IMG/VR virus record: IMGVR_UViG_2778261380_000011
Coordinates: 1-19,475 of that record
DNA length: 19,475 bases
Direction: 5' to 3' (one strand)
Source: a virus
Taxonomy: Duplodnaviria > Heunggongvirae > Uroviricota > Caudoviricetes
Translations under genes and position numbers: made by a program
In this document: piece after piece, positions 1 through 19,475 of the stretch
Layout of the letters: every line of letters starts with the position of its first letter
Position numbering within the stretch: position 1 is the stretch's first letter
The notes under the pieces: model-generated
Databases searched by the model: none
Seen by the model: the letters and a program-made list of their open reading frames with translations, nothing else
What the model was told of the DNA's origin: nothing

Positions 1-249
1 TCAAACATCGTTAAACTGACTTACGGATATGTCTTCTTTGAGCAGCTTTTCCAGAAATGCGTTTGGAATGAACGTATATCCCTCCTCTTTTGGTAGAGAC
101 GGGAGCAACGCCCTCGCCTCAGCCTTCAGAAGCTCAGTTCTGGCAACTTTCACAAAAGAGATTTGAGTTCTTTCATCAATGGAACGAAGGAAGCGCAAAC
201 GCTTAGCTTCTTTGTGTGTATCAGGTGGATTAAAGCCTTTGTTTCGCAT
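1..249 (-). CDS. hypothetical small protein (82 aa) immediately downstream of cII
   Basis: ATG at 249-247 with GAGGT Shine-Dalgarno (rc of 256-260); stop codon is rc of window positions 1-3; the longer 185-aa version in the ORF track overlaps cII and is rejected. Confidence 0.5.
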   Translation of the reverse strand: MRNKGFNPPDTHKEAKRLRFLRSIDERTQISFVKVARTELLKAEARALLPSLPKEEGYTFIPNAFLEKLLKEDISVSQFNDV

Positions 250-326
250 ATAATTACCTCGTTGGATGTTATTAAAATTCCATTTGTATTTGTTCAGAAC
301 GCTCGGTTGCCGCCGGGCGTTTTTTA
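250..326 (+). ncRNA. oop-like antisense RNA overlapping 3' end of cII (5' boundary approximate)
   Basis: Intrinsic terminator on + strand (stem 300-306 / 313-319, loop ttgccg, T-run 320-326) antisense to cII; 3' portion resembles lambda oop RNA as I remember it. Confidence 0.4.
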
Positions 327-565
327 TTGGTGAGAATCGAAGCAACTTGTCGTGCCAATCGGGCCATATCGTCGTCAACGACGCCCCATTCAAGAACAGC
401 AAGCAGCATTGAGAACTTTGGAATCCAGTCCCTCTTCCACCTGCTGATCTGCGACTTATCAACTCCCACAGCTTCCGCTGTCTTCTCAGTTCCAAGCATT
501 GCGATTTTGTTAAGCAACGCACTCTCGATTCGTAGAGCCTCGTTGCGTTTGTTTGCACGAACCAT
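272..565 (-). CDS. cII: transcriptional activator CII (lambda-type)
   Basis: Translation from MVRANKRNEALRIESALLNKIAMLGTEKTAEAVGVDKSQISRWKRDWIPKFSMLLAVLEW... matches lambda CII from memory; ATG at 565-563 preceded by AAGGAA; ORF-track 117-aa version is an upstream extension. Confidence 0.92.
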   Translation of the reverse strand: MVRANKRNEALRIESALLNKIAMLGTEKTAEAVGVDKSQISRWKRDWIPKFSMLLAVLEWGVVDDDMARLARQVASILTNKKRPAATERSEQIQMEF

Positions 566-575
566 ATGTAAGTAT
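543..575 (+). promoter_or_regulatory. pRE-like CII-dependent promoter (TTGC-N6-TTGC at 543-556, -10 AAGTAT at 570-575)
   Basis: Exact TTGCgtttgtTTGC CII-binding repeat inside the cII 5' coding region, directed toward cI, as in lambda pRE. Confidence 0.6.
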
Positions 576-644
576 TTCCTTAGATAACAATTGATTGAAT
601 GTATGCAAATAAATGCATACACCATAGGTGTGGTTTAATTTGAT

Positions 645-675
645 GCCCTTTTTCAGGGCTGGGATGTGTAAGAGC
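645..675 (-). promoter_or_regulatory. nutR N-utilisation site (boxB 645-659, boxA 668-675) between cro and cII
   Basis: Minus-strand reading agctcttacacatcccagccctgaaaaagggc closely matches lambda nutR boxA/boxB; palindromic hairpin 601-620 (gtatgca-aataaa-tgcatac) lies at the tR1 position. Confidence 0.7.
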
Positions 676-684
676 TGGAATGTC

Positions 685-900
685 TTAAGCGGCTTTGTGT
701 TCCGGCGGGAACACGTCATCAAGACTGACTTTTGCGCCTAACTTGTTTAGGCACTCAACAAGAGCACGGCATGTTTTAAGGTCTGGGAAGCGACGACCAG
801 ATTCCCAATGTCCGATAGCTCCCTGTGTGCATCCAACTGCCTTAGCAAGTGTTGTTTGAGAGATATTCAGTGACTCTCGATATTTTCGTAGGTTGCTCAT
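685..900 (-). CDS. cro: Cro-like HTH repressor (non-lambda specificity)
   Basis: 71-aa product MSNLRKYRESLNISQTTLAKAVGCTQGAIGHWESGRRFPD... with helix-turn-helix similar to the CI N-terminus; ATG at 900-898 preceded by GGAGG; divergent from cI. Confidence 0.8.
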   Translation of the reverse strand: MSNLRKYRESLNISQTTLAKAVGCTQGAIGHWESGRRFPDLKTCRALVECLNKLGAKVSLDDVFPPEHKAA

Positions 901-926
901 ATGCCCTCCATAGTAACCATGAAACA

Positions 927-955
927 ATAATACGATATGTACTTTTAGAATGCAA
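927..955 (-). promoter_or_regulatory. pR-like promoter (-35 TTGCAT rc of 950-955, 17-nt spacer, -10 TATTAT rc of 927-932) overlapping operator site
   Basis: Near-consensus sigma70 hexamers read on minus strand 25-50 nt upstream of cro ATG; spacer contains operator-like AGTACATATCGTATT. Confidence 0.65.
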
Positions 956-1002
956 ACAAAAAATACATCTTGTGCATGGATGGTTTTAGTACAGAGCGTA
1001 AT
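929..1002. promoter_or_regulatory. oR operator region with at least two 15-bp sites (929-943 and 988-1002), consensus AGTACA-N3-CGTA-YT
   Basis: Same 15-bp pattern recurs at oL (1809-1823); sites overlap pR and the region just upstream of the cI start. Confidence 0.55.
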
Positions 1003-1011
1003 AATAAGGGT

Positions 1012-1671
1012 ATGAAAATGAAATGGTATGAACTGGCTAGATCCAGAATGAAAGAGCTCGGCATAACTCAAGAGAAGTTAGCTGAAGAGCTTGGTATGAC
1101 GCAGGGTGGAATTGGTCACTGGTTGCGCGGATCTCGTCATCCATCTCTTGACGAGATTGGTGTGGTGTTTAAATACCTTGGTATTGATAACGTCTCATTC
1201 AACCACGACGGTACATTTTCACCTGTTGGCGAATACTCATCTGCCCCCGTTAAAAAACAATATGAGTACCCTGTTTTTTCTCATGTTCAGGCCGGGATGT
1301 TCTCGCCTGAGCTTAGAACCTTTACCAAAGGTGATGCGGAGAGATGGGTCAGCACAACCAAAAAAGCCAGTGATTGTGCGTTTTGGCTTGAAGTTGAAGG
1401 TAATTCCATGACCGCGCCAACAGGATCCAAGCCAAGCTTTCCTGACGGGATGTTAATTCTCGTTGACCCTGAGCAGGCTGTTGAGCCAGGTGATTTCTGC
1501 ATAGCCAGACTTGGTGGTGACGAGTTTACCTTCAAGAAACTGATCAGGGATAGCGGTCAGGTGTTCCTACAGCCACTAAACCCGCAATATCCAATGATTC
1601 CATGCAATGATAGCTGTTCCGTAGTAGGGAAAGTTATCGCCAGCCAGTGGCCTGAAGAGACATTTAGTTAA
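1012..1671 (+). CDS. cI: CI-type repressor: heterologous N-terminal HTH domain fused to lambda-like LexA/S24 autocleavage C-terminal domain
   Basis: C-terminal two-thirds ([19 protein letters not shown]...[53 protein letters not shown]...) matches lambda CI from memory incl. Ser (GNSM) and Lys (FKKL); N-terminus [37 protein letters not shown] is not lambda; ATG at 1012 (ORF track starts upstream at TTG 970). Confidence 0.9.
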
Positions 1672-1703
1672 CAGCCTCACCACTCTAAAACACACAACAA
1701 TAA

Positions 1704-1733
1704 CCCGACCTTAGCGTCGGGTTTTCTTTTTCC
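1704..1733 (+). terminator. intrinsic terminator after cI
   Basis: Stem cccgac (1704-1709) / gtcggg (1716-1721) followed by ttttcttttt. Confidence 0.7.
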
Positions 1734-1796
1734 AAAATATAAACCCATTAAATACAAAGCGTTATAAAAAACTAATTATATTTAGAACATTTTGTA

Positions 1797-1825
1797 TTGA
1801 CTTGATAAAGTACAAATCGTACTAT
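1797..1825 (+). promoter_or_regulatory. pL-like promoter (-35 TTGACT 1797-1802, 17-nt spacer, -10 TACTAT 1820-1825) with oL operator 1809-1823
   Basis: Near-consensus hexamers; downstream leader catcagcaggacgcact... matches lambda pL transcript start region from memory; operator AGTACAAATCGTACT in spacer. Confidence 0.65.
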
Positions 1826-1865
1826 TTAGCCATCAGCAGGACGCACTAACCACCATGAAGGTGGG

Positions 1866-1895
1866 GCTCTTAAAAATTAAGCCCTGAAGAAGGGC
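1866..1895 (+). promoter_or_regulatory. nutL (boxA gctctta 1866-1872, boxB gccctgaagaagggc 1881-1895)
   Basis: boxB hairpin sequence identical to lambda nutL boxB as remembered; located in N leader. Confidence 0.75.
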
Positions 1896-2052
1896 AGCAT
1901 TCAAAGCAGAAGGCTTTGGTGTGTGTGATACGAAACGAAGCATTGGCCGGAAGTGCGAATCCGGATTAGCTGCCAATGTGCCATTGCGAGGTGTTTTCGT
2001 TCAGGACTACGACTCCCACACACAACCAAAGCTAACTGACAGGAGAATCCAG

Positions 2053-2379
2053 ATGGATGCACAAACACGCCGCCGCGAACGTCGCGCAGAGAAACAGGCT
2101 CAATGGAAAGCAGCAAATCCCCTGTTGGTTGGGGTAAGCGCAAAACCAGTTAACCGCCCTATTCTCTCGCTGAATCGCAAACCGAAATCACGAGTAGAAA
2201 GCGCACTGAATCCGATAGACCTTACGGTGCTGGCTGAATACCACGAACAGATTGAAAGCAACCTGCAGCGTATTGAGCGCAAGAATCAGCGCACATGGTA
2301 CAGCAAGCCACGCAGTGAAATGGGTGTGACTTGTGTTGGTCGCCAGAAAATGAAATTAGGCAGCAAACCACTTATTTGA
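2053..2379 (+). CDS. N: antitermination protein N (lambda-type)
   Basis: MDAQTRRRERRAEKQAQWKAANPLLVGVSAKPVNRPILSLNRKPKSRVESALNPIDLTVLAEY... matches lambda N (arginine-rich motif) from memory; AGGAG at 2041-2045; ORF-track start 1921 is an upstream extension. Confidence 0.92.
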   Translation: MDAQTRRRERRAEKQAQWKAANPLLVGVSAKPVNRPILSLNRKPKSRVESALNPIDLTVLAEYHEQIESNLQRIERKNQRTWYSKPRSEMGVTCVGRQKMKLGSKPLI

Positions 2380-2387
2380 GGTGAGAT

Positions 2388-2711
2388 ATGGAAGCATTAG
2401 TAGTAGAGCGAAGCGAGGATGGCTACTGGACGCACCCAGAATACGCCAACCTGTTTGGGGATAGAGAGGTAATTTCAGCTGATGAGTTCAGATCTTTCTG
2501 CAAGCAGCATGGCATTGAATCATCAATTGTTGAAATGGAAAACGACAACAATCAAACGGTAATTGACGCGTATTTTGAAGATGGGAATCAAAACATCAGT
2601 GGATGGGAGCCAAGCATGCCAGATGGAGAAGGATGGTTTGTCGGTTCGATTCACGATACAGAAGACGGTCCGATCTGCGTTTGGTTCAGGAATGTAGATA
2701 AGGCCGAATAG
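2388..2711 (+). CDS. hypothetical acidic protein (107 aa) in the ral/sieB position
   Basis: ORF with GAGGTG SD upstream of ATG 2388; no family recognised. Confidence 0.65.
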   Translation: MEALVVERSEDGYWTHPEYANLFGDREVISADEFRSFCKQHGIESSIVEMENDNNQTVIDAYFEDGNQNISGWEPSMPDGEGWFVGSIHDTEDGPICVWFRNVDKAE

Positions 2712-2727
2712 TCGGCCTTTATTTTTG
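2701..2727 (+). terminator. intrinsic terminator (stop codon inside loop)
   Basis: aggccga (2701-2707) / tcggcct (2712-2718) stem followed by ttatttttgg. Confidence 0.6.
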
Positions 2728-2748
2728 GCATAAACAACAGAGGCTAAC

Positions 2749-3045
2749 ATGGAATTTAAAGGTACTGAAGGTAAGTGGGAAATAATGATGGATGGCGATG
2801 AGATTAAAATCATCCAGGCAGACTCTCTTGAAAATGGCACAGGCTGGCGTTCGTATATTGCAATCTGTGAGGAAGTTCAATGCATTGAAGATGCCAATCT
2901 AATAGTGGCTGCACCTGACCTTCTCGAAGCGCTTCAGTTATTACTTAAGCAAACCAAAAATAGAACAACGACAACATATCCAGAATGGTATGGAGCTGTT
3001 AATAAAGGTCTCGCAGCAATAAGAAAAGCTCTTGGGGATAAGTAA
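2749..3045 (+). CDS. hypothetical protein (98 aa)
   Basis: ORF with AGAGG SD; no family recognised. Confidence 0.65.
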   Translation: MEFKGTEGKWEIMMDGDEIKIIQADSLENGTGWRSYIAICEEVQCIEDANLIVAAPDLLEALQLLLKQTKNRTTTTYPEWYGAVNKGLAAIRKALGDK

Positions 3046-3233
3046 TGAAAGTAAAAATAACCGCTTCTAATACCAGTTTTGTTAGTGTTGGTGATATTAC
3101 AGAAGTAATAACAAACCATGATGGAACACAAGTTATGTGGTCTGATTTTTGTAAAAGATATGAGCGAGTCACTTGGTGTAAACTCGTATGGGGCGTCGAA
3201 TACGAAGAATTACCTGAAATGCATGACGAATAA
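3045..3233 (+). CDS. hypothetical protein (62 aa), start overlaps preceding stop (TAATG)
   Basis: Translational coupling geometry; no family recognised. Confidence 0.55.
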   Translation: MKVKITASNTSFVSVGDITEVITNHDGTQVMWSDFCKRYERVTWCKLVWGVEYEELPEMHDE

Positions 3234-3328
3234 GCACTGTGTATTCATTCCAACGAGTGAATACACGGAGCAATGTCGCTCGTAACTAAACAGGAGCCGA
3301 CTTGTTCTGATTATTGGAAATCTTCTTT

Positions 3329-3353
3329 GCCCTCCAGTGTGAGGGCCTTTTTA
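3329..3353 (+). terminator. intrinsic terminator upstream of cIII (read through under N antitermination)
   Basis: gccctc (3329-3334) / gagggc (3341-3346) stem followed by cttttta; a second hairpin at about 3240-3267. Confidence 0.6.
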
Positions 3354-3418
3354 TATGCATACCAATAACGCTTCACTTGAGGCGTTTTCGTTATGCAATC
3401 AAACAGAAGGAGCATCCT

Positions 3419-3589
3419 ATGCAACAGTTCGCTATTGCAGGGGCGGCATCGGTTCGCCCTTTCAACCCGATTTTATCGGTACAGCATTCACGAAAAAATA
3501 TTTTAACCGGAGCAGACTTTAAACAACCAAGAATGAAAAGCTTGCTCGAAAAGCTTTGGGATATTTTGAAACAACAAGGCCGTCCATGA
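3419..3589 (+). CDS. cIII: CIII-like protein (56 aa)
   Basis: MQQFAIAG...LLEKLWDILKQQGRP resembles lambda CIII (MQYAIAG...LIDILNQPG) from memory; AGGAG 8 nt upstream of ATG 3419; ORF-track start 3314 is an extension. Confidence 0.7.
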   Translation: MQQFAIAGAASVRPFNPILSVQHSRKNILTGADFKQPRMKSLLEKLWDILKQQGRP

Positions 3590-3693
3590 GTTTTACAGAT
3601 AACTGGTCAGACGAAGAATTCATTCGTCTGATGAACAAAATGCTCAATCAGCACAAAGAACAGGAGAAAGATGATGATTCTGACTCTGAATGA
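3586..3693 (+). CDS. possible small acidic protein (35 aa) in the kil position
   Basis: ATG overlaps cIII stop (ATGA at 3586-3589); not in ORF track (short); overlaps start of next gene in another frame. Confidence 0.3.
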   Translation: MSFTDNWSDEEFIRLMNKMLNQHKEQEKDDDSDSE

Positions 3694-3982
3694 TAAGCGT
3701 GAAATATCGCAAATAATCGCAAGTTTTACTGATGAAGATTACGAACGAATCAACAGTGAAGTTAATCGCCTCTGCAAACGTTGCGACCCAATAAGCGAAA
3801 TGCTTCGCTCATATAAACCAGATGAACACACTAAGGACGCTATCGACTGGCTGGAAGATTATGACTGTAACTATCAGGAAAAAGCCGCTGAATGGTTCTG
3901 GGATGCAATAACCGAAAGAGTTAAGGCTGAATATGCCTTCGCAATATTCAAACGCAGACATATTTATGGAGAAGCTGCATGA
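3671..3982 (+). CDS. hypothetical protein (103 aa)
   Basis: ORF with GGAG upstream; stop overlaps recT start (ATGA). Confidence 0.65.
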   Translation: MMILTLNDKREISQIIASFTDEDYERINSEVNRLCKRCDPISEMLRSYKPDEHTKDAIDWLEDYDCNYQEKAAEWFWDAITERVKAEYAFAIFKRRHIYGEAA

Positions 3983-4881
3983 GCAATATCGTTGAATTCG
4001 TTAAACAGCAAGAGCAGTTATTCTGCGGAGCATTGACTGAACAGACGGTGACATGGGCTAAGGAAAGCCAGTTTGCAATTCAGTATTTCCAGAAAAATGA
4101 TTACCTGGCTAAAACGGCACTGGCAAATCCAACCAGCGCACAGAACGCCATCATCAATGTTGCGGCGATCGGCATCACCTTAAACCCGGCCAGCAAACTT
4201 GCTTATCTAGTTCCGCGCGACGGCATGGTTTGCCTTGATATCAGCTATATGGGATTACTTCACCTTGCACAGTCGACAGGATCAATTAAGTGGGGGCAAT
4301 GCAAACTGGTGTACTCAAACGACACCTATGAATCAAACGGCCTTGATTCAGCACCAACCCACAAATACAACGCATTTGGTGAGCGAGGCTCTATTGTTGG
4401 TGGTTATTGTACGGTTAAAACAGCAGATGGTGACTACCTCACTGAAGAAATGAGTCTGGCAGAAATTAAAGCAGTGGAAGCAACGAGCAAGGCAAAGAAT
4501 GGACCGTGGAAAACATTCTGGGAAGAGATGGCACGTAAAACAATAGTTAAACGCGCCAGCAAATACTGGCCTAAAGCCCAGCGACTGGATAATGCCATTC
4601 ACCTGCTTAACGAAGATGAAGGTATGCATCAGGAACCAGTTATGCCGCACAAATCAGAGGAAGATATCCGCGAAGATGAACGGAAACGCCAGCAGGAAAT
4701 AATGGAAAAAGCACAACTTCTTTGTGATGAAATGGCTCAGGCAGAAAACATGGATGATTTGAAGCGATATTTTGCAGAAGCATATCGCCTGACATCTGGA
4801 ATGAAATTGCAGCAGAACGTACAAGCCATTTACATAGAATGCAAAGCGAAACTGGAGGTTGCCAGTGAGCAAACTATATGA
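3979..4881 (+). CDS. recT: RecT-family single-strand annealing recombinase
   Basis: Motif NGPWKTFWEEMARKTIVKRASKYWP resembles RecT NGPWVTHWEEMAKKTAIRRLFKYLP (from memory); 300 aa; coupled to flanking genes. Confidence 0.88.
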   Translation: MSNIVEFVKQQEQLFCGALTEQTVTWAKESQFAIQYFQKNDYLAKTALANPTSAQNAIINVAAIGITLNPASKLAYLVPRDGMVCLDISYMGLLHLAQSTGSIKWGQCKLVYSNDTYESNGLDSAPTHKYNAFGERGSIVGGYCTVKTADGDYLTEEMSLAEIKAVEATSKAKNGPWKTFWEEMARKTIVKRASKYWPKAQRLDNAIHLLNEDEGMHQEPVMPHKSEEDIREDERKRQQEIMEKAQLLCDEMAQAENMDDLKRYFAEAYRLTSGMKLQQNVQAIYIECKAKLEVASEQTI

Positions 4882-5347
4882 AATAGCCAATGAATACGCA
4901 AAATTGATGGATTCAGATTTAGAGCCAGAGATGATTGCTGACACAATAGAAGGCATGGAAGGAGAATTTACCGATAAAATAGAGCAACTTCTTGCCATTA
5001 TTAAAAATGAATCTGGTTATGCTGAACGCCTCAAGGACGAGGCAAAATCACTGAATGAACGAGCCGCAGTAATTCAAAATAAGATTGACAGCATTATGGC
5101 GTATATAGCGTCATCGCTTGAAATGGTTGGCAAGAAAAAGATTCGAGCGGGTATTCACCAGGTAACAATCCGCAAACCGTCAGAAACTGTAGAAATCATC
5201 GACTCAAGCGCCCTTCCTCCTGAATACGTTGAGTTTGAAACGACAATTAAAGCCGACAAACTGGCAATCAAACACCAACTAAAAGCAGGAATAAATATCC
5301 CCGGCGCTCAACTCAAAGTTGGGAAACCTTCACTTCTTATCAAATAA
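4865..5347 (+). CDS. hypothetical coiled-coil protein (about 160 aa) in RecT-partner position, possibly Siphovirus Gp157-like
   Basis: GTG 4865 preceded by GGAGG (4854-4858), overlaps recT stop; family assignment is tentative. Confidence 0.55.
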   Translation: MSKLYEIANEYAKLMDSDLEPEMIADTIEGMEGEFTDKIEQLLAIIKNESGYAERLKDEAKSLNERAAVIQNKIDSIMAYIASSLEMVGKKKIRAGIHQVTIRKPSETVEIIDSSALPPEYVEFETTIKADKLAIKHQLKAGINIPGAQLKVGKPSLLIK

Positions 5348-5358
5348 CGGTATCGCCT

Positions 5359-5673
5359 ATGAAAAAGACTCCATGGGAGAAATGGGAAGTCGATTTCTTA
5401 CGCGAAGTAGCGGCGACAATGCCAGTTGAAGTTATCGCAGAAAAACTGGAAAGGACTGAAAAAGCAGTAATGGCGAAAGCAACAAGGATTGGCGCTGACA
5501 TTGTTAGCCGACTTCGTGGAAGACGCTGGACAAGAGCCGAAGTATCACTTTTCGGTAAGTTCTCCGCAGAAGAAATAGCAATTGCAACCTGCCGCTCAAT
5601 TTATTCAGTAAGAGCTATGCGATACAAGCTAAAAAAACTCGATGAAGAAAGAGCAGGCATACGAATAAATTAA
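5359..5673 (+). CDS. hypothetical protein (104 aa)
   Basis: ORF in operon context; weak SD. Confidence 0.55.
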
Positions 5674-5689
5674 CAAAGAGGAATTTACC

Positions 5690-5854
5690 ATGAGAGGACT
5701 TGCATACAATCCCGGCATTCTTCCGGCAGAAATGATTATTCGCCAACGCGTAAAGCCAATGCCATCGAGAGAGGAATTGCTTAAGAGAAATTCTTTTCCA
5801 TCAGTGAATCAAAACAAATATCTGAATGCGATGTGGAGGAGTGGGAAGAAATGA
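5690..5854 (+). CDS. hypothetical small protein (54 aa)
   Basis: ATG 5690 preceded by AAGAGGA; stop overlaps next start (ATGA at 5851-5854); not in ORF track. Confidence 0.45.
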
Positions 5855-6360
5855 AACAAATGTCACTAATTGAGATGGATGGATTTCTGAAAGGTAAATG
5901 CATCCCACGAGATTTAAAGGTTAACGAAACAAACGCTGAATATCTTGTCCGTAAGTTCGGTGAACTTGAATCAAAACTGGAAACGGCGTTGCGGGAGTGT
6001 CGTTCTGCTGGAATCACGATTGATAACCTTGAGGCCAAGTGCGCGGCGCTGGCAGCGGAGAGTGTGGGGATGAAGAAGTTCTGCAAAGACGCTGCATTCG
6101 ATGCCGATTACGAAGCAGAGCTAGGTATGGAGCGTGGTGGATTCAGTGATGCGCTTAACGAAATCAAAACCCCAGCCACCGATGCTTTCCTGTCTGAAGT
6201 GCGGGCGCAGGGCGTGGAGATGCTGGCAAAAAATCATCAGAGTATCGTCAATGCACTTAAGGGAGATTCTTTATTTTCTGATGGTGAATACCTGCATGCA
6301 GCTATTGTTTCCGCAGCTGTATATTTCGCTGCAGAGCTTCGCAAAGGAGGCAACCAGTGA
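5851..6360 (+). CDS. hypothetical protein (169 aa)
   Basis: ATG 5851 with GGAGG upstream; ORF-track start 5833 is a GTG extension. Confidence 0.65.
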
Positions 6361-6611
6361 GTAATTCAGCACGACTACAGCTTGGTTTTTCACCGCTATC
6401 AAAAACTATCATGCTGGCAAAAATGCGCTATGTTGAAGGTGGACGTATGCGCGTTGGCAATGATCCAGGTCGTGATGTTACCAATGAGGCTGCTCAATTG
6501 GTGTGGCGACTGGTCATGGCTGAAGGTGGTGAGATCGCGTGGGAGCTGGATGATGGTTCTCGCATGGTGTTGAAGGCAGAAAAGCAGGAGGCAACCAGTG
6601 AGCAAGATTGA
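6357..6611 (+). CDS. hypothetical protein (84 aa) bounded by identical 17-mers
   Basis: GTG 6357 overlapping preceding stop, preceded by AGGAGG; ends within second copy of aggaggcaaccagtgag. Confidence 0.45.
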   Translation: MSNSARLQLGFSPLSKTIMLAKMRYVEGGRMRVGNDPGRDVTNEAAQLVWRLVMAEGGEIAWELDDGSRMVLKAEKQEATSEQD

Positions 6612-7584
6612 TTATCAGGCACTGCGTGCTAAGGCAGAAAAAGCAACGTGTGGCGAGTGGTCGCTCGAATATGGAGAGAGCCGATTTGATGGTGATGATG
6701 CGCTAATTCATCGTGAAGTTGCTGGATATATTCCCATTTGCAGAATTGAAGGAGCGCATCCAGAAAGCGGTTTCGATGAAGATTTCCAAATGGAACAGCA
6801 GGCCAATGCTGAATTCATCGCCGCAGCCAATCCGGCTACCGTACTGGCGCTGCTGGATGAACGGGAAAGAAACCAGCAATACATCAAACGCCGTGACCAG
6901 GAGAACGAGGAAATTGCGCTTACGGTAGGGAAGCTGCTAATCGAAAACGGCCGGCTTGTTGCCGATACGCTACGCCACTTAGCTGATAACGAAATCGACT
7001 CTGATTATTTTGCTATCACCTCAACTAATGAGAACGGTACTGAAATTGATCATGAGATGTCTATTACCGATTACGCACTGCAAGCTGCCGGAACTGTAGA
7101 CGAATTGGTTGCGGCGCTGGAAGCCGCAAAATCAAAACTCAACGAGCAGCGTGAATATTACGAGGGAGTAATCGCGGATGGGAGTAAGCGTATTGCTGAA
7201 CTGGAGAAAAGCGAAGAGCAACTCATCAATGAGCGTGACCATGCTGAGTCTGCTTTAGCTGATATGTACTTTGCAGCAACCGGTAACAGGCCGGAGTGGA
7301 GCAACTGGTTCGGCTTTTCAGATGCTGTCGATGCCGTGGTTGACAGAATAGCTGATTTAGAAGCCAAACAGCCATCGCCGGTAGTGCCGGATAATGCATC
7401 AGAGTCGCTTGCTTATGCTTACAAAGAGCTTACGCCTGAGATTATGCGCGGTCATATCGCTGTATTCGAGCGATATGGAATAGCCCCAAACGATAGCATT
7501 ACCACAATTCAGGCACTGCGAATCGCGCTGGATGGTATAGAGCGGAGCGACGCCATGCTTCAGGGAGGTAATAATGACCAATAA
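6598..7584 (+). CDS. Ead/Ea22-like family protein
   Basis: GTG 6598 after AGGAGG; N-terminus MSKIDYQALRAKAEKATCGEW resembles Ea22-like prophage proteins (from memory). Confidence 0.7.
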   Translation: MSKIDYQALRAKAEKATCGEWSLEYGESRFDGDDALIHREVAGYIPICRIEGAHPESGFDEDFQMEQQANAEFIAAANPATVLALLDERERNQQYIKRRDQENEEIALTVGKLLIENGRLVADTLRHLADNEIDSDYFAITSTNENGTEIDHEMSITDYALQAAGTVDELVAALEAAKSKLNEQREYYEGVIADGSKRIAELEKSEEQLINERDHAESALADMYFAATGNRPEWSNWFGFSDAVDAVVDRIADLEAKQPSPVVPDNASESLAYAYKELTPEIMRGHIAVFERYGIAPNDSITTIQALRIALDGIERSDAMLQGGNNDQ

Positions 7585-8188
7585 CAACCTAACAGACGAG
7601 CGCCTGAGCGTACTTATCCGTGTGGCTAGGGATTCTCTTGAATTGTATGAAATGGAGTTGCCTGTCATTGATGATGTAATGCTAGCGCTGGCCGAACTTC
7701 AGCAACGCCGCGCCGCCATGCTTCAGGGAGGCCAACCTGTAAACCAAACTTACAACTTGCCAGAATTAATCGAAGGCATGGAGGTTTCCATTGATGTAAG
7801 CACTTGTGATGCTGATTTAGGTAATCGCTATTTCGGCACCGTCACCGAGGCGTCAGAACTTGATACTGCCAAGAATGGTTACATCCTCCTGGTTCAGGAC
7901 GCAGAGCCAAACTTCGATGTAAATGGCAACTATCCGGTAACTCCGGATGGTTGGATAAGCTGTAGTGAGCGAATGCCAGAAATGGGAGAGCGACAATGCT
8001 ATGTGTTAGCAGCTGACTTTAAAAACAACTACCCACCAAACATCCCCAACACTCAGGTCGGCGTATATGGCGACTGGTTTAATGATGGCAATCCCACTTG
8101 GGATGACGGTGATGGCGAAGACCTGTATCTCAAAGAGGTAACCCACTGGATGCCTCTACCAGAACCGCCTCGATTAAAGGAGCTATAA
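7574..8188 (+). CDS. DUF551 domain protein with ea22-like N-terminal remnant
   Basis: C-terminal motif VTHWMPLPEPP typical of DUF551; N-terminal about 50 aa resemble an Ea22 C-terminal tail and end at a repeated 17-mer. Confidence 0.75.
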   Translation: MTNNNLTDERLSVLIRVARDSLELYEMELPVIDDVMLALAELQQRRAAMLQGGQPVNQTYNLPELIEGMEVSIDVSTCDADLGNRYFGTVTEASELDTAKNGYILLVQDAEPNFDVNGNYPVTPDGWISCSERMPEMGERQCYVLAADFKNNYPPNIPNTQVGVYGDWFNDGNPTWDDGDGEDLYLKEVTHWMPLPEPPRLKEL

Positions 8189-8302
8189 TAGTGAACTATT
8201 ATATCTATTTGTATTAAAAGAGTTTTTATAAAATAAATCTTCCAAAGCATGTAAAAACACTGTTAATCTTAACGTGTGTGAAACGTGAAGAGAGGTGTTG
8301 AA

Positions 8303-8584
8303 ATGAGCATTCATGGTTTGTGTGAAGATCAAGAGCAATGGGCTATGCAGACCCTTATGGGATCAGGAGTTCTTGCAAGGTGCAGAATCCATAACGATGT
8401 AATTTTAGACAGCGGAAATGATGCTTCTTCTGCTTATAAATTAGGAACTTACCTATATCAAAAAGATAATAGCTGCAACTTATTCAATACTCTTACTGAA
8501 GCCCGCGACGCAATAAAGGATGCATATGAATCGTATTGTGGGATTGATGATTGCCCACAATGCTCAAAATACATTGACGATTAA
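8303..8584 (+). CDS. hypothetical Cys-containing protein (93 aa)
   Basis: ATG 8303 with GAGGTG SD; AT-rich upstream region; followed by tandem hairpins 8605-8660. Confidence 0.55.
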   Translation: MSIHGLCEDQEQWAMQTLMGSGVLARCRIHNDVILDSGNDASSAYKLGTYLYQKDNSCNLFNTLTEARDAIKDAYESYCGIDDCPQCSKYIDD

Positions 8585-8672
8585 TAATATGAACAAGTAA
8601 CTATCCTCGCACTCGCGGGGATTTCTTTTATCTGAACTCGCTACGGCGGGTTTTGTTTTATGGAGATGATAA

Positions 8673-8840
8673 ATGCACTTCCGAGTCACAGGTGAATGGA
8701 ATGGAGAGCCATTCAACAGAGTTATCGAAGCAGAAAACATCAATGACTGCTATGACCACTGGATGCTATGGGCGCAGATAGCACATGCAGACGTAACCAA
8801 TATTCGAATTGAAGAACTGAAAGAACACCAAGCCGCCTGA
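8673..8840 (+). CDS. hypothetical small protein (55 aa)
   Basis: ATG 8673 preceded by GGAG; not in ORF track; followed by terminator. Confidence 0.45.
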   Translation: MHFRVTGEWNGEPFNRVIEAENINDCYDHWMLWAQIAHADVTNIRIEELKEHQAA

Positions 8841-8853
8841 TGGCGGTTTTTTA
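8832..8853 (+). terminator. intrinsic terminator
   Basis: ccgcc (8833-8837) / ggcgg (8842-8846) stem followed by tttttta. Confidence 0.6.
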
Positions 8854-8897
8854 TTACCTGATTTGCAGGTTCGATTCCCTATTCGGAGATAGCACTC

Positions 8898-9098
8898 ATG
8901 CAACACGAACTACAGCCTGATTCACTGGTTGATTTGAAATTCATCATGGCCGATACTGGCTTCGGTAAAACCTTCATCTATGACCGGATTAAGTCCGGCG
9001 ACCTGCCAAAAGCCAAAGTTATCCACGGGCGAGCAAGATGGTTATATCGTGACCATTGTGAATTCAAAAATAAGCTCTTAAGCCGCGCCAATGGGTAA
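8898..9098 (+). CDS. alpA: AlpA-family transcriptional regulator / excisionase-like protein
   Basis: 66 aa; LKFIMADTGFGKTFIYDRIKSGDLPKAKVIHGRARWLYRD fits AlpA/Xis winged-helix pattern (from memory); 250 bp upstream of integrase on the same strand. Confidence 0.8.
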   Translation: MQHELQPDSLVDLKFIMADTGFGKTFIYDRIKSGDLPKAKVIHGRARWLYRDHCEFKNKLLSRANG

Positions 9099-9346
9099 AA
9101 TAGCGGGTAAAATATTTCTCACATCTAAAAAATACCATTCCAATCAATCCCCTGCCGCTTCAAGTAGATGTCTGCAGGGGACACCATGAACACTTCTCAC
9201 TAAGTTCAATTAATTCCATAACTCACTGTTTTAACTGATATCATCTCCTTATACTCGTCCAGCAAAGTACCATTATTTCTAATGGAATCTATACATCTTT
9301 GCGTATAACATTGTGTATAACTGAGTTCGATCTTTTTTCTATACAC

Positions 9347-10522
9347 ATGCTGCTATCTGACATCCAAATAAAAAGAGCAAAACCGAAGGACAAACCCTAT
9401 ACGCTTAACGATGGTATGGGGCTATCACTCCTGATCGACACAGCGGGCAGTAAAGGCTGGCGTTTTCGCTATCGCTTTGCAGGTAAGCCTAAGATGATTT
9501 CCTTTGGCGTATATGGCGATGTGTCGTTGGCACAGGCACGTACCAAACGTGATGAAGCGCGTTCGATGTTAGCCAACGGGATAAACCCAAGTGAAGCCAG
9601 AAAAGCAGATAAGATTGCTTTGCAGTTCGCGCATGAGAACAGCTTTGAGTCTGTGGCCAGAGAATGGCACTCATCGAAAAAAGCCACCTGGTCAGAGGGT
9701 TATGCAAAAGAGGTTCTCAATTGTATGGAAAAGGATATTTTTCCTTTTATCGGCCAGCGCCCAATTGAGCAGATTGAACCATTAGAACTGCTAACCGTCC
9801 TGCAAAAAATAGAGAAAAGAGGTGCGCTAGAGCAAACCAGTAAGATCCGCCGCCGCTGTGGTGAAGTGCTTCGTTATGCTGTTGCCACTGGTAGAGCAAA
9901 GTATAATTTTGCACCCGATTTAGCTATCGCACTCAACAAACCTAAAACCCAACACTTCCCGTTCCTGACTGAAAGCGAGTTGCCCGAGTTCGTTAATGCT
10001 CTGGATAACTATCAGGGCAGTTTAGTTACCAAATACGCCACGCAGCTGTTGATGCTAACAGGCGTGCGAACAATTGAACTACGTGCAGCGGAATGGGCTG
10101 AGTTTGATTTAGATAATGCCTTATGGGAGATCCCCAAAGAACGGATGAAGAAACGCCGCCCCCATCTGGTTCCGTTATCAACTCAGGCGATCAATATCCT
10201 GAAAAAGCTGCAAGAAATAACAGGGAATTACAGCCTCGTTTTCCCTGGCCGGAATGACGTCAGTAAACCAATGAGCGAAGCCAGCATCAACAAAGTGATA
10301 AAACTACTGGGTTATCACGGTCGGTTAACGGGTCACGGTTTCAGGCATACCATGAGCACCATCTTGCATGAGCATGGGTTTGAAAGTGCCTGGATTGAAA
10401 TGCAGCTTGCGCATGTTGATAAGAACTCTATTCGAGGTACTTACAATCATGCGCAATATATTAAAGATCGACAAGTAATGATGGAATGGTACGCTAGCTT
10501 ATTAAATACGACCTGCTATTAA
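9347..10522 (+). CDS. int: tyrosine recombinase, P4-type integrase
   Basis: N-terminus MLLSDIQIKRAKPKDKPYTLNDGMGLSLLIDTAGSKGWRFRYRF typical of P4-family arm-binding domain; C-terminal HGFRHT (HxxR) and catalytic Tyr region RGTYNHAQY; ORF-track start 9299 is an extension. Confidence 0.92.
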   Translation: MLLSDIQIKRAKPKDKPYTLNDGMGLSLLIDTAGSKGWRFRYRFAGKPKMISFGVYGDVSLAQARTKRDEARSMLANGINPSEARKADKIALQFAHENSFESVAREWHSSKKATWSEGYAKEVLNCMEKDIFPFIGQRPIEQIEPLELLTVLQKIEKRGALEQTSKIRRRCGEVLRYAVATGRAKYNFAPDLAIALNKPKTQHFPFLTESELPEFVNALDNYQGSLVTKYATQLLMLTGVRTIELRAAEWAEFDLDNALWEIPKERMKKRRPHLVPLSTQAINILKKLQEITGNYSLVFPGRNDVSKPMSEASINKVIKLLGYHGRLTGHGFRHTMSTILHEHGFESAWIEMQLAHVDKNSIRGTYNHAQYIKDRQVMMEWYASLLNTTCY

Positions 10523-11452
10523 ATCCAGCATGAAACAAATATGGTGAGTAATTTGATACTGTTTGTTTTTTGGCAACCCAGGGAAATGCCTTACAGTTGG
10601 TTGACTATTGTAATAATAATAGTTAAGACCAATGTTGCTGCCAAACTGGGTTGGATGTTGGGGAACAAGATTTGTAATTTGATCTGAAACATCTAAAAAT
10701 TTTGCAGTAACATTTGAACTTCCTCGTTGCGTGTTGCTTGATACAAAATGACGAATCCAAACTGTATTCGCTTGTAAATTCTTGAACACCAAATGTGCGG
10801 CAACAGCAGAAGGTTGACCACCTCCAAGATCTAGTACCTGGCCAGTAATTGTATAATCGCCAAATCCTAAGTAATTTTGTCCCACGAATTGATGTGCGTG
10901 CGTGAAAAGTTCCGGCCCATTATAATCAGCATTTTTTGCTAACTTTCTAAAGTTATCGCTAATAATAATTAACTTCGACAAAGGAAGAAGAGCGCACTGA
11001 TTAGGAAGCATTTTATTATTTAAAACAACATGATAACTAATCAATTGATTTGTCGCCAACAACTGAATATCAGAGTTGGATAATGATGGATTATCATATA
11101 GAAGTGCAACTCGTCTATTTAAGTTAGCATTCAACCAATTATTAATATCATTAATCGTTGTATTGGGCTGAATAAGATATCCAGAGATGATATTATTTTT
11201 ATTTGTTAATACACTTGATAAATTTTGATTTAAAGTTAAGACGTTATTGTGTGAAGAAAAATCTTCCTGATAAGGATTAAGGATAACAATTATGTCAGAA
11301 TTCCAAACATTTAAACATGTTAATAAATTTCTCGTATTGACGTTAATTGGTTCTAAAATTGGTAGCAGACCATTTAGGCTAACTCCCTTCGCAACGAGGT
11401 CCCTAAGGCATAATAACTCTGTACTTCTCGCATACAAATATGGGCTATACAT
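10502..11452 (-). CDS. hypothetical protein (316 aa), second gene of AT-rich cargo operon
   Basis: ATG 11452 preceded by AGGAG; 21-nt gap after upstream gene; no recognisable domain; 3' end overlaps integrase 3' end by 21 nt (convergent). Confidence 0.8.
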   Translation of the reverse strand: MYSPYLYARSTELLCLRDLVAKGVSLNGLLPILEPINVNTRNLLTCLNVWNSDIIVILNPYQEDFSSHNNVLTLNQNLSSVLTNKNNIISGYLIQPNTTINDINNWLNANLNRRVALLYDNPSLSNSDIQLLATNQLISYHVVLNNKMLPNQCALLPLSKLIIISDNFRKLAKNADYNGPELFTHAHQFVGQNYLGFGDYTITGQVLDLGGGQPSAVAAHLVFKNLQANTVWIRHFVSSNTQRGSSNVTAKFLDVSDQITNLVPQHPTQFGSNIGLNYYYYNSQPTVRHFPGLPKNKQYQITHHICFMLDLIAGRI

Positions 11453-11473
11453 AACTTACAACTCCTGAGGATA

Positions 11474-12355
11474 TCAACAAATTTTAATTTTTACATCCAT
11501 CAAATTCATGATGAATTCTTTTTGCTTTCTTGATAATGGTGTTGCATAACCTAAAACACGTAAACATGCTGGAAGAGAATAAATATAATCCAAAAAAACT
11601 TTATCGTTACATCTTTTTTTCATAGCAGAGATAAAGTATTTATTTGCTATGTTTAATGGCATCTGCATGAATATCTCTTTACAATATTCATAAACCAATC
11701 CGTTAGGCATATTTATTTTAGTTGAAGTGTAATCTTCTATTATAGCTAAGAACTCTTCCTTTCTAAGAACTGAAAACAAGCTGTCACTTTTAATATAATC
11801 AATATTTGAATCTGCCTCCTTAATGACACTCAATTGATCTTTTTTATTCAAAACCATAACTCCCACTCTGGGGAGATTTAAAGCACAATATTTACTTGCA
11901 TACTCTGGATGTGTAACTATATACACTTTATCAAAAACATCCAAATAATCAGGGGCTTGAGTAATCAACCTTTTTGGTGAATCATACTCTGTCTTAATCT
12001 CGTAAGCTGTAGACGTACCATTAAACACCGCAACATCCACTATAGAGTTTTTAATTGGTAACTCTATGGACGACGAACTTGTTTTTGGGCTGTGCTTACC
12101 GAATATTATTTTATTGACAAGTGCTGTCTTATAAACATATTCATTTCTATAATTCAGACGCAAAAAATCATATAATGATGTAAATAAATCCCTTAGTGAA
12201 ATCTCATGTTCATTATTATCATTGTTTGAAAACAGTGTTTCATAGCAGTAAGAATCAAAACTCCCAAATAAATCCGAAATATCCTTACCTTTTGCTAAGG
12301 ATGAAAAAATGGGGCGACGGAAAAATTTAGCATATTCCTTTTTATTATGACTCAT
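11474..12355 (-). CDS. hypothetical protein (293 aa) with PD-(D/E)xK nuclease-like motif, first gene of AT-rich cargo operon
   Basis: Motif SIVD(107)VAVF-x9-YE(119)IK(121) (nt 11993-12037); strongly AT-rich coding sequence. Confidence 0.8.
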   Translation of the reverse strand: MSHNKKEYAKFFRRPIFSSLAKGKDISDLFGSFDSYCYETLFSNNDNNEHEISLRDLFTSLYDFLRLNYRNEYVYKTALVNKIIFGKHSPKTSSSSIELPIKNSIVDVAVFNGTSTAYEIKTEYDSPKRLITQAPDYLDVFDKVYIVTHPEYASKYCALNLPRVGVMVLNKKDQLSVIKEADSNIDYIKSDSLFSVLRKEEFLAIIEDYTSTKINMPNGLVYEYCKEIFMQMPLNIANKYFISAMKKRCNDKVFLDYIYSLPACLRVLGYATPLSRKQKEFIMNLMDVKIKIC

Positions 12356-13034
12356 TACTCATACTCTATAAACATCATGCAATTTGATAAGTTATGACGA
12401 ATTCTCACCATCCAGTTACTACCTGTACATACTAATCAAAAAAAACGAGTACGCAAGATACGAAAGTACTTTTCTTGTTCACCAGTTAGCTTACCTTGAT
12501 CCTCACCAGCGACTGGAAGATAGGTAGCAGTATATGTGGAAACCTTCCCCTAGCTAGGTCTACAAACGTAGTTTGGGCATTTAGGCTCCACGATTCACGG
12601 TTTGACACGGCCTGATATCTGCACATTCGTTTTGATATGCAGCAATCGTGAAAAAGGAAAATATACGCTCGACAGACCAAAACGGCACTACACCGCACCC
12701 GCCTGCGGTTTTCATATCACTAAAAATTTTCAGCCTGGATTTTTTACAAACGATACCGCCAGTCCGTGCCAGTCCTCGAGATGTACTGCGATACAGGAAC
12801 TGAAAAGAATGAAAAGAAATTCATTTTTTTTCAGTTTTACTGTCCGTCGAATCTATGGCCTGAATACGCAACTCTATGATATTAAATGGATAATTAATTT
12901 TAGGTGTGTGATTTTATGAAGGTTTGTGAAACATGAAGAAGATAACCAGTTGAAAAATAATAATTTTATGACCGTATAAACTGAAATCCTGTGTTCAGGT
13001 TCCGGGAACAGATCGGCCATTCCCGACGCATACT

Positions 13035-13307
13035 TTACCCATTCTTTTGCGCAGCCAGCAGCAACTTTAAAGCCTTTTCCCGTTCCTCGGGTGGAATTGC
13101 ATCAATCAGCTCTTTAACCCTTCCCTGCCCGTTCAGCGCGCTTGGACTAACGGAATGGGAGAAAGCAACATTCATCACAAACGAGTGACCGCACTCCACA
13201 TTAGAGCAATAGCAGTACACATCGTACAGTTGTGGGTGTTTCCTGTTTGTTTTACCTATCCGTGCTACTGCCTGACATGTGGGGCAGTACATTCTCATCA
13301 TCTTCAT
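13035..13307 (-). CDS. Ogr/Delta-family zinc-finger transcriptional activator
   Basis: MYCPTCQ...YCYCSNVECGH Cys4 pattern as in P2 Ogr / P4 Delta; exact start among several N-terminal Met codons uncertain. Confidence 0.75.
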   Translation of the reverse strand: MKMMRMYCPTCQAVARIGKTNRKHPQLYDVYCYCSNVECGHSFVMNVAFSHSVSPSALNGQGRVKELIDAIPPEEREKALKLLLAAQKNG

Positions 13308-13373
13308 CGTTCTGTGCCCTATACTGTTGCCCGCCAGAAGAAGGGATTTGGATCCCTACCTCTTGTTCTGAAC

Positions 13374-13563
13374 GTGTAACACTGGTAACACGTGTAACGC
13401 TATTGATTTAAAAGGATTTAATCTGTTACCAGTTAGCAAAATCAAGAGGTAACGCGTGGTAACACACCATTTTTTGTTACCTCTGTTACCAGTCAGTATT
13501 TTTGACTGGTAACACTGAAGAACCGCATCAGTAACGGGTGTTACCTCTGTTACCAGTGTTACC
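13374..13563. repeat. iteron array: about 13 copies of TGTTACC / GGTAACA heptamer in both orientations, mostly phased at 9 bp; putative replication origin
   Basis: Copies at 13374-13399 (three tandem 9-mers), 13424-13430, 13448-13464, 13475-13490, 13508-13514, 13531-13563; located immediately downstream of primase gene. Confidence 0.75.
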
Positions 13564-13589
13564 TCATAAAAATAAGACTCACGCGATAA

Positions 13590-16277
13590 TCACTCAGGTT
13601 CAGCGCTTCCCAGTACCTGTGTATTGAACTGGTACACACGTTTAAGCCCTATTTCTGGCAGGCGAATGCTGTTTTGCGTCCGGCCATCTTCACCGGGTTT
13701 CAGCCAGCCCGCGTCCACACACAACCTGGCCACCTTACGCGAGTCAAATCCCTTACAGATCTCCTTCCAGCCTGACGGGAGAACGTAGAACGTCACAACC
13801 GGCTCTGTCACGTTGTCTCCTTTATCGACTTTTCTGAATCCCATCATTGAAACAGGCCGGTTCCTGTCGTCATTCCAGTCAGCAAACCGACTGAACTGAT
13901 TACGCGTCATGAAGTCCCGAACCTGTTCAAGTGCCGCTTTATCTTCCTGATTAGCTGTATGGCCCCGGTCAGCCATCCATGCAGCCAGACAGCTTTGAGC
14001 GGCACGAAAGGCCTCTCCCTCCGGCCATCCTGTGATGCCCGCTTTTGTGGCCAGCTCCCCGGCCATCGCAACCAGAGCAAAACGGGTAACAGCCCGGCCA
14101 ACCTGATTCCCGGCATTTTCCGGCGTCAGCCTTCGGGTATACTCTTTCAATAAGGCTTTCGCCTGACTGGTCAGTTCCGGCAGATCAGCGGTCAGGCAAT
14201 ACAGCCAGTCGCGGAATGGTGCACCATGATAATGCGCTACGTGCTGCTCAAGATGCTCAGCCAGGGTTTTCCCGCTACTGAAGCCATGAAGTTCTTCAAA
14301 CACGCCATACTTGCCCGAATCGCTTGGGATCTGGATCATTCTGACCTCAACCCCGGCATACGTACGTTCCCCGGCGCTTGCCGCATGCTCTACCAGTGAC
14401 AGTTCCCCGGTAGACAGAAACAACAGATTCCAGCGGTTGGTTTCCCTTACCGAACCATCTGTTCTGGCTCTGGCTTTGCCCTGCCCGTTAGCCAGCATAT
14501 AAGCGATATTTCCCGCCTCCCTGCCGTCAACCTCCCGGATTTCATCCAGCATCAGCGTGGCATCATTGCGGCGGCTCGCCGTTCCTTCTAAGGCATTCCC
14601 CGTCGCCCGCCACGTATGCCAGAAATCTGTTCCACCACATACTGATGCAGCCACTTTCATCGTCGTGGTTTTACCGTCTGTGGATTCCCCTTTGAGGTGA
14701 TAACCTCCACCGCCGATACCAACCAGTTTCAGAAGGGGGGCAGCAAATGCCAGACTCACCGCAAAGGCAAGACGGGCATTCTTTATGCAATAACGGCCTA
14801 TATTTTCACGCCAGCCCTCTGATGTGCCGCTGACACGAAAATCACGCCCCTGCACACTCGATGTTTGTAAGATGACTGACTGGGCTTCGCGCCCTATCAC
14901 TTCATCCTGGAGAACGTAAACCCCGCCGTGCCAGCCAGTTTTATTCACACAGGTTACTTTTCTGTCCGGTTTACACAGCGAGATATATTCCATCAGGAAT
15001 GCTCTGGCCATGCCGTTAATGTTGATGTAAGAAAGCCCGTTAACCAGCAGAACGCGGCGCAGTTCTTCCCCGCTACCGCCCAGCATCTCCATCGGCATTG
15101 CCCATTTACGGCTGTTTCCGTTGGTATCTTCCCATTCCAGCAAACGCCCGTAATTACTTCCATCAGCATCACTGGTGATTGCCGTCACCCGCAACGGACT
15201 GCAAATTTTGATATTACGTATCTCTGTATCACCATCAGACTTATTAACCAGCTTGTCGTACCACAAATATTCTTTTGTCAGCCGGAACCCTTCTGGTAAA
15301 CGGGTCTGCCCTTTGCCATGCAGCGTCATTTCTTCACGAAAGGCATCTCTCGCCCGTTCTTTCCCCACTTCCTGCCGATAATCATCCCAGTCAGCCTTAT
15401 GGCGTACCGGAGGGAGCGTTACCCAGCCATCCACCGCTTTGGCGGCTTTCTCTGCCTGAATACGCCCGGTGTTTTCTTTGCCGTCAGCCAGATCATTATC
15501 TCCGGCCAGAATGATCCGGGTTTCCGGCCAGCGTTTTCGGATCTGCTCCGTCACCTTCAGTAAATTGGTGGCAGCGACAGCCGCCACGATCCATCCTTCA
15601 GTCAGCAGACTGACGGTAAGCGCCGTGGCAAAACCCTCAGTGATAATCACCTGTTCAGGTGTTTCAGCGGGTATATCGGTCAGGGCAATGAATGCGCCAG
15701 ACAGCTGGCTACCGGGCAGCAGACTTTTATCCCCGTCAGGATTGATAAGCTGGCCACCAGTAATATTCCCGGAAATATCCGTCAAAGGCAGCAGTAATGA
15801 ACCGGTGGAAAATGTTATTCCGGCCAGATTCAAAGGCTGTGACAGCAAGGGAAGTGAATACCCGTGTAAGCTCTTATTTGTCAGATAGACCGGCTCACCA
15901 TTGCAGGACTGCTGTCTGAGTCTGGTATATCGCTCCGCGCCCGCTTCTTTTCCTGCGGCCTTTTTCCTGGCTGGCAATGCGGGCTTCTCCTGTATTTCTG
16001 GTAATGCAAGCGCCTCAGATACCATCCCGGCGACTTCTTTTATCTTTCTTCCTGTCACCAGACGAACCAGATCAAGACCATCGCCATGACCGCACTGATT
16101 ACAAAACCACGTCCCTCGCCCCGCTTTATCGTCCAGTCGAAAACGATCTTTTCCACCACAGGCAGGGCAAGCCCCATGATGTCCTGCGGACGGTACTTTA
16201 ATACCTAATGCTGACAGGATATAAGGCCAGCGCCCAATTGCAGCTCCGGAAATCGTGGATACAGACGGTGTTTTCAC
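13590..16277 (-). CDS. P4 alpha-type primase-helicase (895 aa)
   Basis: N-terminal zinc-binding primase motif CPACGG...WFCNQCGHGDG; Walker A GESTDGKTT; GTG start 16277 preceded by AGGAGG and overlapping upstream stop (GTGA). Confidence 0.9.
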   Translation of the reverse strand: MKTPSVSTISGAAIGRWPYILSALGIKVPSAGHHGACPACGGKDRFRLDDKAGRGTWFCNQCGHGDGLDLVRLVTGRKIKEVAGMVSEALALPEIQEKPALPARKKAAGKEAGAERYTRLRQQSCNGEPVYLTNKSLHGYSLPLLSQPLNLAGITFSTGSLLLPLTDISGNITGGQLINPDGDKSLLPGSQLSGAFIALTDIPAETPEQVIITEGFATALTVSLLTEGWIVAAVAATNLLKVTEQIRKRWPETRIILAGDNDLADGKENTGRIQAEKAAKAVDGWVTLPPVRHKADWDDYRQEVGKERARDAFREEMTLHGKGQTRLPEGFRLTKEYLWYDKLVNKSDGDTEIRNIKICSPLRVTAITSDADGSNYGRLLEWEDTNGNSRKWAMPMEMLGGSGEELRRVLLVNGLSYININGMARAFLMEYISLCKPDRKVTCVNKTGWHGGVYVLQDEVIGREAQSVILQTSSVQGRDFRVSGTSEGWRENIGRYCIKNARLAFAVSLAFAAPLLKLVGIGGGGYHLKGESTDGKTTTMKVAASVCGGTDFWHTWRATGNALEGTASRRNDATLMLDEIREVDGREAGNIAYMLANGQGKARARTDGSVRETNRWNLLFLSTGELSLVEHAASAGERTYAGVEVRMIQIPSDSGKYGVFEELHGFSSGKTLAEHLEQHVAHYHGAPFRDWLYCLTADLPELTSQAKALLKEYTRRLTPENAGNQVGRAVTRFALVAMAGELATKAGITGWPEGEAFRAAQSCLAAWMADRGHTANQEDKAALEQVRDFMTRNQFSRFADWNDDRNRPVSMMGFRKVDKGDNVTEPVVTFYVLPSGWKEICKGFDSRKVARLCVDAGWLKPGEDGRTQNSIRLPEIGLKRVYQFNTQVLGSAEPE

Positions 16278-16684
16278 AGCAGCACCTCCTGACCTTCCGG
16301 CTTCACAAATTCAAAACCTTCGGGTAGTTCGCCATCAGGTGCTCCGAAAATAATATCCCGGTAAACCTCACGCATCTCTGTGACACCAAAAACTGACAGG
16401 CGAATATTTTCTGACATAAAGCCTGGTTTAAGCATTTTTTCCAGTTTCTCTGCGGCCAGTATGCAACCAGCATCAGCCCCAAACTCATTCACCCACGGCA
16501 TTTCAATATGGTAAATAATATTACTCACCACTTTTTCGTGGGAGAGTTCTATTCGTTCGCCATCTTCAATATAAACAGGTTCATTATGAACACGCACCAT
16601 TAAGGAAATGAATGCATCAGCAATGTAGTAGCGTAAGACTGCTGTTCGTAAAGCATGCGCCTTTAAATTTTGATTATTATTCAT
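16274..16684 (-). CDS. hypothetical protein (136 aa), coupled upstream of primase
   Basis: ATG 16684 preceded by AGGGAG; stop overlaps primase start. Confidence 0.7.
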   Translation of the reverse strand: MNNNQNLKAHALRTAVLRYYIADAFISLMVRVHNEPVYIEDGERIELSHEKVVSNIIYHIEMPWVNEFGADAGCILAAEKLEKMLKPGFMSENIRLSVFGVTEMREVYRDIIFGAPDGELPEGFEFVKPEGQEVLL

Positions 16685-16913
16685 CGCGCATCACTCCCTT
16701 AATTGTGCTGGTTTCCTTAACAACGCCATCCAGTTGTTCGGCAATACAGGCCACTAAAGCCGCAGCGCCTTCCGCTGAAACAGTTCTCGCTCCATTCACT
16801 GTGGGCACGGACAAGACCTCTGCAAGAAACTCACTGGCCAGTGCCGCCCGTAACAGACGACTCTCCCCCTGTTCACTCAATATGCAGCCTTGCTTAAAAT
16901 TCATGGATTTCAT
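16677..16913 (-). CDS. hypothetical protein (78 aa)
   Basis: ATG 16913 preceded by GGAGGTG; overlaps neighbours at both ends. Confidence 0.6.
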   Translation of the reverse strand: MKSMNFKQGCILSEQGESRLLRAALASEFLAEVLSVPTVNGARTVSAEGAAALVACIAEQLDGVVKETSTIKGVMRDE

Positions 16914-17113
16914 GCAACCACCTCCCCGGCTCTTTTCACAGGGATACGGGCAGCAAAGCTCAGGATAAATTCAGTGGCAAGTTTAAGGCGTGCAGCATGC
17001 TCGCATTCTGCGATTACACGCACAGGGCGTGGACGGGCATCACGGTCTGTACGGCGGACAGCCAGAAAGACAAAGGTAAATTCAGGGTGAGATAAAGCAG
17101 GGACTGTAGCCAT
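16910..17113 (-). CDS. hypothetical protein (67 aa), first gene of replication operon
   Basis: ATG 17113 preceded by AAGGAGG (rc of 17121-17127); ORF-track 196-aa version is an unsupported upstream extension across the leader. Confidence 0.6.
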   Translation of the reverse strand: MATVPALSHPEFTFVFLAVRRTDRDARPRPVRVIAECEHAARLKLATEFILSFAARIPVKRAGEVVA

Positions 17114-17123
17114 AATGGCAACC

Positions 17124-17390
17124 TCCTTCAGATAGCGGGTAACGCTACCACCGGAGTTCCTACGCTCATGGGTGGTAGCCCAGACGGGGGTAGGAATACC
17201 GGCTCTGAAGGATACCGGCCAGCCCGAAAGCTGCCCCGCCTGGACTACCATAATTCTGATGATGTGGCGTAAAAAATAAAAAAATACAATCAGCCACCAC
17301 ACCATAAATTTTAGGTGAGTCAAAGCTGCGACACAAAAAAACACGCCTAGCGCGTGTAGTATCGCCTTCAGATAACACGGGTTCCTACGC
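17124..17390 (-). promoter_or_regulatory. structured leader with duplicated element (gttcctacgc at 17156-17165 and 17381-17390, each after ccttcagata) and a complementary gtaggaa motif (17190-17196) between them; P4 CI-RNA-like immunity architecture
   Basis: Direct repeat plus internal complement; inverted repeat gctaccacc/ggtggtagc (17135-17179) encloses the downstream copy just before the RBS. Confidence 0.45.
17334..17357 (-). terminator. intrinsic terminator/attenuator within the leader
   Basis: On minus strand: stem acacgc/gcgtgt (17341-17357) followed by U7 (rc of 17334-17340). Confidence 0.6.
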
Positions 17391-17419
17391 CCGGCTGCCG
17401 ATTTTGCGGCAACCTTTAA

Positions 17420-17449
17420 ACTATATCCCGCGCATTCCTGGTGAGGCAA
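17420..17449 (-). promoter_or_regulatory. sigma70-like promoter for the leader/replication operon (-35 TTGCCT rc of 17444-17449, 18-nt spacer, -10 TATAGT rc of 17420-17425)
   Basis: Hexamers read on minus strand upstream of the repeated leader element. Confidence 0.5.
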
Positions 17450-17552
17450 GAAATTTATAACCGAAAACTGATCATTGCCTGGATTAATTAACGCTGGCAT
17501 GCTTAAGCCTCTGCTTAAAAATAGTTCTTCATTTTTCCTGATGCTGTAAACG

Positions 17553-17580
17553 AGACCCGCCTCTGAGCGGGTCTTTCTGT
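17553..17580. terminator. GC-rich hairpin immediately after capsid-like gene
   Basis: agacccgc (17553-17560) / gcgggtct (17567-17574); T-run weak on minus strand, so function as terminator is uncertain. Confidence 0.35.
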
Positions 17581-17587
17581 CGCTAAG

Positions 17588-18592
17588 TCAATCCGCAAAC
17601 GTCAGGGTGCACTCATCAACAGCCGCGTACAGTTCAGGTTCACCGAGTGCATAACCTTCATTGCGCAGGTAGGAATGCACGTATTCACTGCTTTCATCAT
17701 CAAACTCAGCACGAAACCAGCGTGTTATCGCCTGAGTGTAAATATGCAGATTATCCAGCGTCGTTACTGCCAGACGCTTACCCGGCATAAACGGGGGAAT
17801 AAACGCAAAGCGGCCAGCAACAGAACTTGTAGCCATCTGTGCCGCATTCACATCAGACGGGCGGTCTGCGGCATTAAATAACTTCAGGCGTTGATGTGCT
17901 GCCAGCTCTGCCCCAACCAGTACAACCAGACGAGGATCTTCACGAAACTGCTCAGCAATAAGCTCTGTAATCAGATGGTTGGCCAGAGCATCAATATTTT
18001 TCCAGGTGCCAGTCTCTCCCAGAGTGACAGGCTCAGAGATGATTTGCTTTCCGTTCCCGTAGGCTTTCGCCAGTGCATGCCAGCCAATATTGACATCCTC
18101 GCCTTTTTTATTGATTTCCGGGTTTGTAGTATTTGCAATCGACACACCGTTGAAACCGACCCGCAGCATGTCCAGCGCATATGCCTGGGCAAAAAAGCTC
18201 TCAACCGTTTTCTCAAACTCATCCGGCACGCCGGTATGGTAAATATGAGACATATCGGAATAGCTGATCCGGGCGCAGGTATCCGTCTCTGTCAGAAAGA
18301 ACTCCGTACCATTGATTGCCATTTTTTTGTGGAAACGGCCACCATCCACACGTCCGGTATACAGTTCACTGGCACCAATATTGACGGCATTACCTGACAC
18401 GGCGTTAACATCACGTAGGGTAATATTTTTAATAAGCCACCCGGATTCCAGAATTGAGGTACGCAGTATATTTTCAGTAGGTTCGCTTAATGCAAAGCGT
18501 CTGTTTGATTCTTCCTGATAGTTAGTGCCAGTGACGAATTTATTATGATAACGACGTGCTGCGTCCGGCCTTTCAGTTTTGAAGGCATACAT
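17588..18592 (-). CDS. P2-family major capsid protein (gpN-like) homolog
   Basis: Segments LDMLRVGFNGVS, DALANHLITELIAEQFREDPRLVVLVGAELAA and C-terminal half align with P2 gpN as I remember it; ATG 18592 with AAGGTG SD. Confidence 0.7.
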   Translation of the reverse strand: MYAFKTERPDAARRYHNKFVTGTNYQEESNRRFALSEPTENILRTSILESGWLIKNITLRDVNAVSGNAVNIGASELYTGRVDGGRFHKKMAINGTEFFLTETDTCARISYSDMSHIYHTGVPDEFEKTVESFFAQAYALDMLRVGFNGVSIANTTNPEINKKGEDVNIGWHALAKAYGNGKQIISEPVTLGETGTWKNIDALANHLITELIAEQFREDPRLVVLVGAELAAHQRLKLFNAADRPSDVNAAQMATSSVAGRFAFIPPFMPGKRLAVTTLDNLHIYTQAITRWFRAEFDDESSEYVHSYLRNEGYALGEPELYAAVDECTLTFAD

Positions 18593-18614
18593 AGTTTTTC
18601 ACCTTTTTAAGTAT

Positions 18615-19475
18615 TTAAGAAAAGATTTTATTTTTGTACTCAGTAACCAGATTGTATTTCATTACATGCTCAACATAATCCCGGTCACTTACGACTGAAC
18701 GTAATACATAATTATCTGCTCGATAGTACTCCCTGTAAGCCATAGCTCTTGCCATTCCACCGTTATTTAATACATAACGATCAGTTGGAACGCTACAACG
18801 ACTAATAATTTCACTCACGGAATCAGATAAAGACTTGAGTGCATCAGTAATAAATTTAATATCACGGACAACGTCACTGTCATTAAATACAGAAATAAAA
18901 TCAGCAGGGATCTGGCCGGATTGAGGAAATATATTCAGTAAACGCTTATCGATTCCCTTCCCAATGTAGTTTCCTTCATCGGCCAGTACTCCCGGCAAAA
19001 GCTTGATCGTGCTCAATCGACTATGTTGTTCATTCAACCGGGAAACAGCCAGATGGTAATACCGTTCAGCATCCGCTCGTTCAGCATGCCCCATTTTATT
19101 CGTTTTGGCTTCAGCAATGCTACTGACGCCGTTTTTTGAGAATGTGCTTTTCCATGCAACTTCCGCATTTGTCACTTCACGCTGCCGGAAAGATAACTCT
19201 TCCTCTTCCTGACGACACAACTGGGCATAACGGCTCAGGAGCAGGTTGATCTCATTCGCCACAGTTTCCGTATCAGGTACTGTTAACCCCGTAAGTGAAT
19301 ACAGCTTTTCACCTTTAGCTCGCAGCTTATTCAGTGAATATATTTCAATAATACGCACAATACAGGCCGTGTCGCTATGAGTCTCTTTAAATGATCTTAC
19401 TTTGTAACTATCTAACACCGACACATGTTCGTTCTTAATTGATGCCAATTTCTTCTTAAAAACATTGTCAACCAT
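18615..19475 (-). CDS. hypothetical protein (286 aa), AT-rich
   Basis: ORF begins with ATG exactly at window end (rc of 19473-19475) and ends 22 nt before capsid gene; no family recognised. Confidence 0.65.
   Translation of the reverse strand: MVDNVFKKKLASIKNEHVSVLDSYKVRSFKETHSDTACIVRIIEIYSLNKLRAKGEKLYSLTGLTVPDTETVANEINLLLSRYAQLCRQEEEELSFRQREVTNAEVAWKSTFSKNGVSSIAEAKTNKMGHAERADAERYYHLAVSRLNEQHSRLSTIKLLPGVLADEGNYIGKGIDKRLLNIFPQSGQIPADFISVFNDSDVVRDIKFITDALKSLSDSVSEIISRCSVPTDRYVLNNGGMARAMAYREYYRADNYVLRSVVSDRDYVEHVMKYNLVTEYKNKIFS

Follow-up and report, generated by a model that had tools for sequence, protein, structure and literature searches.

Tandem occupancy of the Escherichia coli argW attachment site by a lambda-like prophage and a P4-related satellite

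We conclude, with a probability of about 0.93, that the 19,475-nucleotide stretch of DNA analysed here (the window) contains parts of two independent elements, a lambda-like prophage and a P4-related phage satellite, integrated in tandem at argW, the gene for tRNA-Arg (CCU). The account is built on observed sequence identities, junction structures and natural configurations. The arrangement itself, two elements parted by a 16-base tRNA remnant, is an ordinary one; that different elements can occupy a single tRNA attachment site in tandem, like polylysogeny in general, is long-known textbook biology.

The boundary between the elements is an att core, CTGCAGGGGACACCAT, at positions 9172-9187 on the + strand, which corresponds to the 3' end of argW and is located between a small gene at 8898-9098 and the gene int. 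The 15-mer CTGCAGGGGACACCA from the argW 3' end occurs once in the window (9172-9186; chance expectation 0.04), and together with the T that follows it constitutes the published 16-nt core of KplE1 (PMC2951348). Left of the core the sequence is the same as the TorI-side arm in HK633 virion DNA, where the core and then the intS arm follow, and it also matches a phage-only attR; right of the core it agrees exactly with what lies next to argW in genomes that have the satellite alone. Judged from these flanks, the core is a hybrid site, composed of a phage attR half and a satellite attL half. An earlier note on this DNA had seen no boundary between its lambdoid and P4-like parts, which the core contradicts; in line with the note, no tRNA (by ARAGORN) and no att-like direct repeat were found within the window. 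Within the window the core stands alone only because its two sister copies fall beyond the ends: in the closest genome one is at argW, some 40 kb leftward, and one is about 690 bp beyond the right end of the window. The window therefore has one of three core copies, and both outer ends in the source genome were placed from close relatives that are 100% identical over the satellite half and 98-99.7% identical over the phage half.

Those relatives display the whole layout, which in strains 4993 and Ecol_276 reads yfdC-argW-intS-P22-like prophage-torI-core-int-satellite-alpA-core-dsdC. Positions 9172-19475 of the window are 100.000% identical to the satellite of locus L001, where it is likewise in tandem, and, bar two IS1 insertions, to the satellite of locus L003, where it is the only element between argW and dsdC. 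Strain D6 has the two elements the other way round, as argW-satellite-core-intS...torI-dsdC. When junctions were counted in 5426 complete E. coli genomes, argW was joined to the satellite int arm in about 425 of them, the TorI arm to the satellite int arm (as in the window) in 13, and the satellite AlpA arm to the intS arm (the argW-satellite-prophage order) in 6. The phage also occurs in nature without the satellite, and the phage on the left side of this junction varies among genomes, being P22-like in some and lambda-like in others. The satellite was found in no phage record, the best of which covers 27% of the window, and none of the 25 best phage records matches beyond position 9200. In strain Bongo, which has the same junction, the left end of the prophage lies away from argW, so rearrangements do occur.

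The earlier note had left two possibilities standing, tandem integration or a single hybrid element, and had proposed a comparison with genomes lacking one of the parts; with the satellite found alone at argW and the phage found alone, and with the tandem layout present in relatives, the former was upheld and the latter refuted. Att repeats delimiting two elements with separate integrases, which the note had held would overturn its composite reading, are present in the closest relatives.

Pfam matches mark the DNA up to about position 8855 as a lambdoid early region, with DNA 94-98% identical to P22-like and lambda-like phages and with the lambdoid hallmark of divergent cI and cro-cII together with an N-led early-left operon carrying recombination genes. 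On the - strand lie cII (272-625; PF05269 Phage_CII, E=3e-48; the ORF as listed, with a true start that is probably internal) and a cro-like HTH regulator (685-1071; HTH_3, E=6e-12; again the ORF as listed, the annotated homologue being only about 200 nt), which is annotated in L001 as a Cro/CI family regulator. On the + strand follow a cI repressor of the LexA/S24 type (970-1671; Peptidase_S24 and HTH_3) and the antiterminator N (1921-2379; PF11438 N36, E=2.5e-26), which opens the early-left (pL) operon. This operon extends rightwards to about 8850, includes Pfam matches to RecT (3979-4881), Gp157 (4859-5347), Ea22 (6598-7584) and DUF551 (7574-8188), all on the + strand, and ends at a terminator-like hairpin (8830-8849) with a T run (to 8855, + strand) detected in a terminator scan, about 45 bp before the gene at 8898-9098 as had been noted earlier.

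That gene (+ strand; phrog_66 excisionase) had been taken for the first half of an alpA-int pair, wrongly, as its product has exactly the TorI sequence found in HK633, in the KplE1-like remnant of L005, and in L001, L004 and L006. It is torI, which encodes the recombination directionality factor (excisionase) of the prophage, a role that we take from PMC3509656. It is the last prophage gene, adjoining attR, and it ends 73 bp before the core, the interval being the TorI-side att arm of the phage (9099-9171, + strand), as in HK633 attP and the phage-only attR. Just upstream of torI is a 16-nt fragment equal to the argW T-arm, TTGCAGGTTCGATTCC (8863-8878, + strand; chance expectation 0.01), which belongs to the phage and does not mark a boundary; it is kept before torI at every related locus as well as in the virion DNA of HK633.

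Positions 1-9171 are on this evidence the right-hand part of a lambdoid/P22-like prophage with a recombination module of the KplE1/HK620 type. Because the attP of this module is flanked by torI and intS in the phage DNA, integration would leave intS at the far left next to argW and torI at the opposite end of the prophage, and in the nearest relatives that share the junction IntS does adjoin argW, about 40 kb to the left. In comparison with the argW module (IntS, TorI and a 16-nt core) of KplE1 (CPS-53), HK620, Sf6 and Kapi1, the core and the TorI protein are identical, the TorI-side arm is the same, and IntS of the relatives stands by argW at the other prophage end; the window differs in that its attR half-site is followed by the satellite int-side arm rather than by the bacterial dsdC side, and in that IntS itself is outside it. 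As far as sequence comparison can decide, we regard it as settled that torI belongs to the phage.

The satellite would extend from position 9188 to the end of the window and about 700 bp beyond, as a P4-related element of about 11 kb. Its int-side att arm (9188-9346, + strand) contains GTGTATAR motifs at 9313-9320 (+) and 9339-9346 (-); all four such motifs in the 49-kb L001 are confined to the two satellite arms, and they are candidate arm-type sites for Int. The tyrosine integrase of the satellite (391 aa; 9347-10522, + strand; Arm-DNA-bind_3, Phage_int_M and Phage_integrase) is 45% identical to the phage IntS, the two being distinct integrases, and its gene stands directly beside argW in the 425 genomes. 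Next come two cargo genes on the - strand, of the sce7725 family (10502-11452) and the sce7726 family (11474-12355), the pair matching NF033831/NF033832. This 1.85-kb segment (10502-12355) is low in GC, at about 30-33% in the GC profile, has a weak PADLOC candidate match, 'cll', and is probably anti-phage, a candidate defence cargo. It fills a variable slot between int and Delta that in NZ_LR778142.1 holds retron Ec48. The ownership of int and the cargo, which had been said to hinge on the choice between tandem and hybrid, is settled in favour of the satellite, at the level of sequence, by the layout in relatives and because the satellite half is 100.000% identical to that of the tandem relatives.

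The replication module begins about 2.5-3 kb after int and not 1.8 kb after it, the latter figure being the length of the cargo; the overall layout of lambdoid early region, tyrosine integrase, cargo and satellite genes was otherwise confirmed by Pfam and the GC profile. An Ogr/Delta-type zinc-finger late-gene activator (13035-13307, - strand; PF04606, E=5e-14) is followed by a cluster of GTTACC-containing direct and inverted repeats (13370-13570; families D2 and D6), downstream of the primase gene, which is a candidate replication origin or set of iterons. The Alpha-like primase-helicase (895 aa; 13590-16277, - strand; Zn_Ribbon_Prim, Toprim_3 and DUF927) is 38% identical to P4 alpha over residues 1-317 (E=1e-34), while its helicase part, of the DUF927 type, had no match to P4 alpha. 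Two small ORFs of 136 and 78 aa (16274-16913, - strand) follow, the former matching phrog_5991 (unknown function) and the latter no family. An Ash/Icd-like ORF (16910-17500, - strand; PF10554 Phage_ASH, E=3e-32; NF033153) overlaps a C4 (P4 CI-type) antisense RNA (17168-17255, - strand; Rfam RF01695, 81 bits, gathering score 45) and isrK (17336-17413; RF01394, 69 bits), constituting a P4-type immunity region in which the antisense RNA belongs to the replication-operon leader. Beyond it are a homologue of the P2-family major capsid protein (17588-18592, - strand; PF05125, E=9.5e-67, full length), which shares 48% identity with the Quadragintavirus ev015 capsid protein and about 25% with those of P2-type phages, and, upstream of the capsid gene, an ORF for an all-helical protein of 286 aa (18615-19475, - strand; AF2 model, pLDDT 87), which has 105 homologues in Enterobacteriaceae, no family match in profile searches and no PDB fold match. 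Just past the end of the window, as the next gene in L001, is the AlpA-family gene of the satellite (75 aa; PF05930, E=5e-20), whose product is only 27% identical to TorI and is a candidate excision factor; in L001 the right-hand core copy of the satellite follows it, in front of dsdC.

In the tandem account, one element would have integrated into the core copy regenerated by the other, giving the hybrid site, and each would excise by means of its own integrase and directionality factor, acting on the two core copies that bracket it. For the ST131 background we infer from the sequences that the phage most probably arrived second, and that either element should be able to excise from the tandem configuration. 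Tandem P4-like elements have been noted before (PMC8628076), and the present case shares with tandem or polylysogenic integration the three direct core copies, the bracketing of each element by its own arms and the natural occurrence of both orders. It differs in that the partners have unrelated life styles, one being a lambdoid phage and the other a satellite presumably reliant on a P2-like helper, and in that the two integrases are homologues that recognise the same core.

One could instead propose that the window is a single mobile unit, a lambdoid phage that acquired a P4-like module, with torI and int as its xis-int cassette. These genes are adjacent, co-oriented and 248 bp apart, mimicking a lambda-type xis-int pair, and both proteins are from families that would fit one. 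However, an att core separates them, phages have torI-core-intS instead and are without the satellite in their records, the relatives have a separate IntS at the far end of the phage, and about 425 genomes have the satellite half by itself at argW while 6 have the two parts in reversed order, so that this proposal is hardly credible. Nor is it at all likely that what lies to the right of the core is a decayed, immobile island beside the prophage, with the core at 9172 as no more than a scar. Many elements linked to argW are defective, KplE1 among them, one nucleotide is deleted from the attR core of the KplE1-like remnant in strain D6, and IS1 has inserted into some copies of the satellite; but all the satellite ORFs in the window are intact, L001, whose satellite is 100% identical, has two perfect core copies, and the occurrence of both orders relative to prophages, together with swapped cargo, argues for recent mobility.

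A less improbable alternative, though still an unlikely one, retains the tandem and couples its members: N-antiterminated pL transcription of the non-helper phage would cross torI and the core into the satellite int, and/or TorI would act on the hybrid site, such that SOS induction would alter expression of the satellite int or excision. The + strand carries the early-left operon as well as torI and the satellite int, terminator-like hairpins are found only upstream of torI (8603, 8634 and 8830) with none predicted at 9098-9347, and a simple consensus scan predicted no sigma-70-like promoter between the core and int. Moreover, the homologous integrases share the core, and TorI and IntS of KplE1 bind the intS promoter region (PMC2951348). 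Against this, a consensus scan is the whole basis of the proposal, the int-side arm is satellite-owned and TorI sites are not expected there, the 425 genomes that have the satellite without such an upstream context indicate that this context is not needed for maintenance, and Int is not expected to bring about excision unless the satellite's own AlpA is present.

With independent tandem elements as the preferred reading, element boundaries and gene ownership are settled at this much-used integration site of E. coli: the 11-kb satellite takes int and the sce7725/sce7726 cargo with it when it moves, and the prophage takes torI. Prophage and satellite callers tend to merge such neighbours or to mispair integrase and excisionase, and ownership matters for attributing candidate defence cargo to its vehicle.

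The more interesting lead is a common satellite that lacks Sid and Psu and has a capsid gene. P4-like satellites are recognised in SatelliteFinder by seven core components (PMC10085698) and have a defence hotspot between psu and int (PMC9122126). Common to them and the present element are a tRNA-targeting tyrosine integrase, a Delta zinc finger, an Ash/epsilon-family ORF, an AlpA-family regulator, the C4/CI-type antisense RNA, the primase domain related to P4 alpha, a size of about 11 kb and a variable cargo slot beside int. Unlike P4, the satellite has a DUF927-type helicase part and the gene order alpA-orf286-capsid-ash-alpha-delta-cargo-int, and its ORFs gave no match to Psu (Pfam, PHROGs, NCBIfam) or to Sid (Pfam, PHROGs), the sole candidate for the latter being the helical orf286; in their place are the P2-family major capsid gene and the 286-aa protein. 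A 19-mer of the P2/P4 cos site was not found. A major capsid gene is also a feature of capsid-forming PICIs (cf-PICIs), which are detected by 11 core components including head-tail adaptor, head-tail connector and large terminase (PMC10085698), but no packaging and head-completion set was recognised here, the capsid protein being the only structural or packaging match in Pfam and PHROGs.

We offer tentatively, as a reading that is possible but rather doubtful, that the satellite is not canonically P4-like but represents a separate, widespread branch in which the Sid/Psu capsid-size system has been replaced by the element's own diverged P2-family major capsid protein and its 286-aa helical partner; it might build or co-assemble its own heads on a P2-like helper, while the argW core that it shares with lambdoid phages would permit its placement downstream of the N-antiterminated early operon of a non-helper. 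No description of a capsid-encoding P4 relative was found in the literature searched, which is not proof of absence. About 8% of complete E. coli genomes contain the satellite, and relatives occur across Enterobacteriaceae.

Since the best genomic matches to the window are surrounded by the E. coli argW-dsdC neighbourhood, we searched the window for the 3' end of argW, the tRNA-Arg (CCU) gene that serves as an attachment site. The window contains a single copy of this sequence, CTGCAGGGGACACCA (9172-9186, plus strand; chance expectation 0.04), lying between a small gene at 8898-9098 and the tyrosine integrase gene int (9347-10522). With the next base it reads CTGCAGGGGACACCAT, the 16-nt duplicated core of the KplE1 prophage at argW (PMC2951348).

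For each core copy in related loci we then compared the flanking DNA, with HK633 virion DNA providing the attP evidence. The 70 bp left of the window core are the TorI-side arm. This arm precedes the core in HK633 virion DNA as well, there with the intS-side arm and intS on the other side, and in L006, a phage-only attR abutting host DNA. On the right, the 70 bp are identical to those found 3' of intact argW in AR_0081, which carries only the satellite, and in D6. Therefore, 9172-9187 is a hybrid site composed of a phage attR half and a satellite attL half, and where the earlier note saw no visible boundary a clear 16-bp core separates prophage from satellite. ARAGORN called no tRNA gene in the window because the argW remnant is too short, and a direct-repeat search found no att-like pair inside it, as expected given that the remaining core copies fall outside. 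vB_EcoP-683R2 was considered as a source of attP and rejected, because the record is an excerpt of a prophage and includes host csc genes; it serves as a phage-only attR.

The gene layout described earlier holds for the window. On the left is a lambdoid early region with cII, a cro-like gene, a LexA-type cI, N, RecT, Gp157, Ea22 and DUF551; in mosaic pieces it matches P22-like and lambda-like coliphages at 94-98% identity, and a terminator-like hairpin (8830-8849) closes its early-left operon. The 66-codon gene that follows (8898-9098) had been called alpA, but at every residue its product agrees with the TorI proteins of HK633 and KplE1-like remnants. In the KplE1 module, where intS is the first gene and torI the last, TorI has been characterised as the directionality factor (PMC3509656), and thus the supposed alpA is the phage excisionase. 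With both core and TorI present, the left element belongs to the KplE1/HK620-type argW module, with IntS encoded beyond the window.

Sixteen nucleotides of the argW T-arm (TTGCAGGTTCGATTCC) lie just upstream of torI, at 8863-8878, and the core downstream of the gene makes up the rest of the argW 3' end; torI therefore sits in a 293-bp cassette within a split copy of the last ~31 bases of the tRNA. The split copy, which merits a further look, is kept in HK633 virion DNA and all related loci; this suggests that the attP homology was originally longer and was interrupted by insertion of the excisionase gene. In the KplE1-like remnant of D6 the attR core (L005 27455-27468) has one G deleted (CTGCAGGGACACCA), a loss that may lock this remnant in place.

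The satellite has recombination machinery of its own. Its Int is 45% identical to the phage IntS, with a three-domain architecture common to both, and its AlpA-family protein (PF05930, E=5e-20), encoded ~20 bp past the window end by the last gene before the right-hand core, is 27% identical to TorI. The motif GTGTATAR occurs four times in the 49-kb locus of ST131 strain 4993 (L001), always in the two satellite arms; the two copies in the window, at 9313-9320 and 9339-9346, lie just before the int start and are candidates for arm-type sites at which the satellite integrase would bind. The right arm has, between alpA and the right-hand core, a run of about ten GGGCT pentanucleotide repeats (L001 35455-35505), ~500 bp past the window end.

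At the level of sequence, the comparisons reveal two elements, each flanked by arms of its own and by copies of a single shared core. Each would excise via its own site pair, using its own Int and directionality factor, and joint excision of both should be rare because the outer site pair has mismatched arms.

Related genomes supply the elements in several configurations. In AR_0081 the satellite stands alone (yfdC-argW-[int...alpA]-core-dsdC) and, two IS1 insertions aside, is 100% identical to window positions 9172-19475. The reverse order, argW-[satellite]-core-[intS...KplE1-like...torI]-dsdC, is found in D6, and the order of the window, argW-intS-[P22-like prophage]-torI-core-[int...alpA]-core-dsdC, in strain 4993 (L001, L002) and Ecol_276 (L010). 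Strain 4993 matches the satellite half of the window at 100.000% over all 10,304 bases. Ecol_276 replaced Bongo as the second full tandem example; the latter was rejected because its prophage left end abuts pao genes and Avs2 and is rearranged. Bongo (L004, L009) has the window-type torI-core-satellite junction and a lambda-like prophage whose left end lacks argW and intS, a layout that suggests either rearrangement mediated by a prophage or a faulty assembly.

When junction-specific 175-bp probes were run against 5426 complete genomes, the junction of argW with the satellite int arm was present in 425, the window-type junction of TorI arm and satellite int arm in 13, and that of the satellite AlpA arm with the intS arm in 6. 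The phages left of the window-type junction vary from genome to genome. The satellite was absent from phage records, the best of which covered 27% of the window, and among the 25 best none had a match passing position 9200.

The earlier note had left the choice between tandem elements and a single hybrid element. Comparison with related genomes, in which the satellite occurs alone and both orders are seen, upholds the former, and the latter is contradicted by every core, flank and genome comparison. It is also unlikely that the arrangement is a decayed remnant, given intact ORFs and cores and an element seen in both orders and with swapped cargo. A functional coupling of the two elements, in which N-antiterminated transcription enters the satellite int, could be imagined from the co-orientation of torI and int, the lack of a predicted terminator between them and the failure of a promoter scan to find a consensus promoter in front of int; we consider such coupling improbable.

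In all, a lambdoid prophage and a satellite occupy the argW attachment site in tandem, an ordinary and well-understood arrangement. The identical satellite is found alone in many genomes, including ST131 strains such as JJ1886, while in strain 4993, also ST131, the phage sits between argW and the satellite; for this reason the phage probably came second, into the argW core regenerated by the satellite.

We infer that int and the two-gene cargo that adjoins it (10502-12355; sce7725/sce7726-family genes of low GC, ~30-33%) belong to the satellite. A 94%-identical satellite at argW in the soil isolate NZ_LR778142.1 holds retron Ec48 where the window holds sce7725/sce7726, so the slot between int and Delta appears to behave as a variable hotspot, comparable to the int-adjacent defence hotspot of P4-like satellites (PMC9122126). 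The position of the slot and the retron found there elsewhere suggest a probable defence role of the cargo. PADLOC gave one weak candidate match ('cll') for sce7726 and nothing for sce7725.

Beyond the cargo, all on the minus strand, are Delta, the primase-helicase gene, an Ash/Icd-like region, a capsid gene and a 286-codon ORF. The satellite is P4-related: it has Int, Delta, Ash and an AlpA-family regulator, a primase domain with 38% identity to P4 alpha, and, within the region of the Ash/Icd-like ORF, two RNAs detected with Rfam, a C4 (P1/P4 CI-type) antisense RNA (17168-17255, minus strand; 81 bits) and isrK (17336-17413, minus strand; 69 bits); a putative P4-type RNA immunity is indicated. 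Unlike in P4, the gene order is different and the helicase part is of the DUF927 type. Psu and Sid, two of the seven P4-like components listed in PMC10085698, were not detected among the satellite ORFs, and the P2/P4 cos 19-mer had no match at up to 3 mismatches.

The unusual capsid-related gene content of the satellite is likewise worth pursuing. The gene at 17588-18592 (minus strand) encodes a full-length homologue of the P2-family major capsid protein (PF05125, E=9.5e-67), with 48% identity to the capsid protein of Quadragintavirus ev015 (Peduoviridae) and ~25% to P2-type capsid proteins, and lies within the satellite half, which strain 4993 matches at 100%. The satellite is not a cf-PICI, the capsid gene being the only structural or packaging gene recognised. 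A literature search returned nothing specific on this argW satellite or on capsid-encoding P4 relatives. Directly upstream of the capsid gene is orf286 (18615-19475, minus strand; 286 aa), which has 105 homologues across Enterobacteriaceae, all unnamed, and no family match. Its AF2 model is all-helical and confident (pLDDT 87), with no significant neighbour in the PDB (best E=0.1). Nor does orf286 resemble the gpO-like scaffold encoded by the phage whose capsid protein is closest.

An exact 16-mer, GGCCAGCGCCCAATTG, is shared by the satellite int (9752-9767) and the primase-helicase gene (16225-16240), with a roughly estimated chance expectation of ~0.04. A candidate replication origin is the dense group of GTTACC-containing repeats at 13370-13570, in the interval from Delta to the 3' end of the primase-helicase gene; it includes two exact 19-mers (TGTTACCTCTGTTACCAGT) 64 bp apart.

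Follow-up and report, generated by a model that had tools for sequence, protein, structure and literature searches.

The DNA analyzed, hereafter the window, was a stretch of 19,475 nt. Its immunity region carried divergent cI and cro genes flanking a tripartite putative operator (OR) with the promoters PR and PRM, the latter placed by homology, and a second tripartite putative operator (OL) that overlapped PL upstream of nutL and N (Table 1); this order matches a lambdoid switch. Neither rexAB nor any other cargo gene was found between cI and OL. Directly after cI there was a predicted terminator, and positions 1694-1729 matched lambda sequence lying beyond the downstream end of rexB at 88.9% identity. 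The hairpin at the 3' end of cII presumably marks the position of the lambda oop RNA terminator. No tRNA was found in the window, and at the Rfam gathering threshold the immunity region had no matches, the only ones being C4 and isrK, both in the satellite.

Table 1. Features of the immunity region and its flanks, with positions in the window; operators, promoters and terminators are predicted
Feature	Position	Strand	Description	Basis or counterpart
cII, lambda-type transcriptional activator	272-565	-	96/97 aa identical to lambda CII	Pfam Phage_CII E 1.7e-48
Terminator hairpin	296-323	+	antisense to cII 3' end, within lambda-identical block	terminator scan
Candidate PRE CII-binding repeats	543-556	+	TTGC-N6-TTGC, TTGCGTTTGTTTGC	inside lambda-identical block
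nutR	645-676	-	boxA AGCTCTTA (669-676), boxB GCCCTGAAAAAGGGC (645-659)	boxB identical to lambda annotated Nutr; boxA first base differs (lambda CGCTCTTA)
Right mosaic junction	679-684		lambda-type DNA up to 678, Sakai-type from 685	blastn block boundaries
cro	685-900	-	HTH_3 (all-alpha, 434/P22-like) Cro, VT2-Sakai type	Pfam HTH_3 E 1.4e-12
PR	927-956	-	-35 TTTGCA (951-956), 18-nt spacer, -10 TATTAT (927-932)	consensus scan; homologous to 'putative major rightward promoter' of AP000422
OR1	928-944		TAATACGATATGTACTT, includes 929-943; half-site matrix score 19.0	VT2-Sakai operator 2745-2761 of L001
OR2	961-977		AAATACATCTTGTGCAT, one half-site good, one weak; adjoins predicted PRM -35; score 14.1	VT2-Sakai operator 2777-2793
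Predicted PRM	977-1005	+	weak -35 TGGATG (977-982), -10 AATAAT (1000-1005)	hexamers read from sequence; homologous to 'putative maintenance promoter for cI' of AP000422 and AP005153
OR3	987-1003		TAGTACAGAGCGTAATA, includes 988-1002; score 15.8	VT2-Sakai operator 2803-2819
cI repressor	1018-1671	+	217 aa from ATG 1018; alternative ATG 1012	
Intrinsic terminator	1702-1733	+	directly after cI	terminator-like hairpin and T-run
OL3	1750-1766		AAATACAAAGCGTTATA	VT2-Sakai operator 4974-4990
OL2	1783-1799		TAGAACATTTTGTATTG, overlaps PL -35	VT2-Sakai operator 5007-5023
PL	1797-1825	+	-35 TTGACT, 17-nt spacer, -10 TACTAT (1820-1825)	consensus scan; homologous to 'putative major leftward promoter' of AP000422
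OL1	1808-1824		AAGTACAAATCGTACTA, includes 1809-1823; score 20.4	VT2-Sakai operator 5032-5048
Left mosaic junction	1831-1844		common stretch CATCAGCAGGACGC, just downstream of PL	blastn blocks and alignment
nutL	1865-1895	+	boxA GGCTCTTA (1865-1872), boxB GCCCTGAAGAAGGGC (1881-1895)	boxB identical to lambda annotated Nutl; boxA first base differs from lambda
N antiterminator, lambda-type	2053-2379	+	98/107 aa identical to lambda N	Pfam N36 E 1.5e-26

Comparison by blastn divided the region into blocks. Identity to lambda was 97.3% over 276-678 and 93.5% over 1831-2354; left of 276 no lambda alignment was obtained, and the lambda chassis comprised these two patches only. Positions 685-1671 were 92.8% identical to phage VT2-Sakai, and 1734-1844 resembled the Sakai OL. 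The first heterologous block ran from the cro stop codon at 685 to about 1260 and the second, over OL, from about 1734 to 1830; at the left junction, lambda-type similarity began at 1831 and Sakai-type similarity stopped at 1844. The original prediction had placed a hybrid region at 543-1102, where heterologous DNA was indeed present but started only at 685, as 543-684 was lambda-type and held the PRE CII site and nutR. Bases 685-1830 are very probably a lambdoid immunity cassette of the VT2-Sakai (Sp5) type, consisting of cro, OR1-3 with PR/PRM, cI, the terminator, and OL1-3 with PL. With equally high confidence, we take this cassette to have been inserted between lambda-type cII/PRE/nutR and nutL/N segments, with splice points at 679-684 and about 1831-1844, the host being a P22-like prophage of an E. 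coli-type chromosome. The mosaic is ordinary lambdoid mosaicism, and the region is a textbook case of the modular exchange of lambdoid immunity cassettes, with little in it that is new.

The flanks displayed the lambda N/nut and CII/PRE modules, namely a protein with the N36 motif, nut sites, CII and TTGC-N6-TTGC repeats. The cII gene lay inside the 276-678 block, and the repeats are probably a PRE element, an establishment promoter that would read towards cI. CII, N, the nut sites and the CI C-terminal domain had been recognized beforehand as lambda-type and the CI N-terminus, Cro and the operators as different, and comparison with lambda confirmed both statements: residues 82-217 of CI matched lambda at 133 of 136 positions, the boxB hairpins were identical, and the counts for CII and N are given in Table 1.

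CI was composed of an HTH_3 N-terminal domain (residues 1-81, nt 1018-1260; Pfam E 8.3e-11) and a lambda-like linker with a Peptidase_S24 C-terminal domain (residues 82-217, nt 1261-1671; E 8.7e-29). The cleavage features aligned with those of lambda, including QAGM at residues 91-94 (Ala92-Gly93), Ser130 and Lys173, and the protein had the composition of a lambdoid repressor, with an HTH N-terminal domain, a LexA-like S24 C-terminal domain, an Ala-Gly site and a Ser/Lys dyad. The similarity of the N-terminal domain to lambda repressor was remote (E 7e-4 to 5e-3; 1lli, E 7e-4), with an HTH recognizable as homologous, and does not make it lambda-type; in the alignment, Q33, Q44, E34 and D38 corresponded to lambda Q18, Q29, E19 and E23. 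Cro, which gave no meaningful alignment with lambda Cro, was not lambda-type either. The CI N-terminal domain and Cro were paralogues of each other (35% identical, E 4e-13), and the sequence TQGGIGHW in the recognition helix of CI resembled TQGAIGHW of Cro. In the alignment with VT2-Sakai that bears on the immunity type, 209/217 residues of CI and 70/71 of Cro were identical. Three of the 81 residues of the N-terminal domain differed from VT2-Sakai (45, 46 and 59), all outside HTH helices 2-3 (residues ~16-37) as mapped against lambda repressor.

A foreign DNA-binding domain joined to lambda's own CI C-terminal domain could be the product of a recent recombination specific to this phage, and the C-terminal domain was slightly closer to lambda (93.6% nucleotide identity) than to Sakai (91.0%), siding with lambda at the discriminating sites over 1308-1491. 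Over 1515-1644, however, it sided with Sakai, it carried 15 private differences, and the Sakai C-terminal domain was itself 93.1% identical to that of lambda. The same N-terminal domain with a lambda-like C-terminal domain was also present in VT2-Sakai, the Stx1 phage, 2B8, E212 and PhiR57_1. We therefore consider a recent fusion highly improbable, and a recent import of the domain from lambda was rejected because all Sakai-type relatives have it and the window copy is a patchwork with private changes. Since Sakai CI already carries the lambda-like domain, the hybrid repressor predates this phage; the fusion is common to Sakai-type cI as a whole and is not an event specific to this phage. Because the relatives share the domain and the window copy is patchy, the fusion is ancestral to the immunity type and was followed by patchy exchange.

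A 15-bp operator pattern, AGTACANNNCGTAYT, had been predicted at three sites, each overlapping a promoter. The pattern was exact, with 0 mismatches, at 929-943 on the minus strand (AGTACATATCGTATT) and at 1809-1823 on the plus strand (AGTACAAATCGTACT), whereas 988-1002 on the plus strand (AGTACAGAGCGTAAT) had one mismatch, with a terminal AT instead of YT. At up to one mismatch, four matches were found in the window versus 0.09 expected from shuffles, and the fourth (13214-13228) fell outside the phage immunity region. The three sites were OR1, OL1 and OR3 and belong to a set of six: AP000422 annotates six 17-bp putative operators with PR, PRM and PL at homologous positions, and OR2, OL2 and OL3 had been overlooked. 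Promoter overlap was found for 929-943 (PR -10) and 1809-1823 (PL -10), the PR and PL hexamers overlapping OR1 and OL1/OL2, respectively, but 988-1002 overlapped only the stretch homologous to the annotated PRM. No PRM came out of the consensus promoter scan, and the placement of this promoter therefore relies on annotation homology and on hexamers picked out in the sequence; its predicted start near 1011-1013 would make the cI mRNA leaderless or nearly so.

The putative operators are pseudo-symmetric like those of lambda and are recognized via a common half-site, with the consensus W-A-R-T-A-C-R-N (WARTACRN), which does not fit the lambda operator type TATCACCGC. OL1 was the best and most symmetric site (dyad symmetry 6/8). 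Most of the others reached only 4-5/8, and a scan of 901-1017 and 1672-1860 by dyad symmetry only did not single out the operators, with only OL1 at 6/8. Given this modest symmetry and an operator role assigned from sequence, the 15- to 17-mers might instead be AT-rich repeats that arose by chance or go with promoters, and the true operators might then be located in other places or look different. Such a reading is very hard to reconcile with the strong enrichment over chance (the ARTAC core occurred eight times in the 215 bp of OR and OL versus 1.0 expected) and with the lambda-like 3+3 arrangement straddling PR/PRM and PL. Among the six relatives whose fetched sequence extends to OL, moreover, 7 of 51 operator columns in OL were variable versus 16 of 24 spacer columns (Fisher p = 7.7e-6). 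The 3+3 layout was the same in those six relatives whatever the cargo between cI and OL, and OL always accompanied cI and cro although this cargo varied.

The six putative operators were spaced at 33/26 bp in OR and 25/33 bp in OL, compared with 24/23 and 24/20 bp in lambda. As OR1-OR2 and OL2-OL3 are 33 bp apart versus 24 and 20 bp in lambda, lambda-style pairwise cooperativity cannot simply be assumed; with a lambda cooperativity domain at this spacing, the pairing logic may differ from that of lambda, though this is the less likely case. In the literature searched, which did not include Fattah et al. 2000 (Genes Genet Syst 75:223), said to be the likeliest primary description of the VT2-Sakai immunity type, no binding experiment with the cognate CI or Cro on these putative operators was found, although the repressor-operator pair is very common. 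The only EMSA found on the VT2-Sakai operators used lambda CI, whose binding to them required 3.7-6.4 uM, compared with just 0.21-0.35 uM at its own OR1 and OL1 (PMC10742460).

The sequence itself shows the identities, the positions, how selectively the operators are conserved and how widespread the module is, and all binding and regulatory steps we infer by analogy with lambda. CI dimers would bind the six pseudo-symmetric 17-bp operators via the HTH_3 N-terminal domain, occluding PR at OR1 and PL at OL1/OL2. CI at OR2, whose center lies ~43 bp upstream of where PRM is predicted to start, would activate this weak promoter by means of an acidic patch that lambda shares (E34 and D38, equivalent to lambda E19 and E23), and OR3, overlapping PRM, would serve negative autoregulation and control by Cro. 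The lambda-like C-terminal domain would provide dimerization, cooperativity and RecA-stimulated self-cleavage at Ala92-Gly93 (Ser130/Lys173), and with it SOS induction, while the lambda-type CII/PRE, N and nut sites would work around the cassette whatever its specificity.

The original prediction of a distinct immunity specificity on a lambda chassis was correct in that a non-lambda core lay between lambda-type flanks, but the type of immunity is the one described before for VT2-Sakai/Sp5, and the operator set was already known. The putative operators of AP000422 coincide with the derived positions; the match is therefore not to a characterized type with different operators, yet the finding had already been made. 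The observation was real, rightly read and already known.

The window variant might nevertheless be a separate specificity, heteroimmune to VT2-Sakai/Sp5, with recognition shifted by the three N-terminal substitutions and the operator differences. Nucleotide identity of the module to Sakai was only 92.8-95%, the E. coli matches fell into two groups, one of at least 99% identity (115 records) and one of 90-95% (566 records), and in OR1 the seventh half-site position differed (G versus A), with an OR1-OR2 spacing of 33 bp in the window versus 32 bp in Sakai. The substitutions, however, avoid HTH helices 2-3, Cro differs at a single residue, and the operator differences are mostly central or outermost; bona fide sites of either variant, window or Sakai, have R at position 7. 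A separate specificity thus seems unlikely.

Homoimmunity with Sp5-type phages seems likely from the location of the substitutions outside the HTH, and non-Stx P22-like prophages with the cassette, in commensal and extra-intestinal E. coli, could plausibly, though by no means assuredly, be homoimmune with the Sp5-type Stx phages of O157:H7. Since the principal phages of O157:H7 that encode Stx2a and Stx1a are under the same repressor specificity, harmless prophages bearing the cassette may interfere with the infection and induction of Stx phages. Of 5426 complete E. coli genomes, 776 (about one in seven) carried the module; the lambda/Sakai junction beside cro was found in 76 and the junction of OL with lambda nutL in 132 of the 5426. 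The N-terminal domain, at 95% amino acid identity or more, occurred in 63 phage records forming a tight group, the next-nearest among the matches listed being at ~54%. If homoimmunity holds, incoming Sakai-type Stx phages would meet an appreciable share of E. coli that is pre-immunized against them and could repress them in trans, and Stx conversion and toxin output could be affected.

VT2-Sakai (AP000422; CI BAA94122, Cro BAA94123) shared with the window the PR, PRM and PL layout, the lambda-like CI C-terminal domain and six operators homologous in position, each differing by one or two nucleotides. In the Stx-phage literature the Sakai-type CI goes by the name 'Clade I' (PMC8951638), and Nil2, 2851 and the Stx1 converting phage AP005153 have the Sakai-type immunity region as well. 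The flanks of Sakai were different, with an HK022/933W-like cII (35% identical to the CII of the window), nut sites peculiar to Sakai and an N resembling that of 933W/H-19B; two ORFs follow cI before OL in Sakai, and none in the window. The whole arrangement of lambda-type cII/nutR, Sakai cassette and lambda-type nutL/N was common to the phages Louie (PQ850616), Dewey, vB_EcoP-720R6, vB_EcoP-683R2 and phi458, which were 97.7-99.8% identical to the window over 543-1102 (Louie 99.8%) and 98-99% identical over 272-2390 at 77-85% coverage. These five are free phage genomes whose early-left genes and integrase differ from those of the window, and in phi458 an ORF of 1047 bp is inserted after cI, ahead of OL. 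The closest whole phages were Louie and Dewey, both P22-like Lederbergviruses (PMC12243541).

The Stx-type phages 933W and BAA2326 likewise have lambdoid CI/Cro switches over PR and PL but belong to other immunity types; the CI proteins of Sp5 and 933W share 19.1% identity (bioRxiv 10.1101/2024.03.06.583675). BAA2326, whose repressor has been footprinted experimentally, was considered as the same type and rejected; its operators, e.g. ATAACTGTGCGTAATG, show no relationship in either sequence or layout (PMC5977221). Lambda (J02459) and the classical laboratory hybrids lambda imm434 and imm21 have the same gene order, cII-nutR-cro-OR-cI-OL-nutL-N, with 17-bp operators in 3+3 sets, and in the hybrids the exchange points lie at about the same places as here, beside cro and just downstream of PL. 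The half-sites of the window share T1, A2, A5 and C6 (positions 1, 2, 5 and 6 only) with the lambda half-site TATCACCG. Unlike lambda, the window has a CI N-terminal domain without the N-terminal arm, a recognition helix reading QGGIGHWLR (lambda QSGVGALFN), an HTH_3 protein in place of the lambda Cro fold, and no rexA or rexB.

The immunity cassette of this region is already known and common, and the lambdoid mosaic around it is a typical one. When positions 543-1102 were compared with 50,697 phage records by megablast, five Escherichia phages (Louie, vB_EcoP-720R6, vB_EcoP-683R2, phi458, and Dewey) aligned over ≥96% of that stretch with identities of 97.7-99.8%. More than 100 further phages, including the Shiga-toxin phage VT2-Sakai (Sp5), Stx1 converting phage, Stx2 II, Nil2, 2851, the PA series, 2B8, and ev017, matched only the cro-OR-cI part at 94-95%. 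The original prediction of a distinct immunity specificity holds in that the type is not that of lambda, but it is the same type as VT2-Sakai, with 209 of 217 CI residues and 70 of 71 Cro residues identical. The VT2-Sakai CI likewise has a lambda-like C-terminal domain (CTD), and a survey of Stx-phage repressors assigns CI of this type to 'Clade I', which of all its clades is closest to lambda CI (61% identical overall; PMC8951638). By tblastn, the 81-aa N-terminal domain (NTD) of CI matched 63 records, a compact cluster, with ≥95% identity, and the next-nearest relatives among the matches listed, from Salmonella phages g341c, SPN9CC, and ST64T, were at about 54%, which indicates a discrete, already catalogued immunity type. 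Because Louie was 99.8% identical across 543-1102, the immunity type and the exact hybrid arrangement are both already in the public record.

The cro-OR-cI(NTD) module (685-1260) was found in 776 of 5426 complete E. coli genomes; 115 of the matching records were ≥99% identical and 566 were at 90-95%. In the same genomes, the junction of lambda nutR with Sakai-type cro was present in 76 and that of OL with lambda nutL in 132.

Genes, putative operators, homology blocks, and satellite features of the window
Feature	Position	Strand	Sequence, match, or remark
cII	272-565	-	Pfam Phage_CII, E 1.7e-48
cro	685-900	-	Pfam HTH_3, E 1.4e-12
cI	1018-1671	+	Pfam HTH_3, E 8.3e-11; Peptidase_S24, E 8.7e-29; alternative ATG 1012
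N	2053-2379	+	Pfam N36, E 1.5e-26
OR1 (putative)	928-944		TAATACGATATGTACTT; AP000422 homology
OR2 (putative)	961-977		AAATACATCTTGTGCAT; AP000422 homology
OR3 (putative)	987-1003		TAGTACAGAGCGTAATA; AP000422 homology
OL3 (putative)	1750-1766		AAATACAAAGCGTTATA; AP000422 homology
OL2 (putative)	1783-1799		TAGAACATTTTGTATTG; AP000422 homology
OL1 (putative)	1808-1824		AAGTACAAATCGTACTA; AP000422 homology
Block: cII, PRE, nutR	276-678		lambda 97.3%
Block: cro, OR, cI	685-1671		VT2-Sakai 92.8%
Block: cI CTD	1261-1665		lambda 93.6% (Sakai too)
Block: terminator segment	1694-1729		lambda 88.9%
Block: OL	1734-1844		VT2-Sakai 78%
Block: nutL, N	1831-2354		lambda 93.5%
P4-type integrase	9299-10522	+	candidate for satellite or lambdoid prophage; unlike Louie's integrase
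sce7725/sce7726 family genes	10502-12355	-
ogr/Delta-like zinc-finger gene	13035-13307	-
DUF927/Toprim primase	13590-16277	-
Ash/Icd-like gene	16910-17500	-
C4 antisense RNA	17168-17255	-
isrK RNA	17336-17413	-
P2-family major capsid gene	17588-18592	-

The homology blocks were mapped by blastn of the window against lambda, VT2-Sakai, and Louie, and the lambda leftward (PL) direction corresponds to the plus strand by the ORF list and the sequence. The lambda-type parts had been named correctly: CII was identical to lambda at 96 of 97 residues, N at 98 of 107, and the CI CTD (residues 82-217) at 133 of 136. Both boxB hairpins of the nut sites were identical to those of lambda, but both boxA elements were changed at the first base. 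The CII-binding motif of PRE, TTGC-N6-TTGC, lies at 543-556. The right junction falls at 679-684, between nutR boxA and the cro stop codon, and the left junction is a 14-bp segment common to both parents, CATCAGCAGGACGC (1831-1844), just downstream of PL. Blastn gave no alignment to lambda left of 276, and the closest whole phages were P22-like; the supposed lambda chassis, whose lambda-type flanks are real, is therefore confined to two brief stretches of a P22-like genome.

The CTD half of cI shared 93.6% of its bases with lambda and 91.0% with Sakai; Sakai and lambda shared 93.1%. At sites where those two differ, the window agreed with lambda over 1308-1491 and with Sakai over 1515-1644, and it carried 15 private changes. 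A recent import of the CTD was rejected on this patchwork and the private changes; together with the identities, they indicate an old NTD/CTD fusion whose CTD is a patchily exchanged homologous segment. The patchwork (1261-1665) suggests repeated exchange in a segment common to immunity types. Between cI and OL (1672-1749), the window has only a terminator; in comparison with positions 3488-4973 of the fetched VT2-Sakai sequence (L001) and three other fetched relatives (L005, L006, and L008), this slot looks like a moron insertion hotspot within the immunity region. There, relatives hold unrelated cargo: VT2-Sakai has two small ORFs, 2B8 and E212 an ORF of 858 bp, phi458 one of 1047 bp, PhiR57_1 two ORFs, and lambda the rexA/rexB genes.

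The six operators are the window homologues of the 17-bp 'putative operators' annotated with PR, PRM, and PL in AP000422. The 15-bp pattern proposed from the sequence, AGTACANNNCGTAYT, matched exactly at 929-943 (minus strand) and 1809-1823 (plus strand); the site at 988-1002 (plus strand) is present but ends in AT rather than YT, one mismatch. With up to one mismatch, the window contained four matches, where 0.09 would be expected. The pattern thus captured OR1, OR3, and OL1 but missed the three weaker sites, OR2, OL2, and OL3. Promoter overlap was confirmed for 929-943 with the PR -10 (927-932) and for 1809-1823 with the PL -10 (1820-1825), and 988-1002 overlaps a stretch homologous to the PRM annotated in related phages.

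The twelve half-sites share the consensus W-A-R-T-A-C-R-N, with A5 and C6 invariant and A2 in 11 of 12. Across OR and OL, 215 bp in all, the core word ARTAC occurred 8 times, whereas its frequency in the window as a whole predicts 1.0. The 3+3 layout recurred in all six relatives with retrieved sequence extending to OL, although what separates cI from OL varies from nothing (window and Louie) to one or two unrelated ORFs. In an alignment of seven OL sequences, 7 of 51 operator columns varied versus 16 of 24 spacer columns (Fisher p = 7.7e-6), with operator changes mostly at central positions. The ARTAC excess, shared layout, and difference in variation support operator function independently of the annotation. 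The six sites are pseudo-symmetric, as in lambda; a scan for dyad symmetry alone did not single them out. Centre-to-centre spacings are 33 bp (OR1-OR2), 26 bp (OR2-OR3), 25 bp (OL1-OL2), and 33 bp (OL2-OL3), unlike those of lambda (24 and 23 bp in OR, 24 and 20 bp in OL); OR1-OR2 is 32 bp in Sakai-type variants. This asymmetry between OR and OL is combined with a lambda-type cooperativity domain.

The CI NTD and Cro, both HTH_3 domains, are paralogues (35% identical, E 4e-13) whose recognition helices are almost alike (TQGGIGHW in CI, TQGAIGHW in Cro), which is in keeping with competition of the two proteins for a single set of operators. Of solved structures, PDB 28tn_A (82 aa, 'lambda repressor-like protein', E 2.4e-16, residues 1-69) was closest to Cro. 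HMMER aligned the CI NTD with that of lambda repressor (E 7e-4), window residue n corresponding to lambda n+15. Gln33 and Gln44 of lambda are retained as Q18 and Q29, and the acidic positive-control residues Glu34 and Asp38 as E19 and E23, whereas the N-terminal arm is absent. Lambda Ser45, which reads operator position 4, is replaced by Gly30, matching the change of that position from C to T.

All steps of the proposed mechanism are drawn from lambda. OR1 sits between the -35 and -10 hexamers of PR, OL1 likewise in PL, and OL2 lies over the PL -35. OR2 would adjoin a weak PRM -35, TGGATG (977-982), and OR3 would cover the spacer and -10 of the predicted PRM (AATAAT, 1000-1005). Transcription would start at about 1011-1013, giving a leaderless or nearly leaderless cI mRNA, as in lambda. 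The CTD retains Ala92-Gly93, Ser130, and Lys173, so RecA-stimulated self-cleavage should, by analogy, induce the prophage. The cI start is ambiguous within 976-1020. The 696-nt cI annotated in several database records would start at ATG 976, at the OR2 edge and upstream of the predicted PRM -10; AP000422 uses the equivalent of ATG 1018, which is preceded by AAGGG; and a leaderless PRM transcript would suit ATG 1012.

The lambdoid prophage is followed in tandem by a P4-like satellite (9299-19475), and E. coli G749 has the same arrangement, its end adjoining dsdC. The early-left arm of the lambdoid prophage terminates in a TorI-like excisionase (8898-9098), and similarity to Louie and 683R2 ends at about 9187-9200, just before the integrase. 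The fourth match to the operator pattern, AGTACACATCGTACA (13214-13228, one mismatch), lies inside the ogr/Delta-like ORF of this unrelated element, and its 17-mer score of 12.1 is below that of every one of the six operators. It is probably a chance match; regulation of the satellite by its helper's repressor through this site is conceivable.

The observation of a hybrid region was correct, and its interpretation is supported. Its remaining value lies in the cognate repressor-operator interaction, putative for all six operators as far as the searchable literature shows, and in possible homoimmunity between harmless prophages that carry the cassette and the main Stx phages of O157. Fattah et al. 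(2000) reportedly compared Stx-phage immunity regions and cross-immunity. The footprinting and affinity work found in the searchable literature concerns the repressors of 933W and BAA2326, both of other immunity types: Sp5 CI is 19.1% identical to 933W CI (bioRxiv 10.1101/2024.03.06.583675), and the BAA2326 operators are unrelated to Sakai-type operators (PMC5977221). In EMSA, lambda CI, not the cognate CI, bound the six VT2-Sakai operators at 3.7-6.4 uM, whereas 0.21-0.35 uM sufficed for OR1 and OL1 of lambda (PMC10742460), and this weaker binding is consistent with a specificity separate from that of lambda.

Follow-up and report, generated by a model that had tools for sequence, protein, structure and literature searches.

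The early-left (exo-xis or 'ea') operon of the Escherichia coli lambdoid prophage analysed here, within a window of 19,475 nucleotides (IMG/VR record IMGVR_UViG_2778261380_000011), carries two different 17-nt sequences, each present twice at gene or domain boundaries. The locus raises the question of whether such repeats are linkers at which gene modules are exchanged by homologous recombination, as a preliminary description had suggested. Short conserved boundary sequences are part of a known model for lambdoid phages (Susskind and Botstein 1978, modular theory; Clark, Inwood, Cloutier and Dhillon 2001, HK620 genome; summarised in PMC3029335). Our analyses indicate that both 17-mers are probably boundary sequences of this kind and that modules would be swapped by homology-guided crossover inside them. 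The phenomenon has already been described for lambda-like phages, and the locus is a clear example of it and not a new kind of system.

Scanning of the window located boundary sequence 1, AGGAGGCAACCAGTGAG, and boundary sequence 2, GCCATGCTTCAGGGAGG, as exact matches at two positions each, all four being those first reported (Table 1). Chance origin of the repeats was rejected, with no match to either 17-mer in 200 shuffles, and no further copy of either was found in the window with up to two mismatches allowed. The repeat of sequence 1 extends to 20 nt and that of sequence 2 to 22 nt (7547–7568 and 7710–7731), each with 95% identity between the two copies.

Table 1. Boundary sequences and associated genes, in window coordinates
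Feature	Coordinates	Strand	Description
RecT-family single-strand-annealing recombinase	3979..4881	+	Same operon
Possible diverged relative of boundary sequence 1, TGGAGGTTGCCAGTGAGCAA	4853..4872	+	15/20 identical; recT/gp157 junction; SD-6 nt-GTGAGCAA layout
HK620 hkaH-like gene, 169 aa	5851..6360	+	ATG at 5851; upstream module of copy 1a
Boundary sequence 1, copy a	6345..6361	+	SD AGGAGG, spacer CAACCA, GTG start of DUF7446, sharing GTGA with the TGA stop of the preceding hkaH-like gene
DUF7446 cassette, 84 aa	6357..6611	+	Flanked by copies 1a and 1b
Boundary sequence 1, copy b	6586..6602	+	SD and GTG start of the Ead/Ea22 gene
Mosaic Ead/Ea22-family gene, 328 aa	6598..7584	+	Pfam Ead_Ea22
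Boundary sequence 2, copy a	7547..7568 (17-mer 7552-7568)	+	Codes for ..SDAMLQGG, which closes the Ea22-like gene; the ATG at 7574 has its GGAGG as SD
204-aa ORF	7574..8188	+	N-module MTNNNLTDERL..QQRRA (7574-7714), AMLQGG hinge, linker, DUF551 (residues 126-199)
Boundary sequence 2, copy b	7710..7731 (17-mer 7715-7731)	+	In-frame hinge ..RRAAMLQGG/QPVNQTYNLP.. between the 47-aa N-terminal module and linker plus DUF551
Tyrosine recombinase	9299-10522		Arm-binding, central and catalytic domains as in phage integrases

Both copies of sequence 1 provide the SD (AGGAGG) and the GTG start of the next gene (6357–6611 and 6598–7584, respectively) and bracket the 84-aa ORF, as had been described, and the same GTG starts are used in the RefSeq annotation of near-identical prophages. 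Copy 1a is a translationally coupled, overlapping stop/start (AGGAGG-CAACCA-GTGA), in which the SD lies within the upstream ORF, 6 nt before a start that overlaps the upstream stop, and 118 of 142 contexts elsewhere are arranged in this way. Copies 1b and 2a also present an SD and a start, but there the upstream stop is 8–12 nt downstream of the start. Copy 1b is read through by the DUF7446 ORF in another frame (..QEATSEQD-stop).

Sequence 2 encodes the peptide AMLQGG. Both of its copies had been placed at gene junctions, which holds for copy 2a, at the end of the Ea22-like gene, whereas copy 2b is a domain hinge inside the DUF551 ORF (codons 48–53) and corresponds to a gene junction only in other genomes. 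The resemblance to an Ea22 tail that had been assigned to the whole segment between the copies is confined to the hinge itself, that is, to the last ~10 residues (7/10 identical), and the remainder of the segment does not share it. Copy 2a is one base shorter than the common stop/start form, GGAGGTAAATCATGA.

The genes around the repeats belong to recognisable families, with Pfam scores of 118.0 bits for Ead_Ea22 (PF13935), 64.4 for DUF7446 (PF24233), 73.4 for DUF551 (PF04448) and 115.7 for RecT (PF03837), all above the respective gathering cut-offs (27, 24.1, 22 and 24). The tail of the hkaH-like protein shares homology with the C-terminal ends of certain Ead/Ea22-like paralogues, and DUF7446 is present or absent in relatives, with varying neighbours. 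The C-terminal ~70 aa of the Ead/Ea22 protein (..PVVPDNASE..LDGIERSDAMLQGG) occur in other phages as a module inside EaA-type proteins, while the N-module of the 204-aa ORF is joined elsewhere to at least three other continuations.

Had the 17-mers been unique to this genome, without association to boundaries elsewhere, exchange at linkers would have been contradicted; we found instead that they recur in many phage and prophage contigs. Sequence 1 is present in at least 119 viral contigs, in 112 distinct 40+40-nt contexts, and clustering of its flanks gave 29 upstream and 32 downstream clusters in 91 combinations. The combinations are reticulate, with 125 four-gamete quartets. Exchange in the recent past can also be seen: left flanks at least 97% identical were followed by unrelated right flanks in 292 context pairs, the converse was observed in 135 pairs, and 56 loci were chimeric. 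Among 80 Ea22 heads sampled by protein, the exact 17-mer occurs in 42 and a form within two mismatches in 53, after at least 10 different upstream genes. A scan of one genome per species (596 Gb) returned 65 matches, against ~69 expected by chance (2 × 596e9 / 4^17), and only three of them had an Ea22 context, two in Escherichia and the third on a 1.4-kb contig assigned by binning to Sutterella, which indicates that the 17-mer is restricted to enterobacterial lambdoid phages and that the remaining matches are noise.

The edges of homology between genomes coincide with these sequences. In a BLAST search with positions 6330–6640, which was not conditioned on the 17-mer, homology begins at 6586 in about 338 of 345 phage records, and records containing DUF7446 begin at 6335–6345. 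In pairs sharing one flank at 97% identity or more, identity ends 0–5 nt from the 17-mer, and in the 292 pairs with a shared left flank mostly 0–3 nt past it. The upstream ORF ends in ..KGGNQ-stop in 118 of 142 contexts and reads through in another frame (..EATSE..) in 23; this reading of sequence 1 in two frames implies conservation at the nucleotide level. An Ea22-type head follows in 119 of 144 contexts, which makes sequence 1 largely the initiation region of that gene, and at least 10 gene families other than Ea22 are also found downstream, all starting with GTG AG.

Sequence 2 is present in 40 viral contigs, with flanks in 28 × 18 clusters; four chimeric loci were found and, in the small sample of the quartet test, no four-gamete quartet. 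BLAST matches to positions 7480–7800 end at 7565 or begin at 7707/7708. The sequence joins at least eight types of N-module to many downstream genes or domains, through a stop/start or in frame, and in Stx2c EH0430 and JL22 a single hinge lies in one EaA-type ORF. Codon usage in the hinge is biased, with CTT for Leu in 63 of 71 cases and GCC for Ala in 56 of 71, against 34% and 32% in the background, and these fixed synonymous positions also show conservation at the nucleotide level. Both sequences therefore lie at boundaries, recur between unrelated modules and coincide with homology breakpoints, as is expected of boundary sequences; the reticulation of flanks is seen for sequence 1 in quartets and chimeric loci and for sequence 2 in chimeric loci only.

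The content between paired repeats differs among relatives, in agreement with the proposed exchange of modules. Cassettes of 241, 560, 584, 761, 1054 and 1058 bp lie elsewhere between two copies of sequence 1, and segments of 122–176 bp between two copies of sequence 2. 'Collapsed' junctions were built in silico for both pairs and searched in E. coli genomes. For the first pair there is a natural allele without DUF7446, in which a homologous upstream tail (~95% identical) is joined to the window-type Ea22 head through a single 17-mer. For the second pair, a single E. coli allele, that of CFSAN004176, had the two window-type flanks directly joined, through ..ALASLEAEP.. and not AMLQGG, and other genomes have inserts of ~430–700 bp with only one recognisable copy of the hinge.

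From the positions of the breakpoints we infer that crossovers inside the 17-mers would have arisen by homologous recombination, and the preliminary proposal of linkers is supported to that extent, since both 17-mers recur at the very points at which genomes become or cease to be homologous, and the modules on either side are many and unrelated. The boundary sequences would act as islands of nucleotide identity between heterologous modules, of 17 nt in this genome and typically 22–24 nt exact between genomes. Sequence 1 may be regarded as a portable translation-initiation joint, with SD, fixed 6-nt spacer and GTG start overlapping a TGA stop, and sequence 2 as an AMLQGG hinge employed in two ways, to close a gene ahead of a GGAGG-TAA-ATG stop/start or to connect an N-terminal module in frame to a C-terminal domain. 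If co-linear phages or prophages come to share a cell, a crossover guided by the homology of an island could produce precise and functional recombinants. Likewise we infer the enzyme, which may be the host RecA or, more plausibly at such a length, an annealing recombinase of phage origin, for which the RecT encoded ~1.5 kb upstream is a candidate. Upstream and downstream modules would enter new combinations, and cassettes with a copy on either side would be inserted or lost, for example DUF7446 or the 163-bp segment with start and N-module at the second pair.

Phage Rad52-like recombinases, including RecT, recombine short and diverged homologies (PMC3945230), and relaxed (homeologous) recombination by Red-beta, RecT and Erf has its counterpart here in a RecT gene in the same operon (PMC2327257; PMC3945230). 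The annealing-recombinase model accounts for exchange at short or diverged homology in temperate phages and defective prophages; the experiments, however, relied on homologies hundreds of bp long that were perfect over 49–298 bp, and the blocks here are of 17–30 bp (PMC2327257; PMC3945230). Identity within the genome (17 nt, or 20–22 nt with one mismatch) is below the pairing minima quoted for Red-beta (23–27 bp) and RecA (31–34 bp) for efficient pairing, and of the pairs with both flanks unrelated only 44% (sequence 1) and 69% (sequence 2) have 23 or more exact bp in common.

The same boundaries could instead have been conserved for function alone, with sequence 1 as the initiation and coupling region of Ea22, sequence 2 as a required domain-end peptide, and modules shuffled by illegitimate recombination followed by selection (the Hendrix/Juhala model), so that the 17-mers would mark boundaries without causing them. 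The predominance of Ea22-type genes after sequence 1, the functional arrangement of SD and overlapping stop/start and the shortfall from the published pairing minima all suit this explanation, and so do the controls in part. Other gene-junction 17-mers of the operon have both flanks unrelated in 0–2% of pairs, against 82% and 92% for sequences 1 and 2, where 'unrelated' refers to ungapped identity and may include diverged homologues with indels. A 17-mer from the DUF551 core shows a flank diversity similar to that of the boundary 17-mers under this ungapped measure, which means that conserved functional motifs can yield a similar picture, and many mosaic breakpoints of the region lie away from the 17-mers (6930s, 7920–7980 and 6160–6220). 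Illegitimate joints, however, should not keep an identical 17-mer, including its functionally neutral 6-nt spacer, across 29 × 32 flank clusters, nor would one expect upstream genes to read them in two frames or at least 10 unrelated genes to begin with them. The arrest of identity within a few nucleotides of the 17-mer and the fixed synonymous positions of the hinge point in the same direction. We therefore consider conservation for function alone unlikely, although function and recombination are not mutually exclusive.

Each pair also has the appearance of a short direct repeat around a small insert, as would be left by local duplication specific to this genome (slippage, or a target-site-like duplication on insertion of the cassette), or simply by chance. 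Since no chance matches are expected, hundreds of independent sequences from phages and prophages have the same 17-mers as single copies at boundaries of this kind, and neither a transposase nor terminal inverted repeats flank the cassettes, such an origin is extremely improbable. A site-specific recombinase of the integron type deserves equally little credence. The array-like layout, with small promoterless cassettes that each end in the same recurring short sequence, resembles that of integron attC cassettes, and a tyrosine recombinase gene lies 1.7 kb downstream. Nevertheless, that enzyme has the ordinary arm-binding architecture of phage integrases, the breakpoints are distributed along the block with its variable extensions and not fixed at a single phosphodiester, and a search at and around both 17-mers for an attC-like imperfect inverted repeat or hairpin gave nothing but a trivial 9-nt pair separated by 54 nt. 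As no Rfam family was found in the region either, and the only tyrosine recombinase is of the phage type and not an IntI, a structured site of this kind was rejected; integrons rely on the attC hairpin and the integron integrase, whereas exchange here would be guided by homology and not site-specific.

Homology-guided exchange at boundary sequences agrees with the lambdoid model in the short conserved sequences at module boundaries, the phage group, the early-left region and the role suggested for these sequences, that of foci at which homologous recombination reassorts modules, with no essential difference (PMC3029335). For the same gene family, Ea22 proteins have been reported to be mosaics in which unrelated C-terminal domains follow the N-terminal and coiled-coil parts, with DUF551 as a portable domain (PMC10834534); the passages concerned describe the protein level, while here a nucleotide joint (the AMLQGG 17-mer) and its split (stop/start) and fused forms are seen. 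The present analysis documents the counts at population scale, the reading in two frames, and the AMLQGG element serving either as stop/start or in frame. A more ambitious reading would treat the boundary sequences as nucleotide-level elements and not as by-products of conserved initiation regions and hinges. They would be maintained as sites of exchange suited to the annealing recombinases of phages, and the exo-xis region would then have a cassette system based on homology and assisted by a recombinase, in which AMLQGG/GGAGG toggles between gene split and domain fusion by a change of 1–2 nt; this seems to us quite improbable.

Whether phage genomes become mosaic by homologous exchange at short conserved linkers, or by illegitimate recombination at any position with selection retaining the intact junctions, has long been debated. 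This locus is a clean and abundant natural example that favours the linker-homology mechanism for the exo-xis region, as it offers a defined block of 17–25 bp, hundreds of independent flank combinations and breakpoints mapped within a few nucleotides. Such defined blocks of 17–25 bp are also substrates for a direct experimental test.

The possible relative of sequence 1 at the recT/gp157 junction lacks flank diversity in the relatives examined, and phage HK620 has at its hkaH/hkaG junction a one-mismatch variant of the 17-mer, AGGAGGCAGCCAGTGAG.

The plus-strand operon of the window belongs to an E. coli lambdoid prophage, of which it forms the early-left (exo-xis) region; its gene layout matches that annotated by RefSeq in E. 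coli AR_0058 for a prophage remnant of 99.7% identity. The integrase ORF is listed with a TTG start; as residue 19 is roughly where the arm-binding domain begins, translation probably starts at an internal ATG (MLLSDIQIK..).

Features of the window
Feature	Position	Strand	Remark
RecT	3979-4881	plus	
Sipho_Gp157	4865-5347	plus	
104-aa ORF	5359-5673	plus	
DUF2737	5690-5854	plus	
HK620 hkaH-like gene	5851-6360	plus	
DUF7446	6357-6611	plus	
Ead/Ea22	6598-7584	plus	
204-aa ORF	7574-8188	plus	DUF551 = residues 126-199
ea8.5	8285-8584	plus	
Integrase	9299-10522	plus	
ORF	10502-11452	minus	no Pfam match
ORF	11474-12355	minus	no Pfam match
Primase-helicase	13590-16277	minus	Zn-ribbon/Toprim/DUF927
Ash-family gene	16910-17500	minus	
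C4 antisense RNA	17168-17255	minus	Rfam, 81 bits, above gathering score
isrK Hfq-binding RNA	17336-17413	minus	Rfam, 69 bits, above gathering score
P2-family major capsid gene	17588-18592	minus	

Two 17-mers, AGGAGGCAACCAGTGAG (sequence 1; copy 1a at 6345-6361, copy 1b at 6586-6602) and GCCATGCTTCAGGGAGG (sequence 2; copy 2a at 7552-7568, copy 2b at 7715-7731), each occur twice without mismatch, as the preliminary description stated. No further copy of either was found in the window with up to two mismatches allowed, and 200 shuffles gave no match. The pairs lengthen to 20 nt and 22 nt, respectively, with one mismatch each, and a weaker relative of sequence 1 (15/20 identical) lies at 4853-4872. 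Copy 1a reads AGGAGG-CAACCA-GTGA; the hkaH-like gene stops at its TGA and DUF7446 starts at the overlapping GTG. From copy 1b the Ea22 gene takes its SD and its GTG, and the DUF7446 ORF runs across this copy in another frame (..QEATSEQD-stop). Copy 2a lies at the end of the Ea22-like gene, where it codes for ..SDAMLQGG and offers its GGAGG as SD to the ATG at 7574. Within the 204-aa ORF, copy 2b codes for ..RRAAMLQGG; with a 47-aa N-terminal module on one side and QPVNQTYNLP..DUF551 on the other, it acts as a hinge between domains in this genome. Pair 2 had been described as junction sequences bracketing an Ea22-tail-like segment: copy 2a does mark a gene end, copy 2b does not, and the likeness to the Ea22 tail is confined to the hinge (7/10 residues).

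The proposal that the 17-mers are linkers for exchange of gene modules is supported, as both recur between many unrelated flanks and breakpoints fall at their edges. Breakpoints were mapped by BLAST against 50,697 phage records, with queries chosen without conditioning on the 17-mers. The segment 6330-6640 matched 345 records, and in about 338 of them, including HK620, HK140, ST104 and many Stx phages, homology starts at query position 256-257, the first base of copy 1b. Seven DUF7446-containing records are homologous from 6335-6345, at copy 1a, and for more distant DUF7446 genes, from Klebsiella and Yersinia phages, the match is confined to the stretch from one copy to the other. The hkaH/hkaG junction of HK620 carries AGGAGGCAGCCAGTGAG.

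Comparison of 157 sequence 1 contexts gave 292 pairs with left flanks at least 97% identical (200 nt) and unrelated right flanks, with identity stopping mostly 0-3 nt beyond the 17-mer; the converse was seen in 135 pairs, where identity mostly stops 0-5 nt upstream. A further pattern, seen at 56 loci, was to have nothing but the left flank in common with one locus and nothing but the right flank in common with another. When contexts were sorted by the four flanks of the window, every combination was found: the hkaH-like tail may lead directly to an Ea22 gene with no cassette between, and DUF7446 occurs downstream of other genes or before other Ea22 types. A junction lacking the DUF7446 cassette, built in silico, has natural counterparts in pOkiPb01714_2 and strain VE-T9 (about 95% identical, in a single piece), with one 17-mer between two Ea22-like genes. 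Other cassettes, found elsewhere between two copies, are Ea22 paralogues (560-761 bp), a PAPS-reductase-like gene (1054 bp) and a 1058-bp segment.

Sequence 1 could be just the ribosome-binding site of Ea22, and in part it is. In a sample of 80 Ea22 heads, drawn by protein similarity, the exact 17-mer is present in 42 and a form with up to two mismatches in 53; the remaining heads have unrelated initiation regions. At least ten different genes lie upstream, and in 25 of 144 distinct contexts the downstream gene is not Ea22 (at least ten families, 74-335 aa, all with a GTG AG start). The upstream gene ends in ..KGGNQ at the internal TGA in 118 of 142 contexts and reads through in a different frame in 23 (at least five families). 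Sequence 1 is therefore conserved as nucleotides, 6-nt spacer included. As a separate observation, DUF2737 ends in ..MWRSGKK with an ATGA overlap (5838-5854) in the window and HK620, and in other contigs, which have no hkaH-like gene, in ..MWRKGGNQ joined straight to sequence 1; DUF2737 thus has alternative 3' joints.

For sequence 2, alignments to 7480-7800 stop at 7565 or begin at 7707/7708. In Stx2c phage EH0430 and in phage JL22, a single EaA-type ORF contains one hinge (..LDGIERSDAMLHGAEPVSQTYKLP..), and the 163-bp segment is absent. The usual gene-boundary form is ..(W)NACRAAMLQGGKS-stop with GGAGGTAAATCATGA, and copy 2a is one base shorter. Genes starting directly after this form begin with an N-terminal module of 33-52 aa, of at least eight unrelated types (MINR.., MNIEAM.., MSDITV.., MSTIKT.., MTIKPV.., MTNNNL.., MSFENW.., MNHAFD..). 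In most cases the module closes with a hinge of the AML(Q/H)G type, from which the reading frame continues into linkers and C-terminal domains of various kinds. The MTNNNL module, that of the window, has at least three other continuations elsewhere. Two hinge copies spaced 122-176 bp are common, and the 163-bp arrangement is 99.4% identical in E. coli RM9088. At AML[QH] sites picked by peptide, in loci not selected for the 17-mer, hinge codons were CTT for Leu in 63/71 and GCC for Ala in 56/71, versus 34% and 32% nearby. The collapsed form of pair 2 that has both window-type flanks, in CFSAN004176, has as its joint another recurrent motif, ..ALASLEAEP... This second in-frame joint, ..RIALASLEAEP(V/I).. 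(about 7520-7535 in the window), replaces the AMLQGG hinge in three relatives (L307, L310, L238), where the same EaA-type module passes through it into the ..VSQTYNLP.. linker or into other continuations.

Exact scans of IMG/VR found sequence 1 in at least 119 contigs (112 distinct 40+40-nt contexts) and sequence 2 in 40. When 200-nt flanks were clustered, sequence 1 had 29 clusters upstream and 32 downstream, in 91 combinations; in 125 quartets, two upstream types occur in every pairing with two downstream types. Sequence 2 had 28 and 18 clusters. In a one-genome-per-species set (596 Gb), sequence 1 had 65 matches versus about 69 expected by chance, only three in Ea22 context, which makes the element specific to lambdoid phages of enterobacteria.

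Both flanks were unrelated in 82% (sequence 1) and 92% (sequence 2) of pairs versus 0-2% for other gene-junction 17-mers of the operon, by an ungapped identity that does not separate diverged homologues from unrelated DNA. A DUF551-core 17-mer scored 87%, and many breakpoints fall at other conserved islands (Ea22 core, 6802-6937; DUF551 core, 7918-7977). Conserved islands and variable segments thus alternate across the region, and the two 17-mers are those islands that fall on gene and domain boundaries. In AR_0058, the closest relative (99.3-99.7% identical over 3234-6937 and 7925-9187), 87 bp replace the 988 bp at 6938-7924, leaving pseudogenes, with breakpoints at the edges of the Ea22 and DUF551 cores.

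The proposal that short, conserved boundary sequences focus homologous recombination between lambdoid modules, which PMC3029335 summarises, comes from Susskind & Botstein (1978) and from Clark et al. (2001, HK620), and Ea22 mosaicism and DUF551 portability are already published (PMC10834534). The 17-mers are a well-supported example of what is thus already known, with little that is new. Phage Rad52-like recombinases, RecT included, drive exchange on short or diverged homology (PMC2327257, PMC3945230); the minimum for pairing is given as 23-27 bp with Red-beta and 31-34 bp with RecA (PMC3945230). Where both flanks are unrelated, the median length of the exact shared block is 22 nt for sequence 1 and 24 nt for sequence 2; the block reaches at least 23 nt in 44% and 69% of pairs and at least 31 nt in about 17%. 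No hairpin or Rfam family associated with the 17-mers was found. Homology-guided crossover within the 17-mer blocks is the probable mechanism.

Directly after the integrase, a different element, which resembles a P4-like satellite or P2-like remnant adjoining the lambdoid prophage, occupies the minus strand (10502-19475). Immediately 3' of its primase-helicase gene, TGTTACC occurs nine times in both orientations within 180 nt (13384-13563), with 13 copies in the whole window versus 1.7 expected, a pattern suggestive of an iteron cluster or a replication origin. The C4 and isrK matches each overlap the region of the Ash-family ORF, which would fit an immunity region of P4/P1 type.

Follow-up and report, generated by a model that had tools for sequence, protein, structure and literature searches.

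An AT-rich operon of two genes lies beside the integrase of a P4-related satellite, and the initial annotation had proposed it as a candidate novel anti-phage system. The locus raises two questions: whether the operon is defence cargo, and whether it is new. The window analysed here is a stretch of 19,475 nucleotides of viral DNA, and the coordinates of the features are given in Table 1.

Table 1. Features of the two-gene operon and its flanks, in window coordinates
Feature	Position	Strand	Description
P4-type tyrosine integrase, left slot anchor	9299..10522	+	Pfam Arm-DNA-bind_3, Phage_int_M, Phage_integrase
Swappable AT-rich cargo	10496..12674		Both genes with ~320 bp of cargo-specific upstream DNA; blastn breakpoints, GC trough
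sce7725-family gene	10502..11452	-	316 aa; TIM-barrel protein remotely homologous to P4 beta (Pfam Beta_protein PF14350)
Intergenic spacer, 21 nt	11453..11473	-	AGGAG ribosome-binding site; read from sequence
sce7726-family / P4 cII-like gene	11474..12355	-	293 aa; predicted PD-(D/E)xK nuclease core flanked by a helical domain at each end
Cargo-specific upstream region	12356..12674	-	Presumed operon promoter; inside the swapped segment
Bidirectional hairpin with T-run	12682..12709		Terminator-like, downstream of ogr; terminator scan
Ogr/Delta-like zinc-finger activator, right slot anchor	13035..13307	-	Pfam PF04606 (Ogr_Delta), E 5e-14; kept in the sister element
TGTTACC iterons	13360-13580		Flank of the operon
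Zn-ribbon/Toprim/DUF927 primase	13590-16277	-	Domain matches

The cargo slot of the host satellite

In E. coli, the host element, a P4-related satellite, has tRNA-Arg (argW) as its integration site. It carries P4-style immunity RNAs and a P2-type capsid gene and is devoid of psu and sid: neither gene turned up in the portion of the element within the window, and neither is listed in the annotation of the identical, complete element from strain SK1144. The P2/P4 cos 19-mer was likewise not found when up to three mismatches were allowed. The initial annotation had placed the operon between a P4-type integrase and an Ogr/Delta-ori-primase module, and these flanks were confirmed by domain matches and by the iterons. 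The slot is bounded on its far side by ogr/delta, whereas the P4-satellite hotspot of Rousset et al. 2022 is bounded there by psu/cos.

The two ORFs are exactly as first described, co-directional on the minus strand, 293 and 316 aa long and 21 nt apart; the spacer is tatcctcAGGAGttgtaagtt, with AGGAG 9 nt ahead of the ATG. The last 21 nt of the integrase gene overlap the 3' end of sce7725. Sigma-70-like matches upstream of the operon are weak, e.g., the one at 12372-12344. The G + C content is 30.6% for the sce7726 gene and 34.0% for the sce7725 gene, compared with 44.7% for the whole window and 53.3% for the primase, so that the AT-richness reported earlier stands, while the figure of about 60% given for the primase was too high.

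The sister E. coli satellite L059 aligns by blastn at 92–97% identity up to window position 10495 and resumes at 12675, and its slot contains the retron Ec48 reverse transcriptase and effector instead of the pair. Because the sister backbone aligns on both sides with a different system in between, the segment is foreign, swappable cargo, as had been supposed from its base composition. The left breakpoint falls inside the 3' end of the integrase gene, and the right one coincides with the terminator-like hairpin at the boundary of backbone and cargo. Otherwise matching elements therefore hold different systems beside int, the pattern by which such a hotspot is recognised. This widens the concept of the satellite hotspot to include a P4-related element without psu and sid and with a P2-type capsid gene.

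In 422 E. coli genomes the locus shows >99% identity, and the pair is present in ~8% of complete E. coli genomes. The identity across the 422 genomes fits clonal spread and is no evidence of selection for function.

The sce7726 and sce7725 families

The initial annotation stated that neither protein resembles a recognised family, which did not hold, as both match NCBIfam families well above the cut-offs. The 293-aa protein matches sce7726 (NF033832) with 175.6 bits and an E of 9.6e-52 (cut-off 70 bits), and the 316-aa protein matches sce7725 (NF033831) over its full length (2-311) with 242.2 bits and an E of 1.1e-71 (cut-off 60 bits). The sce7726 protein also matches the PADLOC model cll (E 1.2e-18), and Pfam PF26915 (Phage_P4_cII) is a precomputed annotation on the E. 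coli sce7726 cluster and on all the homologues listed. A Pfam-A scan gave no match for either protein, with a copy of Pfam-A that predates PF26915. RefSeq, in turn, labels P4 cII as 'sce7726 family'. Judged from these sequence assignments, the sce7726 protein is homologous to cII of phage P4.

The sce7726 protein has the restriction-endonuclease-like alpha/beta core fold of the PD-(D/E)xK superfamily, and its residues E98, D107, E119 and K121 are kept without exception in 38 homologues; it is a predicted PD-(D/E)xK nuclease. The closest solved structure is 3dnx, which belongs to the MmcB-like family, implicated in mitomycin C damage tolerance. The sequence identity to the MmcB-like and NucS-type PD-(D/E)xK nucleases (PDB 3dnx, 2vld) is ~15%, and, unlike these, sce7726 has extra helical domains at both termini and an obligatory TIM-barrel partner. 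A PDB sequence search with the profiles of both proteins gave no match.

The sce7725 protein is too diverged from P4 beta to match Pfam Beta_protein (PF14350) or the PADLOC models, including beta, at E <= 0.1. The homology emerged only when an alignment of beta was used: profile-profile comparison with hhalign gave probabilities of 88.5% and 92.1% over ~250 columns, compared with 6% against a single beta sequence, and BLASTP against P4 beta did not reveal it. The N-terminal motifs YxPxLxxRxxE and [FY]GD[YH] are common to both proteins. When the sce7725 model was compared with BFVD using Foldseek, P4 beta was not retrieved, and the sole strong match was an uncharacterised Gordonia phage protein. 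The profile-profile probabilities of 88–92%, together with the shared context, point to a remote, superfamily-level relative of beta and not to a member of its family. Many polar residues of the TIM barrel are invariant, which suggests that sce7725 is an enzyme and not a passive regulator. The sce7725 family comprises ~1,500 clusters at 50% identity in several phyla.

The co-occurrence of the two genes, proposed earlier as a check, was found to be strict. Related loci were searched with a 17-sequence subset of a 39-sequence alignment. Of the loci scanned, 28 include upstream DNA and an sce7725 gene that is complete or nearly so, and in all 28 of them sce7726 lies immediately upstream of sce7725. 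These loci belong to Enterobacterales, Burkholderiales, Xanthomonadales, Acidobacteria and Bacteroidota. In other taxa, the genes are spaced by 3-50 nt or overlap, and in an acidobacterium the pairing is retained despite a change of orientation. Plasmids, ICEs and IMEs carry the pair as well. No third gene is conserved across 33 loci; a RES NAD+ phosphorylase gene lies directly downstream of the pair in five records, in some clades the RES toxin gene sits where P4 has gop, and a gop-like ORF is retained in beta-type loci. In Paraburkholderia, the pair has type I RM and SLFN-AlbA as neighbours on one flank and Hachiman and Cap4 on the other. This defence-island context and the satellite hotspot connect the pair with defence by association. 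In E. coli THO-015, IS1 splits sce7725, and sce7726 with its upstream DNA is intact and 100% identical.

The sce7725 records named 'Listeria phage' and 'Bacteriophage sp.' were not counted as satellites, as they are unverified contigs. The Listeria record and an Enterococcus plasmid fall into the same sce7725 clade and are both without a cII-like partner. No cII likeness was detectable in the Firmicute sce7725 partner.

Proposed function and its alternatives

We lean towards the reading that the operon is a self-contained anti-phage module of two genes, carried as cargo and consisting of a nuclease effector and a TIM-barrel sensor or regulator. The sce7726 protein would be a metal-dependent PD-(D/E)xK DNase and the predicted effector, while the sce7725 protein, encoded on the same transcript, would sense infection or license the nuclease; on activation, phage DNA and possibly also host DNA would be degraded. 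The sensor or licensing role mirrors that of the beta-family proteins in gop-beta-cII and PD-lambda-2, which are needed for defence and not for toxin neutralisation. The assignment of the killing step may differ from this scheme. The four catalytic residues are kept across all three architectures, P4 cII included. Because loci that encode Gop or RES as an independent toxin keep them too, the nuclease may not be what kills the cell and may instead act as a sensor or processor.

A bolder version, which we regard as rather unlikely, takes the pair as an ancient autonomous immune core. The TIM barrel would then be an enzyme proper that cooperates with the nuclease through a novel activity, such as the synthesis or breakdown of a nucleotide-derived signal or an alteration of DNA, and Gop, RES and the PD-lambda-2 toxin-peptidase would be interchangeable effectors placed on a beta-type sensor-enzyme. 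If true, this would define a class of defence that is mechanistically new and would explain the long-enigmatic beta and cII of P4.

The barrel could also serve a system resembling restriction-modification, in which it alters or tags self DNA or nucleotides in the manner of TGT/DpdA-type barrels, while the nuclease cleaves invader DNA that lacks the modification. This is unlikely, given that hundreds of generic TIM barrels match at least as well as the TGT-like ones and that the IS1 knock-out of sce7725 is tolerated beside an intact nuclease, which is unexpected if the modification were protective. Moreover, gop-beta-cII has been published as an abortive, cell-death type of system (PMC9122126; bioRxiv 10.1101/2023.04.06.535777).

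The same IS1 insertion bears on an addiction or stabilisation module, in which a nuclease toxin and a TIM-barrel antitoxin would retain the satellite, plasmid or ICE with no primary anti-phage role. The tight coupling of the two genes and their presence on plasmids, ICEs and IMEs agree with such a module, as does the toxin-antitoxin-like behaviour of gop and beta in P4 (Ghisotti 1990, as cited in PMC9122126). However, the split sce7725 beside an intact sce7726 in THO-015, a single natural case and weak evidence, indicates that sce7725 is not an essential antitoxin at native expression; in this one strain, the pair departs from type II toxin-antitoxin systems, whose antitoxin cannot be lost while the toxin is intact. 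The sce7725 protein, a conserved, enzyme-like TIM barrel of 316 aa, is also unlike known antitoxins, and the beta-like protein of PD-lambda-2 is not an antitoxin. We consider addiction quite improbable as the main function.

The probability is lower again for a DNA repair or recombination accessory, i.e., an MmcB-like nuclease with a TIM-barrel enzyme of the AP-endonuclease or phosphodiesterase type, carried as generic fitness cargo. Both 3dnx and the HHpred match of cII, which is listed as MmcB-like at 99.8% in Table S3 of Rousset et al. 2022 (PMC9122126), indicate the MmcB-like family, and Foldseek gave weak matches to GP-PDE and AP-endonuclease barrels. Nevertheless, the pair is found in mobile elements and defence islands and not in repair operons, it shares operons with RES or Gop toxins, as is typical of conflict systems, and its P4 homologues have an anti-phage phenotype (PMC9122126). 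Finally, a function in the satellite life cycle (lysogeny or helper exploitation), as the original naming of P4 cII as a phage gene and the position of the pair beside int of a P4-type element that has P4-style immunity RNAs could imply, is highly improbable, since the sister satellite has the same backbone entirely without the pair, the pair occurs far from satellites in Acidobacteria, Bacteroidota, plasmids and defence islands, and gop, beta and cII are dispensable for P4 (PMC9122126).

With the two-gene anti-phage module as the preferred reading, the proposal of a novel anti-phage system divides into two parts. The defence-cargo part gained support from the exchange with retron Ec48, the Paraburkholderia island and the homology to validated systems; the novelty part was not supported, as the sce7726/sce7725 pair is already catalogued. 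The proposal was to be given up if both proteins matched an already named system, and half of this was found: sce7726 does so through PADLOC cll and PF26915, but sce7725 matches no beta model.

Relation to gop-beta-cII, RES operons and PD-lambda-2

The closest known system is gop-beta-cII of P4 (DefenseFinder Rst_gop_beta_cll; PADLOC gop_beta_cll), which is anti-phage and protects against lambda and P1 (Rousset et al. 2022, PMC9122126), and which causes cell death when triggered by the phage orf184 (bioRxiv 10.1101/2023.04.06.535777). Both loci encode a cII-type PD-(D/E)xK protein with identical invariant residues and an always adjacent TIM-barrel partner of the beta type, and both are carried beside the integrase of a P4-type satellite. 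Of the three components, cII was detected in the window by its model, whereas beta and gop were not; no small gop-like ORF with two transmembrane segments was found upstream of the beta position in 10400-13040. The pair is co-directional, with the cII-like gene followed by the beta-like gene, whereas in P4 gop-beta is convergent with cII. Moreover, sce7726 has an N-terminal helical extension of ~70 residues that cII-type proteins lack. Because the sce7726 protein falls into PF26915 and sce7725 is a remote relative of beta, we interpret the locus as a gop-less variant of gop-beta-cII that corresponds to the beta and cII core of the P4 locus. The supplementary tables of Rousset et al. 2022 do not list sce7725, sce7726 or the corresponding WP accessions, and no protection phenotype for the two-gene form was found in the literature searched.

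The unnamed sce7726-sce7725-RES operons of plasmids, ICEs and IMEs have the same first two genes, in the same order and tightly coupled. They differ in a third co-directional gene, which encodes a protein of 340-356 aa with HEPN/RES-NTD and RES NAD+ phosphorylase domains, and their proteins show only ~25% identity to the E. coli pair. No published function for these operons was found in the literature searched.

For a beta-like protein with an accessory or sensor role, PD-lambda-2 provides the best functional precedent. Its C component is a beta-family protein: P4 beta matches the PADLOC model PD-Lambda-2_C (E 8e-14), and PD-lambda-2C is required for defence and not for antitoxicity (Vassallo et al. 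2022, PMC9519451). Its partners, however, are a HigB-like toxin and an Xre-peptidase, with no cII-type nuclease. No genes for either partner are present within the cargo, and the PADLOC PD-Lambda-2 models gave no match to the window proteins.

In the literature searched, beta and cII are treated as peculiarities of P4. The locus places both in a wider, conserved two-gene core of a cII-type nuclease and a beta-type TIM barrel, which occurs both by itself and together with an additional toxin (Gop or RES). Compared with these relatives, the form found in E. coli is minimal; it is carried on a small satellite and offers a convenient entry for dissecting the nuclease and the TIM barrel.

Identity and organisation of the two-gene operon

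The two minus-strand ORFs of 293 and 316 aa reported in the initial annotation are present at exactly the coordinates claimed there, and in the 21-nt spacer between them an AGGAG motif was found 9 nt ahead of the second ATG. The flanking genes, a P4-type integrase on one side and the Ogr/Delta gene, iterons and primase on the other, were likewise all found in place. With a G + C content of 44.7% for the whole window, both genes are AT-rich, as had been claimed; the hand count of about 60% for the primase proved too high. The view that neither protein resembles a recognisable family is contradicted by the NCBIfam matches above cut-off, sce7726 for protein 1 (175.6 bits, cut-off 70) and sce7725 for protein 2 (242.2 bits, cut-off 60). 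The novelty of the system is not supported either: the pair is already catalogued as a family pair, and the first gene is already annotated as P4 cII family.

Protein 1 also matches the PADLOC model 'cll' (E 1e-18), which represents the cII component of the P4 gop-beta-cII locus, and its BLASTP alignment with P4 cII (E 9e-11) spans the catalytic core. P4 cII itself carries the RefSeq label 'sce7726 family', and the newer Pfam family PF26915 'Phage_P4_cII' is found on all homologues. At 50% identity, the sce7725 family falls into about 1,493 clusters, counted in a library of 1.84 billion representatives.

Features of the operon and of the surrounding satellite element
Feature	Position	Strand	G + C	Remarks
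P4-type integrase	9299-10522	+		left flank of operon
sce7725 gene (protein 2, 316 aa)	10502-11452	-	34.0%	
sce7726 gene (protein 1, 293 aa)	11474-12355	-	30.6%	
Ogr/Delta zinc-finger gene	13035-13307	-		right flank
TGTTACC iterons	13360-13580			dense array of direct and inverted repeats, between ogr and primase stop codon
Primase (Zn-ribbon/Toprim/DUF927)	13590-16277	-	53.3%	
C4 antisense RNA	17168-17255	-		Rfam, 81 bits; inside Ash/Icd-like ORF region (16910-17500)
isrK	17336-17413	-		Rfam, 69 bits; inside the same region
P2-family major capsid protein	17588-18592	-		Pfam, E 1e-66
286-aa protein	18615-19475	-		matches no family; next after capsid gene

The P4-related satellite and its cargo slot

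The window is E. coli chromosome, and an identical complete element of about 11 kb is present in strain SK1144 at tRNA-Arg, with yfdC on one side and dsdC on the other. Its gene order is int, sce7725, sce7726, ogr/delta, primase, two small ORFs, Ash/Icd-like, P2-family major capsid, hypothetical and HTH. The C4 antisense RNA and isrK in the Ash/Icd-like region indicate a P4-type RNA immunity region, and the TGTTACC array would fit an iteron-type origin or a crr-like region. Neither psu nor sid could be located in that portion of the element which the window covers or among the annotations of the complete element in SK1144, and the P2/P4 cos 19-mer was not detected. The satellite is an atypical P4-related element with its own capsid gene. 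Its backbone genes (13590-17500) resemble the description of the prophage-encoded six-gene cell-death system of ECOR61 by Silas et al. (bioRxiv 10.1101/2023.04.06.535777).

Left of about position 9170, the window consists of a lambdoid prophage early region (RecT, LexA-like repressor, Gp157 and Ea22-like genes). The window contains no tRNA gene; the match to the 3' end of tRNA-Arg is confined to about 15 nt (9172-9186) ahead of the satellite integrase. As only this att core is left, the prophage and the satellite appear to lie in tandem at argW. Among 5,426 complete genomes of E. coli, 425 carry the operon region (10400-12500), always chromosomal and in single copy, with at least 99% identity in 422 of the carriers.

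The initial annotation had placed the operon in a variable slot, and this was borne out by a satellite at the same site in E. coli SC455, whose backbone is 92-97% identical and whose int-ogr slot holds a retron Ec48-type reverse transcriptase with a membrane effector instead of the pair. The alignment stops at 10495 and restarts at 12675, which defines a swappable cargo of 2.18 kb. The integrase and sce7725 genes are convergent, and their 3' ends share 21 nt (10502-10522). Since the left breakpoint lies within the integrase coding sequence, the integrase C-terminus varies with the cargo. In AVS0155 (1616-2313 of that locus), a natural IS1 insertion separates sce7725 from the 3' end of the integrase gene.

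Conservation of the pair and its architectures

Scanning a single genome for each species yielded 33 loci. The sce7726 gene lies directly upstream of sce7725 on the same strand in all 28 loci with a complete or near-complete sce7725 and upstream DNA; the five loci without this partner are fragments or contig ends. Integrases (seven loci) excepted, no third conserved neighbour family was found across the 33 loci. On an acidobacterial contig, the pair is convergent, as in P4, and adjacency is kept.

Three architectures were distinguished. The form in the window (A) is sce7726 followed by sce7725, and no gop-like ORF with two transmembrane segments was found in the window's cargo. In the second (B), the pair is followed by a HEPN/RES-NTD + RES NAD+ phosphorylase gene, on plasmids of Shinella, Pseudorhizobium, Moraxella and Rhizobium and in an ICE of Salmonella houtenae; the arrangement is mentioned in passing for an IME of P. 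aeruginosa (PMC9394441). Within these RES operons, the cII-like protein alone matches PADLOC, and the operon appears to be a candidate defence system that has no name yet. In the third (C), found in P4, Pseudomonas, Methylibium and Acinetobacter, a small gop-like ORF precedes beta, which is convergent with cII. On Enterococcus faecium plasmid p114-2 (5303-7510 of the extracted locus), a 229-aa protein with no detectable cII likeness is encoded ahead of a Firmicute sce7725 homologue, and a GNAT acetyltransferase after it. Besides cII-like proteins, other partners of the TIM-barrel protein sce7725 may exist.

In Paraburkholderia strydomiana, the pair lies in a compact defence island (1-14963 of the extracted locus), flanked on one side by type I restriction genes (HsdS, HsdR) and an SLFN-AlbA_2 protein and on the opposite side by Hachiman (HamA and DEAD helicase) and a Cap4 nuclease; the island also encodes an unannotated 567-aa protein. 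On the Shinella plasmid, the pair is neighboured by a DUF4238 gene, a domain name that reportedly also denotes one of the defence systems described from satellite hotspots by Rousset et al.

Putative mechanism and relation to known defence systems

Alongside the observed fold, catalytic residues, strict pairing and genomic context, we infer a phenotype and a division of labour in which the PD-(D/E)xK protein (sce7726) would be the DNase effector and the TIM-barrel protein (sce7725), made from the same message, would sense infection or license the nuclease. Two observations count against these assignments: the nuclease catalytic set is retained even in loci with a separate toxin (Gop or RES), and the barrel looks enzymatic. 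Alternatively, the nuclease could process or sense DNA, and the barrel could make or remove a small molecule.

In E. coli THO-015 (1603-3330 of that locus), IS1 splits sce7725, and sce7726 with its upstream DNA is intact and 100% identical. This single case indicates that sce7725 is no indispensable antitoxin when natively expressed, which weakens the interpretation of the pair as an addiction module. The genetics of PD-lambda-2 speak against it as well: its beta-like component, 'related to a P4 phage antitoxin', is dispensable for toxin neutralisation and needed for defence (PMC9519451). A restriction-modification-like role, with the barrel modifying DNA or nucleotides, finds structural support of a generic kind only, and the same IS1 allele speaks against protective modification. 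The MmcB-like fold speaks for DNA-repair cargo, against which the genomic context and the toxin fusions argue. A function in the satellite life cycle is excluded in practice by a sister satellite lacking the pair and by the wide occurrence of the pair outside satellites.

The literature searched contained no functional test of the sce7726/sce7725 pair and no statement of sce7725-beta homology, of beta and cII forming a conserved core whose toxin is interchangeable (none, Gop or RES), or of the int-ogr slot of this psu-less satellite as a defence hotspot. The anti-phage reading of the locus is plausible; evidence for it comes from the retron in the sister slot, the Paraburkholderia defence island and the links to gop-beta-cII and PD-lambda-2. 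The sce7725 protein is probably homologous to beta, and P4 beta also matches PADLOC PD-Lambda-2_C (E 8e-14). The gop-beta-cII locus protects against lambda and P1 (PMC9122126) and causes cell death on expression of phage orf184 (bioRxiv 10.1101/2023.04.06.535777).

Follow-up and report, generated by a model that had tools for sequence, protein, structure and literature searches.

The minus-strand gene at 11474–12355 of the window (the whole 19,475-nucleotide stretch of DNA analysed here) encodes a 293-aa protein that, as judged from homologue alignments and a structural model, is a genuine member of the PD-(D/E)xK restriction-endonuclease fold and presumably an active nuclease. Its sequence places the protein in the phage P4 cII (sce7726) family, so that it is no orphan, and it is encoded directly upstream of a TIM-barrel protein of the sce7725 family. 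The 293-aa protein is most likely the Mg-dependent nuclease component of a two-gene anti-phage module. We consider it probable that the sce7726/sce7725 pair is such a module, of the same lineage as the gop-beta-cII system of P4 and with the nuclease probably acting as its effector.

The first-pass annotation had proposed a 293-aa ORF with a nuclease-like catalytic motif. Translation of the minus strand agreed with this proposal; the ORF at 11474–12355 has the length claimed, LPIKNSIVDVAVFNGTSTAYEIK comprises residues 99 to 121, and Asp-107, Glu-119, and Lys-121 lie exactly where they had been placed. The nucleotide interval given with the motif, 11993–12037, is correct for the span from Asp-107 to Lys-121, that is, for the catalytic motif D107-x11-E119-x-K121 (minus strand) recognized from the translation and the homologue alignments; it does not hold for residues 99 to 121, which occupy 11993–12061. 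In shuffled versions of the 293-aa protein, the pattern D-x(8,25)-[DE]-x-K was found in 91% of cases (n = 2,000), so that the bare motif is within chance expectation, and a stricter form with hydrophobic flanks was found in 1.7% of shuffles (n = 20,000). Since the bare motif is this frequent in shuffled sequences, the case for a nuclease rests on conservation and structure. Both support the restriction-endonuclease-fold reading, in that the motif is invariant in homologues, its residues occupy the right strand positions, and the overall fold matches.

A search of 5.8 billion proteins retrieved 417 relatives of the 293-aa protein, and 43 of these, with 38–66% identity, were used for the conservation alignment. 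Asp-107, Glu-119, and Lys-121 were invariant in all 43 aligned homologues, as were Arg-70, Glu-72, Lys-76, Glu-98, Ser-104, Asn-112, Asp-125, Arg-129, Gln-133, Asp-136, and Tyr-137. A second alignment of 15 sequences incorporated four distant cII-type proteins at 16–24% identity. The three motif residues were again preserved throughout this set, together with Glu-72, Glu-98, Ile-120, Asp-125, Leu-130, Gln-133, Phe-141, and Gly-165.

To evaluate the fold, the structure of the 293-aa protein was predicted with AlphaFold2 on the homologue alignment (pLDDT 93.2, pTM 0.91). This check, recommended when the motif was first described, revealed the alpha-beta-beta-beta-alpha-beta core within residues 70 to 183 (11807–12148, minus strand). 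The core helices span residues 72 to 87, carrying Glu-72, and 128 to 138, carrying Gln-133-x3-Tyr-137, while the strands at 94–101, 104–111, and 115–121 carry Glu-98, Asp-107, and the Glu-119/Lys-121 pair, respectively; later core strands are located at 143–148, 164–169, and 175–179. The active site would be composed of Glu-72 from helix 1, Asp-107 from strand 2, Glu-119-x-Lys-121 from strand 3, and Gln-133-x3-Tyr-137 from helix 2.

The core is flanked by two helical regions, neither of which has a Pfam match. The N-terminal extension (residues 1 to 69; 12149–12355, minus strand) folds in the model into helices 3–12, 14–21, 26–31, 35–42, and 54–68, with Arg-14, Phe-17, and Ala-21 conserved among the 43 homologues; it is present in sce7726-type proteins and missing from P4 cII-type proteins, whose alignment begins at approximately residue 70. 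The C-terminal all-helical domain, defined by the model and the alignments, covers residues 184 to 293 and the stop codon (11474–11806, minus strand). Arg-248, Leu-261, Pro-262, Arg-266, Gly-269, and Leu-274 are conserved in this domain in the sce7726 type, whereas the cII type is divergent here. A motif of the form R-x-T...L-P-x-x-L-R-x-L-G-Y is also conserved in its distal part (residues 233 to 293; window 11477–11659). A DUF2267-like match of residues 233 to 285 to a repeat of TTHA1432 (2ysk) was rejected as not significant (E 0.25), and this resemblance is the only hint to the identity of the C-terminal domain.

Sequence and profile searches of the PDB with the 293-aa protein gave no significant relative. 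Minimal PD-(D/E)xK nucleases used for comparison were SPO1766 (3dnx), XisH, the C-terminal domain of NucS, and the nuclease domain of Can2/Card1. They share 12–15% identity with the 293-aa protein, show no detectable sequence homology to it, and differ from it in their partners and extra domains; none has its helical N- and C-terminal domains. Judged by the D, ExK, and QxxxY motifs, by the four Fe-S cysteines of Cas4, and by structural proximity to RecB, Cas4, and lambda exonuclease, the protein is at most a candidate member of the RecB/Cas4-type nucleases.

The NCBIfam model NF033832 ("sce7726 family"), with a cut-off of 70 bits, recognized the 293-aa protein at 175.6 bits and P4 cII, which RefSeq also names sce7726, at 151.4 bits. 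Pfam family PF26915 (Phage_P4_cII) is precomputed on all 120 homologues listed, including the 100%-identical cluster. Pfam-A scans with the whole protein and with its N-terminal, core, and C-terminal segments returned no match at E 10, because PF26915 is newer than the release scanned. PADLOC matched the protein to PDLC02989 'cll' (1.2e-18), the sole match for the sce7726/sce7725 pair among the PADLOC 2023 models, and BLASTP against P4 cII aligned residues 107 to 167 at 39% identity (E 9e-11). When 1.84 billion cluster representatives were searched with a profile, 3,400 clusters matched at E <= 1e-3, of which 779 reached E <= 1e-30; the sce7726/cII family is therefore large.

Comparison with P4 cII itself disclosed a D...ExK...Q core that is common to both proteins and invariant, and both genes reside in a cargo slot adjoining the integrase of a P4-type satellite. 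In contrast, overall identity is only about 24%, the significant pairwise match is confined to residues 107–167, and the 293-aa protein has the additional 69-residue N-terminal helices and a different C-terminal domain. The two also differ in orientation, since the 293-aa protein is encoded co-directionally with its partner and P4 cII is convergent with beta.

The partner gene (10502–11452, minus strand) encodes a 316-aa protein that scores 242 bits on NCBIfam NF033831 ("sce7725 family") and has a TIM-barrel fold. It lies 21 nt downstream of the sce7726 gene; the spacer of this co-transcribed pair (11453–11473, minus strand) contains an AGGAG ribosome-binding site, and the order of the genes and their tight spacing are kept in related loci. 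Neither Pfam Beta_protein (PF14350) nor PADLOC gave a direct match to the partner, and BLASTP of sce7725 against P4 Beta was uninformative. The signal came from profile-profile comparison alone: hhalign aligned 41 sce7725 sequences with 34 Beta-family sequences (PF14350) over 250 columns with 89% probability (E 2.2e-6), pairing the invariant N-terminal Y-x-P-x-L-x-x-R-x-x-E and G-D-Y/H motifs of the two families, while a single-sequence hhalign of sce7725 against P4 Beta reached only 6.7%. The profile data suggest that sce7725 is likely, though not proven, to be a remote homologue of P4 Beta; it is not a member of PF14350. PDB sequence and profile searches found no significant relative for sce7725 or for Beta.

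Two further observations concern the barrel. A Foldseek search of BFVD with the sce7725 model gave one strong match, A0A5J6TRS2 (379 aa) from Gordonia phage Powerball (E 2.4e-9, TM 0.62), a phage that tblastn with P4 Beta did not reach. An sce7725-family gene (338 bits) is also located at 2129–3142 (minus strand) of OR848224.1, labelled 'Listeria phage LM 4-14-1'; next to it are genes for a GNAT acetyltransferase-like protein and for an amino-acid ABC permease, and the contig looks chromosomal rather than phage. The absence of an sce7726 neighbour at this locus implies that the TIM-barrel family may occur outside the nuclease pairing.

The defence reading draws on the P4 locus. [quoted passage not shown] Like this system (DefenseFinder Rst_gop_beta_cll; Rousset et al. 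2022), the E. coli pair combines a cII-family nuclease with a TIM barrel that is likely to be remotely related to Beta, and is carried as dispensable cargo in the same kind of satellite hotspot. Unlike it, the cassette has no gop, the partner is sce7725 and not Beta/PF14350, and gene order and orientation differ. Protection against phage has been shown only for P4's own locus; the E. coli pair looks like a toxin-less relative of gop-beta-cII.

In order to define the gene organization elsewhere, we surveyed 80 loci, one genome per species. The sce7725 gene was directly downstream of sce7726 on the same strand in approximately 68 of the 80, across many phyla and with a median gap of 12 nt; loci lacking this pairing were mostly contig ends or decayed copies and fragments, with a few true orphans. 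A third gene followed directly in 37 loci (median gap 1 nt). Its product of about 340 aa has a CxxC...CxxC zinc ribbon, a RES domain in 34 of 34 cases, and a HEPN/RES-NTD1 region in 25 of 34. These RES-linked loci were found in Desulfobacterota, Bacteroidota, Nitrospirota, Verrucomicrobiota, Acinetobacter, and others, and the same three genes occur in an ICE of Salmonella houtenae and in one human-gut contig. In the S. houtenae ICE, the cassette is positioned at the element's edge with a caspase-like (ICE-like protease p20) gene nearby, in a region whose features lie at 1740–2705 (minus strand) and 4956–7824 (plus strand).

The first two genes of the RES cassettes are orthologous to the E. coli pair and share its order and spacing, but the RES gene is missing from the E. 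coli cassette and from its whole proteobacterial/acidobacterial lineage. Two-gene loci were found in beta- and gammaproteobacteria and in Acidobacteria, and none of 24 had RES, Gop, or Beta within 6 kb on either side. Neighbour-joining analysis placed them in a single contiguous block that also holds the window protein; the two-gene form is one stable lineage, with its catalytic residues intact. The window likewise contains no gop, Beta, or RES remnants (the best phmmer value for a Gop-like ORF was E 0.15), and the interval between sce7725 and the integrase has no room for gop. A third arrangement was observed in P4-type loci of Pseudomonas, Methylibium, and Acinetobacter, where a small ORF precedes Beta and a convergent cII; Gop is the third gene in these loci as it is in P4. 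Judged from its sequence, Gop appears to be a small protein in which a charged helical region comes after two hydrophobic segments, and it has no relationship to the RES protein family. With the third gene being RES, Gop, or missing, the constant core consists of the nuclease and the TIM barrel.

This modularity could be read as a sign that the nuclease-fold protein is a sensor or accessory, forming with the TIM barrel a recognition and regulation core that drives a separate, swappable toxin (a RES NADase-type protein or Gop). The two-gene form of E. coli would then use an unlinked effector or a non-lethal route. The interchangeable third gene, RES in 37 loci, Gop in others, and absent in the E. 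coli cassette, is in agreement with this idea, and so is a report that in P4 the toxicity comes from Gop, with Beta as the antidote (Ghisotti 1990, cited in PMC9122126). In three-gene relatives, the toxin is another protein, RES or Gop; the nuclease may thus have a sensor or accessory role in them, and perhaps in the E. coli pair as well. Nevertheless, we find this explanation doubtful for the E. coli pair; the two-gene loci and the window have none of RES, Gop, and Beta while keeping all catalytic residues, and a fully conserved active site speaks for catalysis over mere binding.

We favour a destructive role for the nuclease in the two-gene module, given that in a lineage with neither RES nor Gop it is the only candidate for that step. 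In the mechanism we propose, sce7726 and sce7725 would be co-expressed from a horizontally acquired 2.2-kb cassette, and the TIM-barrel protein would restrain the nuclease or sense a phage cue. Upon infection, the nuclease would cut DNA, whether of the phage, the host, or both, and the infection would be aborted.

The genomic setting of the pair was assessed by comparison with a satellite of E. coli strain 32F4, which has the same backbone at 93–96% identity. Homology (blastn) ends at window position 10491 and restarts at 12678, which defines 10492–12677 as a discrete, exchangeable cargo module. This 2.2-kb cassette adjoins the integrase, comprises the pair and a 320-bp leader, and differs in composition from its surroundings (GC 30–34% versus 44–54% in the flanks). 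The leader (12356–12677, minus strand) is non-coding, specific to the cassette, and presumed to be the promoter region, as homology to the 32F4 satellite is back only at 12678; a scan for sigma-70 consensus sequences upstream of the sce7726 gene gave nothing convincing. On one side of the cassette is a P4-type tyrosine integrase gene (9347–10522, plus strand; Pfam Arm-DNA-bind_3, Phage_int_M, and Phage_integrase, with coordinates transferred from RefSeq), which is convergent with sce7725 and overlaps it by 21 nt. On the opposite side, the nearest backbone gene encodes an Ogr/Delta-like zinc-finger protein (13035–13307, minus strand; Pfam Ogr_Delta 5e-14, and RefSeq). In 32F4, a reverse transcriptase and a SLATT protein replace the pair; these occupy the cargo slot at 2404–4301 and presumably form another defence system. 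The existence of a near-identical satellite that does not carry sce7726/sce7725 makes the pair dispensable cargo, and the slot behaves as the defence hotspot known from P4-like satellites does (PMC9122126).

This dispensability bears on whether the protein serves the life cycle of the mobile element, for example by controlling integration and excision or lysogeny, and not defence. Its historical name, cII, and its structural resemblance to XisH would point in that direction. Such a role is highly improbable in view of the 93–96% identical backbone that carries reverse transcriptase and SLATT genes in place of the pair, and of the description of gop, beta, and cII of P4 as non-essential (PMC9122126). 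Moreover, the pair has diverse neighbours in other genomes, many of them belonging to defence systems or mobile elements (methylases, type I S subunits, HipA, and nucleases among them), integrases account for only 4 of 78 of them, and an obligate TIM-barrel partner with linkage to a RES toxin is unlike a recombination directionality factor. The role of an integration or excision accessory was rejected on the same grounds.

The cassette also consists of two genes only, neither of them a cognate DNA methyltransferase. A nuclease of this fold could in principle restrict foreign DNA without cell death, either in a modification-dependent (type IV-like) manner or with the TIM barrel modifying DNA or nucleotides. 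We regard this as quite unlikely, given that no methyltransferase is present and that such activity fits poorly with the cell death seen for gop-beta-cII; classical restriction-modification was rejected for the same two reasons.

The cassette is horizontally acquired and is carried by an E. coli satellite of the P4 type that has argW as its integration site. At an identity of at least 95%, the cassette is present in 425 of 5,426 complete E. coli genomes (~8%), including several that bear the label O25b:H4-ST131. The copy of the element in strain SK1144 is located at tRNA-Arg between yfdC and dsdC; besides the integrase and the pair, it contains ogr/delta, genes for a DUF927 primase and a P2-family capsid protein, an Icd/Ash-like gene, and an HTH gene.

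Members of the sce7726/cII family are already catalogued, and one belongs to a known defence system; the protein described here is therefore not a new kind of thing. We found no paper that describes how cII, or any sce7725/sce7726 pair, folds or works, and none that mentions PF26915 or the P4 cII fold. In the portions of the literature available, the names sce7725 and sce7726 appear only as annotation labels inside genomic islands, and the supplements of Rousset 2022 contain neither the two RefSeq accessions of the pair nor the family names. The literature searched does not appear to describe the nuclease assignment, the relationship of sce7725 to Beta, or the two-gene and RES three-gene variants built on a common core. 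For the validated gop-beta-cII system, the predicted nuclease assignment of cII offers catalytic residues to mutate, and Beta gains a likely, remote TIM-barrel relative that travels with a cII-family nuclease. The system also becomes tied to wider two-gene and RES-linked cassettes that are missed by PADLOC 2023. The E. coli cassette has only two genes and lacks an additional toxin; as the simplest member, it could be a convenient model for the roles of nuclease and barrel.

A broader interpretation, which we put forward tentatively and do not favour, is that a cII-type nuclease and a Beta/sce7725-type TIM barrel form the conserved core of one large, unrecognised modular defence family of ~3,400 clusters in many phyla. 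Its killing module would be interchangeable: a RES NADase-type toxin in some members, Gop in others, and, where both are missing, the nuclease itself. The gop-beta-cII system of P4 would be one rearranged member, and the TIM barrel would represent a novel type of enzyme that senses or regulates in immunity.

The remainder of the window contains other features of the integrated elements. Positions 1–9171 belong to a different mobile element with lambdoid early genes, including RecT (3979–4881), Ead/Ea22 (6598–7584), and DUF551 (7574–8188). The reference argW locus is matched only from 9172 onwards, a position within the 3' end of tRNA-Arg; ARAGORN detected no tRNA in the window. The sequence suggests that a prophage and the satellite are integrated in tandem at the same att site.

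On the satellite side, a P2-family major capsid gene (17588–18592, minus strand; Pfam 9.5e-67) is adjacent to a 286-aa ORF (18615–19475, minus strand). Pfam scans of the satellite's larger ORFs found no psu or sid homologues, and the P4 cos sequence had no match in the window at up to 3 mismatches, making this an atypical P4-like satellite. Two Rfam families scored above their gathering thresholds, C4 antisense RNA at 17168–17255 (minus strand, 81 bits) and isrK at 17336–17413 (minus strand, 69 bits). Both matches are in or beside the Ash/Icd-like gene at 16910–17500, and the region looks like the P1/P7/P4-type antisense immunity region of the satellite.

Finally, the cassette is split by IS1 or IS4321 in several E. 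coli genomes (for example, NZ_AP022549.1 and NZ_CP107120.1), and in some of these interrupted copies sce7725 is annotated in two pieces. Such interruptions could be a sign that the intact pair is costly to carry.

What the first reader, a model, noticed from the sequence alone, without database searches (positions are those of the whole stretch)
13035..13307. Ogr/Delta-type zinc-finger activator immediately upstream of the cargo operon
The Cys4 activator is the nearest upstream gene on the same strand as the cargo operon. Ogr/Delta proteins activate late promoters during P2/P4 development, so the cargo might be induced during helper or satellite activation. I scanned 12356-12500 for the TGT-N12-ACA Ogr box and did not find one.
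Basis: partly seen in the sequence, partly recalled or inferred. Interest (0 to 1): 0.4.

Follow-up and report, generated by a model that had tools for sequence, protein, structure and literature searches.

The report
Satellite late-gene activator beside cos site
The gene is a real Ogr/Delta-type zinc-finger regulator, but it belongs to an 11-kb phage satellite, and a DNA-packaging (cos) site separates it from the defence-like cargo, which is made without induction, so the proposed activator-to-cargo link is not supported.

Summary
Window 13035-13307 (minus strand) encodes a 90-aa Ogr/Delta zinc-finger protein (Pfam PF04606, E=5e-14; exact CX2CX22CX4C). It sits in an 11-kb island at tRNA-Arg (argW), present in 421 of 5426 complete E. 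coli genomes.

"Immediately upstream of the cargo" is misleading. The 679-bp gap holds 350 bp of conserved backbone ending in a near-invariant motif (12685-12706). That motif is the cohesive-end site of ESSI-2-like P2-relatives (Peduoviridae). The same phages encode the closest phage homologues of this protein (48-53% identity). I read the island as a P4-type satellite of those phages and the gene as its Delta equivalent, most likely switching on helper late genes; that step is inferred.

Evidence against control of the cargo (an sce7726/sce7725 pair; P4 cII is also sce7726-family):
- No TGT-N12-ACA in 12356-13034, and near-matches fall below chance.
- The cargo and its leader are a swappable cassette.
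- Published proteomics found the identical sce7725 protein in uninduced overnight cultures.
- Relatives keep full-length cargo ORFs beside decayed ogr genes.

One caveat: about 17 different cargo types all point the same way as ogr, so read-through boosting is not excluded. This is an ordinary family member in a possibly undescribed satellite lineage.

The parts
13035..13307 (-). Ogr/Delta-like zinc-finger gene (90 aa; CX2CX22CX4C at C8, C11, C34, C39). It carries a conserved C-terminal extension that is shared with the ESSI-2-type phage regulators and absent from P2 Ogr.
13364..13381 (.). The only TGT-N12-ACA match in the island (TGTTCTGAACGTGTAACA), centred 65 bp upstream of the ogr-like ATG. 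Its TGTTAC half is the last iteron. The ACA half is kept in only some lineages.
   Evidence: positive control on P4
13372..13566 (.). Array of GGTAACA/TGTTACC iterons between the primase gene and ogr. It is a putative replication origin, comparable to the P4 crr/ori type-1 repeats that lie downstream of alpha.
13003..13025 (-). GC-rich hairpin directly after the ogr stop codon. A CCGGG..CCCGG stem is conserved across the family while the loops vary. The U-tract is weak or absent in the window copy, so it is a possible weak terminator.
12685..13034 (-). Conserved non-coding backbone that continues after ogr. Similarity among related islands stops a few bases beyond 12685.
12798..12836 (.). Palindrome AACTGAAAAAAAATGAA..TTCA..TTTTCAGTT, one of several TTTCAGT/ACTGAAA repeats. 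It is shared with the ESSI-2-type phage cos region and is probably a terminase-binding part of cos.
12685..12706 (-). cos cleavage motif GCAGGCGGGTGCGGTGTAGTGC. The 15-nt stretch GCGGGTGCGGTGTAG (12688-12702) is the sequence repeated at both ends of the ESSI-2 genome record.
12356..12684 (-). Cargo-specific, AT-rich leader. It is not conserved even in the relative that carries the same cargo type. The cargo promoter is presumed to be here but was not pinned down.
11474..12355 (-). Cargo gene 1, an sce7726-family protein, the same family as P4 cII of the gop-beta-cII defence system.
10502..11452 (-). Cargo gene 2, an sce7725-family protein (WP_000287253.1), detected by proteomics in uninduced cultures.
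9347..10522 (+). P4-type tyrosine integrase of the island, convergent with the cargo and overlapping it by 21 bp. The start is taken from the RefSeq annotation; the longest ORF starts at 9299.
9172..9186 (+). att core, the last 15 nt of tRNA-Arg, at the junction between the lambdoid prophage on the left and the island.
13590..16277 (-). Primase/helicase with zinc-ribbon, Toprim and DUF927 domains. The N-terminal 320 aa are 38% identical to P4 alpha.
17168..17426 (-). C4-type antisense RNA (17168-17255) with isrK/a1b1-type target elements (17336-17426), upstream of an Icd-like ORF. It is a presumed immunity switch lying upstream of primase and ogr in the same transcription direction.
17588..18592 (-). 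P2-family major capsid homologue, 48-50% identical to the capsid protein of ESSI-2-type phages.

Best explanation
The gene encodes the Delta-equivalent late-gene activator of an 11-kb P4-type satellite integrated at tRNA-Arg. The satellite's helpers are ESSI-2-like (HP1/K139-organised) peduoviruses, not P2 itself. The gene is the last one of the long leftward backbone: AlpA, a 286-aa protein, a capsid homologue, the C4-RNA/Icd immunity region, primase, the ori iterons, then ogr. It lies directly before the satellite's cos site. The likely sequence of events has three steps. First, in the integrated state the C4-type immunity RNA keeps the downstream genes, including ogr, off (inferred from P1 c4 and P4 CI). 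Second, when a helper infects or is induced, the satellite operon is expressed and the Ogr-like protein turns on the helper's two divergent late operons, as P4 Delta does for P2 (inferred from homology; its DNA site is unknown and probably not TGT-N12-ACA). Third, helper terminase cuts at 12688-12702 and packages the island. The sce7726/sce7725 cargo is a separate cassette inserted just beyond cos in the satellite's variable hotspot. It is expressed from its own leader in ordinary growth, independently of the Ogr-like protein.
For: Family: PF04606 at E=5e-14 with an exact CX2CX22CX4C.

Satellite context: the island is tRNA-Arg, int, cargo, ogr, primase, Icd/C4, P2-type capsid, AlpA-type HTH, bounded by a 19-nt direct repeat of the tRNA end. 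The primase N-terminus is 38% identical to P4 alpha. There is an Ash-family hit and a C4 RNA. A full Cronobacter relative has the same order.

cos and helper:
- 150 bp ending at 12685 match ESSI-2, ev040, ev015, ev129 and vB_YenM_324 at 68-77% identity.
- The ESSI-2 record ends ...GCAGGCGGGTGCGGTGTAG and starts GCGGGTGCGGTGTAGTGCC.
- A sequencing adapter is assembled inside the same motif in ev040, which marks a physical DNA end.
- The exact 22-mer occurs in at least 119 IMG/VR contigs, and 95 of them carry ev040-like tail genes beside it.
- The best phage homologues of the protein are the regulators of these same phages, at 48-53% identity with the shared C-terminal extension and the KTNRKH loop.

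Cargo independence:
- No Ogr box in 12356-13034.
- Similarity between islands ends at cos, after which about 17 different cargoes follow.
- The leader is not conserved even where the cargo type is the same.
- WP_000287253.1 was found with 14 peptides and 59.8% coverage in overnight MH broth.
- Loci with a stop codon, frameshift or 5' truncation in ogr keep full-length cargo ORFs; L015 (504 and 197 aa) compares with L016 (505 and 195 aa), which has an intact backbone.
- P4 hotspot systems defend when cloned with native promoters and without P4 (PMC9122126).
Against: - No binding site for this protein was identified anywhere. The conserved dyad in the helpers' late-promoter region (ATTCGGWTATAAC..CCGAA) is only a candidate, and it is absent from the satellite.
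- Mobilisation of this island by an ESSI-2-like phage has not been shown. Such prophages were found in only 48 of 5426 complete E. coli genomes, against 421 with the island.
- The cargo promoter was not located; no sigma-70-like site upstream of the cargo start codon passed the scan.
- The proteomics shows basal expression only and does not exclude further induction.
- All cargo types are co-oriented with ogr, which an entirely independent cassette does not obviously require.
- Silencing of ogr by the C4-type RNA is by analogy only.
Confidence: 0.6

Rival explanations
1. One reading: the Ogr-like protein binds upstream of the cargo and directly activates a late-type cargo promoter, so the cargo is off until helper or satellite activation.
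For: It is the nearest upstream gene on the same strand. Ogr/Delta proteins are late-promoter activators (PMC3931495; PMC8628076).
Against: There is no TGT-N12-ACA in the 679-bp gap, and near-matches are below chance. The candidate helper-type dyad is also absent. The cargo leader is cassette-specific and unconserved. The sce7725 protein is detected in uninduced cultures. Cargo ORFs remain full-length beside decayed ogr genes.
Confidence: 0.07
2. Dual expression: the cargo has its own constitutive promoter, but it is additionally boosted by transcription that runs from the satellite backbone through ogr and cos into the cargo once immunity is lifted. This would be indirect control, in which the Ogr gene is only a passenger on the transcript.
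For: The first genes after cos are co-oriented with ogr in all of about 24 satellite loci and about 17 distinct cargo types. By contrast, systems in canonical P4 hotspots are reported in either orientation (PMC9122126). The post-ogr hairpin lacks a U-tract in the window copy, and no strong intrinsic terminator was found in the gap.
Against: About 680 nt of untranslated RNA lies before the cargo, which would be exposed to Rho, and no Psu homologue was found (inference). A conserved hairpin follows the ogr stop, and in several relatives a T-rich stretch follows the hairpin. Co-orientation can also be explained by avoiding transcription into cos or the backbone, and by the convergent integrase gene.
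Confidence: 0.2
3. The TGT-N12-ACA at 13364-13381 is a functional Ogr box. It would make the ogr-like gene auto-activated, or responsive to a P2-type helper Ogr, as P4 Psid does for delta.
For: The box centre is 65 bp from the ATG, which is compatible with a -55 site and a short leader. An exact box occurs at the same place in the window clade, in the Enterobacter/Trabulsiella clade and in the Franconibacter/Cronobacter clade. The same scan recovers the known late-promoter regions of P4.
Against: The TGT half is simply the last ori iteron. The ACA half is lost in the Kosakonia/Phytobacter/Siccibacter-type relatives. The cognate helper phages have no such box in their late-promoter region. The loop between the zinc ligands differs from that of P2 Ogr and P4 Delta. 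A single match in 282 bp is not beyond chance.
Confidence: 0.15
4. The island is a cryptic remnant, and the ogr-like gene no longer has a function in this host.
For: Resident ESSI-2-like prophages are about nine times rarer in E. coli than the island. Many related loci are decayed.
Against: In the window every backbone gene, the iterons, cos and both att repeats are intact, and the island is more than 99% conserved in 421 genomes. The ogr gene is intact in every locus whose backbone is intact. P4-type satellites do not need a resident helper.
Confidence: 0.1

Closest known systems
P4 Delta (and P2 Ogr, 186 B, PSP3 Pag): Cys4 zinc-finger late-gene activators
   Same: Same Pfam family and the same CX2CX22CX4C ligand spacing. 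It is encoded by a satellite whose helper encodes a homologue. It lies in the module next to cos and the variable hotspot.
   Different: Only 27% identical to P2 Ogr and 20% to P4 Delta. It scores 18 bits against a 116-bit cut-off on the P2 Ogr equivalog model. It is a single domain, not the tandem domain of Delta. It has a 35-aa C-terminal extension. The inter-cysteine loop differs (IGKTNRKHPQ...). It is the last gene of the primase operon rather than sitting between sid and psu. No TGT-N12-ACA boxes occur at its presumed targets.
Ogr-like regulators of ESSI-2-type peduoviruses (Seongnamvirus, Quadragintavirus, Evevirus, Tresduoquattuorvirus; for example ESSI-2 gp32 and ev040 gp26)
   Same: These are its closest phage homologues at 48-53% identity. 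They share the KTNRKH loop and the C-terminal extension. The same phages share the satellite's cos site.
   Different: The phage copies follow the portal gene inside a late operon. No function or binding site has been published for them as far as I could find.
P4-like satellites and their cos-adjacent defence hotspot (Rousset 2022; de Sousa and Rocha 2021)
   Same: It has a P4-type integrase at a tRNA gene, an AlpA-type regulator, an Ash/CI-type immunity region, an alpha-like primase followed by iterons, a Delta homologue, cos, and then a variable cargo before int. P4's own cargo includes an sce7726-family gene, cII.
   Different: No Sid or Psu was detected; a P2-family capsid homologue and an unknown 286-aa protein take that position. 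The helicase half of the primase is DUF927. The cos sequence is that of another peduovirus clade. The cargo is always co-oriented.

Membership tests
Ogr/Delta zinc-finger activators (PF04606) | Profile match above the curated threshold | tested here: met
   52.4 bits against a gathering score of 26.3, E=5.1e-14, model positions 2-47 of 47
Ogr/Delta zinc-finger activators (PF04606) | Four zinc-ligand cysteines spaced CX2CX22CX4C | tested here: met
   C8, C11, C34 and C39 are invariant in 18 family members and align with the Cys of P2 Ogr and P4 Delta. The spacing definition is from PMC3931495.
Ogr/Delta zinc-finger activators (PF04606) | Encoded by a P2-related phage or by a satellite of one | tested here: met
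   The island has a P4-type backbone and shares its cos site with Peduoviridae phages
Ogr/Delta zinc-finger activators (PF04606) | Target promoters carry TGT-N12-ACA near -55 | tested here: not met
   None in the gap before the cargo. None in the late-promoter region of the presumed helpers. One partly conserved match lies upstream of the gene itself. The scan finds the known P4 sites.
Ogr/Delta zinc-finger activators (PF04606) | Zinc binding and activation through the RNA polymerase alpha subunit | not testable with these tools
   Needs biochemistry or genetics, for example rpoA mutants
P2 Ogr orthologue (NCBIfam PRK09678 equivalog) | Score above the equivalog cut-off | tested here: not met
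   18.1 bits against a cut-off of 116
P4-like satellite (seven core components: int, psu, delta, sid, alpA, epsilon/ash, alpha) | Integrase, Delta homologue, AlpA-type regulator and Ash/epsilon-type region present | tested here: met
   The window gave int, Ogr_Delta and Phage_ASH hits. The AlpA-type HTH lies just outside the window in L001 and has PF05930 in L150.
P4-like satellite (seven core components: int, psu, delta, sid, alpha, alpA, epsilon/ash) | Alpha primase/helicase | tested here: inconclusive
   The N-terminal primase part is 38% identical to P4 alpha (E=2e-49). The C-terminal half is DUF927 and does not align.
P4-like satellite (seven core components: int, psu, delta, sid, alpha, alpA, epsilon/ash) | Sid and Psu capsid-size proteins | tested here: not met
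   No Pfam hit. The 286-aa protein against P4 Sid gives E=0.07. A P2-family capsid homologue is present instead. Psu was not compared directly.
P4-like satellite (seven core components: int, psu, delta, sid, alpha, alpA, epsilon/ash) | cos site shared with the helper and adjacent to a variable hotspot next to int | tested here: met
   The P4 layout is and the hotspot definition in PMC9122126.
gop-beta-cII defence system of P4 (cargo) | cII-type (sce7726) component plus gop and beta | tested here: inconclusive
   The window's sce7726 protein hits the PADLOC 'cll' model (E=1e-18) and P4 cII (E=9e-11). There is no gop. The sce7725 protein against P4 beta is not significant, with only an N-terminal resemblance.

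The most novel reading that the evidence does not exclude
The island represents a branch of P4-type satellites that I did not find described. It parasitises ESSI-2/HP1-organised peduoviruses, with which it shares cos. It carries its own gpN-type capsid gene in place of sid and psu. Its Delta-like gene sits at the cos-proximal end of the backbone. Every defence cassette is inserted co-directionally just beyond the cos cleavage site. On this reading, lifting C4-type immunity during helper attack sends late transcription across cos and boosts the defence cargo above its basal level.
Probability: 0.2. Interest if true: 0.55.

Novelty: new member of a known kind. Interest (0 to 1): 0.3.

Why it matters
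On its own the gene is an annotated member of a well-known regulator family. Its value lies in the context.
- It points to a common E. coli island (8% of complete genomes, including JJ1886-type strains) being a satellite of a little-studied clade of small P2-relatives, with a defined cos site and a defence hotspot.
- The Ogr-like proteins of this clade appear to use a DNA site other than the textbook TGT-N12-ACA.
- For the cargo, the practical message is that it should be treated as a constitutively expressed candidate defence pair related to P4 cII, not as a late-induced gene.

Tried and rejected
- TGT-N12-ACA with N11-13 spacing and one mismatch in the gap gave fewer hits than chance. The one N13 match (12992-13010) is just the hairpin after the ogr stop.
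- I derived a candidate box from the helpers' scaffold/terminase intergenic region (ATTCGGWTATAAC..CCGAA; one copy per phage in four of the five phages examined, ev239 was not scanned genome-wide). It has no copy in three satellites at one mismatch or fewer. The best half-site match, at window 17442-17454, has two mismatches, and I estimated about 0.5 such matches by chance.
- An 11-mer, TGGCAGGCAAT, is shared by some satellites' ogr upstream region and the ESSI-2 scaffold promoter region. I rejected it because the Cronobacter satellite and the other helpers lack it.
- I looked for a conserved promoter in the cos region reading into the cargo and found no convincing -35/-10 pair.
- The leaders of the two sce7726/7725 cassettes (window and L020) are unrelated beyond cos.
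- Rfam found nothing in 12356-13034. No tRNA was found in the window. ORFs 12486-12698 and 12602-12919 overlap the conserved cos DNA, whose alignment among relatives has indels that do not preserve a reading frame, so I treated them as spurious.
- The post-ogr hairpin could not be called a terminator, because the U-tract is absent in the window copy.
- I could not read Reiter et al. 1998 on Psid (not held).

Full report
OBSERVATION. The ORF at 13035..13307 is real and lies on the minus strand. Its 90-aa product, MKMMRMYCPTCQAVARIGKTNRKHPQLYDVYCYCSNVECGHSF..., matches Pfam PF04606 (Ogr_Delta) at 52.4 bits against a threshold of 26.3. Cysteines 8, 11, 34 and 39 give exactly the CX2CX22CX4C spacing quoted for P2 Ogr (PMC3931495), and they align with the ligand cysteines of P2 Ogr and P4 Delta. 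The protein belongs to a tightly conserved 90-aa enterobacterial family. It is not an orthologue of P2 Ogr itself: identity is 27%, and it scores 18 bits against a 116-bit cut-off on the equivalog model. The two genes downstream on the same strand are an sce7726-family protein (11474-12355) and an sce7725-family protein (10502-11452).

WHERE IT SITS. The right half of the window is 100% identical to an island found in 421 of 5426 complete E. coli genomes, including JJ1886. In a strain without the neighbouring prophage, the island directly follows tRNA-Arg. Its gene order there is:
- integrase;
- sce7725 and sce7726;
- ogr/Delta-like gene;
- DUF927 primase;
- two small genes;
- Icd-like gene;
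- P2-family capsid protein;
- a 286-aa protein;
- an AlpA-type HTH regulator.
A 19-nt repeat of the tRNA 3' end closes the island about 11 kb away. In the window, a lambdoid prophage is inserted in tandem at the same 15-nt core, at 9172-9186.

The backbone is P4-like in three respects. The primase N-terminus is 38% identical to P4 alpha. A dense array of GGTAACA/TGTTACC iterons follows the primase gene, much as crr follows alpha in P4. There is also an Ash-family hit and a C4-type antisense RNA with its target elements (E=4e-15). Sid and Psu were not detected.

THE 679-BP GAP IS NOT EMPTY. I aligned the DNA after the ogr stop codon in 19 related loci from 15 genera. About 350 bp of conserved backbone continue after ogr. 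They end abruptly at a near-invariant GCAGGCGGGTGCGGTGTAGTGC (window 12706-12685), and beyond that point every locus carries different sequence.

Several results identify this motif as a cos site:
- The last 150 bp of the conserved stretch match Peduoviridae phages ESSI-2, ESSI2_ev040, ev015, ev129 and Yersinia vB_YenM_324.
- The ESSI-2 record ends with ...GCAGGCGGGTGCGGTGTAG and begins with GCGGGTGCGGTGTAGTGCC. That is a 15-nt terminal redundancy of the kind left by filled-in cohesive ends.
- In ev040 a Nextera adapter is assembled inside the same motif, which marks a physical DNA end.
- In these phages the site lies between the integrase side and the end of the tail operon. From memory, this is where cos lies in HP1/K139-organised genomes.
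- The exact 22-mer occurs in at least 119 IMG/VR contigs. Ninety-five of them carry ev040-like tail genes beside it, and about 15 are satellite-type.

I therefore read 12685-12839 as the satellite's cos region and 12688-12702 as the cohesive-end sequence. The layout (activator, cos, variable cargo, convergent integrase) mirrors the P4 layout of psu, cos, hotspot and int (PMC9122126).

WHOSE ACTIVATOR. The closest phage homologues of the 90-aa protein are the Ogr-like regulators of the same phages that share the cos site. They are 48-53% identical. They also share the IRKTNRKH loop between the zinc ligands and the C-terminal extension, both of which P2 Ogr lacks. The satellite's capsid homologue is likewise 48-50% identical to the capsid protein of those phages. 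This is the P4 Delta / P2 Ogr relationship transposed to another peduovirus clade. The most likely job of the protein is therefore to switch on the helper's late operons during satellite development. That step is inferred, not shown.

THE OGR-BOX TEST. The window has only two exact TGT-N12-ACA matches, against 5.3 expected, and none lies in 12356-13034. Relaxed variants there are below chance. The scan does work on a known case: in P4, three of five matches fall in the regions upstream of sid and of orf88.

The presumed helpers have no TGT-N12-ACA in their divergent scaffold/terminase promoter region. What is conserved there is ATTCGGWTATAAC followed by CCGAA. That candidate site is absent from three complete satellites. 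The DNA site of this subfamily is therefore unknown and is probably not the textbook box.

The one box in the island (13364-13381) lies 65 bp upstream of the ogr-like ATG. Its TGT half is the last iteron, and its ACA half is kept in only some lineages. I leave it as unresolved.

IS THE CARGO UNDER THIS ACTIVATOR? Four lines of evidence say no.
1. No box lies upstream of the cargo, and the cos site lies in between.
2. The cargo and its 330-bp leader are a cassette. About 17 different gene sets occupy the position, among them a RexA-like pair, AAA-ATPase pairs and others. The leader is not conserved even in the Pantoea relative that carries the same cargo type.
3. A proteogenomic study of clinical E. 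coli grown overnight in Mueller-Hinton broth, with no inducer, detected WP_000287253.1 with 14 peptides and 59.8% coverage. That accession is annotated on the island copy that is 100% identical to the window. It shows basal expression only.
4. In decayed relatives the ogr gene carries a stop codon (L006), a frameshift (L011) or a 5' truncation (L005, L015, L021, L022), while the cargo ORFs stay full-length. The same cargo type is 504 and 197 aa beside a truncated ogr (L015), and 505 and 195 aa beside an intact backbone (L016). The ogr gene is intact wherever the backbone is intact.

By analogy, P4 hotspot systems defend when cloned with their native promoters and without P4 (PMC9122126).

In every satellite locus examined, the genes after cos point the same way as ogr and converge on the integrase. 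In canonical P4 hotspots, systems are reported in either orientation. The hairpin after the ogr stop is conserved, with loop variation, but it has no U-tract in the window copy. No strong terminator was found in the gap. Read-through from the backbone into the cargo after immunity is lifted is therefore possible. I give it about 0.2.

THE CARGO. The sce7726 protein hits the PADLOC 'cll' model. P4 cII is itself an sce7726-family protein. The P4 gop-beta-cII set protects against lambda and P1 (PMC9122126). The sce7725 protein shows no significant similarity to P4 beta beyond a short N-terminal resemblance. The cargo is AT-rich, at 30-36% GC against 42-57% for the backbone.

VERDICT. The proposed regulatory link to the cargo is not supported. 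The gene is an ordinary member of the Ogr/Delta family. The interest lies in the surrounding element, a P4-type satellite of ESSI-2-like phages. I found no paper that links ESSI-2-type phages to a satellite. Elements of this kind may nevertheless already be counted among incomplete P4-like sets in genome surveys.

Noticed in passing
window 12685-12839 (cleavage motif 12685-12706): A cos site is shared with ESSI-2-like Peduoviridae. It lies exactly at the border between the conserved backbone and the variable cargo. The ESSI-2 record has the 15-nt GCGGGTGCGGTGTAG at both ends.
   Followed up: yes
L144 (NC_049393.1, ESSI2_ev040) about 29600-29650: A Nextera adapter (TCGTCGGCAGCGTCAGATGTGTATAAGAGACAG) is assembled inside the cos motif of this public phage record. 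It is an assembly artefact, and it happens to mark the physical DNA end.
   Followed up: partly
window 17168-17426, minus strand: There are Rfam matches to C4 antisense RNA (81 bits), isrK (69 bits) and the c4 a1/b1 targets, upstream of an Icd-like ORF. This is a P1 c4-icd / P4 CI-type immunity module inside the satellite. The 196-aa 'Ash' ORF largely overlaps these RNAs.
   Followed up: partly
window 17588-18592 and 18615-19475, minus strand: The satellite encodes its own P2-family major capsid homologue, 48-50% identical to the helper's. An unknown 286-aa protein precedes it and shows no similarity to P4 Sid or to the helper scaffold. Together they may be a capsid-size module that replaces sid and psu.
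   Followed up: partly
window 13372-13566: About a dozen GGTAACA/TGTTACC iterons in both orientations lie between the primase gene and ogr. They are conserved across the family and are a likely replication origin.
   Followed up: partly
window 1-9171 and 9172-9186: A lambdoid prophage early region (repressor pair, RecT and others, on the plus strand) abuts the island at a 15-nt tRNA-Arg core, so the two are integrated in tandem. No integrase gene lies between its last ORF (8898-9098) and the att core.
   Followed up: partly
L002-L022, L150, L151 (DNA after cos): All of about 17 different cargo cassettes are inserted co-directionally with ogr and converge on int. In the helper phages, the same side of cos is occupied by the end of the tail operon on the opposite strand (58 of 62 distinct cases).
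   Followed up: partly
L005, L006, L011, L015, L021, L022, L151: Many relatives are remnants in which only (part of) ogr, cos, the cargo and int survive while the rest of the backbone is deleted. The cargo end of the island outlives the satellite functions.
   Followed up: partly
L146 (P4) 1746-2540 and 651-1718 compared with window 11474-12355 and 10502-11452: P4 cII is an sce7726-family protein. The N-terminus of sce7725 (YSPYLYARSTELLCLRDL) resembles that of P4 beta (YYPALRTRSAEMTGLNNL), but the comparison is not significant. A profile-profile comparison was not run.
   Followed up: partly
E. coli genome searches: The island is in 421 of 5426 complete E. coli genomes. ev040-like prophage head genes are in only 48, so most carriers probably lack a resident helper. 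Co-occurrence was not checked.
   Followed up: no
L001 about 25800-25870 (outside the window, near the island's right end): A run of about ten CCCAG pentanucleotide repeats lies upstream of the AlpA-type gene, close to the right att repeat.
   Followed up: no

Follow-up and report, generated by a model that had tools for sequence, protein, structure and literature searches.

The stretch of DNA that we analyzed (19,475 nt; hereafter the window) carries, at positions 13375 to 13563, an array of heptamer repeats that is very likely the replication origin of a P4-like island of ~11 kb at argW, read by the winged helix of the island's own primase-helicase. By its sequence features, the array belongs to the known PICI/SaPI/P4 type of origin, of which it presents an unusually regular, mirror-symmetric form. 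The preliminary description had proposed that the primase-helicase encoded next to the repeats uses them as its origin or cis-replication region, and this proposal gains support from the presence of the array in about 50 loci, the joint switching of winged helix and iterons, the fold shared with SaPIbov1 Rep and Cch, and the fact that there is a single array.

Layout and conservation of the iteron array

The array comprises 13 heptamers built on a GTTAC core, namely, nine exact copies of TGTTACC and four degenerate copies that carry either one mismatch (TGTTACA and CGTTACC) or two (CGTTACA and CGTTACT). Exact TGTTACC/GGTAACA occurs 13 times in the window, compared to 1.7 occurrences expected, and none of 200 shuffled sequences reached this number; nine of the 13 exact copies are located within 13384-13563. 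The core pentamer GTTAC/GTAAC was found 38 times in the window, of which 13 are in a 196-bp stretch spanning the array, where ~0.25 are expected (Poisson P = 2e-18), and the maximum in any other 196-bp stretch of the window was 2. The cores start at 13376, 13385, 13394, 13425, 13449, 13459, and 13476, followed by 13485, 13509, 13531, 13540, 13549, and 13558. Phasing of exactly 9 bp is seen at 13376/13385/13394, 13476/13485, and 13540/13549/13558, and the pair 13449/13459 is spaced by 10 bp. A distance of 26 nt separates the array from the stop codon (13590-13592) of a minus-strand open reading frame (ORF) that encodes an 895-aa primase-helicase, and a gene for an ogr/Delta-type zinc-finger protein (90 aa, 13035-13307) lies ~70 nt past the other end of the array. 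These data bear out the earlier claims of about 13 heptamer iterons that occur in both orientations, are frequently spaced by 9 bp, and lie directly downstream of the primase-helicase gene.

Starting from the side of the ogr-like gene, the array opens with an outer triplet on the minus strand (13375-13399; CGTTACA, TGTTACC, and TGTTACA, with 9-bp phasing), a triplet that is kept in all iteron classes. This is followed by an AT-rich block (13400-13423), a single inverted TGTTACC iteron on the plus strand (13424-13430), and an inner pair on the minus strand (13448-13464; CGTTACC and TGTTACC, 10 bp apart). The segment CCATTTTTTG with its T6 tract (13465-13474) is the center of mirror symmetry, as deduced from the symmetric pair sums. 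The gene-proximal arm consists of an inner pair on the plus strand (13475-13490; TGTTACC TC TGTTACC, 9 bp apart), a single inverted iteron on the minus strand (13508-13514) that forms a perfect 12-bp palindrome with 13484-13495, and an outer triplet of three TGTTACC copies on the plus strand (13539-13563; 9-bp phasing). The array is mirror-symmetric about ~13469: the core starts of partner iterons sum to 26934 in five pairs (13376 + 13558, 13385 + 13549, 13394 + 13540, 13425 + 13509, and 13449 + 13485) and to 26935 in the remaining one (13459 + 13476). The array thus contains 12 conserved heptamers and 1 nonconserved heptamer, the latter being the degenerate minus-strand copy CGTTACT at 13530-13536, which is absent from the relatives (L003 has CGCTACT) and is probably not a functional site.

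The AT-rich block (CTATTGATTTAAAAGGATTTAATC) is a candidate DNA-unwinding element. Of the 24-mers in this region, it has the lowest stability, ranking at the 99th percentile for the whole window, and it contains the motif TTTAAATCAA, which is conserved across loci. The block is off-center, and the window lineage has it in a single arm; relatives from Proteus, Xenorhabdus, and Rahnella have a mirror copy in the other arm. Within the array, there is no DnaA box, and neither an intrinsic terminator nor a sigma-70-like promoter was found on the gene strand. The palindrome at 13484-13514 was considered as a terminator and rejected, since it corresponds to two inverted iterons and has no T-run.

Conserved motifs flank the array on both sides. 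Between the stop codon and the first iteron is the motif CTTATTTTT (13568-13576, minus strand), which is nearly invariant in 18 aligned loci and is also found in other iteron classes. Beyond the other end, the motif TTCTGGCGGGC (13329-13339, minus strand) accompanies the array in nearly all loci. Its consensus, T(T/C)CTGGC(N)GGC, is located 40 to 70 nt past the final triplet of iterons in almost all related loci and in every iteron class, and it is kept whatever the next gene is (window, 13329-13339; L002, 9456-9472). The sequence TTTTCCTGGCTTGCC, which adjoins the P4 ori, resembles this motif. In a group of loci that are ~67% identical and include Shigella (L025-L027, L039, and L045), the array is followed by two TGT-N12-ACA sites 38 bp apart, at ~+310 and +348 after the stop codon, and then by a 253-aa ORF (MNNTAENNN...); this order mirrors that of P4, namely, ori, then Psid, and then sid.

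A scan of species-representative genomes retrieved 55 related Enterobacterales loci, encoding proteins that are 60 to 92% identical to the window protein. An array follows the same gene in about 50 of them, which is essentially every intact locus, and in about 45 it is immediately 3' of the gene. In L038, L044, and L055 (~7700-7950), an integrase-like ORF is inserted between the two, and a TGTTCCCAC array is found 1.1 to 1.3 kb downstream. The layout is fixed: 12 sites are arranged in two mirror-symmetric arms of six, grouped 3-1-2 and 2-1-3, and the center-to-center pattern '<<< 31 > 24 << 17 >> 24 < 31 >>>' is kept across genera and for at least six iteron sequences. In the 18 loci of the TGTTACC class, conservation amounted to 93% in iteron columns and 68% in spacer columns (Mann-Whitney P = 6e-19). 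Between lineages, the iteron sequence switches as a block, at all 12 positions together. We distinguished at least seven iteron classes (TGTTACC, TGTTACCC, TGTTACACC, TGTTCCACC, TGTATCC, TGTACTAC, and TGTTCCCAC), and a mixture of TGTAACC and TGTCACC represents an additional type.

The primase-helicase and its covariation with the iterons

The gene next to the array (13590-16277, minus strand) was assigned as encoding a primase-helicase-initiator on the basis of its Pfam domains and its alignment with P4 alpha. The 895-aa protein is composed of a primase Zn-ribbon (residues 33 to 68), a Toprim domain (210 to 307), a DUF927 helicase (331 to 614), and a C-terminal domain (640 to 895). Residues 1 to 317 share 38% identity with P4 alpha (E = 2e-49), and nothing beyond them aligns. 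The DUF927 part matches the SaPIbov1 replication initiator-helicase (8tch; phmmer, 1.5e-13) and the SCCmec Cch helicase (5dgk). Megablast against a phage collection gave no match, and tblastn retrieved only partial relatives with at most 38% identity.

An AlphaFold2 model of residues 640 to 895, based on a 79-sequence alignment, had a mean pLDDT of 92 and consists of a helical bundle followed by a winged helix, with a recognition helix at 846 to 855 and wing strands at 869 to 873 and 877 to 884. In Foldseek searches with this model, 8tch (E = 5e-5, probability 1.0) and 5dgk were the only significant PDB matches; 5vfx also appears among the fold matches listed. The origin-binding domain of P4 alpha was absent from the lists of PDB matches by both sequence and fold, and no similarity of the C-terminal domain to the C terminus of P4 alpha was detectable. 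In this chimeric protein, a P4-type primase is thus combined with a DUF927 helicase and C-terminal domain of the SaPI-Rep type. We propose that the predicted winged helix (codons 798 to 889; 13611-13886, minus strand), delimited from the AlphaFold2 model, the fold matches, and the clustering of substitutions, is the reader of the iterons.

Comparison of related loci agrees with this assignment, since amino acid changes pile up in the 39-residue helix-wing segment 846-884 where iterons switch. In five pairs of loci with different iterons, 25 of the 64 amino acid differences in residues 320 to 895 fall into this segment, as compared with 19 of the 252 differences in 17 pairs with the same iteron, the chance expectation being 6.8% (Fisher P = 5e-9, with locus pairs that are not fully independent). 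Synonymous changes are equally frequent within the segment and elsewhere (0.205 versus 0.197 per codon), whereas the nonsynonymous rate is 9-fold higher within it (0.128 versus 0.014), which argues against simple hitchhiking on a divergent recombination tract. The region encoding the winged helix is only 20 to 280 nt away from the array, and linkage therefore contributes to the covariation.

The positions that changed recurrently are 846 and 850 in the recognition helix and 866, 867, 870, 878, and 880 in the wing. R866 occurs with TGTTACC and also with TGTATCC, TGTAACC, and TGTACTAC, and K866 occurs with TGTTACCC, TGTTACACC, and TGTTCCACC; R880W or R880F goes with TGTATCC, TGTAACC, and TGTACTAC. 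These comparisons point to iteron sequences that are Rep-allele specific. In the array of Pectobacterium polonicum (L008, 6685-6900), TGTAACC, TGTCACC, and TGTATCC are mixed, with TGT..CC and the layout retained, and its winged helix carries R880W, as does that of the all-TGTATCC relative L009; this array may be an intermediate of a specificity switch. The gene of another locus, L021, has a 33-aa in-frame deletion in DUF927.

We also attempted to exclude other island proteins as readers of the iterons by their invariance in the switch pairs. This approach failed, as other proteins differ between these pairs as well, several of them substantially. Their exclusion is instead based on L047 (3581-5701) and L049 (3614-5695), which encode DUF927 proteins with the C-terminal domain and without the Zn-ribbon/Toprim primase domain. 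These genes are followed by the same array of 3-1-2 and 2-1-3 iterons in an unrelated neighborhood (AntA-like and other genes) that lacks the ogr, Ash, and capsid genes. The DUF927 helicase together with the C-terminal domain is thus the constant partner of the array.

Comparison with known replication origins

The closest counterparts are the Rep-ori systems of SaPI1, SaPIbov1, and SaPI5, in which the ori is immediately 3' of rep, as is the array 3' of the primase-helicase gene in the window (Ubeda et al.; Qiao et al. 2022, PMC9371898). SaPI Reps bind 6 to 12 iterons at this site via a C-terminal winged helix and are self-loading (PMC9371898). Further shared features are short iterons in two oppositely oriented sets, an AT-rich segment, an initiator in which an MCM-like, self-loading DUF927 helicase is joined to a C-terminal winged helix for reading the iterons, and iterons that are specific to the Rep allele. 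The window differs from the SaPIs in its Gram-negative host and P4-like island, in iterons that are heptamers to nonamers instead of penta- or hexamers, in the strict 6+6 mirror arrangement of 3-1-2 and 2-1-3 with the AT-rich block off-center inside one arm, and in the P4-alpha Zn-ribbon/Toprim primase fused to the helicase. Every defining feature of a PICI/SaPI origin that can be tested on sequence was found.

In the E. coli island EcCICFT073, a Gram-negative PICI, a segment containing pri-rep and ori replicates a plasmid (Fillol-Salom et al. 2018, PMC6092414). Its ori (L059, 12010-12238, E. coli CFT073) resembles the array of the window in being located directly 3' of pri-rep, and it contains ~11 TGTCTACC iterons that occur in both orientations with 9-bp phasing and flank AT-rich DNA. 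Differences concern the Pri-Rep, which is of the SF3 type with D5_N, DUF5906, and Pox_D5 in place of DUF927, the grouping of the iterons (2-1-3 followed by 2-1-2), and the iteron itself. The SCCmec protein Cch (5dgk) has a DUF927 helicase and the same C-terminal fold without a fused primase; no Cch-associated iteron array was found in our comparison.

The preliminary description had drawn an analogy to the ori and crr of P4, features of which were taken in part from the GenBank annotation. This analogy stood for the primase domain, which is homologous (38% identity), and for the crr-like position of the array directly 3' of the gene, crr likewise containing pairs spaced by 9 bp. The P4 iterons TGTTCACC are very similar to TGTTACC, and the P4 ori consists of a single 3-1-2 set, as in each arm of the window array, followed by a similar TTCCTGGC motif. 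The analogy did not extend to the helicase (DUF927, not D5/DUF5906; P4 alpha continues with D5_N, DUF5906, and Pox_D5), to origin binding, for which the window protein would use a SaPI-Rep-type C terminus where P4 alpha has a Pox_D5 C-terminal DNA-binding domain, or to the separation of ori and crr, both of which P4 needs and which are about 4.5 kb apart in P4, whereas the window has one symmetric array. Furthermore, the P4 iteron is an octamer, the window heptamer being one base shorter, and no TGTTCACC cluster is present in the window. Membership in the P4 ori/crr system was therefore rejected with respect to the octamer, the alpha-type helicase and origin-binding domain, and the separate ori and crr; the cluster 3' of a primase-helicase gene and the 3-1-2 layout are a resemblance in architecture. 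An iteron origin of the plasmid type (RepA/pi/TrfA; direct repeats of 17 to 22 bp, DnaA boxes, and a WH1-WH2 Rep) was also rejected, because the iterons are 7 to 9 bp long and point both ways, the array lacks a DnaA box, and the initiator is itself the helicase.

The initiators of the D5/Pox_D5 type (P4 and EcCICFT073) and of the DUF927 type have strikingly similar TGT..ACC iterons, with 9-bp phasing and grouped inverted sets. Similarity between the C-terminal domains of the two types was not detectable.

An alternative reading is that initiation takes place elsewhere in the island, with the array serving as an enhancer in cis, like crr, or in copy control by handcuffing or titration of the initiator. 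This would fit P4, where the cluster that directly follows alpha is crr and not ori, and plasmid iteron arrays also act in copy control. However, no second iteron cluster is present anywhere in the island, the array has the 3-1-2 layout of the P4 ori twice over, and the arrays that follow rep in the SaPIs and EcCICFT073 are functional origins. We thus consider an accessory role of this kind unlikely and, as there is one array rather than a separate ori and crr, the array is better called ori.

The argW island and the proposed function of the array

From position 9172 on, the window sequence coincides exactly with that of an ~11-kb E. coli island located at argW, a tRNA-Arg site. The segment containing pri-rep and the array is present in 466 of 5,426 complete E. 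coli genomes (~8%), including ST131 strains, and more than 400 E. coli genomes have an intact primase-helicase gene with at least 99% identity. In addition to the array and this gene, the island contains an integrase, an sce7725/sce7726 gene pair adjoining it (10502-12355, minus strand), the ogr/Delta-like gene, and two small ORFs; an HTH gene is located just past the end of the window. The sce7726-like protein matches the PADLOC model "cII", and P4 cII is itself annotated as belonging to the sce7726 family; the pair thus occupies the position of the P4 gop-beta-cII defense hotspot. The ~680 nt at 12356-13034 contain no annotated gene, with 25 to 30% GC at 12780-13000.

An Ash/Icd-like ORF (16910-17500) overlaps minus-strand Rfam matches to C4 antisense RNA (17168-17255, 81 bits) and isrK (17336-17413, 69 bits), both above the gathering score, which suggests a P4/P1-type RNA immunity region. 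The island is hence P4-like in several respects, i.e., ogr/Delta, Ash, the C4-type RNA, and the cII-like sce7726 gene. Neither sid nor psu was annotated or detected in it. A P2-family major capsid gene (17588-18592, minus strand) is preceded by a 286-aa ORF (18615-19475, minus strand) for which there was no Pfam or PHROG family match; P4-like satellites normally borrow the capsid protein of the helper, and a capsid gene of their own is unusual.

Positions 1-9171 had been considered as the chromosomal flank of strain SA186. This was rejected, as they correspond to the early arm of a tandem lambdoid prophage, with cII, a LexA-family repressor, N, RecT, ead/Ea22, and a TorI excisionase. Prophage and island are arranged in tandem at argW, as they are in strain G749 and some ST131 genomes, and, of the tRNA, the junction at 9172 contains no more than the 3' 15 nt (CTGCAGGGGACACCA).

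The location of the array also bears on the idea that the repeats are operators for an island transcription factor (Ogr/Delta-like, Ash/Icd-like, or HTH) that controls ogr/delta. The array occupies the region that precedes the ogr-like gene, its last iteron is overlapped by an Ogr/Delta-type TGT-N12-ACA match (TGTTCTGAACGTGTAACA, 13364-13381), and, as mentioned above, island proteins other than the primase-helicase vary between the switch pairs too. Ogr/Delta late promoters are recognized by a TGT-N12-ACA dyad that is ~55 bp upstream of the start site and conserved among relatives, whereas the match at 13364-13381 is confined to the window and its closest relatives (L003, L004, L005, and L016), and matches in the whole window are not above chance; it is probably incidental. 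Furthermore, the array persists in loci that have a sid-like operon or unrelated genes in place of ogr next to it, as well as in L047 and L049 with their different gene content. L021 and L008 have ogr-like proteins that do not differ in residues 1 to 45 despite different iterons, and no sigma-70-like promoter was found on the gene strand within the array. Operator function is, in our view, very unlikely.

It is highly improbable that the repeats serve in packaging, partition, or recombination or that they are a decaying relic with no present function: a search of the window for P2/P4 cos sequences, with up to 3 mismatches allowed, was negative and the island may be defective, but cos of the P2/P4 type is a single 19-nt cohesive-end region unlike a heptamer array, the iterons are conserved far above the spacers in a layout fixed across genera, and the gene is intact in the E. 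coli genomes mentioned above.

For the preferred reading, in which the array is the origin, the following sequence of events can be envisaged. The C-terminal winged helices of a hexameric primase-helicase would bind the TGTTACC heptamers, and each arm of six sites may recruit one hexamer, with one winged helix per iteron, as the 6+6 count would suggest. Two hexamers would then assemble head to head, and nearby AT-rich DNA would melt, the candidates being 13400-13423 and/or the central T-tract. The helicase would load itself with no separate loader, and the fused primase would prime bidirectional theta replication.

A more far-reaching and tentative idea is that the 6+6 layout is a physical template for a head-to-head double hexamer and that residues 846, 866, 870, and 880 versus iteron positions 4 to 7 constitute a specificity code. 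If true, orthogonal satellite replicons would be predictable from sequence and could be engineered, and the sharing of one layout by D5-type and DUF927-type initiators would imply that the origin architecture has outlived a swap of the helicase module.

The novelty of these findings is modest, and no new kind of system is revealed; what they add is a 6+6 mirror layout that is strictly kept from one iteron class to another, a map of the winged-helix residues that change with the iterons, and the chimeric replicase. The gene and ~200 bp would define a compact replicon with a set of probably orthogonal variants, and the comparative series provides a testable map of winged-helix residues versus iteron sequence. 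The regular 6+6 layout could serve as a model of how self-loading helicases assemble. Taken together, the array locates the candidate origin of a satellite-like island that is found in ~8% of complete E. coli genomes and whose replicase joins a P4-type primase to a self-loading helicase of the SaPI-Rep type.

Follow-up and report, generated by a model that had tools for sequence, protein, structure and literature searches.

The window, that is, the whole stretch of 19,475 nt of viral DNA analysed here, belongs to an island that is carried by about 446 complete E. coli genomes and sits at tRNA-Arg. Its gene content comprises an integrase adjoining the tRNA-Arg core, an alpha-like primase and an ogr/Delta-like gene, and an HTH gene is annotated just past the window end. 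A tRNA scan of the window detected none, tRNA-Arg being represented by a 15-nt att core only. We focused on a leader that is read on the minus strand and has a P2-family capsid gene as its upstream neighbour. The following features were located in the leader and downstream of it:

17420-17449, minus strand: predicted sigma-70-type promoter, counterpart of P4 PLE (-35 TTGCCT at 17449-17444, spacer of 18, -10 TATAGT at 17425-17420)
17336-17413, minus strand: seqA / IsrK-like leader RNA, with helices supported by covariation
17413-17394, minus strand: seqA hairpin 1, supported by covariation
17393-17378, minus strand: seqA hairpin 2, showing the target b1 in its loop, supported by covariation
17334-17357, minus strand: intrinsic terminator, counterpart of P4 t1 (stem ACACGC/GCGUGU at 17357-17341, then U7)
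17168-17255, minus strand: CI / C4 antisense RNA gene, with a 17-bp outer stem and two internal hairpins
17144-17179, minus strand: hairpin presenting the target b2 (nine outer pairs, an inner GAG/CUC stem and an 8-nt loop)
16910-17113, minus strand: Icd/Kil-like ORF (67 aa, ATG at 17113) with which the genes downstream of the leader begin
16910-17500, minus strand: long in-frame ORF of 196 aa, Eta/Ash-like, spanning promoter, seqA, t1, CI and seqC (RefSeq CDS 'Icd-like protein')
13590-16913, minus strand: downstream operon of two small ORFs and a primase/helicase, which would be CI-controlled in a P4-type reading
16913-16677 and 16684-16274, minus strand: the two small ORFs, of 78 and 136 aa
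16277-13590, minus strand: primase/helicase of 895 aa (Pfam Zn_Ribbon_Prim, Toprim_3 and DUF927; PHROG 1139, DNA primase)

Predicted promoter, leader RNAs and downstream genes

A preliminary description of this DNA had predicted a promoter at 17420-17449, and the TTGCCT-18-TATAGT arrangement was recovered at these positions by a consensus scan. Its -10 lines up with a -10 that the P4 record shows immediately ahead of the P4 immunity region and that we take to be that of PLE. In 128 relatives, there is little or no variation at T1, A2, A4 and T6 of this hexamer, and transcription likely starts near 17413. From there, seqA hairpin 1 is followed by hairpin 2, the target a1 and the terminator t1, whose hairpin is the 3' hairpin of the isrK model; a stop at t1 would yield an sRNA of about 80 nt. 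The terminator had also been recognised at first reading, and a terminator scan confirmed both its stem and the end of its T-run at 17334. It is kept in relatives, with one pair swapped between GC and CG (72 versus 53 sequences). The role of t1 in P4 was reportedly described by Briani et al. 2000.

Covariance-model searches, which had been suggested as a check, assigned the leader to known RNA families. The C4/CI antisense RNA model (Rfam RF01695, clan CL00128) matched 17255-17168 over its full length with 81.1 bits (E = 4e-16; cut-off 45), and the isrK model (RF01394), which corresponds to P4 seqA plus terminator t1, scored 68.9 bits against a cut-off of 50. A third model, c4-a1b1 (RF03163), found at 17426-17374, remained just below its cut-off (43.8 versus 46.7 bits), as did P4 itself (44.1 bits). 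All three models also hit P4, in corresponding relative positions, and the CI of P4 scored 74.9 bits with C4. IsrK has been equated with P4 seqA in the literature (PMC3632133, PMC4825925).

When folded alone, the CI RNA adopted the structure of the model (-47.7 kcal/mol), and a tRNA-like acceptor stem followed by ACCACC(CA) is visible in its sequence. The outer stem was 100% paired in relatives, with seven pairs changed on both sides, and the mature CI RNA is predicted to extend over about 80 nt, from ~17250 to 17171. Downstream of it, the second copy of a 10-mer repeat had been placed in the loop of a hairpin at 17135-17179. This hairpin is real and does hold the repeat; its supported limits are 17179-17144, so that the 3' end is a few bases shorter than described. 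Across relatives, 99.7% of its cells are paired and 7 of its 12 pairs are changed on both sides, and the internal helices of seqA, t1 and CI were each supported in the same way. Because residues 17179-17173 serve both the b2 hairpin, as its 5' strand, and the CI outer stem, as its 3' strand, the two structures are mutually exclusive in the unprocessed transcript. This conserved alternative hairpin may decide between CI processing and target presentation.

The first ORF after the leader aligns with the corresponding P4 ORF and matched NCBIfam NF033153 (phage_ICD_like) with 68.1 bits against a cut-off of 25. It is nested within the longer Eta/Ash frame. The latter shares 49% identity with the corresponding P4 frame and, in 182 relatives, is open for a median of 122 codons versus 44 and 9 in the other frames. 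The match to Pfam Phage_ASH (111.7 bits) covers aa 26-141 of the 196-aa ORF, that is, the RNA region. The two small ORFs match only PHROGs of unknown function, and no similarity to P4 epsilon or ORF106 was detectable in them. The primase/helicase shares 38% identity with P4 alpha over its N-terminal 317 aa, and the helicase part is not homologous. We found no match to Ant, Bro or KilA domains or to any antirepressor family in the downstream ORFs. The P4 homology described below, the RNA fold, the terminator and the nature of the downstream genes were all computed directly.

As a side observation, RefSeq draws the 196-aa CDS across two RNA genes and the terminator, with no RNA gene annotated there.

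Two recognition modules in the CI RNA and its targets

The window contains exactly two copies of the 10-mer repeat of the preliminary description, GCGTAGGAAC, one at 17390-17381 and the other at 17165-17156, and the internal complement UUCCUAC is present at 17196-17190 as claimed. In contrast, the statement that the complementarity amounts to only 7 nt had to be revised, since it actually involves 7 nt plus 8-9 nt in two separate modules. Module b, with two copies of GUAGGAA and the complement UUCCUAC, had been found, whereas the longer triple of module a, which consists of two copies of UCUGAAGG(A) and the complement (U)CCUUCAGA in a CI loop, had been missed. The six sites are, in the order of transcription:

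17382-17388, minus strand: b1 target GUAGGAA, complementary to b' and lying inside the first copy of the 10-mer (GCGUAGGAAC, 17390-17381)
17365-17372, minus strand: a1 target UCUGAAGG, the complement of a' in the CI loop
17204-17212, minus strand: a' recognition sequence (U)CCUUCAGA, located in the second hairpin loop of CI (in P4, CCUGUGAA)
17190-17196, minus strand: b' recognition sequence UUCCUAC, in a single-stranded joint of CI (in P4, UUCUCAC)
17163-17157, minus strand: b2 target GUAGGAA, in the 8-nt loop of the hairpin 17179-17144
17132-17124, minus strand: a2 target UCUGAAGGA, overlapping the SD GGAGG (17126-17122) of the Icd/Kil-like ORF

The upstream target seqA (b1 + a1) can thus form 7 + 8 nt of Watson-Crick pairs with seqB (a' + b'), and the downstream target seqC (b2 + a2) 7 + 9 nt, the latter overlapping the ribosome-binding site (RBS) of the first ORF. 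We likewise computed directly the two pairings, their covariation, the SD overlap and the divergence of the recognition sequences from those of P4. In the structure predicted for the entire leader, seqA and seqB are paired with each other in cis.

To follow these sites in other elements, relatives were gathered by the conserved scaffold alone; this gave 209 unique sequences. The covariation analysis used 126 distinct relatives, and as the relatives were chosen for an intact CI scaffold, the frequency of module decay is not readable from this sample. The cognate b complement was found upstream in 207 and downstream in 206 of the 209 relatives, and non-cognate sequences matched in 5% and 1.7% of the respective tests. 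Among the 126 distinct relatives, pairing with the upstream target was kept in 99.4% of cells, with both sides changed at 14 of 15 positions and a covariation score of 0.80, compared with 0.22 for shuffled and 0.08-0.15 for slid sites. For the downstream target, pairing was kept in 94.9% of cells (14 of 16 positions changed on both sides), with a score of 0.70 versus 0.22. When the helices were considered separately, b'-b1 was paired in 99.9% and a'-a1 in 99.0% across relatives, with both sides changed at 6/7 and 8/8 pairs, respectively; the corresponding values were 99.8% for b'-b2 and 91.1% for a'-a2, the latter with both sides changed at 8/9 pairs. The flanks therefore change together with the internal complement, in agreement with the earlier proposal that an internal segment pairs with two flanking copies, and the repeats, whose loss in related elements had been named as a point against that proposal, are kept.

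Comparison with P4

The P4 immunity region was the best phage DNA match of the leader (70.9% identity over 396 nt, 56% of the query). In both elements, the predicted promoter is followed by the seqA hairpins, an intrinsic terminator, the CI RNA, seqC and SD-ATG, in this order. P4 likewise has an Icd/Kil-like ORF within an Eta/Ash-like frame, an alpha-related primase downstream, and a tRNA-linked island with integrase and an ogr/Delta-like gene. The resemblance to P4 CI-RNA immunity noticed at the outset is thus borne out by DNA homology, by the same Rfam models, by covarying sites and by the same kind of operon. We consider it highly probable that a P4-like satellite prophage in E. coli has its immunity module at 17449-17113 on the minus strand, homologous to the PLE-seqA-t1-cI-seqC-kil region of P4. 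It would be an RNA-based immunity switch of a known kind with recognition sequences of its own, and as such adds little to the biology of gene regulation.

Alignment with P4 seqA, seqB, seqC and CI, a comparison that the preliminary description had called for, could be extended throughout the leader, and all six sites differ in a compensatory manner. Module b reads GUGAGAA/UUCUCAC in P4 versus GUAGGAA/UUCCUAC here, and module a reads UUCACAGG/CCUGUGAA versus UCUGAAGG/CCUUCAGA. Predicted cross-pairing with P4 is weak, at -6 to -13 kcal/mol compared with -21 to -24 kcal/mol for the cognate pairs. With recognition sequences unlike those of P4 and such weak predicted cross-pairing, the element is therefore probably heteroimmune to P4.

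Other differences concern the surroundings of the module. The spacer between t1 and CI is ~30 nt longer in P4, and P4 has orf88 as the upstream neighbour where a P2-family capsid gene is found here. In addition, of the core set of P4-like satellites (integrase, alpA, alpha, delta, sid, psu and epsilon), no recognisable homologs of sid, psu and epsilon were found in the island, and the helicase half of the primase/helicase is of the DUF927 type. Because these three genes were not recognised and the helicase domain is unlike that of P4 alpha, the lifestyle of the element may differ from that of P4.

Proposed mechanism and alternative explanations

In P4, the CI RNA pairs with seqA and seqC and terminates transcription, and IsrK and C4 have been described as structural homologs of seqA and CI, respectively (PMC4825925, PMC3632133, PMC10111431). 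PMC4825925 and PMC10111431 summarise superinfection immunity in P4 as well as CI-dependent premature termination, in which t1, t4 and the Rho-dependent timm take part. On this model, the leader would be transcribed from a presumably constitutive promoter at 17449-17420, and a CI/C4 RNA of ~80 nt with a tRNA-like acceptor stem (~17250-17171) would be cut from it, presumably by RNase P and 3' trimming as in P4-type modules. In the CI RNA, a hairpin loop would expose a' and a single-stranded joint b', and both could pair, in trans or in cis, with the upstream b1-a1 of seqA, favouring termination at the immediately downstream t1 and resulting in CI autoregulation. The same two segments would also pair with the downstream b2-a2 of seqC, where a2 covers the SD of the Icd/Kil-like ORF. 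The leader RNA, left untranslated, would then end prematurely, the primase/helicase operon would stay silent and the satellite lysogenic, and incoming satellites that share the a/b sequences would be repressed as well. CI RNA processing, termination as the output and the immunity phenotype are here taken over from work on P4 and P1 and would apply by analogy.

Regulation by the short seqA RNA could have either sign, because activation and not repression has been reported for the homolog of this RNA pair in Salmonella Gifsy-1 (PMC4825925). In the isrK-STnc1160-orf45-anrP locus of that prophage, an IsrK-like RNA with a Rho-independent terminator likewise precedes both a C4-like RNA that is processed and a small ORF, to which anrP is translationally coupled, and the short RNA activates translation of the antirepressor operon (orf45-anrP) from a long transcript (PMC4825925). 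By the same logic, the short RNA 17413-17334 could be the main regulator and switch downstream expression on, either by acting in trans on a long read-through transcript or by titrating CI, in both cases opening the RBS of the first ORF. The isrK score above cut-off agrees with such a role; moreover, seqA bears the same a/b sequences as seqC and could compete for CI, and the leader fold predicted in cis brings seqA onto seqB. However, P4 and not Gifsy-1 is closest both by sequence and by gene context, and these point to the P4 repression circuit, in which the net outcome is CI repression; an anrP-like antirepressor gene is also absent downstream. We therefore regard an activator as the main regulator as unlikely; as a modulating layer, it would be compatible with the CI-based explanation rather than replace it.

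Much less probable is a module of the P1/P7 immI type (c4-icd-ant), in which C4 RNA controls icd-ant and the antirepressor output inactivates a primary protein repressor. The immI region shares with our locus the RNA family (Rfam C4, clan CL00128), the fold, the logic of pairing a'/b' to a1/b1 and a2/b2, an Icd-like first ORF and an RBS covered by the antisense RNA, and the DNA search also matched C4 regions of PY54, phiKO2 and Stx phages, some of them adjoining ant genes. In contrast to immI, where the output is an antirepressor, the leader described here precedes a replication operon, with two small ORFs of unknown function and a primase/helicase in place of Ant, Bro or KilA proteins. At the DNA level, P1-type loci are similar in the RNA core only, and nucleotide homology over the whole leader was seen with P4 alone (56% of the query versus 24-37% for the others). 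The linear plasmid prophages N15, phiKO2 and PY54 also combine a C4-like RNA with an Icd-like gene, and their C4 core and a1b1 are 80-83% identical to ours over ~200 nt; this corresponds to 28-29% of the query, the promoter, spacer and downstream genes not being common to both. As contexts for this module, P1-type immI and Gifsy-1 anrP were both ruled out by the absence of an antirepressor gene downstream.

We also considered whether the region is a protein-coding gene only, namely the 196-aa 'Icd-like'/Ash CDS, with the repeats reflecting protein or codon constraint. The RefSeq CDS, the Phage_ASH match and a frame that is open in most relatives speak for coding, as does the report that P4 Eta is translated, from an upstream late promoter (PMC10111431). 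This explanation nevertheless predicts neither reverse-complement covariation at six sites with 95-99% of the pairs kept, nor covarying stems, nor covariance-model scores far above cut-off, and we find it hardly credible. Coding as the sole cause is ruled out by the covariation, and the open frame is still real and conserved. Coding and RNA functions have been reported to coexist in P4.

Finally, chance was assessed with 5000 dinucleotide-preserving shuffles of 17124-17449. A 7-nt triple, with a sequence followed by its reverse complement and by a second copy, arose in 76 of the 5000 shuffles and an 8-nt triple in 5, and two independent triples in none (0/5000). The 10-mer repeat taken alone was not significant over the whole window, as 33 of 200 shuffles of the latter gave at least two matches at one mismatch. 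Thus, although the 10-mer or a single 7-nt triple (1.5% of region shuffles) can come about at random, the chance of such a co-occurrence for two independent collinear triples that also covary in 126 distinct relatives is negligible, and a chance repeat was ruled out by the shuffle test and the covariation.

Diversity of the recognition sequences

Between them, the 209 unique relatives combine about 30 a-types with 9 b-types, giving about 67 combinations. Even where the rest of the leader is 97-99% identical, relatives can differ simultaneously at all three a sites, all three b sites or both sets. In one near-identical pair, 18 of the 61 site columns differ, compared with 3 of the 291 columns outside the sites (p = 2e-12). 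The a and b sites are interleaved over ~260 nt, so that a single crossover cannot swap one module.

We tentatively suggest, as one possibility that we would not favour at present, that modules a and b form a combinatorial address code that is rewritten by P4-like satellites under diversifying selection. If real and not yet described, this would represent a concerted triple-site specificity switch that creates new immunity groups, which could arise by patchy gene conversion or by selection via intermediates. For the element in the window, recognition sequences unlike those of P4 predict a separate immunity group, and the survey of relatives suggests that there are many such groups. A census of P4-like satellites (PMC8628076), which we searched for any treatment of RNA immunity, does not mention it.

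At the level of annotation, the RNA genes of this module are missing from RefSeq in an island present in so many complete E. coli genomes. For engineering, the system offers a compact set of natural orthogonal antisense/target pairs that could be used as regulators.

Identity and layout of the leader

We inspected positions 17700-16900 of the minus strand directly for the elements of a preliminary description, which had likened this leader to the CI RNA immunity region of satellite phage P4. There are exactly two copies of the repeat GCGTAGGAAC in the window (17390-17381 and 17165-17156), and the promoter-like site, the intrinsic terminator and the internal complement lie where they had been placed. 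The 7-nt complementarity proposed there held as one recognition module (module b), but not as the sole one, since module a had been overlooked. Each module consists of two flanking target copies and a complement within the CI RNA: GUAGGAA and UUCCUAC for module b, UCUGAAGG and CCUUCAGA for module a.

Elements of the leader
17449-17420, minus: promoter-like site TTGCCT-18-TATAGT (consensus and alignment support only)
17413-17394, minus: hairpin 1
17388-17382, minus: b1, in the loop of hairpin 2
17372-17365, minus: a1
17357-17334, minus: intrinsic-terminator-like hairpin (t1), stem 17357-17341, T-run to 17334
about 17250-17171, minus: CI RNA
17212-17204, minus: a', in the CI loop
17196-17190, minus: b' UUCCUAC, in the single-stranded joint of CI
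17163-17157, minus: b2, in the loop of hairpin 17179-17144
17132-17124, minus: a2, overlapping the Shine-Dalgarno (SD) sequence
17126-17122, minus: GGAGG (SD), followed by ATG at 17113

The fold of the CI RNA leaves a' and b' (seqB) exposed, and the terminator stands right after the upstream targets b1 and a1 (seqA). Targets run in the order b-a and their complements in the order a'-b', the arrangement needed for the two modules to pair in antiparallel fashion simultaneously. When 17124-17449 was shuffled 5000 times with dinucleotides preserved, a 7-nt triple (a word, its reverse complement and the word again) arose in 76 shuffles and an 8-nt triple in 5, while two independent triples arose in 0 of the 5000.

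When the whole window was scanned against Rfam, two models alone reached their gathering scores, both within the leader: C4 antisense RNA (RF01695) at 17255-17168 (81.1 bits, cut-off 45) and isrK (RF01394) at 17413-17336 (68.9 bits, cut-off 50). Under permissive settings c4-a1b1 (RF03163) also matched, at 17426-17374, its score of 43.8 bits falling short of the cut-off of 46.7. The best match among phage records in a sensitive DNA search was P4 itself (70.9% identity over 396 nt), at the locus called 'cI' or 'ash' in old records, where the same three models occur in the same order with similar scores, c4-a1b1 again being sub-threshold (44.1 bits). In the pairwise alignment, long identical blocks are broken at exactly six short places, each differing compensatorily: P4 has GUGAGAA flanking and UUCUCAC in CI for module b, and UUCACAGG flanking and CCUGUGAA in CI for module a. 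IsrK and C4 have been described as structural homologs of P4 seqA and CI RNA (PMC3632133), and the P4 CI RNA, a product of the untranslated leader, pairs with seqA upstream and seqC downstream to cause premature termination (PMC4825925). All sequence-level features that define the P4-type CI/C4 immunity family, so far as they were open to testing, are present here. The leader is a new member of this family, as had been proposed from the sequence alone, and carries its own recognition sequences within a family that is already known and that a routine Rfam scan detects.

Covariation among relatives

We surveyed one genome per species and a viral contig set with a pattern in which the conserved CI scaffold alone was fixed and the loop and joint were free, so that target sites played no part in locus selection. 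The 233 loci recovered, mostly from Enterobacterales, gave 209 unique regions with full flanks; because loci were picked for an intact scaffold, the frequency of module decay cannot be read from this sample. About 30 a cores and 9 b cores occurred in about 67 combinations. The preliminary description had made its reading depend on conservation of the repeats in relatives, and a complement to the region's own b' was present upstream in 207/209 regions and downstream in 206/209, against 5% and 1.7% of tests with non-cognate b' sequences. With the register held at 8 nt, complements of a' were present in 148/209 regions upstream and 145/209 downstream, compared with 0.5% for non-cognate sequences. 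When the register was left free, complements in module a were most often 8 nt long on the upstream side and 9 nt long on the downstream side, and those in module b 7 nt long. Pairs were counted in an alignment of 128 sequences.

Pairing in the 128-sequence alignment (cells paired; pairs with both-side changes; covariation)
CI with upstream targets: 99.4%; 14/15; 0.80 vs 0.22 shuffled and 0.08-0.15 slid
CI with downstream targets: 94.9%; 14/16; 0.70 vs 0.22 shuffled
Internal helices of seqA, t1 and CI: 99.4%; 15/44; 0.19 vs 0.13 shuffled
Hairpin 17179-17144 (second repeat): 99.7%; 7/12; 0.33 vs 0.19 shuffled

In relatives sharing 97-99% identity over the rest of the leader, all three a sites (12/33 columns) and/or all three b sites (6/28) differ, as in the aligned loci L148:4783-5159 versus L142:7373-7749, or P4 (L001) versus L127 and L148. 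In one near-identical pair, 18/61 columns differed inside the recognition sites versus 3/291 outside them (Fisher p = 1.7e-12). Types of a combine freely with types of b, and as the sites are interleaved, one crossover cannot exchange a single module.

Controlled genes and predicted mechanism

The leader is followed on its own strand by an Icd-like ORF (NF033153, 68 bits), then by two small ORFs without a known function and a primase/helicase of 895 aa. The latter shares 38% identity with P4 alpha across the first 317 residues, and its helicase part is of the DUF927 type. Judged by this gene content, the controlled genes are of the P4 kind (replication), unlike the antirepressors of P1 or Gifsy-1. 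The P1-type immI (c4-icd-ant) and the Gifsy-1 anrP locus were both rejected because an antirepressor gene is absent.

By analogy with work on P4 and P1 (PMC4825925, PMC10111431), RNase P would excise the CI RNA from the leader. Pairing of CI with seqA would increase termination at t1 and so autoregulate CI, a role of t1 that was reportedly described by Briani et al. (2000). Pairing of a2 occludes the SD, and CI binding to seqC (b2 and a2) would block translation of the Kil/Icd ORF, leaving untranslated RNA to be terminated; the replication operon would be kept off and incoming homoimmune satellites repressed. A short RNA ending at t1 might add a further layer as a decoy or activator, roles reported for Gifsy-1 IsrK (PMC4825925).

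Predicted duplex energies of the CI RNA with its own targets were -21.3 (seqA) and -23.6 (seqC) kcal/mol, compared with -6.1 and -10.8 kcal/mol for this CI with P4 targets and -9.8 and -13.0 kcal/mol for P4 CI with the targets in the window. Given these weak cross-duplexes, the element is predicted to be heteroimmune to P4.

Alternative folds and a long reading frame

Bases 17179-17173 (minus) serve both the 3' strand of the CI outer stem (with 17244-17250) and the 5' strand of the b2-presenting hairpin (17144-17179). At two alignment columns, G-U wobble absorbs changes in the CI stem, and the b2 hairpin truly compensates (CG:95/UA:31, AU:91/GC:33), which suggests that in the unprocessed transcript the two structures are mutually exclusive and both selected. 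Folded as a whole (17105-17413, minus), the leader has a minimum free energy of -125.7 kcal/mol (z = -5.0 vs shuffles); in this structure seqA pairs in cis with seqB and the mature CI hairpin 2 does not form, so the nascent transcript may regulate itself before processing.

RefSeq annotates 16910-17500 (minus) as a 196-aa 'host cell division inhibitor Icd-like protein', spanning the promoter, seqA, t1, CI RNA and seqC, and has no RNA gene there. Pfam Phage_ASH (111.7 bits) covers aa 26-141, exactly the translated RNA region, and in 182 relatives the frame stays open over a median of 122 codons (44 and 9 for the other two frames). In P4, a late promoter lying upstream is reported to drive translation of the Eta protein (PMC10111431), and the open frame would fit a similar dual-coding, Eta-like protein here.

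The island and its neighbourhood

From 9172 on, the sequence of the window matches an E. coli chromosome with full identity; there, this DNA forms an island of about 10.5 kb between tRNA-Arg (adjoining yfdC) and dsdC; at least 80% of a 6.5-kb query was present in 446 complete E. coli genomes. The island also encodes an integrase, an ogr/Delta-like zinc-finger gene and a P2-family major capsid gene, and no recognisable homolog of sid, psu or epsilon was found in it. The capsid gene (17588-18592, minus; PF05125, 226 bits), followed by a terminator-like hairpin at about 17570-17548, and a 286-aa protein without a family match (18615-19475, minus) lie directly upstream of the leader, where P4 instead has orf88. 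The stretch between the integrase and the ogr/Delta-like gene, where P4-like satellites are described as having a hotspot of anti-phage systems (PMC9122126), holds a sce7725/sce7726 family gene pair (10502-12355, minus; NCBIfam 242 and 176 bits).

The first 9.2 kb of the window (1-9171) represent a lambdoid prophage, of which this is the early-left arm.

Genes of the lambdoid arm
970-1671: S24/HTH repressor
1921-2379: N protein
3979-4881: RecT
4859-5347: Gp157
6598-7584: Ea22
7574-8188: DUF551
8898-9098: excisionase-like gene

The window contains no complete tRNA. Identity with the satellite-only genome starts at 9172, which corresponds to the last 15 nt of tRNA-Arg (the att core, 9172-9186), and since the lambdoid arm abuts the satellite there, the two elements, lambdoid prophage and P4-like satellite, stand in tandem at a shared att core.

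Follow-up and report, generated by a model that had tools for sequence, protein, structure and literature searches.

A P2-family major capsid protein gene and a helical partner gene in a P4-like satellite of Escherichia coli and other Enterobacterales

Satellite P4 is the textbook example of capsid piracy, in which Sid and Psu act on the capsid protein gpN of the helper, a mechanism usually assumed to hold for P4-like elements at large. The locus described here raises the question of why a P4-like module should have a capsid gene of its own within it. The DNA analysed, termed the window in what follows, is the whole stretch of 19,475 nucleotides that forms positions 1 to 19,475 of IMG/VR virus record IMGVR_UViG_2778261380_000011. 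A first-pass annotation had placed a gpN-like, P2-type capsid gene near one end of the window and had offered two readings of it: a satellite with its own capsid gene, which was regarded as an unusual architecture, or the remnant of a P2-like prophage. The features on which the question turns are as follows.

17588..18592, minus strand: major capsid protein (MCP) gene (P2-family, HK97-fold), an intact open reading frame with an ATG start and 334 aa.
17553..17574, minus strand: GC-rich hairpin, 14 nt after the capsid stop, read from the sequence as AGACCCGC-tcagag-GCGGGTCT and then CGTTTAC.
18615..19475, minus strand: orf286, 286 aa, directly upstream of the MCP gene with a 22-nt gap; the final three bases of the window form its start codon.

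The assignment of the first of these genes was confirmed by profile searches. The predicted protein matched Pfam PF05125 (Phage_cap_P2) with E = 9.5e-67 and 225.8 bits (cutoff 27), in an alignment covering positions 16-326 of the 327-position profile, and the PHROG 70 "major head protein" family (E = 1.8e-86), and an identical protein is present in RefSeq as WP_000270796.1 under the name "P2 family phage major capsid protein." Two solved P2-family capsid proteins were matched by sequence, 7oz4 (3.6e-21) and gpN in 7jw1 (2.7e-16). An AlphaFold model of moderate confidence (pLDDT 71.8) gave gpN in the P4 procapsid (7jw1) as its top fold match (E = 3.6e-21, TM 0.64), followed by the φRSA1 MCP (7oz4) and then by encapsulins and other HK97-fold MCPs. 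The dN/dS values of 0.09-0.13 indicate purifying selection. Positions 17588-18592 thus contain an intact, conserved P2-family MCP gene. The kinship with P2 that had been proposed for it holds for family and fold, but not more closely than that: identity to P2 gpN is only 25%, and the phylogeny of the MCPs points instead to an ESSI-2-like lineage. The nearest relatives in the phage collection are the MCPs of ESSI-2-like peduoviruses (∼48-50% identity; 45-52% for ESSI-2-like MCPs overall). Divergence from the phage proteins is greatest in the first ∼40 residues, where identity is 18-27%, against 54-71% over the C-terminal 110 residues, and at 16 positions of the alignment the satellite MCPs have one fixed residue and the phage MCPs another. 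Judged from the alignment, the diverged N terminus would fit a changed scaffold partner. The hairpin that follows the stop codon is possibly where the capsid transcription unit ends; it was missed by a terminator scan because its T run is short.

The usual setting of a P2-type MCP gene, with gpO before it, gpM after it and the portal and large terminase genes nearby, was found neither in the window nor in the complete island described below. In tblastn searches with head genes of P2 and ESSI-2, neither of the two yielded a homologue of portal, terminase, gpO, gpM or gpL, in agreement with the statement of the first-pass annotation that portal, terminase and M/L genes are missing from the window. 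The genes that do accompany the MCP gene are those of a P4-like element.

9168..9186, plus strand: att core, a copy of the tRNA-Arg (argW) 3′ end, ATGTCTGCAGGGGACACCA, with 2 mismatches to the tRNA-Arg 3′-end core; 0 such matches are expected by chance.
9299..10522, plus strand: tyrosine integrase with the Pfam domains Arm-DNA-bind_3, Phage_int_M and Phage_integrase; 40% identity to P4 Int.
10502..12355, minus strand: cargo genes, by their RefSeq names an sce7725-family gene (10502-11452) and an sce7726-family, P4 cII-like gene (11474-12355).
13035..13307, minus strand: Ogr/Delta zinc-finger late-gene activator (RefSeq name), 90 aa, single domain; homologues in relatives match Pfam Ogr_Delta.
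13361..13577, no strand assigned: iteron cluster, P4 crr/ori-like, just downstream of the primase gene.
13590..16277, minus strand: alpha-like primase/helicase, 895 aa, with Pfam Zn_Ribbon_Prim, Toprim_3 and DUF927; PHROG 1139 DNA primase, E = 4.5e-185.
16274..16913, minus strand: two small conserved open reading frames of 136 aa (in the position of P4 orf106, DUF5375-like) and 78 aa; PHROG 5991 and PHROG 38507.
17168..17426, minus strand: P4-type immunity leader, with CI/C4 antisense RNA at 17168-17255, an isrK-like element at 17336-17413 and c4 targets (c4-a1b1) at 17374-17426.

The complete element can be followed in E. coli SA186, where an island of ∼11 kb (about 11.05 kb) lies at tRNA-Arg (argW) with the gene order int, sce7725/sce7726, Ogr/Delta, DUF927 primase, CI-RNA immunity leader, MCP, orf286, Vis/AlpA, attR. 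The integrase gene, for which RefSeq uses a start at 9347 (391 aa), directly adjoins tRNA-Arg in that genome. The att core at 9168..9186 forms the left junction of the satellite with a tandem lambdoid prophage, and the same core is found as attR at about 23302-23321 in locus L001. In complete genomes the island ends ∼745 bp beyond the window; after orf286 there is only a 75-aa Vis/AlpA-like gene (46% identity to its P4 counterpart), then the att core formed by the tRNA-Arg 3′ end, and then dsdC. Transcription of the capsid gene would run in the same direction as that of the immunity leader and the primase gene, as had been noted: all are on the minus strand, and the MCP gene lies 88 nt upstream of an annotated 196-aa "Icd-like/Ash" open reading frame (16910-17500) that overlaps the immunity RNAs. 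The leader scored 81.1 bits with Rfam RF01695 (gathering threshold 45), 68.9 with RF01394 (gathering threshold 50) and 43.8 with RF03163.

The resemblance of this backbone to that of P4 (11.6 kb) includes its size, integration at a tRNA gene by a related integrase, the Vis/AlpA protein, C4/CI-RNA immunity, an Ogr/Delta activator and an alpha-type primase with iterons downstream. The N-terminal 41% of the primase is 38% identical to P4 alpha, and the C-terminal part differs in being of the DUF927 type. Of the 13 copies of TGTTACC in the window, for which 1.7 would be expected, nine fall within 13384-13563, and this cluster has the same placement relative to the primase gene as P4 crr has to alpha. 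The 136-aa and 78-aa open reading frames are syntenic in all close relatives; in Pectobacterium the 136-aa gene in the same position matches Pfam DUF5375, the annotation carried by P4 ORF106. A hotspot for defense or cargo genes, here between the putative cos site and int, is likewise shared with P4. Here it holds the sce7726 gene, a match to the PADLOC "cll" model (11474-12355; E = 1.2e-18), and P4 cII is itself named "sce7726 family" in RefSeq; in relatives, the cargo position beside the putative cos site is occupied by Kiwa, retron Ec48 or DndB. The single Ogr domain of 90 aa differs from P4 Delta, which has 166 aa. Set against the seven core components of P4-like elements used by Moura de Sousa & Rocha (Int, Psu, Delta, Sid, AlpA, Epsilon and Alpha), the island contains a clustered set of four, namely Int, AlpA/Vis, the Alpha primase and Delta/Ogr. 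With P4 Sid and Psu as queries, tblastn had no hits either in the window or across the satellite loci, and P4 Epsilon gave no match. In place of Sid, Psu and Epsilon, a module of orf286 and the MCP gene, with or without a third gene (GPO_N, below), stands between vis and the immunity leader.

Similar loci were compared in other genomes. Seventeen of the examined loci had an MCP of at least 53% identity, a set that spans E. coli to Proteus, Yersinia and Pectobacterium; in every one the order was AlpA - orf28x - MCP - (GPO_N) - immunity - primase - Ogr/Delta, and none of the 17 was contiguous with portal and terminase genes. In the 11 examined loci whose MCP was at most 52% identical, the gene always lay in a full P2-like head cluster, ogr-Q-P-O-N-M-L. 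The satellite MCPs formed one clade, sister to the MCPs of ESSI-2-like peduoviruses, a topology that suggests a single origin. In the more distant satellites a third gene encodes the protease domain of gpO (GPO_N) and lacks the scaffolding half of that protein; D19, H48 and S107 (P2 gpO numbering), which we take to be the catalytic residues of gpO, are invariant columns in the alignment of the satellite proteins. This gene has been lost in the E. coli clade, where the module could be undergoing simplification or a change of use.

These comparisons bear directly on the suggestion that the capsid gene is a leftover from a decayed P2-like prophage lying beside a P4-like element. Genes of this family normally reside in prophage head clusters, and it is this that gives the suggestion its appeal. 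However, the tRNA-Arg att cores enclose satellite genes only, fragments of Q, P, O, M or L are missing, and complete genomes contain no further head genes beyond position 19475. The same gene order recurs across many genera, the gene is intact with a dN/dS of ∼0.1, and the satellite MCPs are a clade apart. A prophage origin of this kind is thus refuted as an account of the locus, and we regard it as extremely improbable. The island boundaries, the architecture repeated across Enterobacterales and the purifying selection on the MCP instead establish the capsid gene as a stable part of the ∼11-kb P4-like satellite at tRNA-Arg (argW).

The product of orf286 was modeled with good confidence (pLDDT 87.8) as an all-α protein of long helices. 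Searches of Pfam, the PDB and PADLOC gave no match for it; a PDB profile search returned coiled-coil noise only, and Foldseek against the PDB and BFVD gave nothing below E = 0.06. Descent from gpO, Sid or Psu was considered and is unsupported by any of these approaches: BLASTP and hhalign with two family profiles detected no similarity to gpO, ESSI-2 gpO, Sid or Psu, and Pfam searches with 37 family members yielded nothing in favor of gpO, Sid or Psu. An exhaustive search of 1.84 billion representative proteins with an orf286 HMM retrieved 53 clusters only. Given that the complete members were nearly all of ∼276-308 aa, the family is linked to no larger one. In every locus examined, including those of the most distant homologues, the gene lies between AlpA and the MCP gene, and its dN/dS of 0.15-0.18 is indicative of purifying selection. 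Scaffolding proteins are typically long-helix proteins encoded just before the MCP. The helical model, the position beside the MCP gene and the co-inheritance of orf286 follow that pattern, with homology or fold likeness to a known scaffold not among the resemblances found, and on position, co-inheritance and helical character only, orf286 is a candidate for a scaffolding or size-determining protein.

The following non-coding feature bears on the identity of the helper.

12658..12835, minus strand: putative cos (packaging) region with the core 19-mer GGCGGGTGCGGTGTAGTGC at 12685-12703.

This block of ∼180 nt aligned with the joined ends of the record of Cronobacter phage ESSI-2 (75% identity over 148 nt and 89% over 46 nt), a record that has a 15-nt terminal repeat, GCGGGTGCGGTGTAG. 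The 19-mer is kept in every complete satellite locus, exactly so but for one substitution in L012 and L014, and the exact 19-mer occurs in at least 56 ESSI-2-like phage contigs, where it lies beside a gpD-like gene. As deduced from the ends of the phage record, the 19-mer is probably a cos site. It differs from that of P2 and P4, whose cos sequence was absent from the window when 3 mismatches were allowed. The shared block was also considered as an att site and rejected, as it lies inside the satellite, far from the att cores; moreover, in ESSI2_ev015 more than 2 kb separates the integrase gene from the ends of the record, and the block is where two phage records break.

The satellite Ogr/Delta protein is 43-54% identical to the ogr product encoded beside the portal gene of ESSI-2-like prophages. 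Given three independent lines of evidence, namely the sister relationship of the MCP clades, the identity of the Ogr/Delta proteins and the shared non-coding block with its 19-mer, the helper lineage probably consists of ESSI-2-like peduoviruses (Seongnamvirus/Quadragintavirus) and not of P2. The sizes of the satellite (about 11.05 kb) and of ESSI-2-like phages (28.8-30.9 kb) stand in a ratio of ∼0.36-0.38, to be compared with 0.35 for P4 and P2 (11.6 and 33.6 kb). Counting against such a helper, ESSI-2-like prophages are rare, being present in 29 of 5426 complete E. coli genomes, as compared with 440 (∼8%) that contain the satellite. A search upstream of vis-orf286-MCP for an Ogr/Delta-type late promoter (a TGT-N12-ACA dyad) revealed no convincing example; the E. 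coli and Citrobacter elements have one such dyad, 72 nt ahead of vis, but its conservation does not extend to other clades and its spacing is unsuitable.

The explanation that we favor, with moderate confidence and on the strength of gene content and comparison, is that the satellite makes or co-makes a small shell of its own and relies on an ESSI-2-like helper for portal, terminase and tail. In this model, infection by or induction of the helper would be accompanied by replication of the satellite and expression of the orf286-MCP module. The MCP, together with orf286 as dedicated scaffold or size determinant, would then assemble around the helper portal into a small shell sized for ∼11 kb of DNA, by analogy with the T=4 shell of P4 and the T=7 shell of P2; in a variant of the same model, the satellite MCP would co-assemble with that of the helper. 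In the distant clades, maturation may be carried out by the GPO_N protease that the satellite encodes; in the E. coli clade it may be left to helper gpO, or there may be no cleavage at all. The helper terminase would cut and package satellite DNA at the shared cos 19-mer, and the particle would be finished by helper head-completion and tail proteins. The orf286-MCP module would in this way do the job performed in P4 by Sid and Psu.

Two other functions for the capsid gene have to be weighed against a shell made by the satellite. The satellite MCP might enter helper assembly, either changing capsid size by co-assembly with the helper MCP or poisoning the process, so that with orf286 as an accessory the chief effect would be to interfere with the helper, whether or not capsid size is redirected. 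Mixed assembly is conceivable because the satellite MCP shares its fold and 45-52% of its residues with the MCPs of the putative helpers, and co-assembly with the helper MCP has been proposed for Ccm of SaPIbov5. The 16 positions fixed differently between satellite and phage MCPs and the lack of a protease gene in the E. coli clade would also be compatible with it, and satellites often interfere with their helpers (Rousset et al., introduction). By contrast, the equipment of the distant clades, where the MCP is accompanied by a scaffold-like gene and a protease domain with D19, H48 and S107, exceeds what a poison subunit needs, and the diverged N terminus of the MCP and its strictly co-inherited partner suggest a self-contained assembly pair. 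We consider interference of this kind unlikely as the main role, though the more serious of the two competitors.

Less probable again, in our estimation, is that the capsid gene is a conserved passenger, dispensable for transfer, and that the satellite is packaged via its cos site, for example as multimers, in unmodified helper capsids. A cos site alone can suffice, given that P2-sized heads take up multimers of P4 DNA when sid is mutated. An MCP gene is present in 21 of 29 reference Gram-negative PICIs and is reported not to be needed for their helper-assisted transfer (PMC10111431); by this analogy a conserved capsid gene need not build a transducing particle, a point that also weighs against the shell model itself. 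The strong purifying selection on both the MCP and orf286 speaks against mere carriage, as does the conservation of the module as a block, with changing neighbors, in hosts ranging from E. coli to Proteus and Yersinia. Selection and retention together imply that some selected function exists, whether in transfer or elsewhere.

A capsid gene in a satellite has precedents in general, as both cfPICIs and Gram-negative PICIs carry such genes; what does appear to be new is the combination of a P2-family capsid gene with a P4-type backbone, of which no description was found in the searchable literature, the coverage of which is incomplete. The cfPICIs resemble the present satellite in encoding an HK97-fold capsid protein and in obtaining other virion parts from a helper, but their genes provide the complete head and packaging machinery (MCP, portal, protease, head-tail connectors, TerS and sometimes TerL) and take mainly tails (NAR 2023). 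Here, by contrast, only a P2-family MCP and a scaffold-like gene, with a protease domain in distant clades, are found on a P4-type backbone, and the portal, connectors and small terminase that accompany the MCP in a cfPICI are lacking, as is, outside the distant clades, a protease domain. Gram-negative PICIs of the EcCICFT073 type are closer in form, being small integrative satellites with int, alpA, a primase and a single capsid gene of the helper type. In the example examined that gene is of the lambda E family, and the helpers are lambdoid, whereas the MCP described here is of the P2 family, strictly paired with orf286, and part of a P4 backbone whose putative cos site is of the peduovirus type. 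SaPIbov5 also uses a homologue of the HK97-fold MCP of its helper as a morphogenetic tool, and the function of this protein, Ccm, which redirects capsid size, was tested by experiment; host, helper family and backbone are all different, and for the present system the role is predicted from its genes. The MCP shares Pfam family and fold with its counterparts in the head modules of P2 and the ESSI-2-like phages, and satellite GPO_N aligns with the N-terminal domain of gpO, but the order is orf28x-N-O′ and not O-N-M-L, and the scaffolding half of gpO, the portal and the terminase are absent.

A broader proposal, which we put forward tentatively and hold with somewhat less conviction than the shell model, is that this element is the founding member of an undescribed satellite family using a third route on ESSI-2-like peduoviruses, distinct both from the remodeling of helper capsids from outside by P4 Sid and from the complete head supplied by cfPICIs. 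Such satellites would replace only the shell-forming layer, by means of their own MCP, the fold-orphan orf286 as scaffold or size determinant and, ancestrally, a gpO-derived protease, and would draw portal, terminase, head completion and tail from the helper, an intermediate evolutionary position between P4-like and capsid-forming satellites. Satellites of ESSI-2-like phages were likewise not found described in the searchable literature (again of incomplete coverage), and the proposal predicts these phages as a specific, previously unrecognized helper lineage. The element shows that the P4-type backbone for replication, immunity and integration can be combined with another means of morphogenesis, based on a capsid gene that was captured and kept over a long time and on a partner of unknown fold. 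If the shell model holds, E. coli provides a tractable setting in which to study how capsid size is set by just a capsid protein and a scaffold. P4-like elements were located by their psu gene in the work of Rousset et al., and surveys of that design would miss the present family. If the shell model holds, a whole family with a cos-side hotspot for defense systems (Kiwa, retron Ec48 and DndB in relatives) would have been overlooked by psu- or sid-based surveys.

Three short "phage" records (OR850877, OR850886 and OR845435) came into consideration as packaged satellites. This reading was rejected for OR850877 and OR850886, which are unannotated low-coverage contigs, and the MCP of OR850877 grouped with phage MCPs in the tree. 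Among the genomes with the best-matching satellites are members of ST131.

The reading frame at 17588..18592 (minus strand, ATG start, 334 amino acids) encodes a genuine P2-type capsid homolog, as the first-pass annotation had proposed. An HMM search gave a match over nearly the whole Pfam profile PF05125 (Phage_cap_P2; E = 9.5e-67, 225.8 bits against a cutoff of 27 bits), and PHROG 70, "major head protein", was matched with E = 1.8e-86. Among solved P2-family capsid proteins, the sequence of this major capsid protein (MCP) matched those of phiRSA1 (7oz4, E = 3.6e-21) and P2 gpN in the P4 procapsid (7jw1, E = 2.7e-16). The AlphaFold model (pLDDT 71.8) again returned 7jw1 (E = 3.6e-21, TM 0.64) and 7oz4 as top fold matches, followed by other HK97-fold proteins. 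The earlier description of the protein as gpN-like is sound for family and fold, but identity to P2 gpN is only 25%, and the nearest relatives in the phage collection are MCPs of ESSI-2-like peduoviruses (48-50% identity). By far the most diverged part relative to phage MCPs is the N-terminal ~40 residues (18-27% identity), the C-terminal 110 residues being 54-71% identical; this pattern fits an altered scaffold partner.

Identical DNA was present in 440 of 5426 complete Escherichia coli genomes (coverage of at least 80%). The element is common in this species, and the strains best matching the whole window include ST131. The entire element is readable in E. coli SA186, in the following order:

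Start: tRNA-Arg (argW), integrase, sce7725-family protein, sce7726-family protein, Ogr/Delta zinc-finger protein
Middle: DUF927 primase, two small ORFs, "Icd-like" ORF, P2-family capsid protein
End: 286-amino acid hypothetical protein (orf286), 75-amino acid HTH protein (Vis/AlpA), then the host gene dsdC

The start of orf286 is the final base of the window. A copy of the tRNA-Arg 3'-end separates the HTH gene from dsdC, and the element is accordingly ~11.05 kb in size. Inspection of the complete island past 19475 revealed no portal, terminase, gpO, gpM or gpL gene. The contiguous head gene cluster named at first pass as the refuting observation is thus missing, and the alternative first-pass reading, a remnant of a P2-like prophage, was rejected in favor of a tRNA-Arg-bounded island devoid of further head genes.

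Positions 1 to ~9100 belong to a P22-like or lambdoid prophage and represent its early-left region, of which torI is the last gene. This prophage and the satellite are integrated in tandem at argW; in prophage-free strains, the same satellite integrase directly adjoins tRNA-Arg.

970-1671, LexA-type repressor
3979-4881, RecT
4859-5347, Mu Gam-like protein (PHROG) or siphovirus Gp157 family protein (RefSeq)
8898-9098, torI
Within 1-9100, N-like antiterminator
Within 1-9100, ead/Ea22-like genes
9168-9186, att core, between torI and the satellite integrase gene

The backbone of the element is of P4 type. Its integrase, HTH protein and primase N-terminus are 40, 46 and 38% identical to P4 integrase, Vis and alpha, respectively. 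The capsid gene is co-directional with the immunity leader, as first annotated, the Rfam-matched RNAs lying on the minus strand directly after it:

17168-17255, minus strand, C4/CI antisense RNA (Rfam)
17336-17413, minus strand, isrK-like leader (Rfam)
17374-17426, minus strand, C4 target sites (Rfam)

Both the C4/CI and the isrK-like RNA are overlapped, on the same strand, by a 196-amino acid ORF (16910-17500) annotated as "host cell division inhibitor Icd-like" (Pfam Phage_ASH); hence at least the N-terminal two thirds of this ORF probably represent RNA-coding leader rather than protein, a case parallel to the old "cI protein" ORF of P4. Nine TGTTACC iterons lie within 13384-13563, just 3' of the primase gene, the place occupied by crr in P4. 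Dense TGTTACC/GGTAACA repeats in both orientations extend over 13361-13577, between delta and the primase 3' end, and this cluster is probably the alpha-binding crr/ori. The P4 type I repeat is TGTTCACC, unlike the satellite repeat. The cargo hotspot, which adjoins the putative cos, holds the sce7725/sce7726 pair (10502-12355). The sce7726-family protein matched the P4 cII model of PADLOC (E = 1.2e-18), the sce7725 protein matched no PADLOC model, and no gop homologue was found; in relatives, this position is occupied by Kiwa, retron Ec48, DndB or HATPase genes. A tblastn panel of P4 proteins detected no Sid, Psu or Epsilon.

The wider distribution of the capsid gene was assessed in 29 loci from a scan with one genome per species, screened by tblastn with proteins from the window, P2 and P4 as queries; precomputed Pfam contexts were used for more distant proteins. 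A clean split by MCP identity was observed. Where MCP identity to the window protein was 53% or more, every examined locus has the satellite layout (AlpA/Vis, orf286 homologue, MCP, immunity region, small ORFs, primase, Ogr/Delta, hotspot, int), and none contains Q, P, M or L genes. By contrast, every examined locus at 52% identity or below is an ogr-Q-P-O-N-M-L cluster. The satellite layout occurs in Citrobacter, Enterobacter, Franconibacter, Siccibacter, Kosakonia, Phytobacter, Intestinirhabdus, Erwinia, Buttiauxella, Proteus, Yersinia, Providencia and Pectobacterium. In a neighbor-joining tree with P2 gpN as outgroup, the phylogenetic check suggested at first pass, all 17 satellite MCPs formed a single clade, sister to the ESSI-2-like phage MCPs. 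The dN/dS ratios were 0.09-0.13 for MCP and 0.15-0.18 for orf286 where substitutions were unsaturated, indicating that both genes are kept by selection. An intact, selected capsid gene and its partner gene are thus carried by a P4-type satellite. A subset of the satellites (L006, L007, L009, L011, L017 and L018) has a different integrase (~60% identical), located upstream of orf286 rather than at the far end, and no window-type Vis was detected in them by tblastn; the integration module has thus been swapped and the capsid module retained.

The partner protein, orf286, matched nothing in Pfam, PADLOC or PDB. Its close homologues are all from Enterobacterales and ~288 amino acids long, and when 1.84 billion representative proteins were searched with a profile, only 53 clusters were recovered, the complete ones nearly all of ~276-308 amino acids. 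The two most distant placeable homologues both lie between AlpA and a P2-family MCP. AlphaFold predicts a structure of long helices with good confidence (pLDDT 87.8), for which Foldseek found no significant match in PDB or BFVD; no similarity emerged when profiles were compared with Sid, Psu, P2 gpO or ESSI-2 gpO. Given that the predicted protein is helical, encoded directly upstream of MCP and co-inherited with it, orf286 is a candidate scaffolding or size-determining protein on grounds of position and shape, not homology.

The more distant satellites, from Yersinia, Providencia, Pectobacterium, Proteus and metagenomes, possess a third gene after MCP. Its ~170-amino acid product matches only the gpO N-terminal domain (Pfam Phage_GPO_N) and lacks the C-terminal scaffolding half. 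Alignment columns D19, H48 and S107 (P2 gpO numbering), which we take to be the gpO catalytic residues, are invariant in the satellite proteins. Examples directly 3' of the MCP gene are:

Locus L037, 9011-9532
Locus L039, 9017-9550
Locus L041, 3563-4072
Locus L044, 2404-2925

This gene has been lost from the E. coli/Salmonella/Enterobacter clade. In the window, the annotated Icd/Ash ORF, which overlaps the immunity leader, lies only 88 nt beyond the capsid stop codon, and a GC-rich hairpin takes up part of this gap. The hairpin (8 bp, 17553-17574, minus strand) lies 14 nt past the stop codon with a short T run behind it, and might partially insulate the capsid unit from the immunity/replication operon.

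The sister relationship of the MCPs, the likeness of Ogr/Delta and a shared non-coding block point to ESSI-2-like peduoviruses (Seongnamvirus, Quadragintavirus), rather than P2, as the probable helpers; these links are at the level of sequence. Satellite Ogr/Delta is 43-54% identical to the ogr product adjoining the portal gene of ESSI-2-like phages. The non-coding block occupies 12658-12835, with delta on one side and the hotspot genes on the other, and shows homology to the sequence formed when the two ends of the ESSI-2 genome record are joined. That record bears a 15-nt terminal direct repeat, GCGGGTGCGGTGTAG; an exact GCAGGCGGGTGCGGTGTAGTGCCGTTTT is present in the window. A 19-mer, GGCGGGTGCGGTGTAGTGC, is kept in all complete satellite loci, with a single substitution in two (L012 and L014), whereas its flanks are just ~72% identical. 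The exact 19-mer was found in at least 119 IMG/VR stretches; the 80 inspected included 56 ESSI-2-like phages, with the site adjoining a gpD-like tail gene, and 7 satellites by script classification. The P2/P4 cohesive end is of equal length, agrees with this 19-mer at 11 of 19 positions and does not itself occur in the window. The 19-mer is interpreted as the putative satellite cos, which the helper terminase would recognize, and adjoins the cargo hotspot as cos does in P4. That the record ends might be att sites was ruled out, since the record of Escherichia phage ESSI2_ev015 breaks within the 19-mer, >2 kb from the integrase. At positions 1-48 of this record (NC_049395.1, locus L042), an apparent Nextera transposase adaptor, TCGTCGGCAGCGTCAGATGTGTATAAGAGACAG, runs into the latter half of the 19-mer, which suggests adaptor contamination at a physical DNA end.

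The satellite/helper genome ratio is ~0.36-0.38 (11.05 kb versus 28.8-30.9 kb), close to the 0.35 of P4/P2. In the model proposed, helper presence would induce expression of the vis-orf286-MCP unit, upstream of which no convincing Ogr/Delta-type promoter was found. With orf286 serving as its scaffold or size determinant, satellite MCP would build or co-build a small shell on the helper portal. Distant clades would rely on their own GPO_N protease for cleavage; the E. coli clade would either use helper gpO or dispense with cleavage altogether. The helper terminase would then package a single satellite genome from cos to cos, and helper completion and tail proteins would complete the particle. 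Alternatively, MCP could act on helper capsids, through co-assembly or poisoning, in a Ccm-like or interference role, or it could be dispensable for transfer. Among reference Gram-negative PICIs, 21 of 29 carry a capsid gene that is reported to be dispensable for transfer (PMC10111431).

The element shares its backbone with P4-like satellites but lacks Sid, Psu and Epsilon, three of seven canonical components, and is therefore not filed as a canonical member. It is not a cfPICI, having no portal, connectors or TerS, and differs from EcCICFT073-type PICIs in MCP family, helper type and backbone. One survey of P4-like elements (Rousset et al.) located them via the psu gene, a search that would miss this family. 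The published surveys of P4-like elements consulted here mention no capsid gene, and in the searchable literature no paper was found on satellites of ESSI-2-like phages; within those limits, a P4-type satellite with a P2-family capsid gene had no earlier description.

Between attR and satellite vis, ~20 tandem CAGCC pentamers were observed at 23095-23190 of L001, the locus holding attR, ~520-615 bp past the window end. The run also occurs in a Citrobacter relative (L005); its length could be variable, with a possible effect on the vis promoter region.

Follow-up and report, generated by a model that had tools for sequence, protein, structure and literature searches.

A satellite-specific gene paired with a P2-family capsid gene in a P4-like satellite, and its candidate role in capsid assembly

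The window, by which we mean the whole stretch of DNA that was analysed (19,475 nucleotides, IMG/VR virus record IMGVR_UViG_2778261380_000011), ends in a gene directly upstream of a capsid gene on the same strand. We call it gene X; its ATG forms the last three bases of the window. The features on which the argument draws are listed below, from gene X leftward.

18615..19475, minus strand: gene X, 286 aa, of an uncharacterised satellite-specific family (open reading frame and translation)
18593..18614, minus strand: 22-nt intergenic spacer between X and the capsid gene, holding the ribosome-binding site of the latter (AAGGTG, 8 nt ahead of its ATG), read from the sequence
17588..18592, minus strand: P2-family (gpN-like) major capsid protein, 334 aa (PF05125, phrog_70)
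17549..17575, minus strand: GC-rich hairpin after the capsid stop, a weak candidate terminator or attenuator between X-capsid and Ash/primase
16910..17500, minus strand: Ash/Icd-like protein, of a helper-derepression or cell-division-inhibitor family of P4-like elements (PF10554 Phage_ASH, E=3e-32; annotated as Icd-like)
16274..16913, minus strand: two small conserved satellite open reading frames of 78 aa and 136 aa, the second matching phrog_5991 and, weakly, DUF5375
13590..16277, minus strand: P4 alpha-like primase-helicase with zinc ribbon, Toprim and DUF927 (Pfam and PHROG: Zn_Ribbon_Prim, Toprim_3, DUF927)
13360..13580, no strand: at least 12 GTTACC/GGTAAC iterons directly 3' of the primase gene (repeat search)
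13035..13307, minus strand: Ogr/Delta-like zinc-finger late-gene activator (PF04606, E=5e-14; annotation)
12658..12840, minus strand: putative cos site of the ESSI-2 type of Peduoviridae, core AGGCGGGTGCGGTGTAG at 12688-12704
10502..12355, minus strand: variable cargo, a pair of sce7726- and sce7725-family genes of 31-34% GC (NCBIfam NF033831, NF033832)
9347..10522, plus strand: satellite tyrosine integrase from its annotated start (Arm-DNA-bind_3, Phage_int_M, Phage_integrase)

Gene X is a genuine gene. No competing open reading frame of at least 50 aa lies on the opposite strand across it, and in the complete genome of Escherichia coli SK1144 it is annotated with an identical start, as a hypothetical protein (WP_000228221.1). 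In that genome an in-frame TGA stands at five codons upstream of the ATG, and a GAGGTGG Shine-Dalgarno sequence lies 7 to 8 nt 5' of it. The start codon at the window edge is therefore the true N-terminus, and the longer upstream reading frame that an earlier note on this DNA had thought worth looking for does not exist. The whole reading frame has a GC content of 40.7% (GC3 37.6%), with individual 60-nt lines ranging from 27% to 55%, and the mean of the window is 44.7%. The earlier note gave about 37% GC, below the neighbours. That figure belongs to one line, not to the gene; the ranking holds with respect to the capsid gene (48.3%), Ash/Icd (50.8%) and the primase (53.3%), but X lies above the cargo pair (30.6% and 34.0%). 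Compared with a 95%-identical relative, X has a dN/dS of 0.24, which indicates purifying selection; its dN is 4 to 5 times that of the capsid gene, where dN/dS is 0.15. A 2-kb segment comprising X and the capsid gene was found in 450 of 5426 complete E. coli genomes, always on the chromosome; in 421 of these carriers the identity is 99% or more.

The gene is a conserved core gene of a P4-like satellite of about 11 kb located at argW/dsdC. In SK1144 the island extends from the tRNA-Arg to dsdC. The integrase, which adjoins the tRNA-Arg and has its mechanical open reading frame start at 9299, occupies one strand, and sce7725, sce7726, Ogr/Delta, the primase, the two small open reading frames, the Ash/Icd-like gene, the capsid gene, X and AlpA follow on the other. 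The AlpA regulator (75 aa, Phage_AlpA) lies just outside the window beyond X, placing X between alpA and the capsid gene on the strand of the primase, with Delta as a separate gene downstream of the primase. By Pfam, a P4-like core of integrase, alpha-type primase, Delta, AlpA and Ash/epsilon is present, and a related locus (L003) has the same two small open reading frames preceding its primase. The iteron array is a probable replication origin, given that in P4 the crr repeats are annotated in a like position, 3' of alpha. Downstream of Ogr/Delta the cargo varies among elements, being sce7725/7726, SLATT with RT, DprA-like or YoeB/YefM; sce7726 matches PADLOC 'cll'. The hairpin after the capsid gene has a GC stem of 8 to 9 bp, a minimum free energy of -18.1 kcal/mol in a 76-nt context and a weak U tract. 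It was not called by the terminator scan, and with z = -1.4 it is a weak terminator candidate. Ogr/Delta-type TGT-N12-ACA sites occur once about 65 nt upstream of alpA and once upstream of delta. We do not claim them as late promoters, since relatives do not retain them and the one at delta overlaps the iterons of the probable origin.

Sid and Psu genes were found neither in the window nor in the SK1144 island, and the Pfam tables for the related loci list no Psu family for any gene. Portal, terminase and connector genes are likewise missing from the annotation and the Pfam-scanned open reading frames of the element. In an element with neither Sid nor Psu, X and the capsid gene constitute the sole candidate morphogenetic module.

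The likely helpers of this satellite are indicated by the DNA between Delta and the cargo. In blastn searches against phages it matched non-coding DNA of ESSI-2-like Peduoviridae only, and in several of those phage records the match sits at the record end. The terminal repeat of Cronobacter phage ESSI-2 matches the 17-nt core at every position. Fifteen nucleotides, GCGGGTGCGGTGTAG, are present at both termini of the ESSI-2 record and contiguous in the satellite, which holds the joined form ...GCAGGCGGGTGCGGTGTAGTGCCG... at window positions 12688-12704. Across the joined ends of the ESSI-2 record, identity is 90% over 48 nt and 75% over the next 148 nt. We read the satellite sequence at 12688-12704, on the strength of these matches, as a helper-type cos site. 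A P2-type cos was absent from the element within 3 mismatches, and P2 itself was rejected as the helper on that ground. The element belongs to the cos-type P4-like satellites, with P2-family phages of the ESSI-2 kind as its helpers. Head modules of the ESSI-2 type occur in 29 to 48 of the 5426 E. coli genomes; with helpers this rare, the satellite must mostly reside in cells without one, as P4 does without P2.

Protein X belongs to no known family. It had no Pfam match at E<0.1, and nothing meaningful was obtained with NCBIfam, PHROGs or PADLOC, where the PHROG matches and the sole match to a PADLOC defence model (E=0.029) were at chance level. Pfam scans of 37 divergent members yielded scattered coiled-coil noise only, and a sequence search against solved structures returned coiled-coil or low-complexity matches only. 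A tblastn search of 50,697 phage records gave nothing below E=5. Relatives number 105 in a search of 5.8 billion proteins, all of them unnamed, from Enterobacterales and about 281 to 312 aa long. An exhaustive profile search of 1.84 billion representatives gave 53 clusters at 50% identity, with lengths of about 280 to 300 aa for those that are full length. Named members come from Escherichia, Salmonella, Klebsiella, Enterobacter, Citrobacter, Cronobacter, Hafnia and others. A single-protein scan with X for related loci picked up three Citrobacter loci only. Comparison of the X alignment by hhalign gave probabilities of 0.07% with P2 gpO, 1.0% with the ESSI-2 scaffold, with which no common segment was detected, and 1.4% with a 61-sequence GPO alignment. 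Profile comparisons with Sid and Psu showed no similarity. On these profile comparisons X was ruled out as a homologue of GPO, the ESSI-2 scaffold, Sid or Psu.

The AlphaFold2 model of X (pLDDT 85.9, pTM 0.80) is all-alpha, with no beta strands, and has a long helical hairpin formed by helices 73-113 and 126-157 (41+32 residues). Conservation within the family falls mainly in two blocks, residues 24-87, which include R41, E44, an LTG motif and E75, and residues 228-262, with the motifs PxD[KR]Y and AYRxYY. The hairpin is the variable part of the sequence. A fold search with the model found no specific fold relative, and Sid and Psu were not among the matches listed; the remote-homology and structure checks that had been proposed for this gene thus produced no scaffold or protease homology and an all-alpha model that stands apart. 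A helical hairpin like the one modelled is nevertheless how phage and satellite scaffolds are generally built. The earlier note called the composition of X not scaffold-like, and as far as composition goes this is right (Ala 7.0%, Glu 7.3% and pI 8.6, compared with Ala 11-14%, Glu 10% and pI 5.2-5.8 in gpO and Sid); it does not carry over to the predicted structure.

These properties bear on the possibility that X is an external cage or decoration protein, a functional analogue of Sid, Psu or TcaP working on the outer face of shells made of gpN-type protein from the helper, the satellite or both, and that the capsid homologue acts like Ccm of SaPIbov5, co-assembling with the helper capsid protein. 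A P4-like element that has neither Sid nor Psu could accommodate such a protein, and X is helical and near Sid in size (286 versus 244 aa). A capsid homologue is credited with small capsids in SaPIbov5, and another is noted in PmCI172 (PMC6092414). The lack of sequence similarity to Sid or Psu and their absence from the listed fold matches weigh on the other side, and the data would fit a location of X outside or inside the shell alike. We consider this possibility rather improbable.

The neighbour of X was described earlier as a capsid homolog, correctly so. It is a P2-family major capsid protein that matches PF05125 at E=9.5e-67 over profile positions 16-326 of 327. It is 25% identical to P2 gpN, and the nearest phage capsids, at 48% identity, are those of ESSI-2-like Peduoviridae, the group that also matches at the cos site. 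The two genes were examined together in nine X lineages that were followed to their contigs and whose X proteins are 19 to 50% identical to that of the window. X is the immediate 5' neighbour of a Phage_cap_P2 gene, on the same strand, in all nine, with gaps of 9 to 41 nt in eight lineages and 145 nt in one. Nearby lie an integrase, an AlpA or HTH regulator and a primase, in most cases together with Ogr/Delta, Ash or epsilon ('Derepression'). In one lineage (L017) the pair follows Ash instead of preceding it, and X and the capsid gene are still adjacent. Over all pairs the identities of X and capsid drop in step, those of X about twice as fast.

The association was also examined from the side of the capsid gene. 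Eighty IMG/VR loci with relatives of the capsid were collected, and HMMs for X and GPO served to class the neighbouring genes. The 16 loci in which capsid identity to that of the window reaches 52% or more were called satellite-type, and the other 64 phage-type. X lies upstream of the capsid gene in 15 of the 16 satellite-type loci, the last of which ends at a contig edge, and GPO lies upstream in none. Among the 64 phage-type loci there is no X, and the gene directly upstream is a full-length GPO scaffold-protease in every one. The earlier placement of the gene in the gpO slot is thus confirmed, with GPO there in phages and X in satellites. P2 gpO consists of an N-terminal serine protease followed by a helical C-terminal scaffold. 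Some satellites (L003/L004, L031-L033) retain GPO genes of 170 to 183 aa, placed after the capsid gene and spanning profile positions 3-178 of 268, which we take to be the protease part of gpO without its C-terminal scaffold part. If they are protease-only, the scaffold portion of gpO is what is missing where X is present. Most lineages, that of the window included, have no satellite protease, so that this argument from truncation stands on a minority of the elements.

The earlier suggestion that X might be a second cargo or accessory gene does not fit these observations. X is kept beside the capsid gene in every lineage examined, while the cargo varies; it co-diverges with the capsid gene, matches no defence family and lies outside the cos-proximal hotspot. 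The nearest surviving form of the idea is that X and the capsid homologue together are anti-phage cargo, a decoy capsid with an effector or sensor, which would poison the assembly of P2-family phages and make no satellite particle. X is AT-richer than its neighbours, defence genes are common in satellites (PMC9122126), and few of the satellite-carrying E. coli genomes have an ESSI-2-like prophage, points that speak for such a system. However, the pair is retained in all lineages, unlike the genuine cargo at the hotspot between Ogr/Delta and cos, and neither X nor the capsid protein has a meaningful PADLOC match. The element also retains a helper-type cos, an origin and a primase and so is equipped for packaging, and its capsid homologue matches the full-length profile and is under strong purifying selection. 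We regard a decoy function as very unlikely.

We give about even chances to the reading that X, a protein peculiar to these satellites, serves their own capsid protein as a scaffold or as a partner that determines shell size. In its favour are the fixed place of X beside the capsid gene, the mutual exclusivity with full-length gpO, the shortened gpO of some satellites, the helical hairpin, the lack of phage homologues, the co-divergence with the capsid gene and the satellite context. The course of events would be as follows. Upon helper infection or induction, an AlpA-X-capsid transcript would be made. X, with its conserved N- and C-terminal blocks and the variable long coiled-coil hairpin between them, would bind the satellite capsid protein and would nucleate shell assembly, or constrain it, to fit a genome of about 11 kb, roughly one third of the 29 to 31 kb or so of the helper. 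The helper would supply the portal, the terminase (acting on the common cos site), head completion, the tail and lysis. Maturation proteolysis would be carried out by helper gpO or, in some relatives, by the protease-only gpO of the satellite. X would thereby functionally replace the scaffold portion of gpO, in a shell to which the satellite capsid protein contributes all or some of the subunits. The physical binding of X to capsid, its role as a scaffold, its position inside or outside the shell and the size of that shell are steps that we infer. To our knowledge, the known satellite remodelling proteins have no phage homologues, and the same is true of X.

Several properties of X speak against a scaffold. 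The protein is mildly basic and not Ala/Glu-rich, unlike gpO and Sid. The fairly compact fold of the model and the invariant polar residues R41, E44 and E75 would also be in keeping with a protein that binds a specific target or acts as a regulator. By analogy with P4, X is in the region of the regulatory left operon, from the AlpA homologue to epsilon, and a regulatory role is possible. The corresponding alternative is that X interferes with the helper or has a regulatory task, shares no more than a transcript with the capsid gene and is no assembly partner of the satellite capsid. It could, for instance, inhibit or hijack helper gpO, portal or terminase, or serve as an anti-repressor or as a transcription factor for the AlpA operon. 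Regulatory and immunity functions are found in the AlpA-led operon of P4, the fast evolution of X relative to capsid suits a helper-facing protein, its compact fold, invariant charged residues and basic pI are atypical of scaffolds, and it resembles no scaffold in profile comparisons. A regulator would not, however, be expected to stay paired with the capsid gene when the pair is moved relative to Ash, as in L017, or to be strictly exclusive with full-length gpO, and no DNA-binding or other regulatory domain was detected in X with Pfam or NCBIfam. An inhibitor of gpO or portal, moreover, would still have a morphogenetic function, and to that extent overlaps with the scaffold or size-determining role. 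Overall we think a purely co-transcribed factor unlikely.

Returning to the reading of X as a partner of the satellite capsid protein, we tentatively put forward, with some doubt, the proposal that X represents a de novo scaffold fold and that a complete small (T=4-like) shell is made from the satellite gpN-type protein, with portal, terminase and tail coming from ESSI-2-like helpers. Were this true, satellite-made capsids would have arisen independently in the P2 lineage through a minimal two-gene capsid-forming strategy, intermediate between the remodelling of the helper capsid by P4 and the full head module of the cf-PICIs. The exclusivity of X and gpO would then mark a non-orthologous replacement of the phage scaffold.

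The wider interest lies in what may be a further satellite solution to the capsid problem, in which a P4-like backbone has Sid and Psu swapped for its own P2-type capsid and a partner in the scaffold slot. The element is widespread in enterobacteria and occurs in about 8% of complete E. coli genomes, ST131 included. A list of seven core components has been given for P4-like satellites (PMC10085698). The subgroup described here is without two of the seven P4 core components of current detection models and would be scored at best as an incomplete P4-like variant or a three-component PICI. If X is a scaffold, it offers a two-gene system for studying the nucleation and sizing of an HK97-fold shell, a clear-cut example of a scaffold replaced by a non-orthologous protein, a marker pair (X with the satellite-clade capsid) for the satellite subgroup and possibly a compact particle chassis; the engineering of P4-based delivery particles exists in the literature. 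If it is not, X is still a conserved, fast-evolving, helper-facing protein with no fold relative. In either case the module of X and capsid is simple, widespread and directly testable.

Among known systems, P2 gpO (GPO, PF05929) is the closest in position. It occupies the same slot as X, 5' of a P2-family capsid gene and on the same strand, it is of nearly the same length (284 versus 286 aa), and the two are mutually exclusive in that slot. They share no sequence or profile homology (hhalign probability 0.07-1.4%). P2 gpO is an acidic protease-scaffold, whereas X has no protease domain and is basic and predicted to be all-alpha. X occurs in satellites only and in none of the phage records, unlike gpO.

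P4 remodels the capsid protein of its helper with Sid and Psu, an external size-determining cage and a decoration protein. Like X, these proteins are satellite-encoded and helical and have no phage homologues. The X element resembles P4 in its integrase, alpha-type primase, Delta, AlpA and Ash, and has a helper-type cos next to the cargo hotspot. The differences lie in the placement of the genes, X being in the AlpA-primase operon and Sid and Psu in the divergent sid-delta-psu operon of P4, and in the helper lineage, which for the X element is ESSI-2-like and not P2 itself as for P4. X is also paired with a satellite-encoded capsid protein, and P4 is without one (PMC9122126).

Other satellites redirect capsid assembly with proteins of their own. 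CpmB of SaPIs and Rcm of SaPIpT1028 are internal scaffold mimics (PMC12409344), and TcaP of PLE is an external scaffold (PMC10945586); each of them binds the major capsid protein and determines how large the capsid becomes. All three are small, helical and encoded by satellites, and none has sequence relatives among the known remodellers. This is the functional class proposed for X. They act on the helper capsid protein, whereas X has a capsid gene of its own. CpmB has a C-terminal capsid-binding motif in common with the helper scaffold. A common scaffold segment of the CpmB type was not detected by hhalign between X and the ESSI-2 or P2 scaffolds.

Satellite-encoded capsid homologues are known as well. 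Ccm of SaPIbov5, a homologue of the helper major capsid protein, is credited with satellite-sized capsids, and such capsids have been proposed for the capsid homologue of PmCI172 (PMC6092414). In the literature examined, we found no description of a partner resembling X for either of them. EcCIMP1 and PmCI172 were ruled out as the X element, being different elements, and in a literature search of incomplete coverage neither a P4-like satellite with a P2-family capsid gene nor the X family was found described. The cf-PICIs are described as assembling their own capsids (PMC10085698; 10.1101/2022.09.08.507074). The general class of satellite proteins that redirect capsid assembly is well known, with Sid, Psu, CpmB, Rcm, TcaP, the capsid homologues of SaPIbov5 and PmCI172 and the cf-PICI head modules as examples. 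The cf-PICIs also carry a portal, a protease, head-tail connectors/adaptor, TerS and TerL, whereas the X element has the capsid gene and X, sometimes with a protease, and it is further set apart by a P2-family capsid and a P4-like backbone with Ogr/Delta and cos.

The helper of the satellite, the P4-like element of about 11 kb in the right part of the window, is likely to be an ESSI-2-like member of the Peduoviridae and not P2, because the satellite's cos-like site matches the ends of Cronobacter phage ESSI-2.

12658-12840, minus strand: cos-like site, assigned by identity to the ESSI-2 terminal repeat; core at 12688-12704

The 17-nt core, AGGCGGGTGCGGTGTAG, is an exact copy of that terminal repeat, and 48 nt across the joined ESSI-2 ends are 90% identical to the satellite site. 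A head module like that of ESSI2_ev040, the putative helper type, was found in only 29 E. coli genomes at a coverage of at least 80%, and in 48 in total; of the satellite-bearing strains listed, none was among the 40 helper matches listed. The segment that holds X, the 286-aa gene upstream of the satellite capsid gene, together with that capsid gene occurs in 450 of 5,426 complete E. coli genomes.

Some related satellites carry, immediately downstream of the capsid gene, a protease-only member of the P2-type scaffold-protease (GPO) family.

L003 9903-10424: protease-only GPO gene
L031 3499-4008: protease-only GPO gene
L032 3225-3773: protease-only GPO gene
L033 5984-6517: protease-only GPO gene

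These proteins of 170 to 183 amino acids align to positions 3 to 178 of the 268-position profile and are gpO minus its scaffold portion. The window's satellite carries no such gene.

No part of the window is richer in AT than the cargo pair of the satellite (31 to 34% GC; GC3, about 27%).

10502-12355: cargo pair of the sce7725 and sce7726 families

In PADLOC, the sce7726 member matched "cll", a candidate model, at E = 1e-18. The same cos-proximal position in relatives is occupied instead by SLATT plus reverse transcriptase, a DprA-like gene, or YoeB/YefM.

A lambdoid prophage lies in tandem with the satellite, and its early region makes up the left half of the window (1 to ~9300); RecT, P63C-domain, and similar genes mark it in matching genomes. 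Only three genomes, ST131 among them, match the window over 80% or more of its length, and the tandem arrangement is thus strain specific. The window contains no tRNA gene; in the complete E. coli genome SK1144, which has the same island, the satellite integrase directly abuts tRNA-Arg. At the opposite, dsdC side, repeats and a candidate regulatory site lie in locus L001, outside the window.

L001 14277-14294: TGT-N12-ACA dyad, centered ~65 nt upstream of the alpA start codon
L001 ~14330-14400: tandem array of three to four TATTCACC-like copies, upstream of the alpA promoter region
L001 ~14490-14560: CCCAG pentanucleotide run, about 11 copies, between the satellite alpA end and dsdC

The CCCAG run, a simple-sequence repeat at the island/chromosome boundary, could vary in length between strains. 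The TATTCACC-like repeats keep their position in L003 and L005, relatives with 28 to 43% identity in X, and may serve, beside the attachment site, as arm-type sites for integrase or as binding sites for a regulator.

A second candidate dyad of the form TGT-N12-ACA, the Ogr/Delta-type consensus, precedes delta and overlaps an iteron array; neither dyad is conserved in L003 or L005.

13364-13381: TGT-N12-ACA dyad, centered ~65 nt upstream of the delta start codon
13360-13580: at least 12 GTTACC/GGTAAC iterons, direct and inverted, after the primase stop codon and before the Ogr/Delta gene

By analogy with P4, the array is probably the satellite replication origin: the P4 crr repeats lie 3' of alpha, and the iterons likewise lie 3' of the satellite primase gene.
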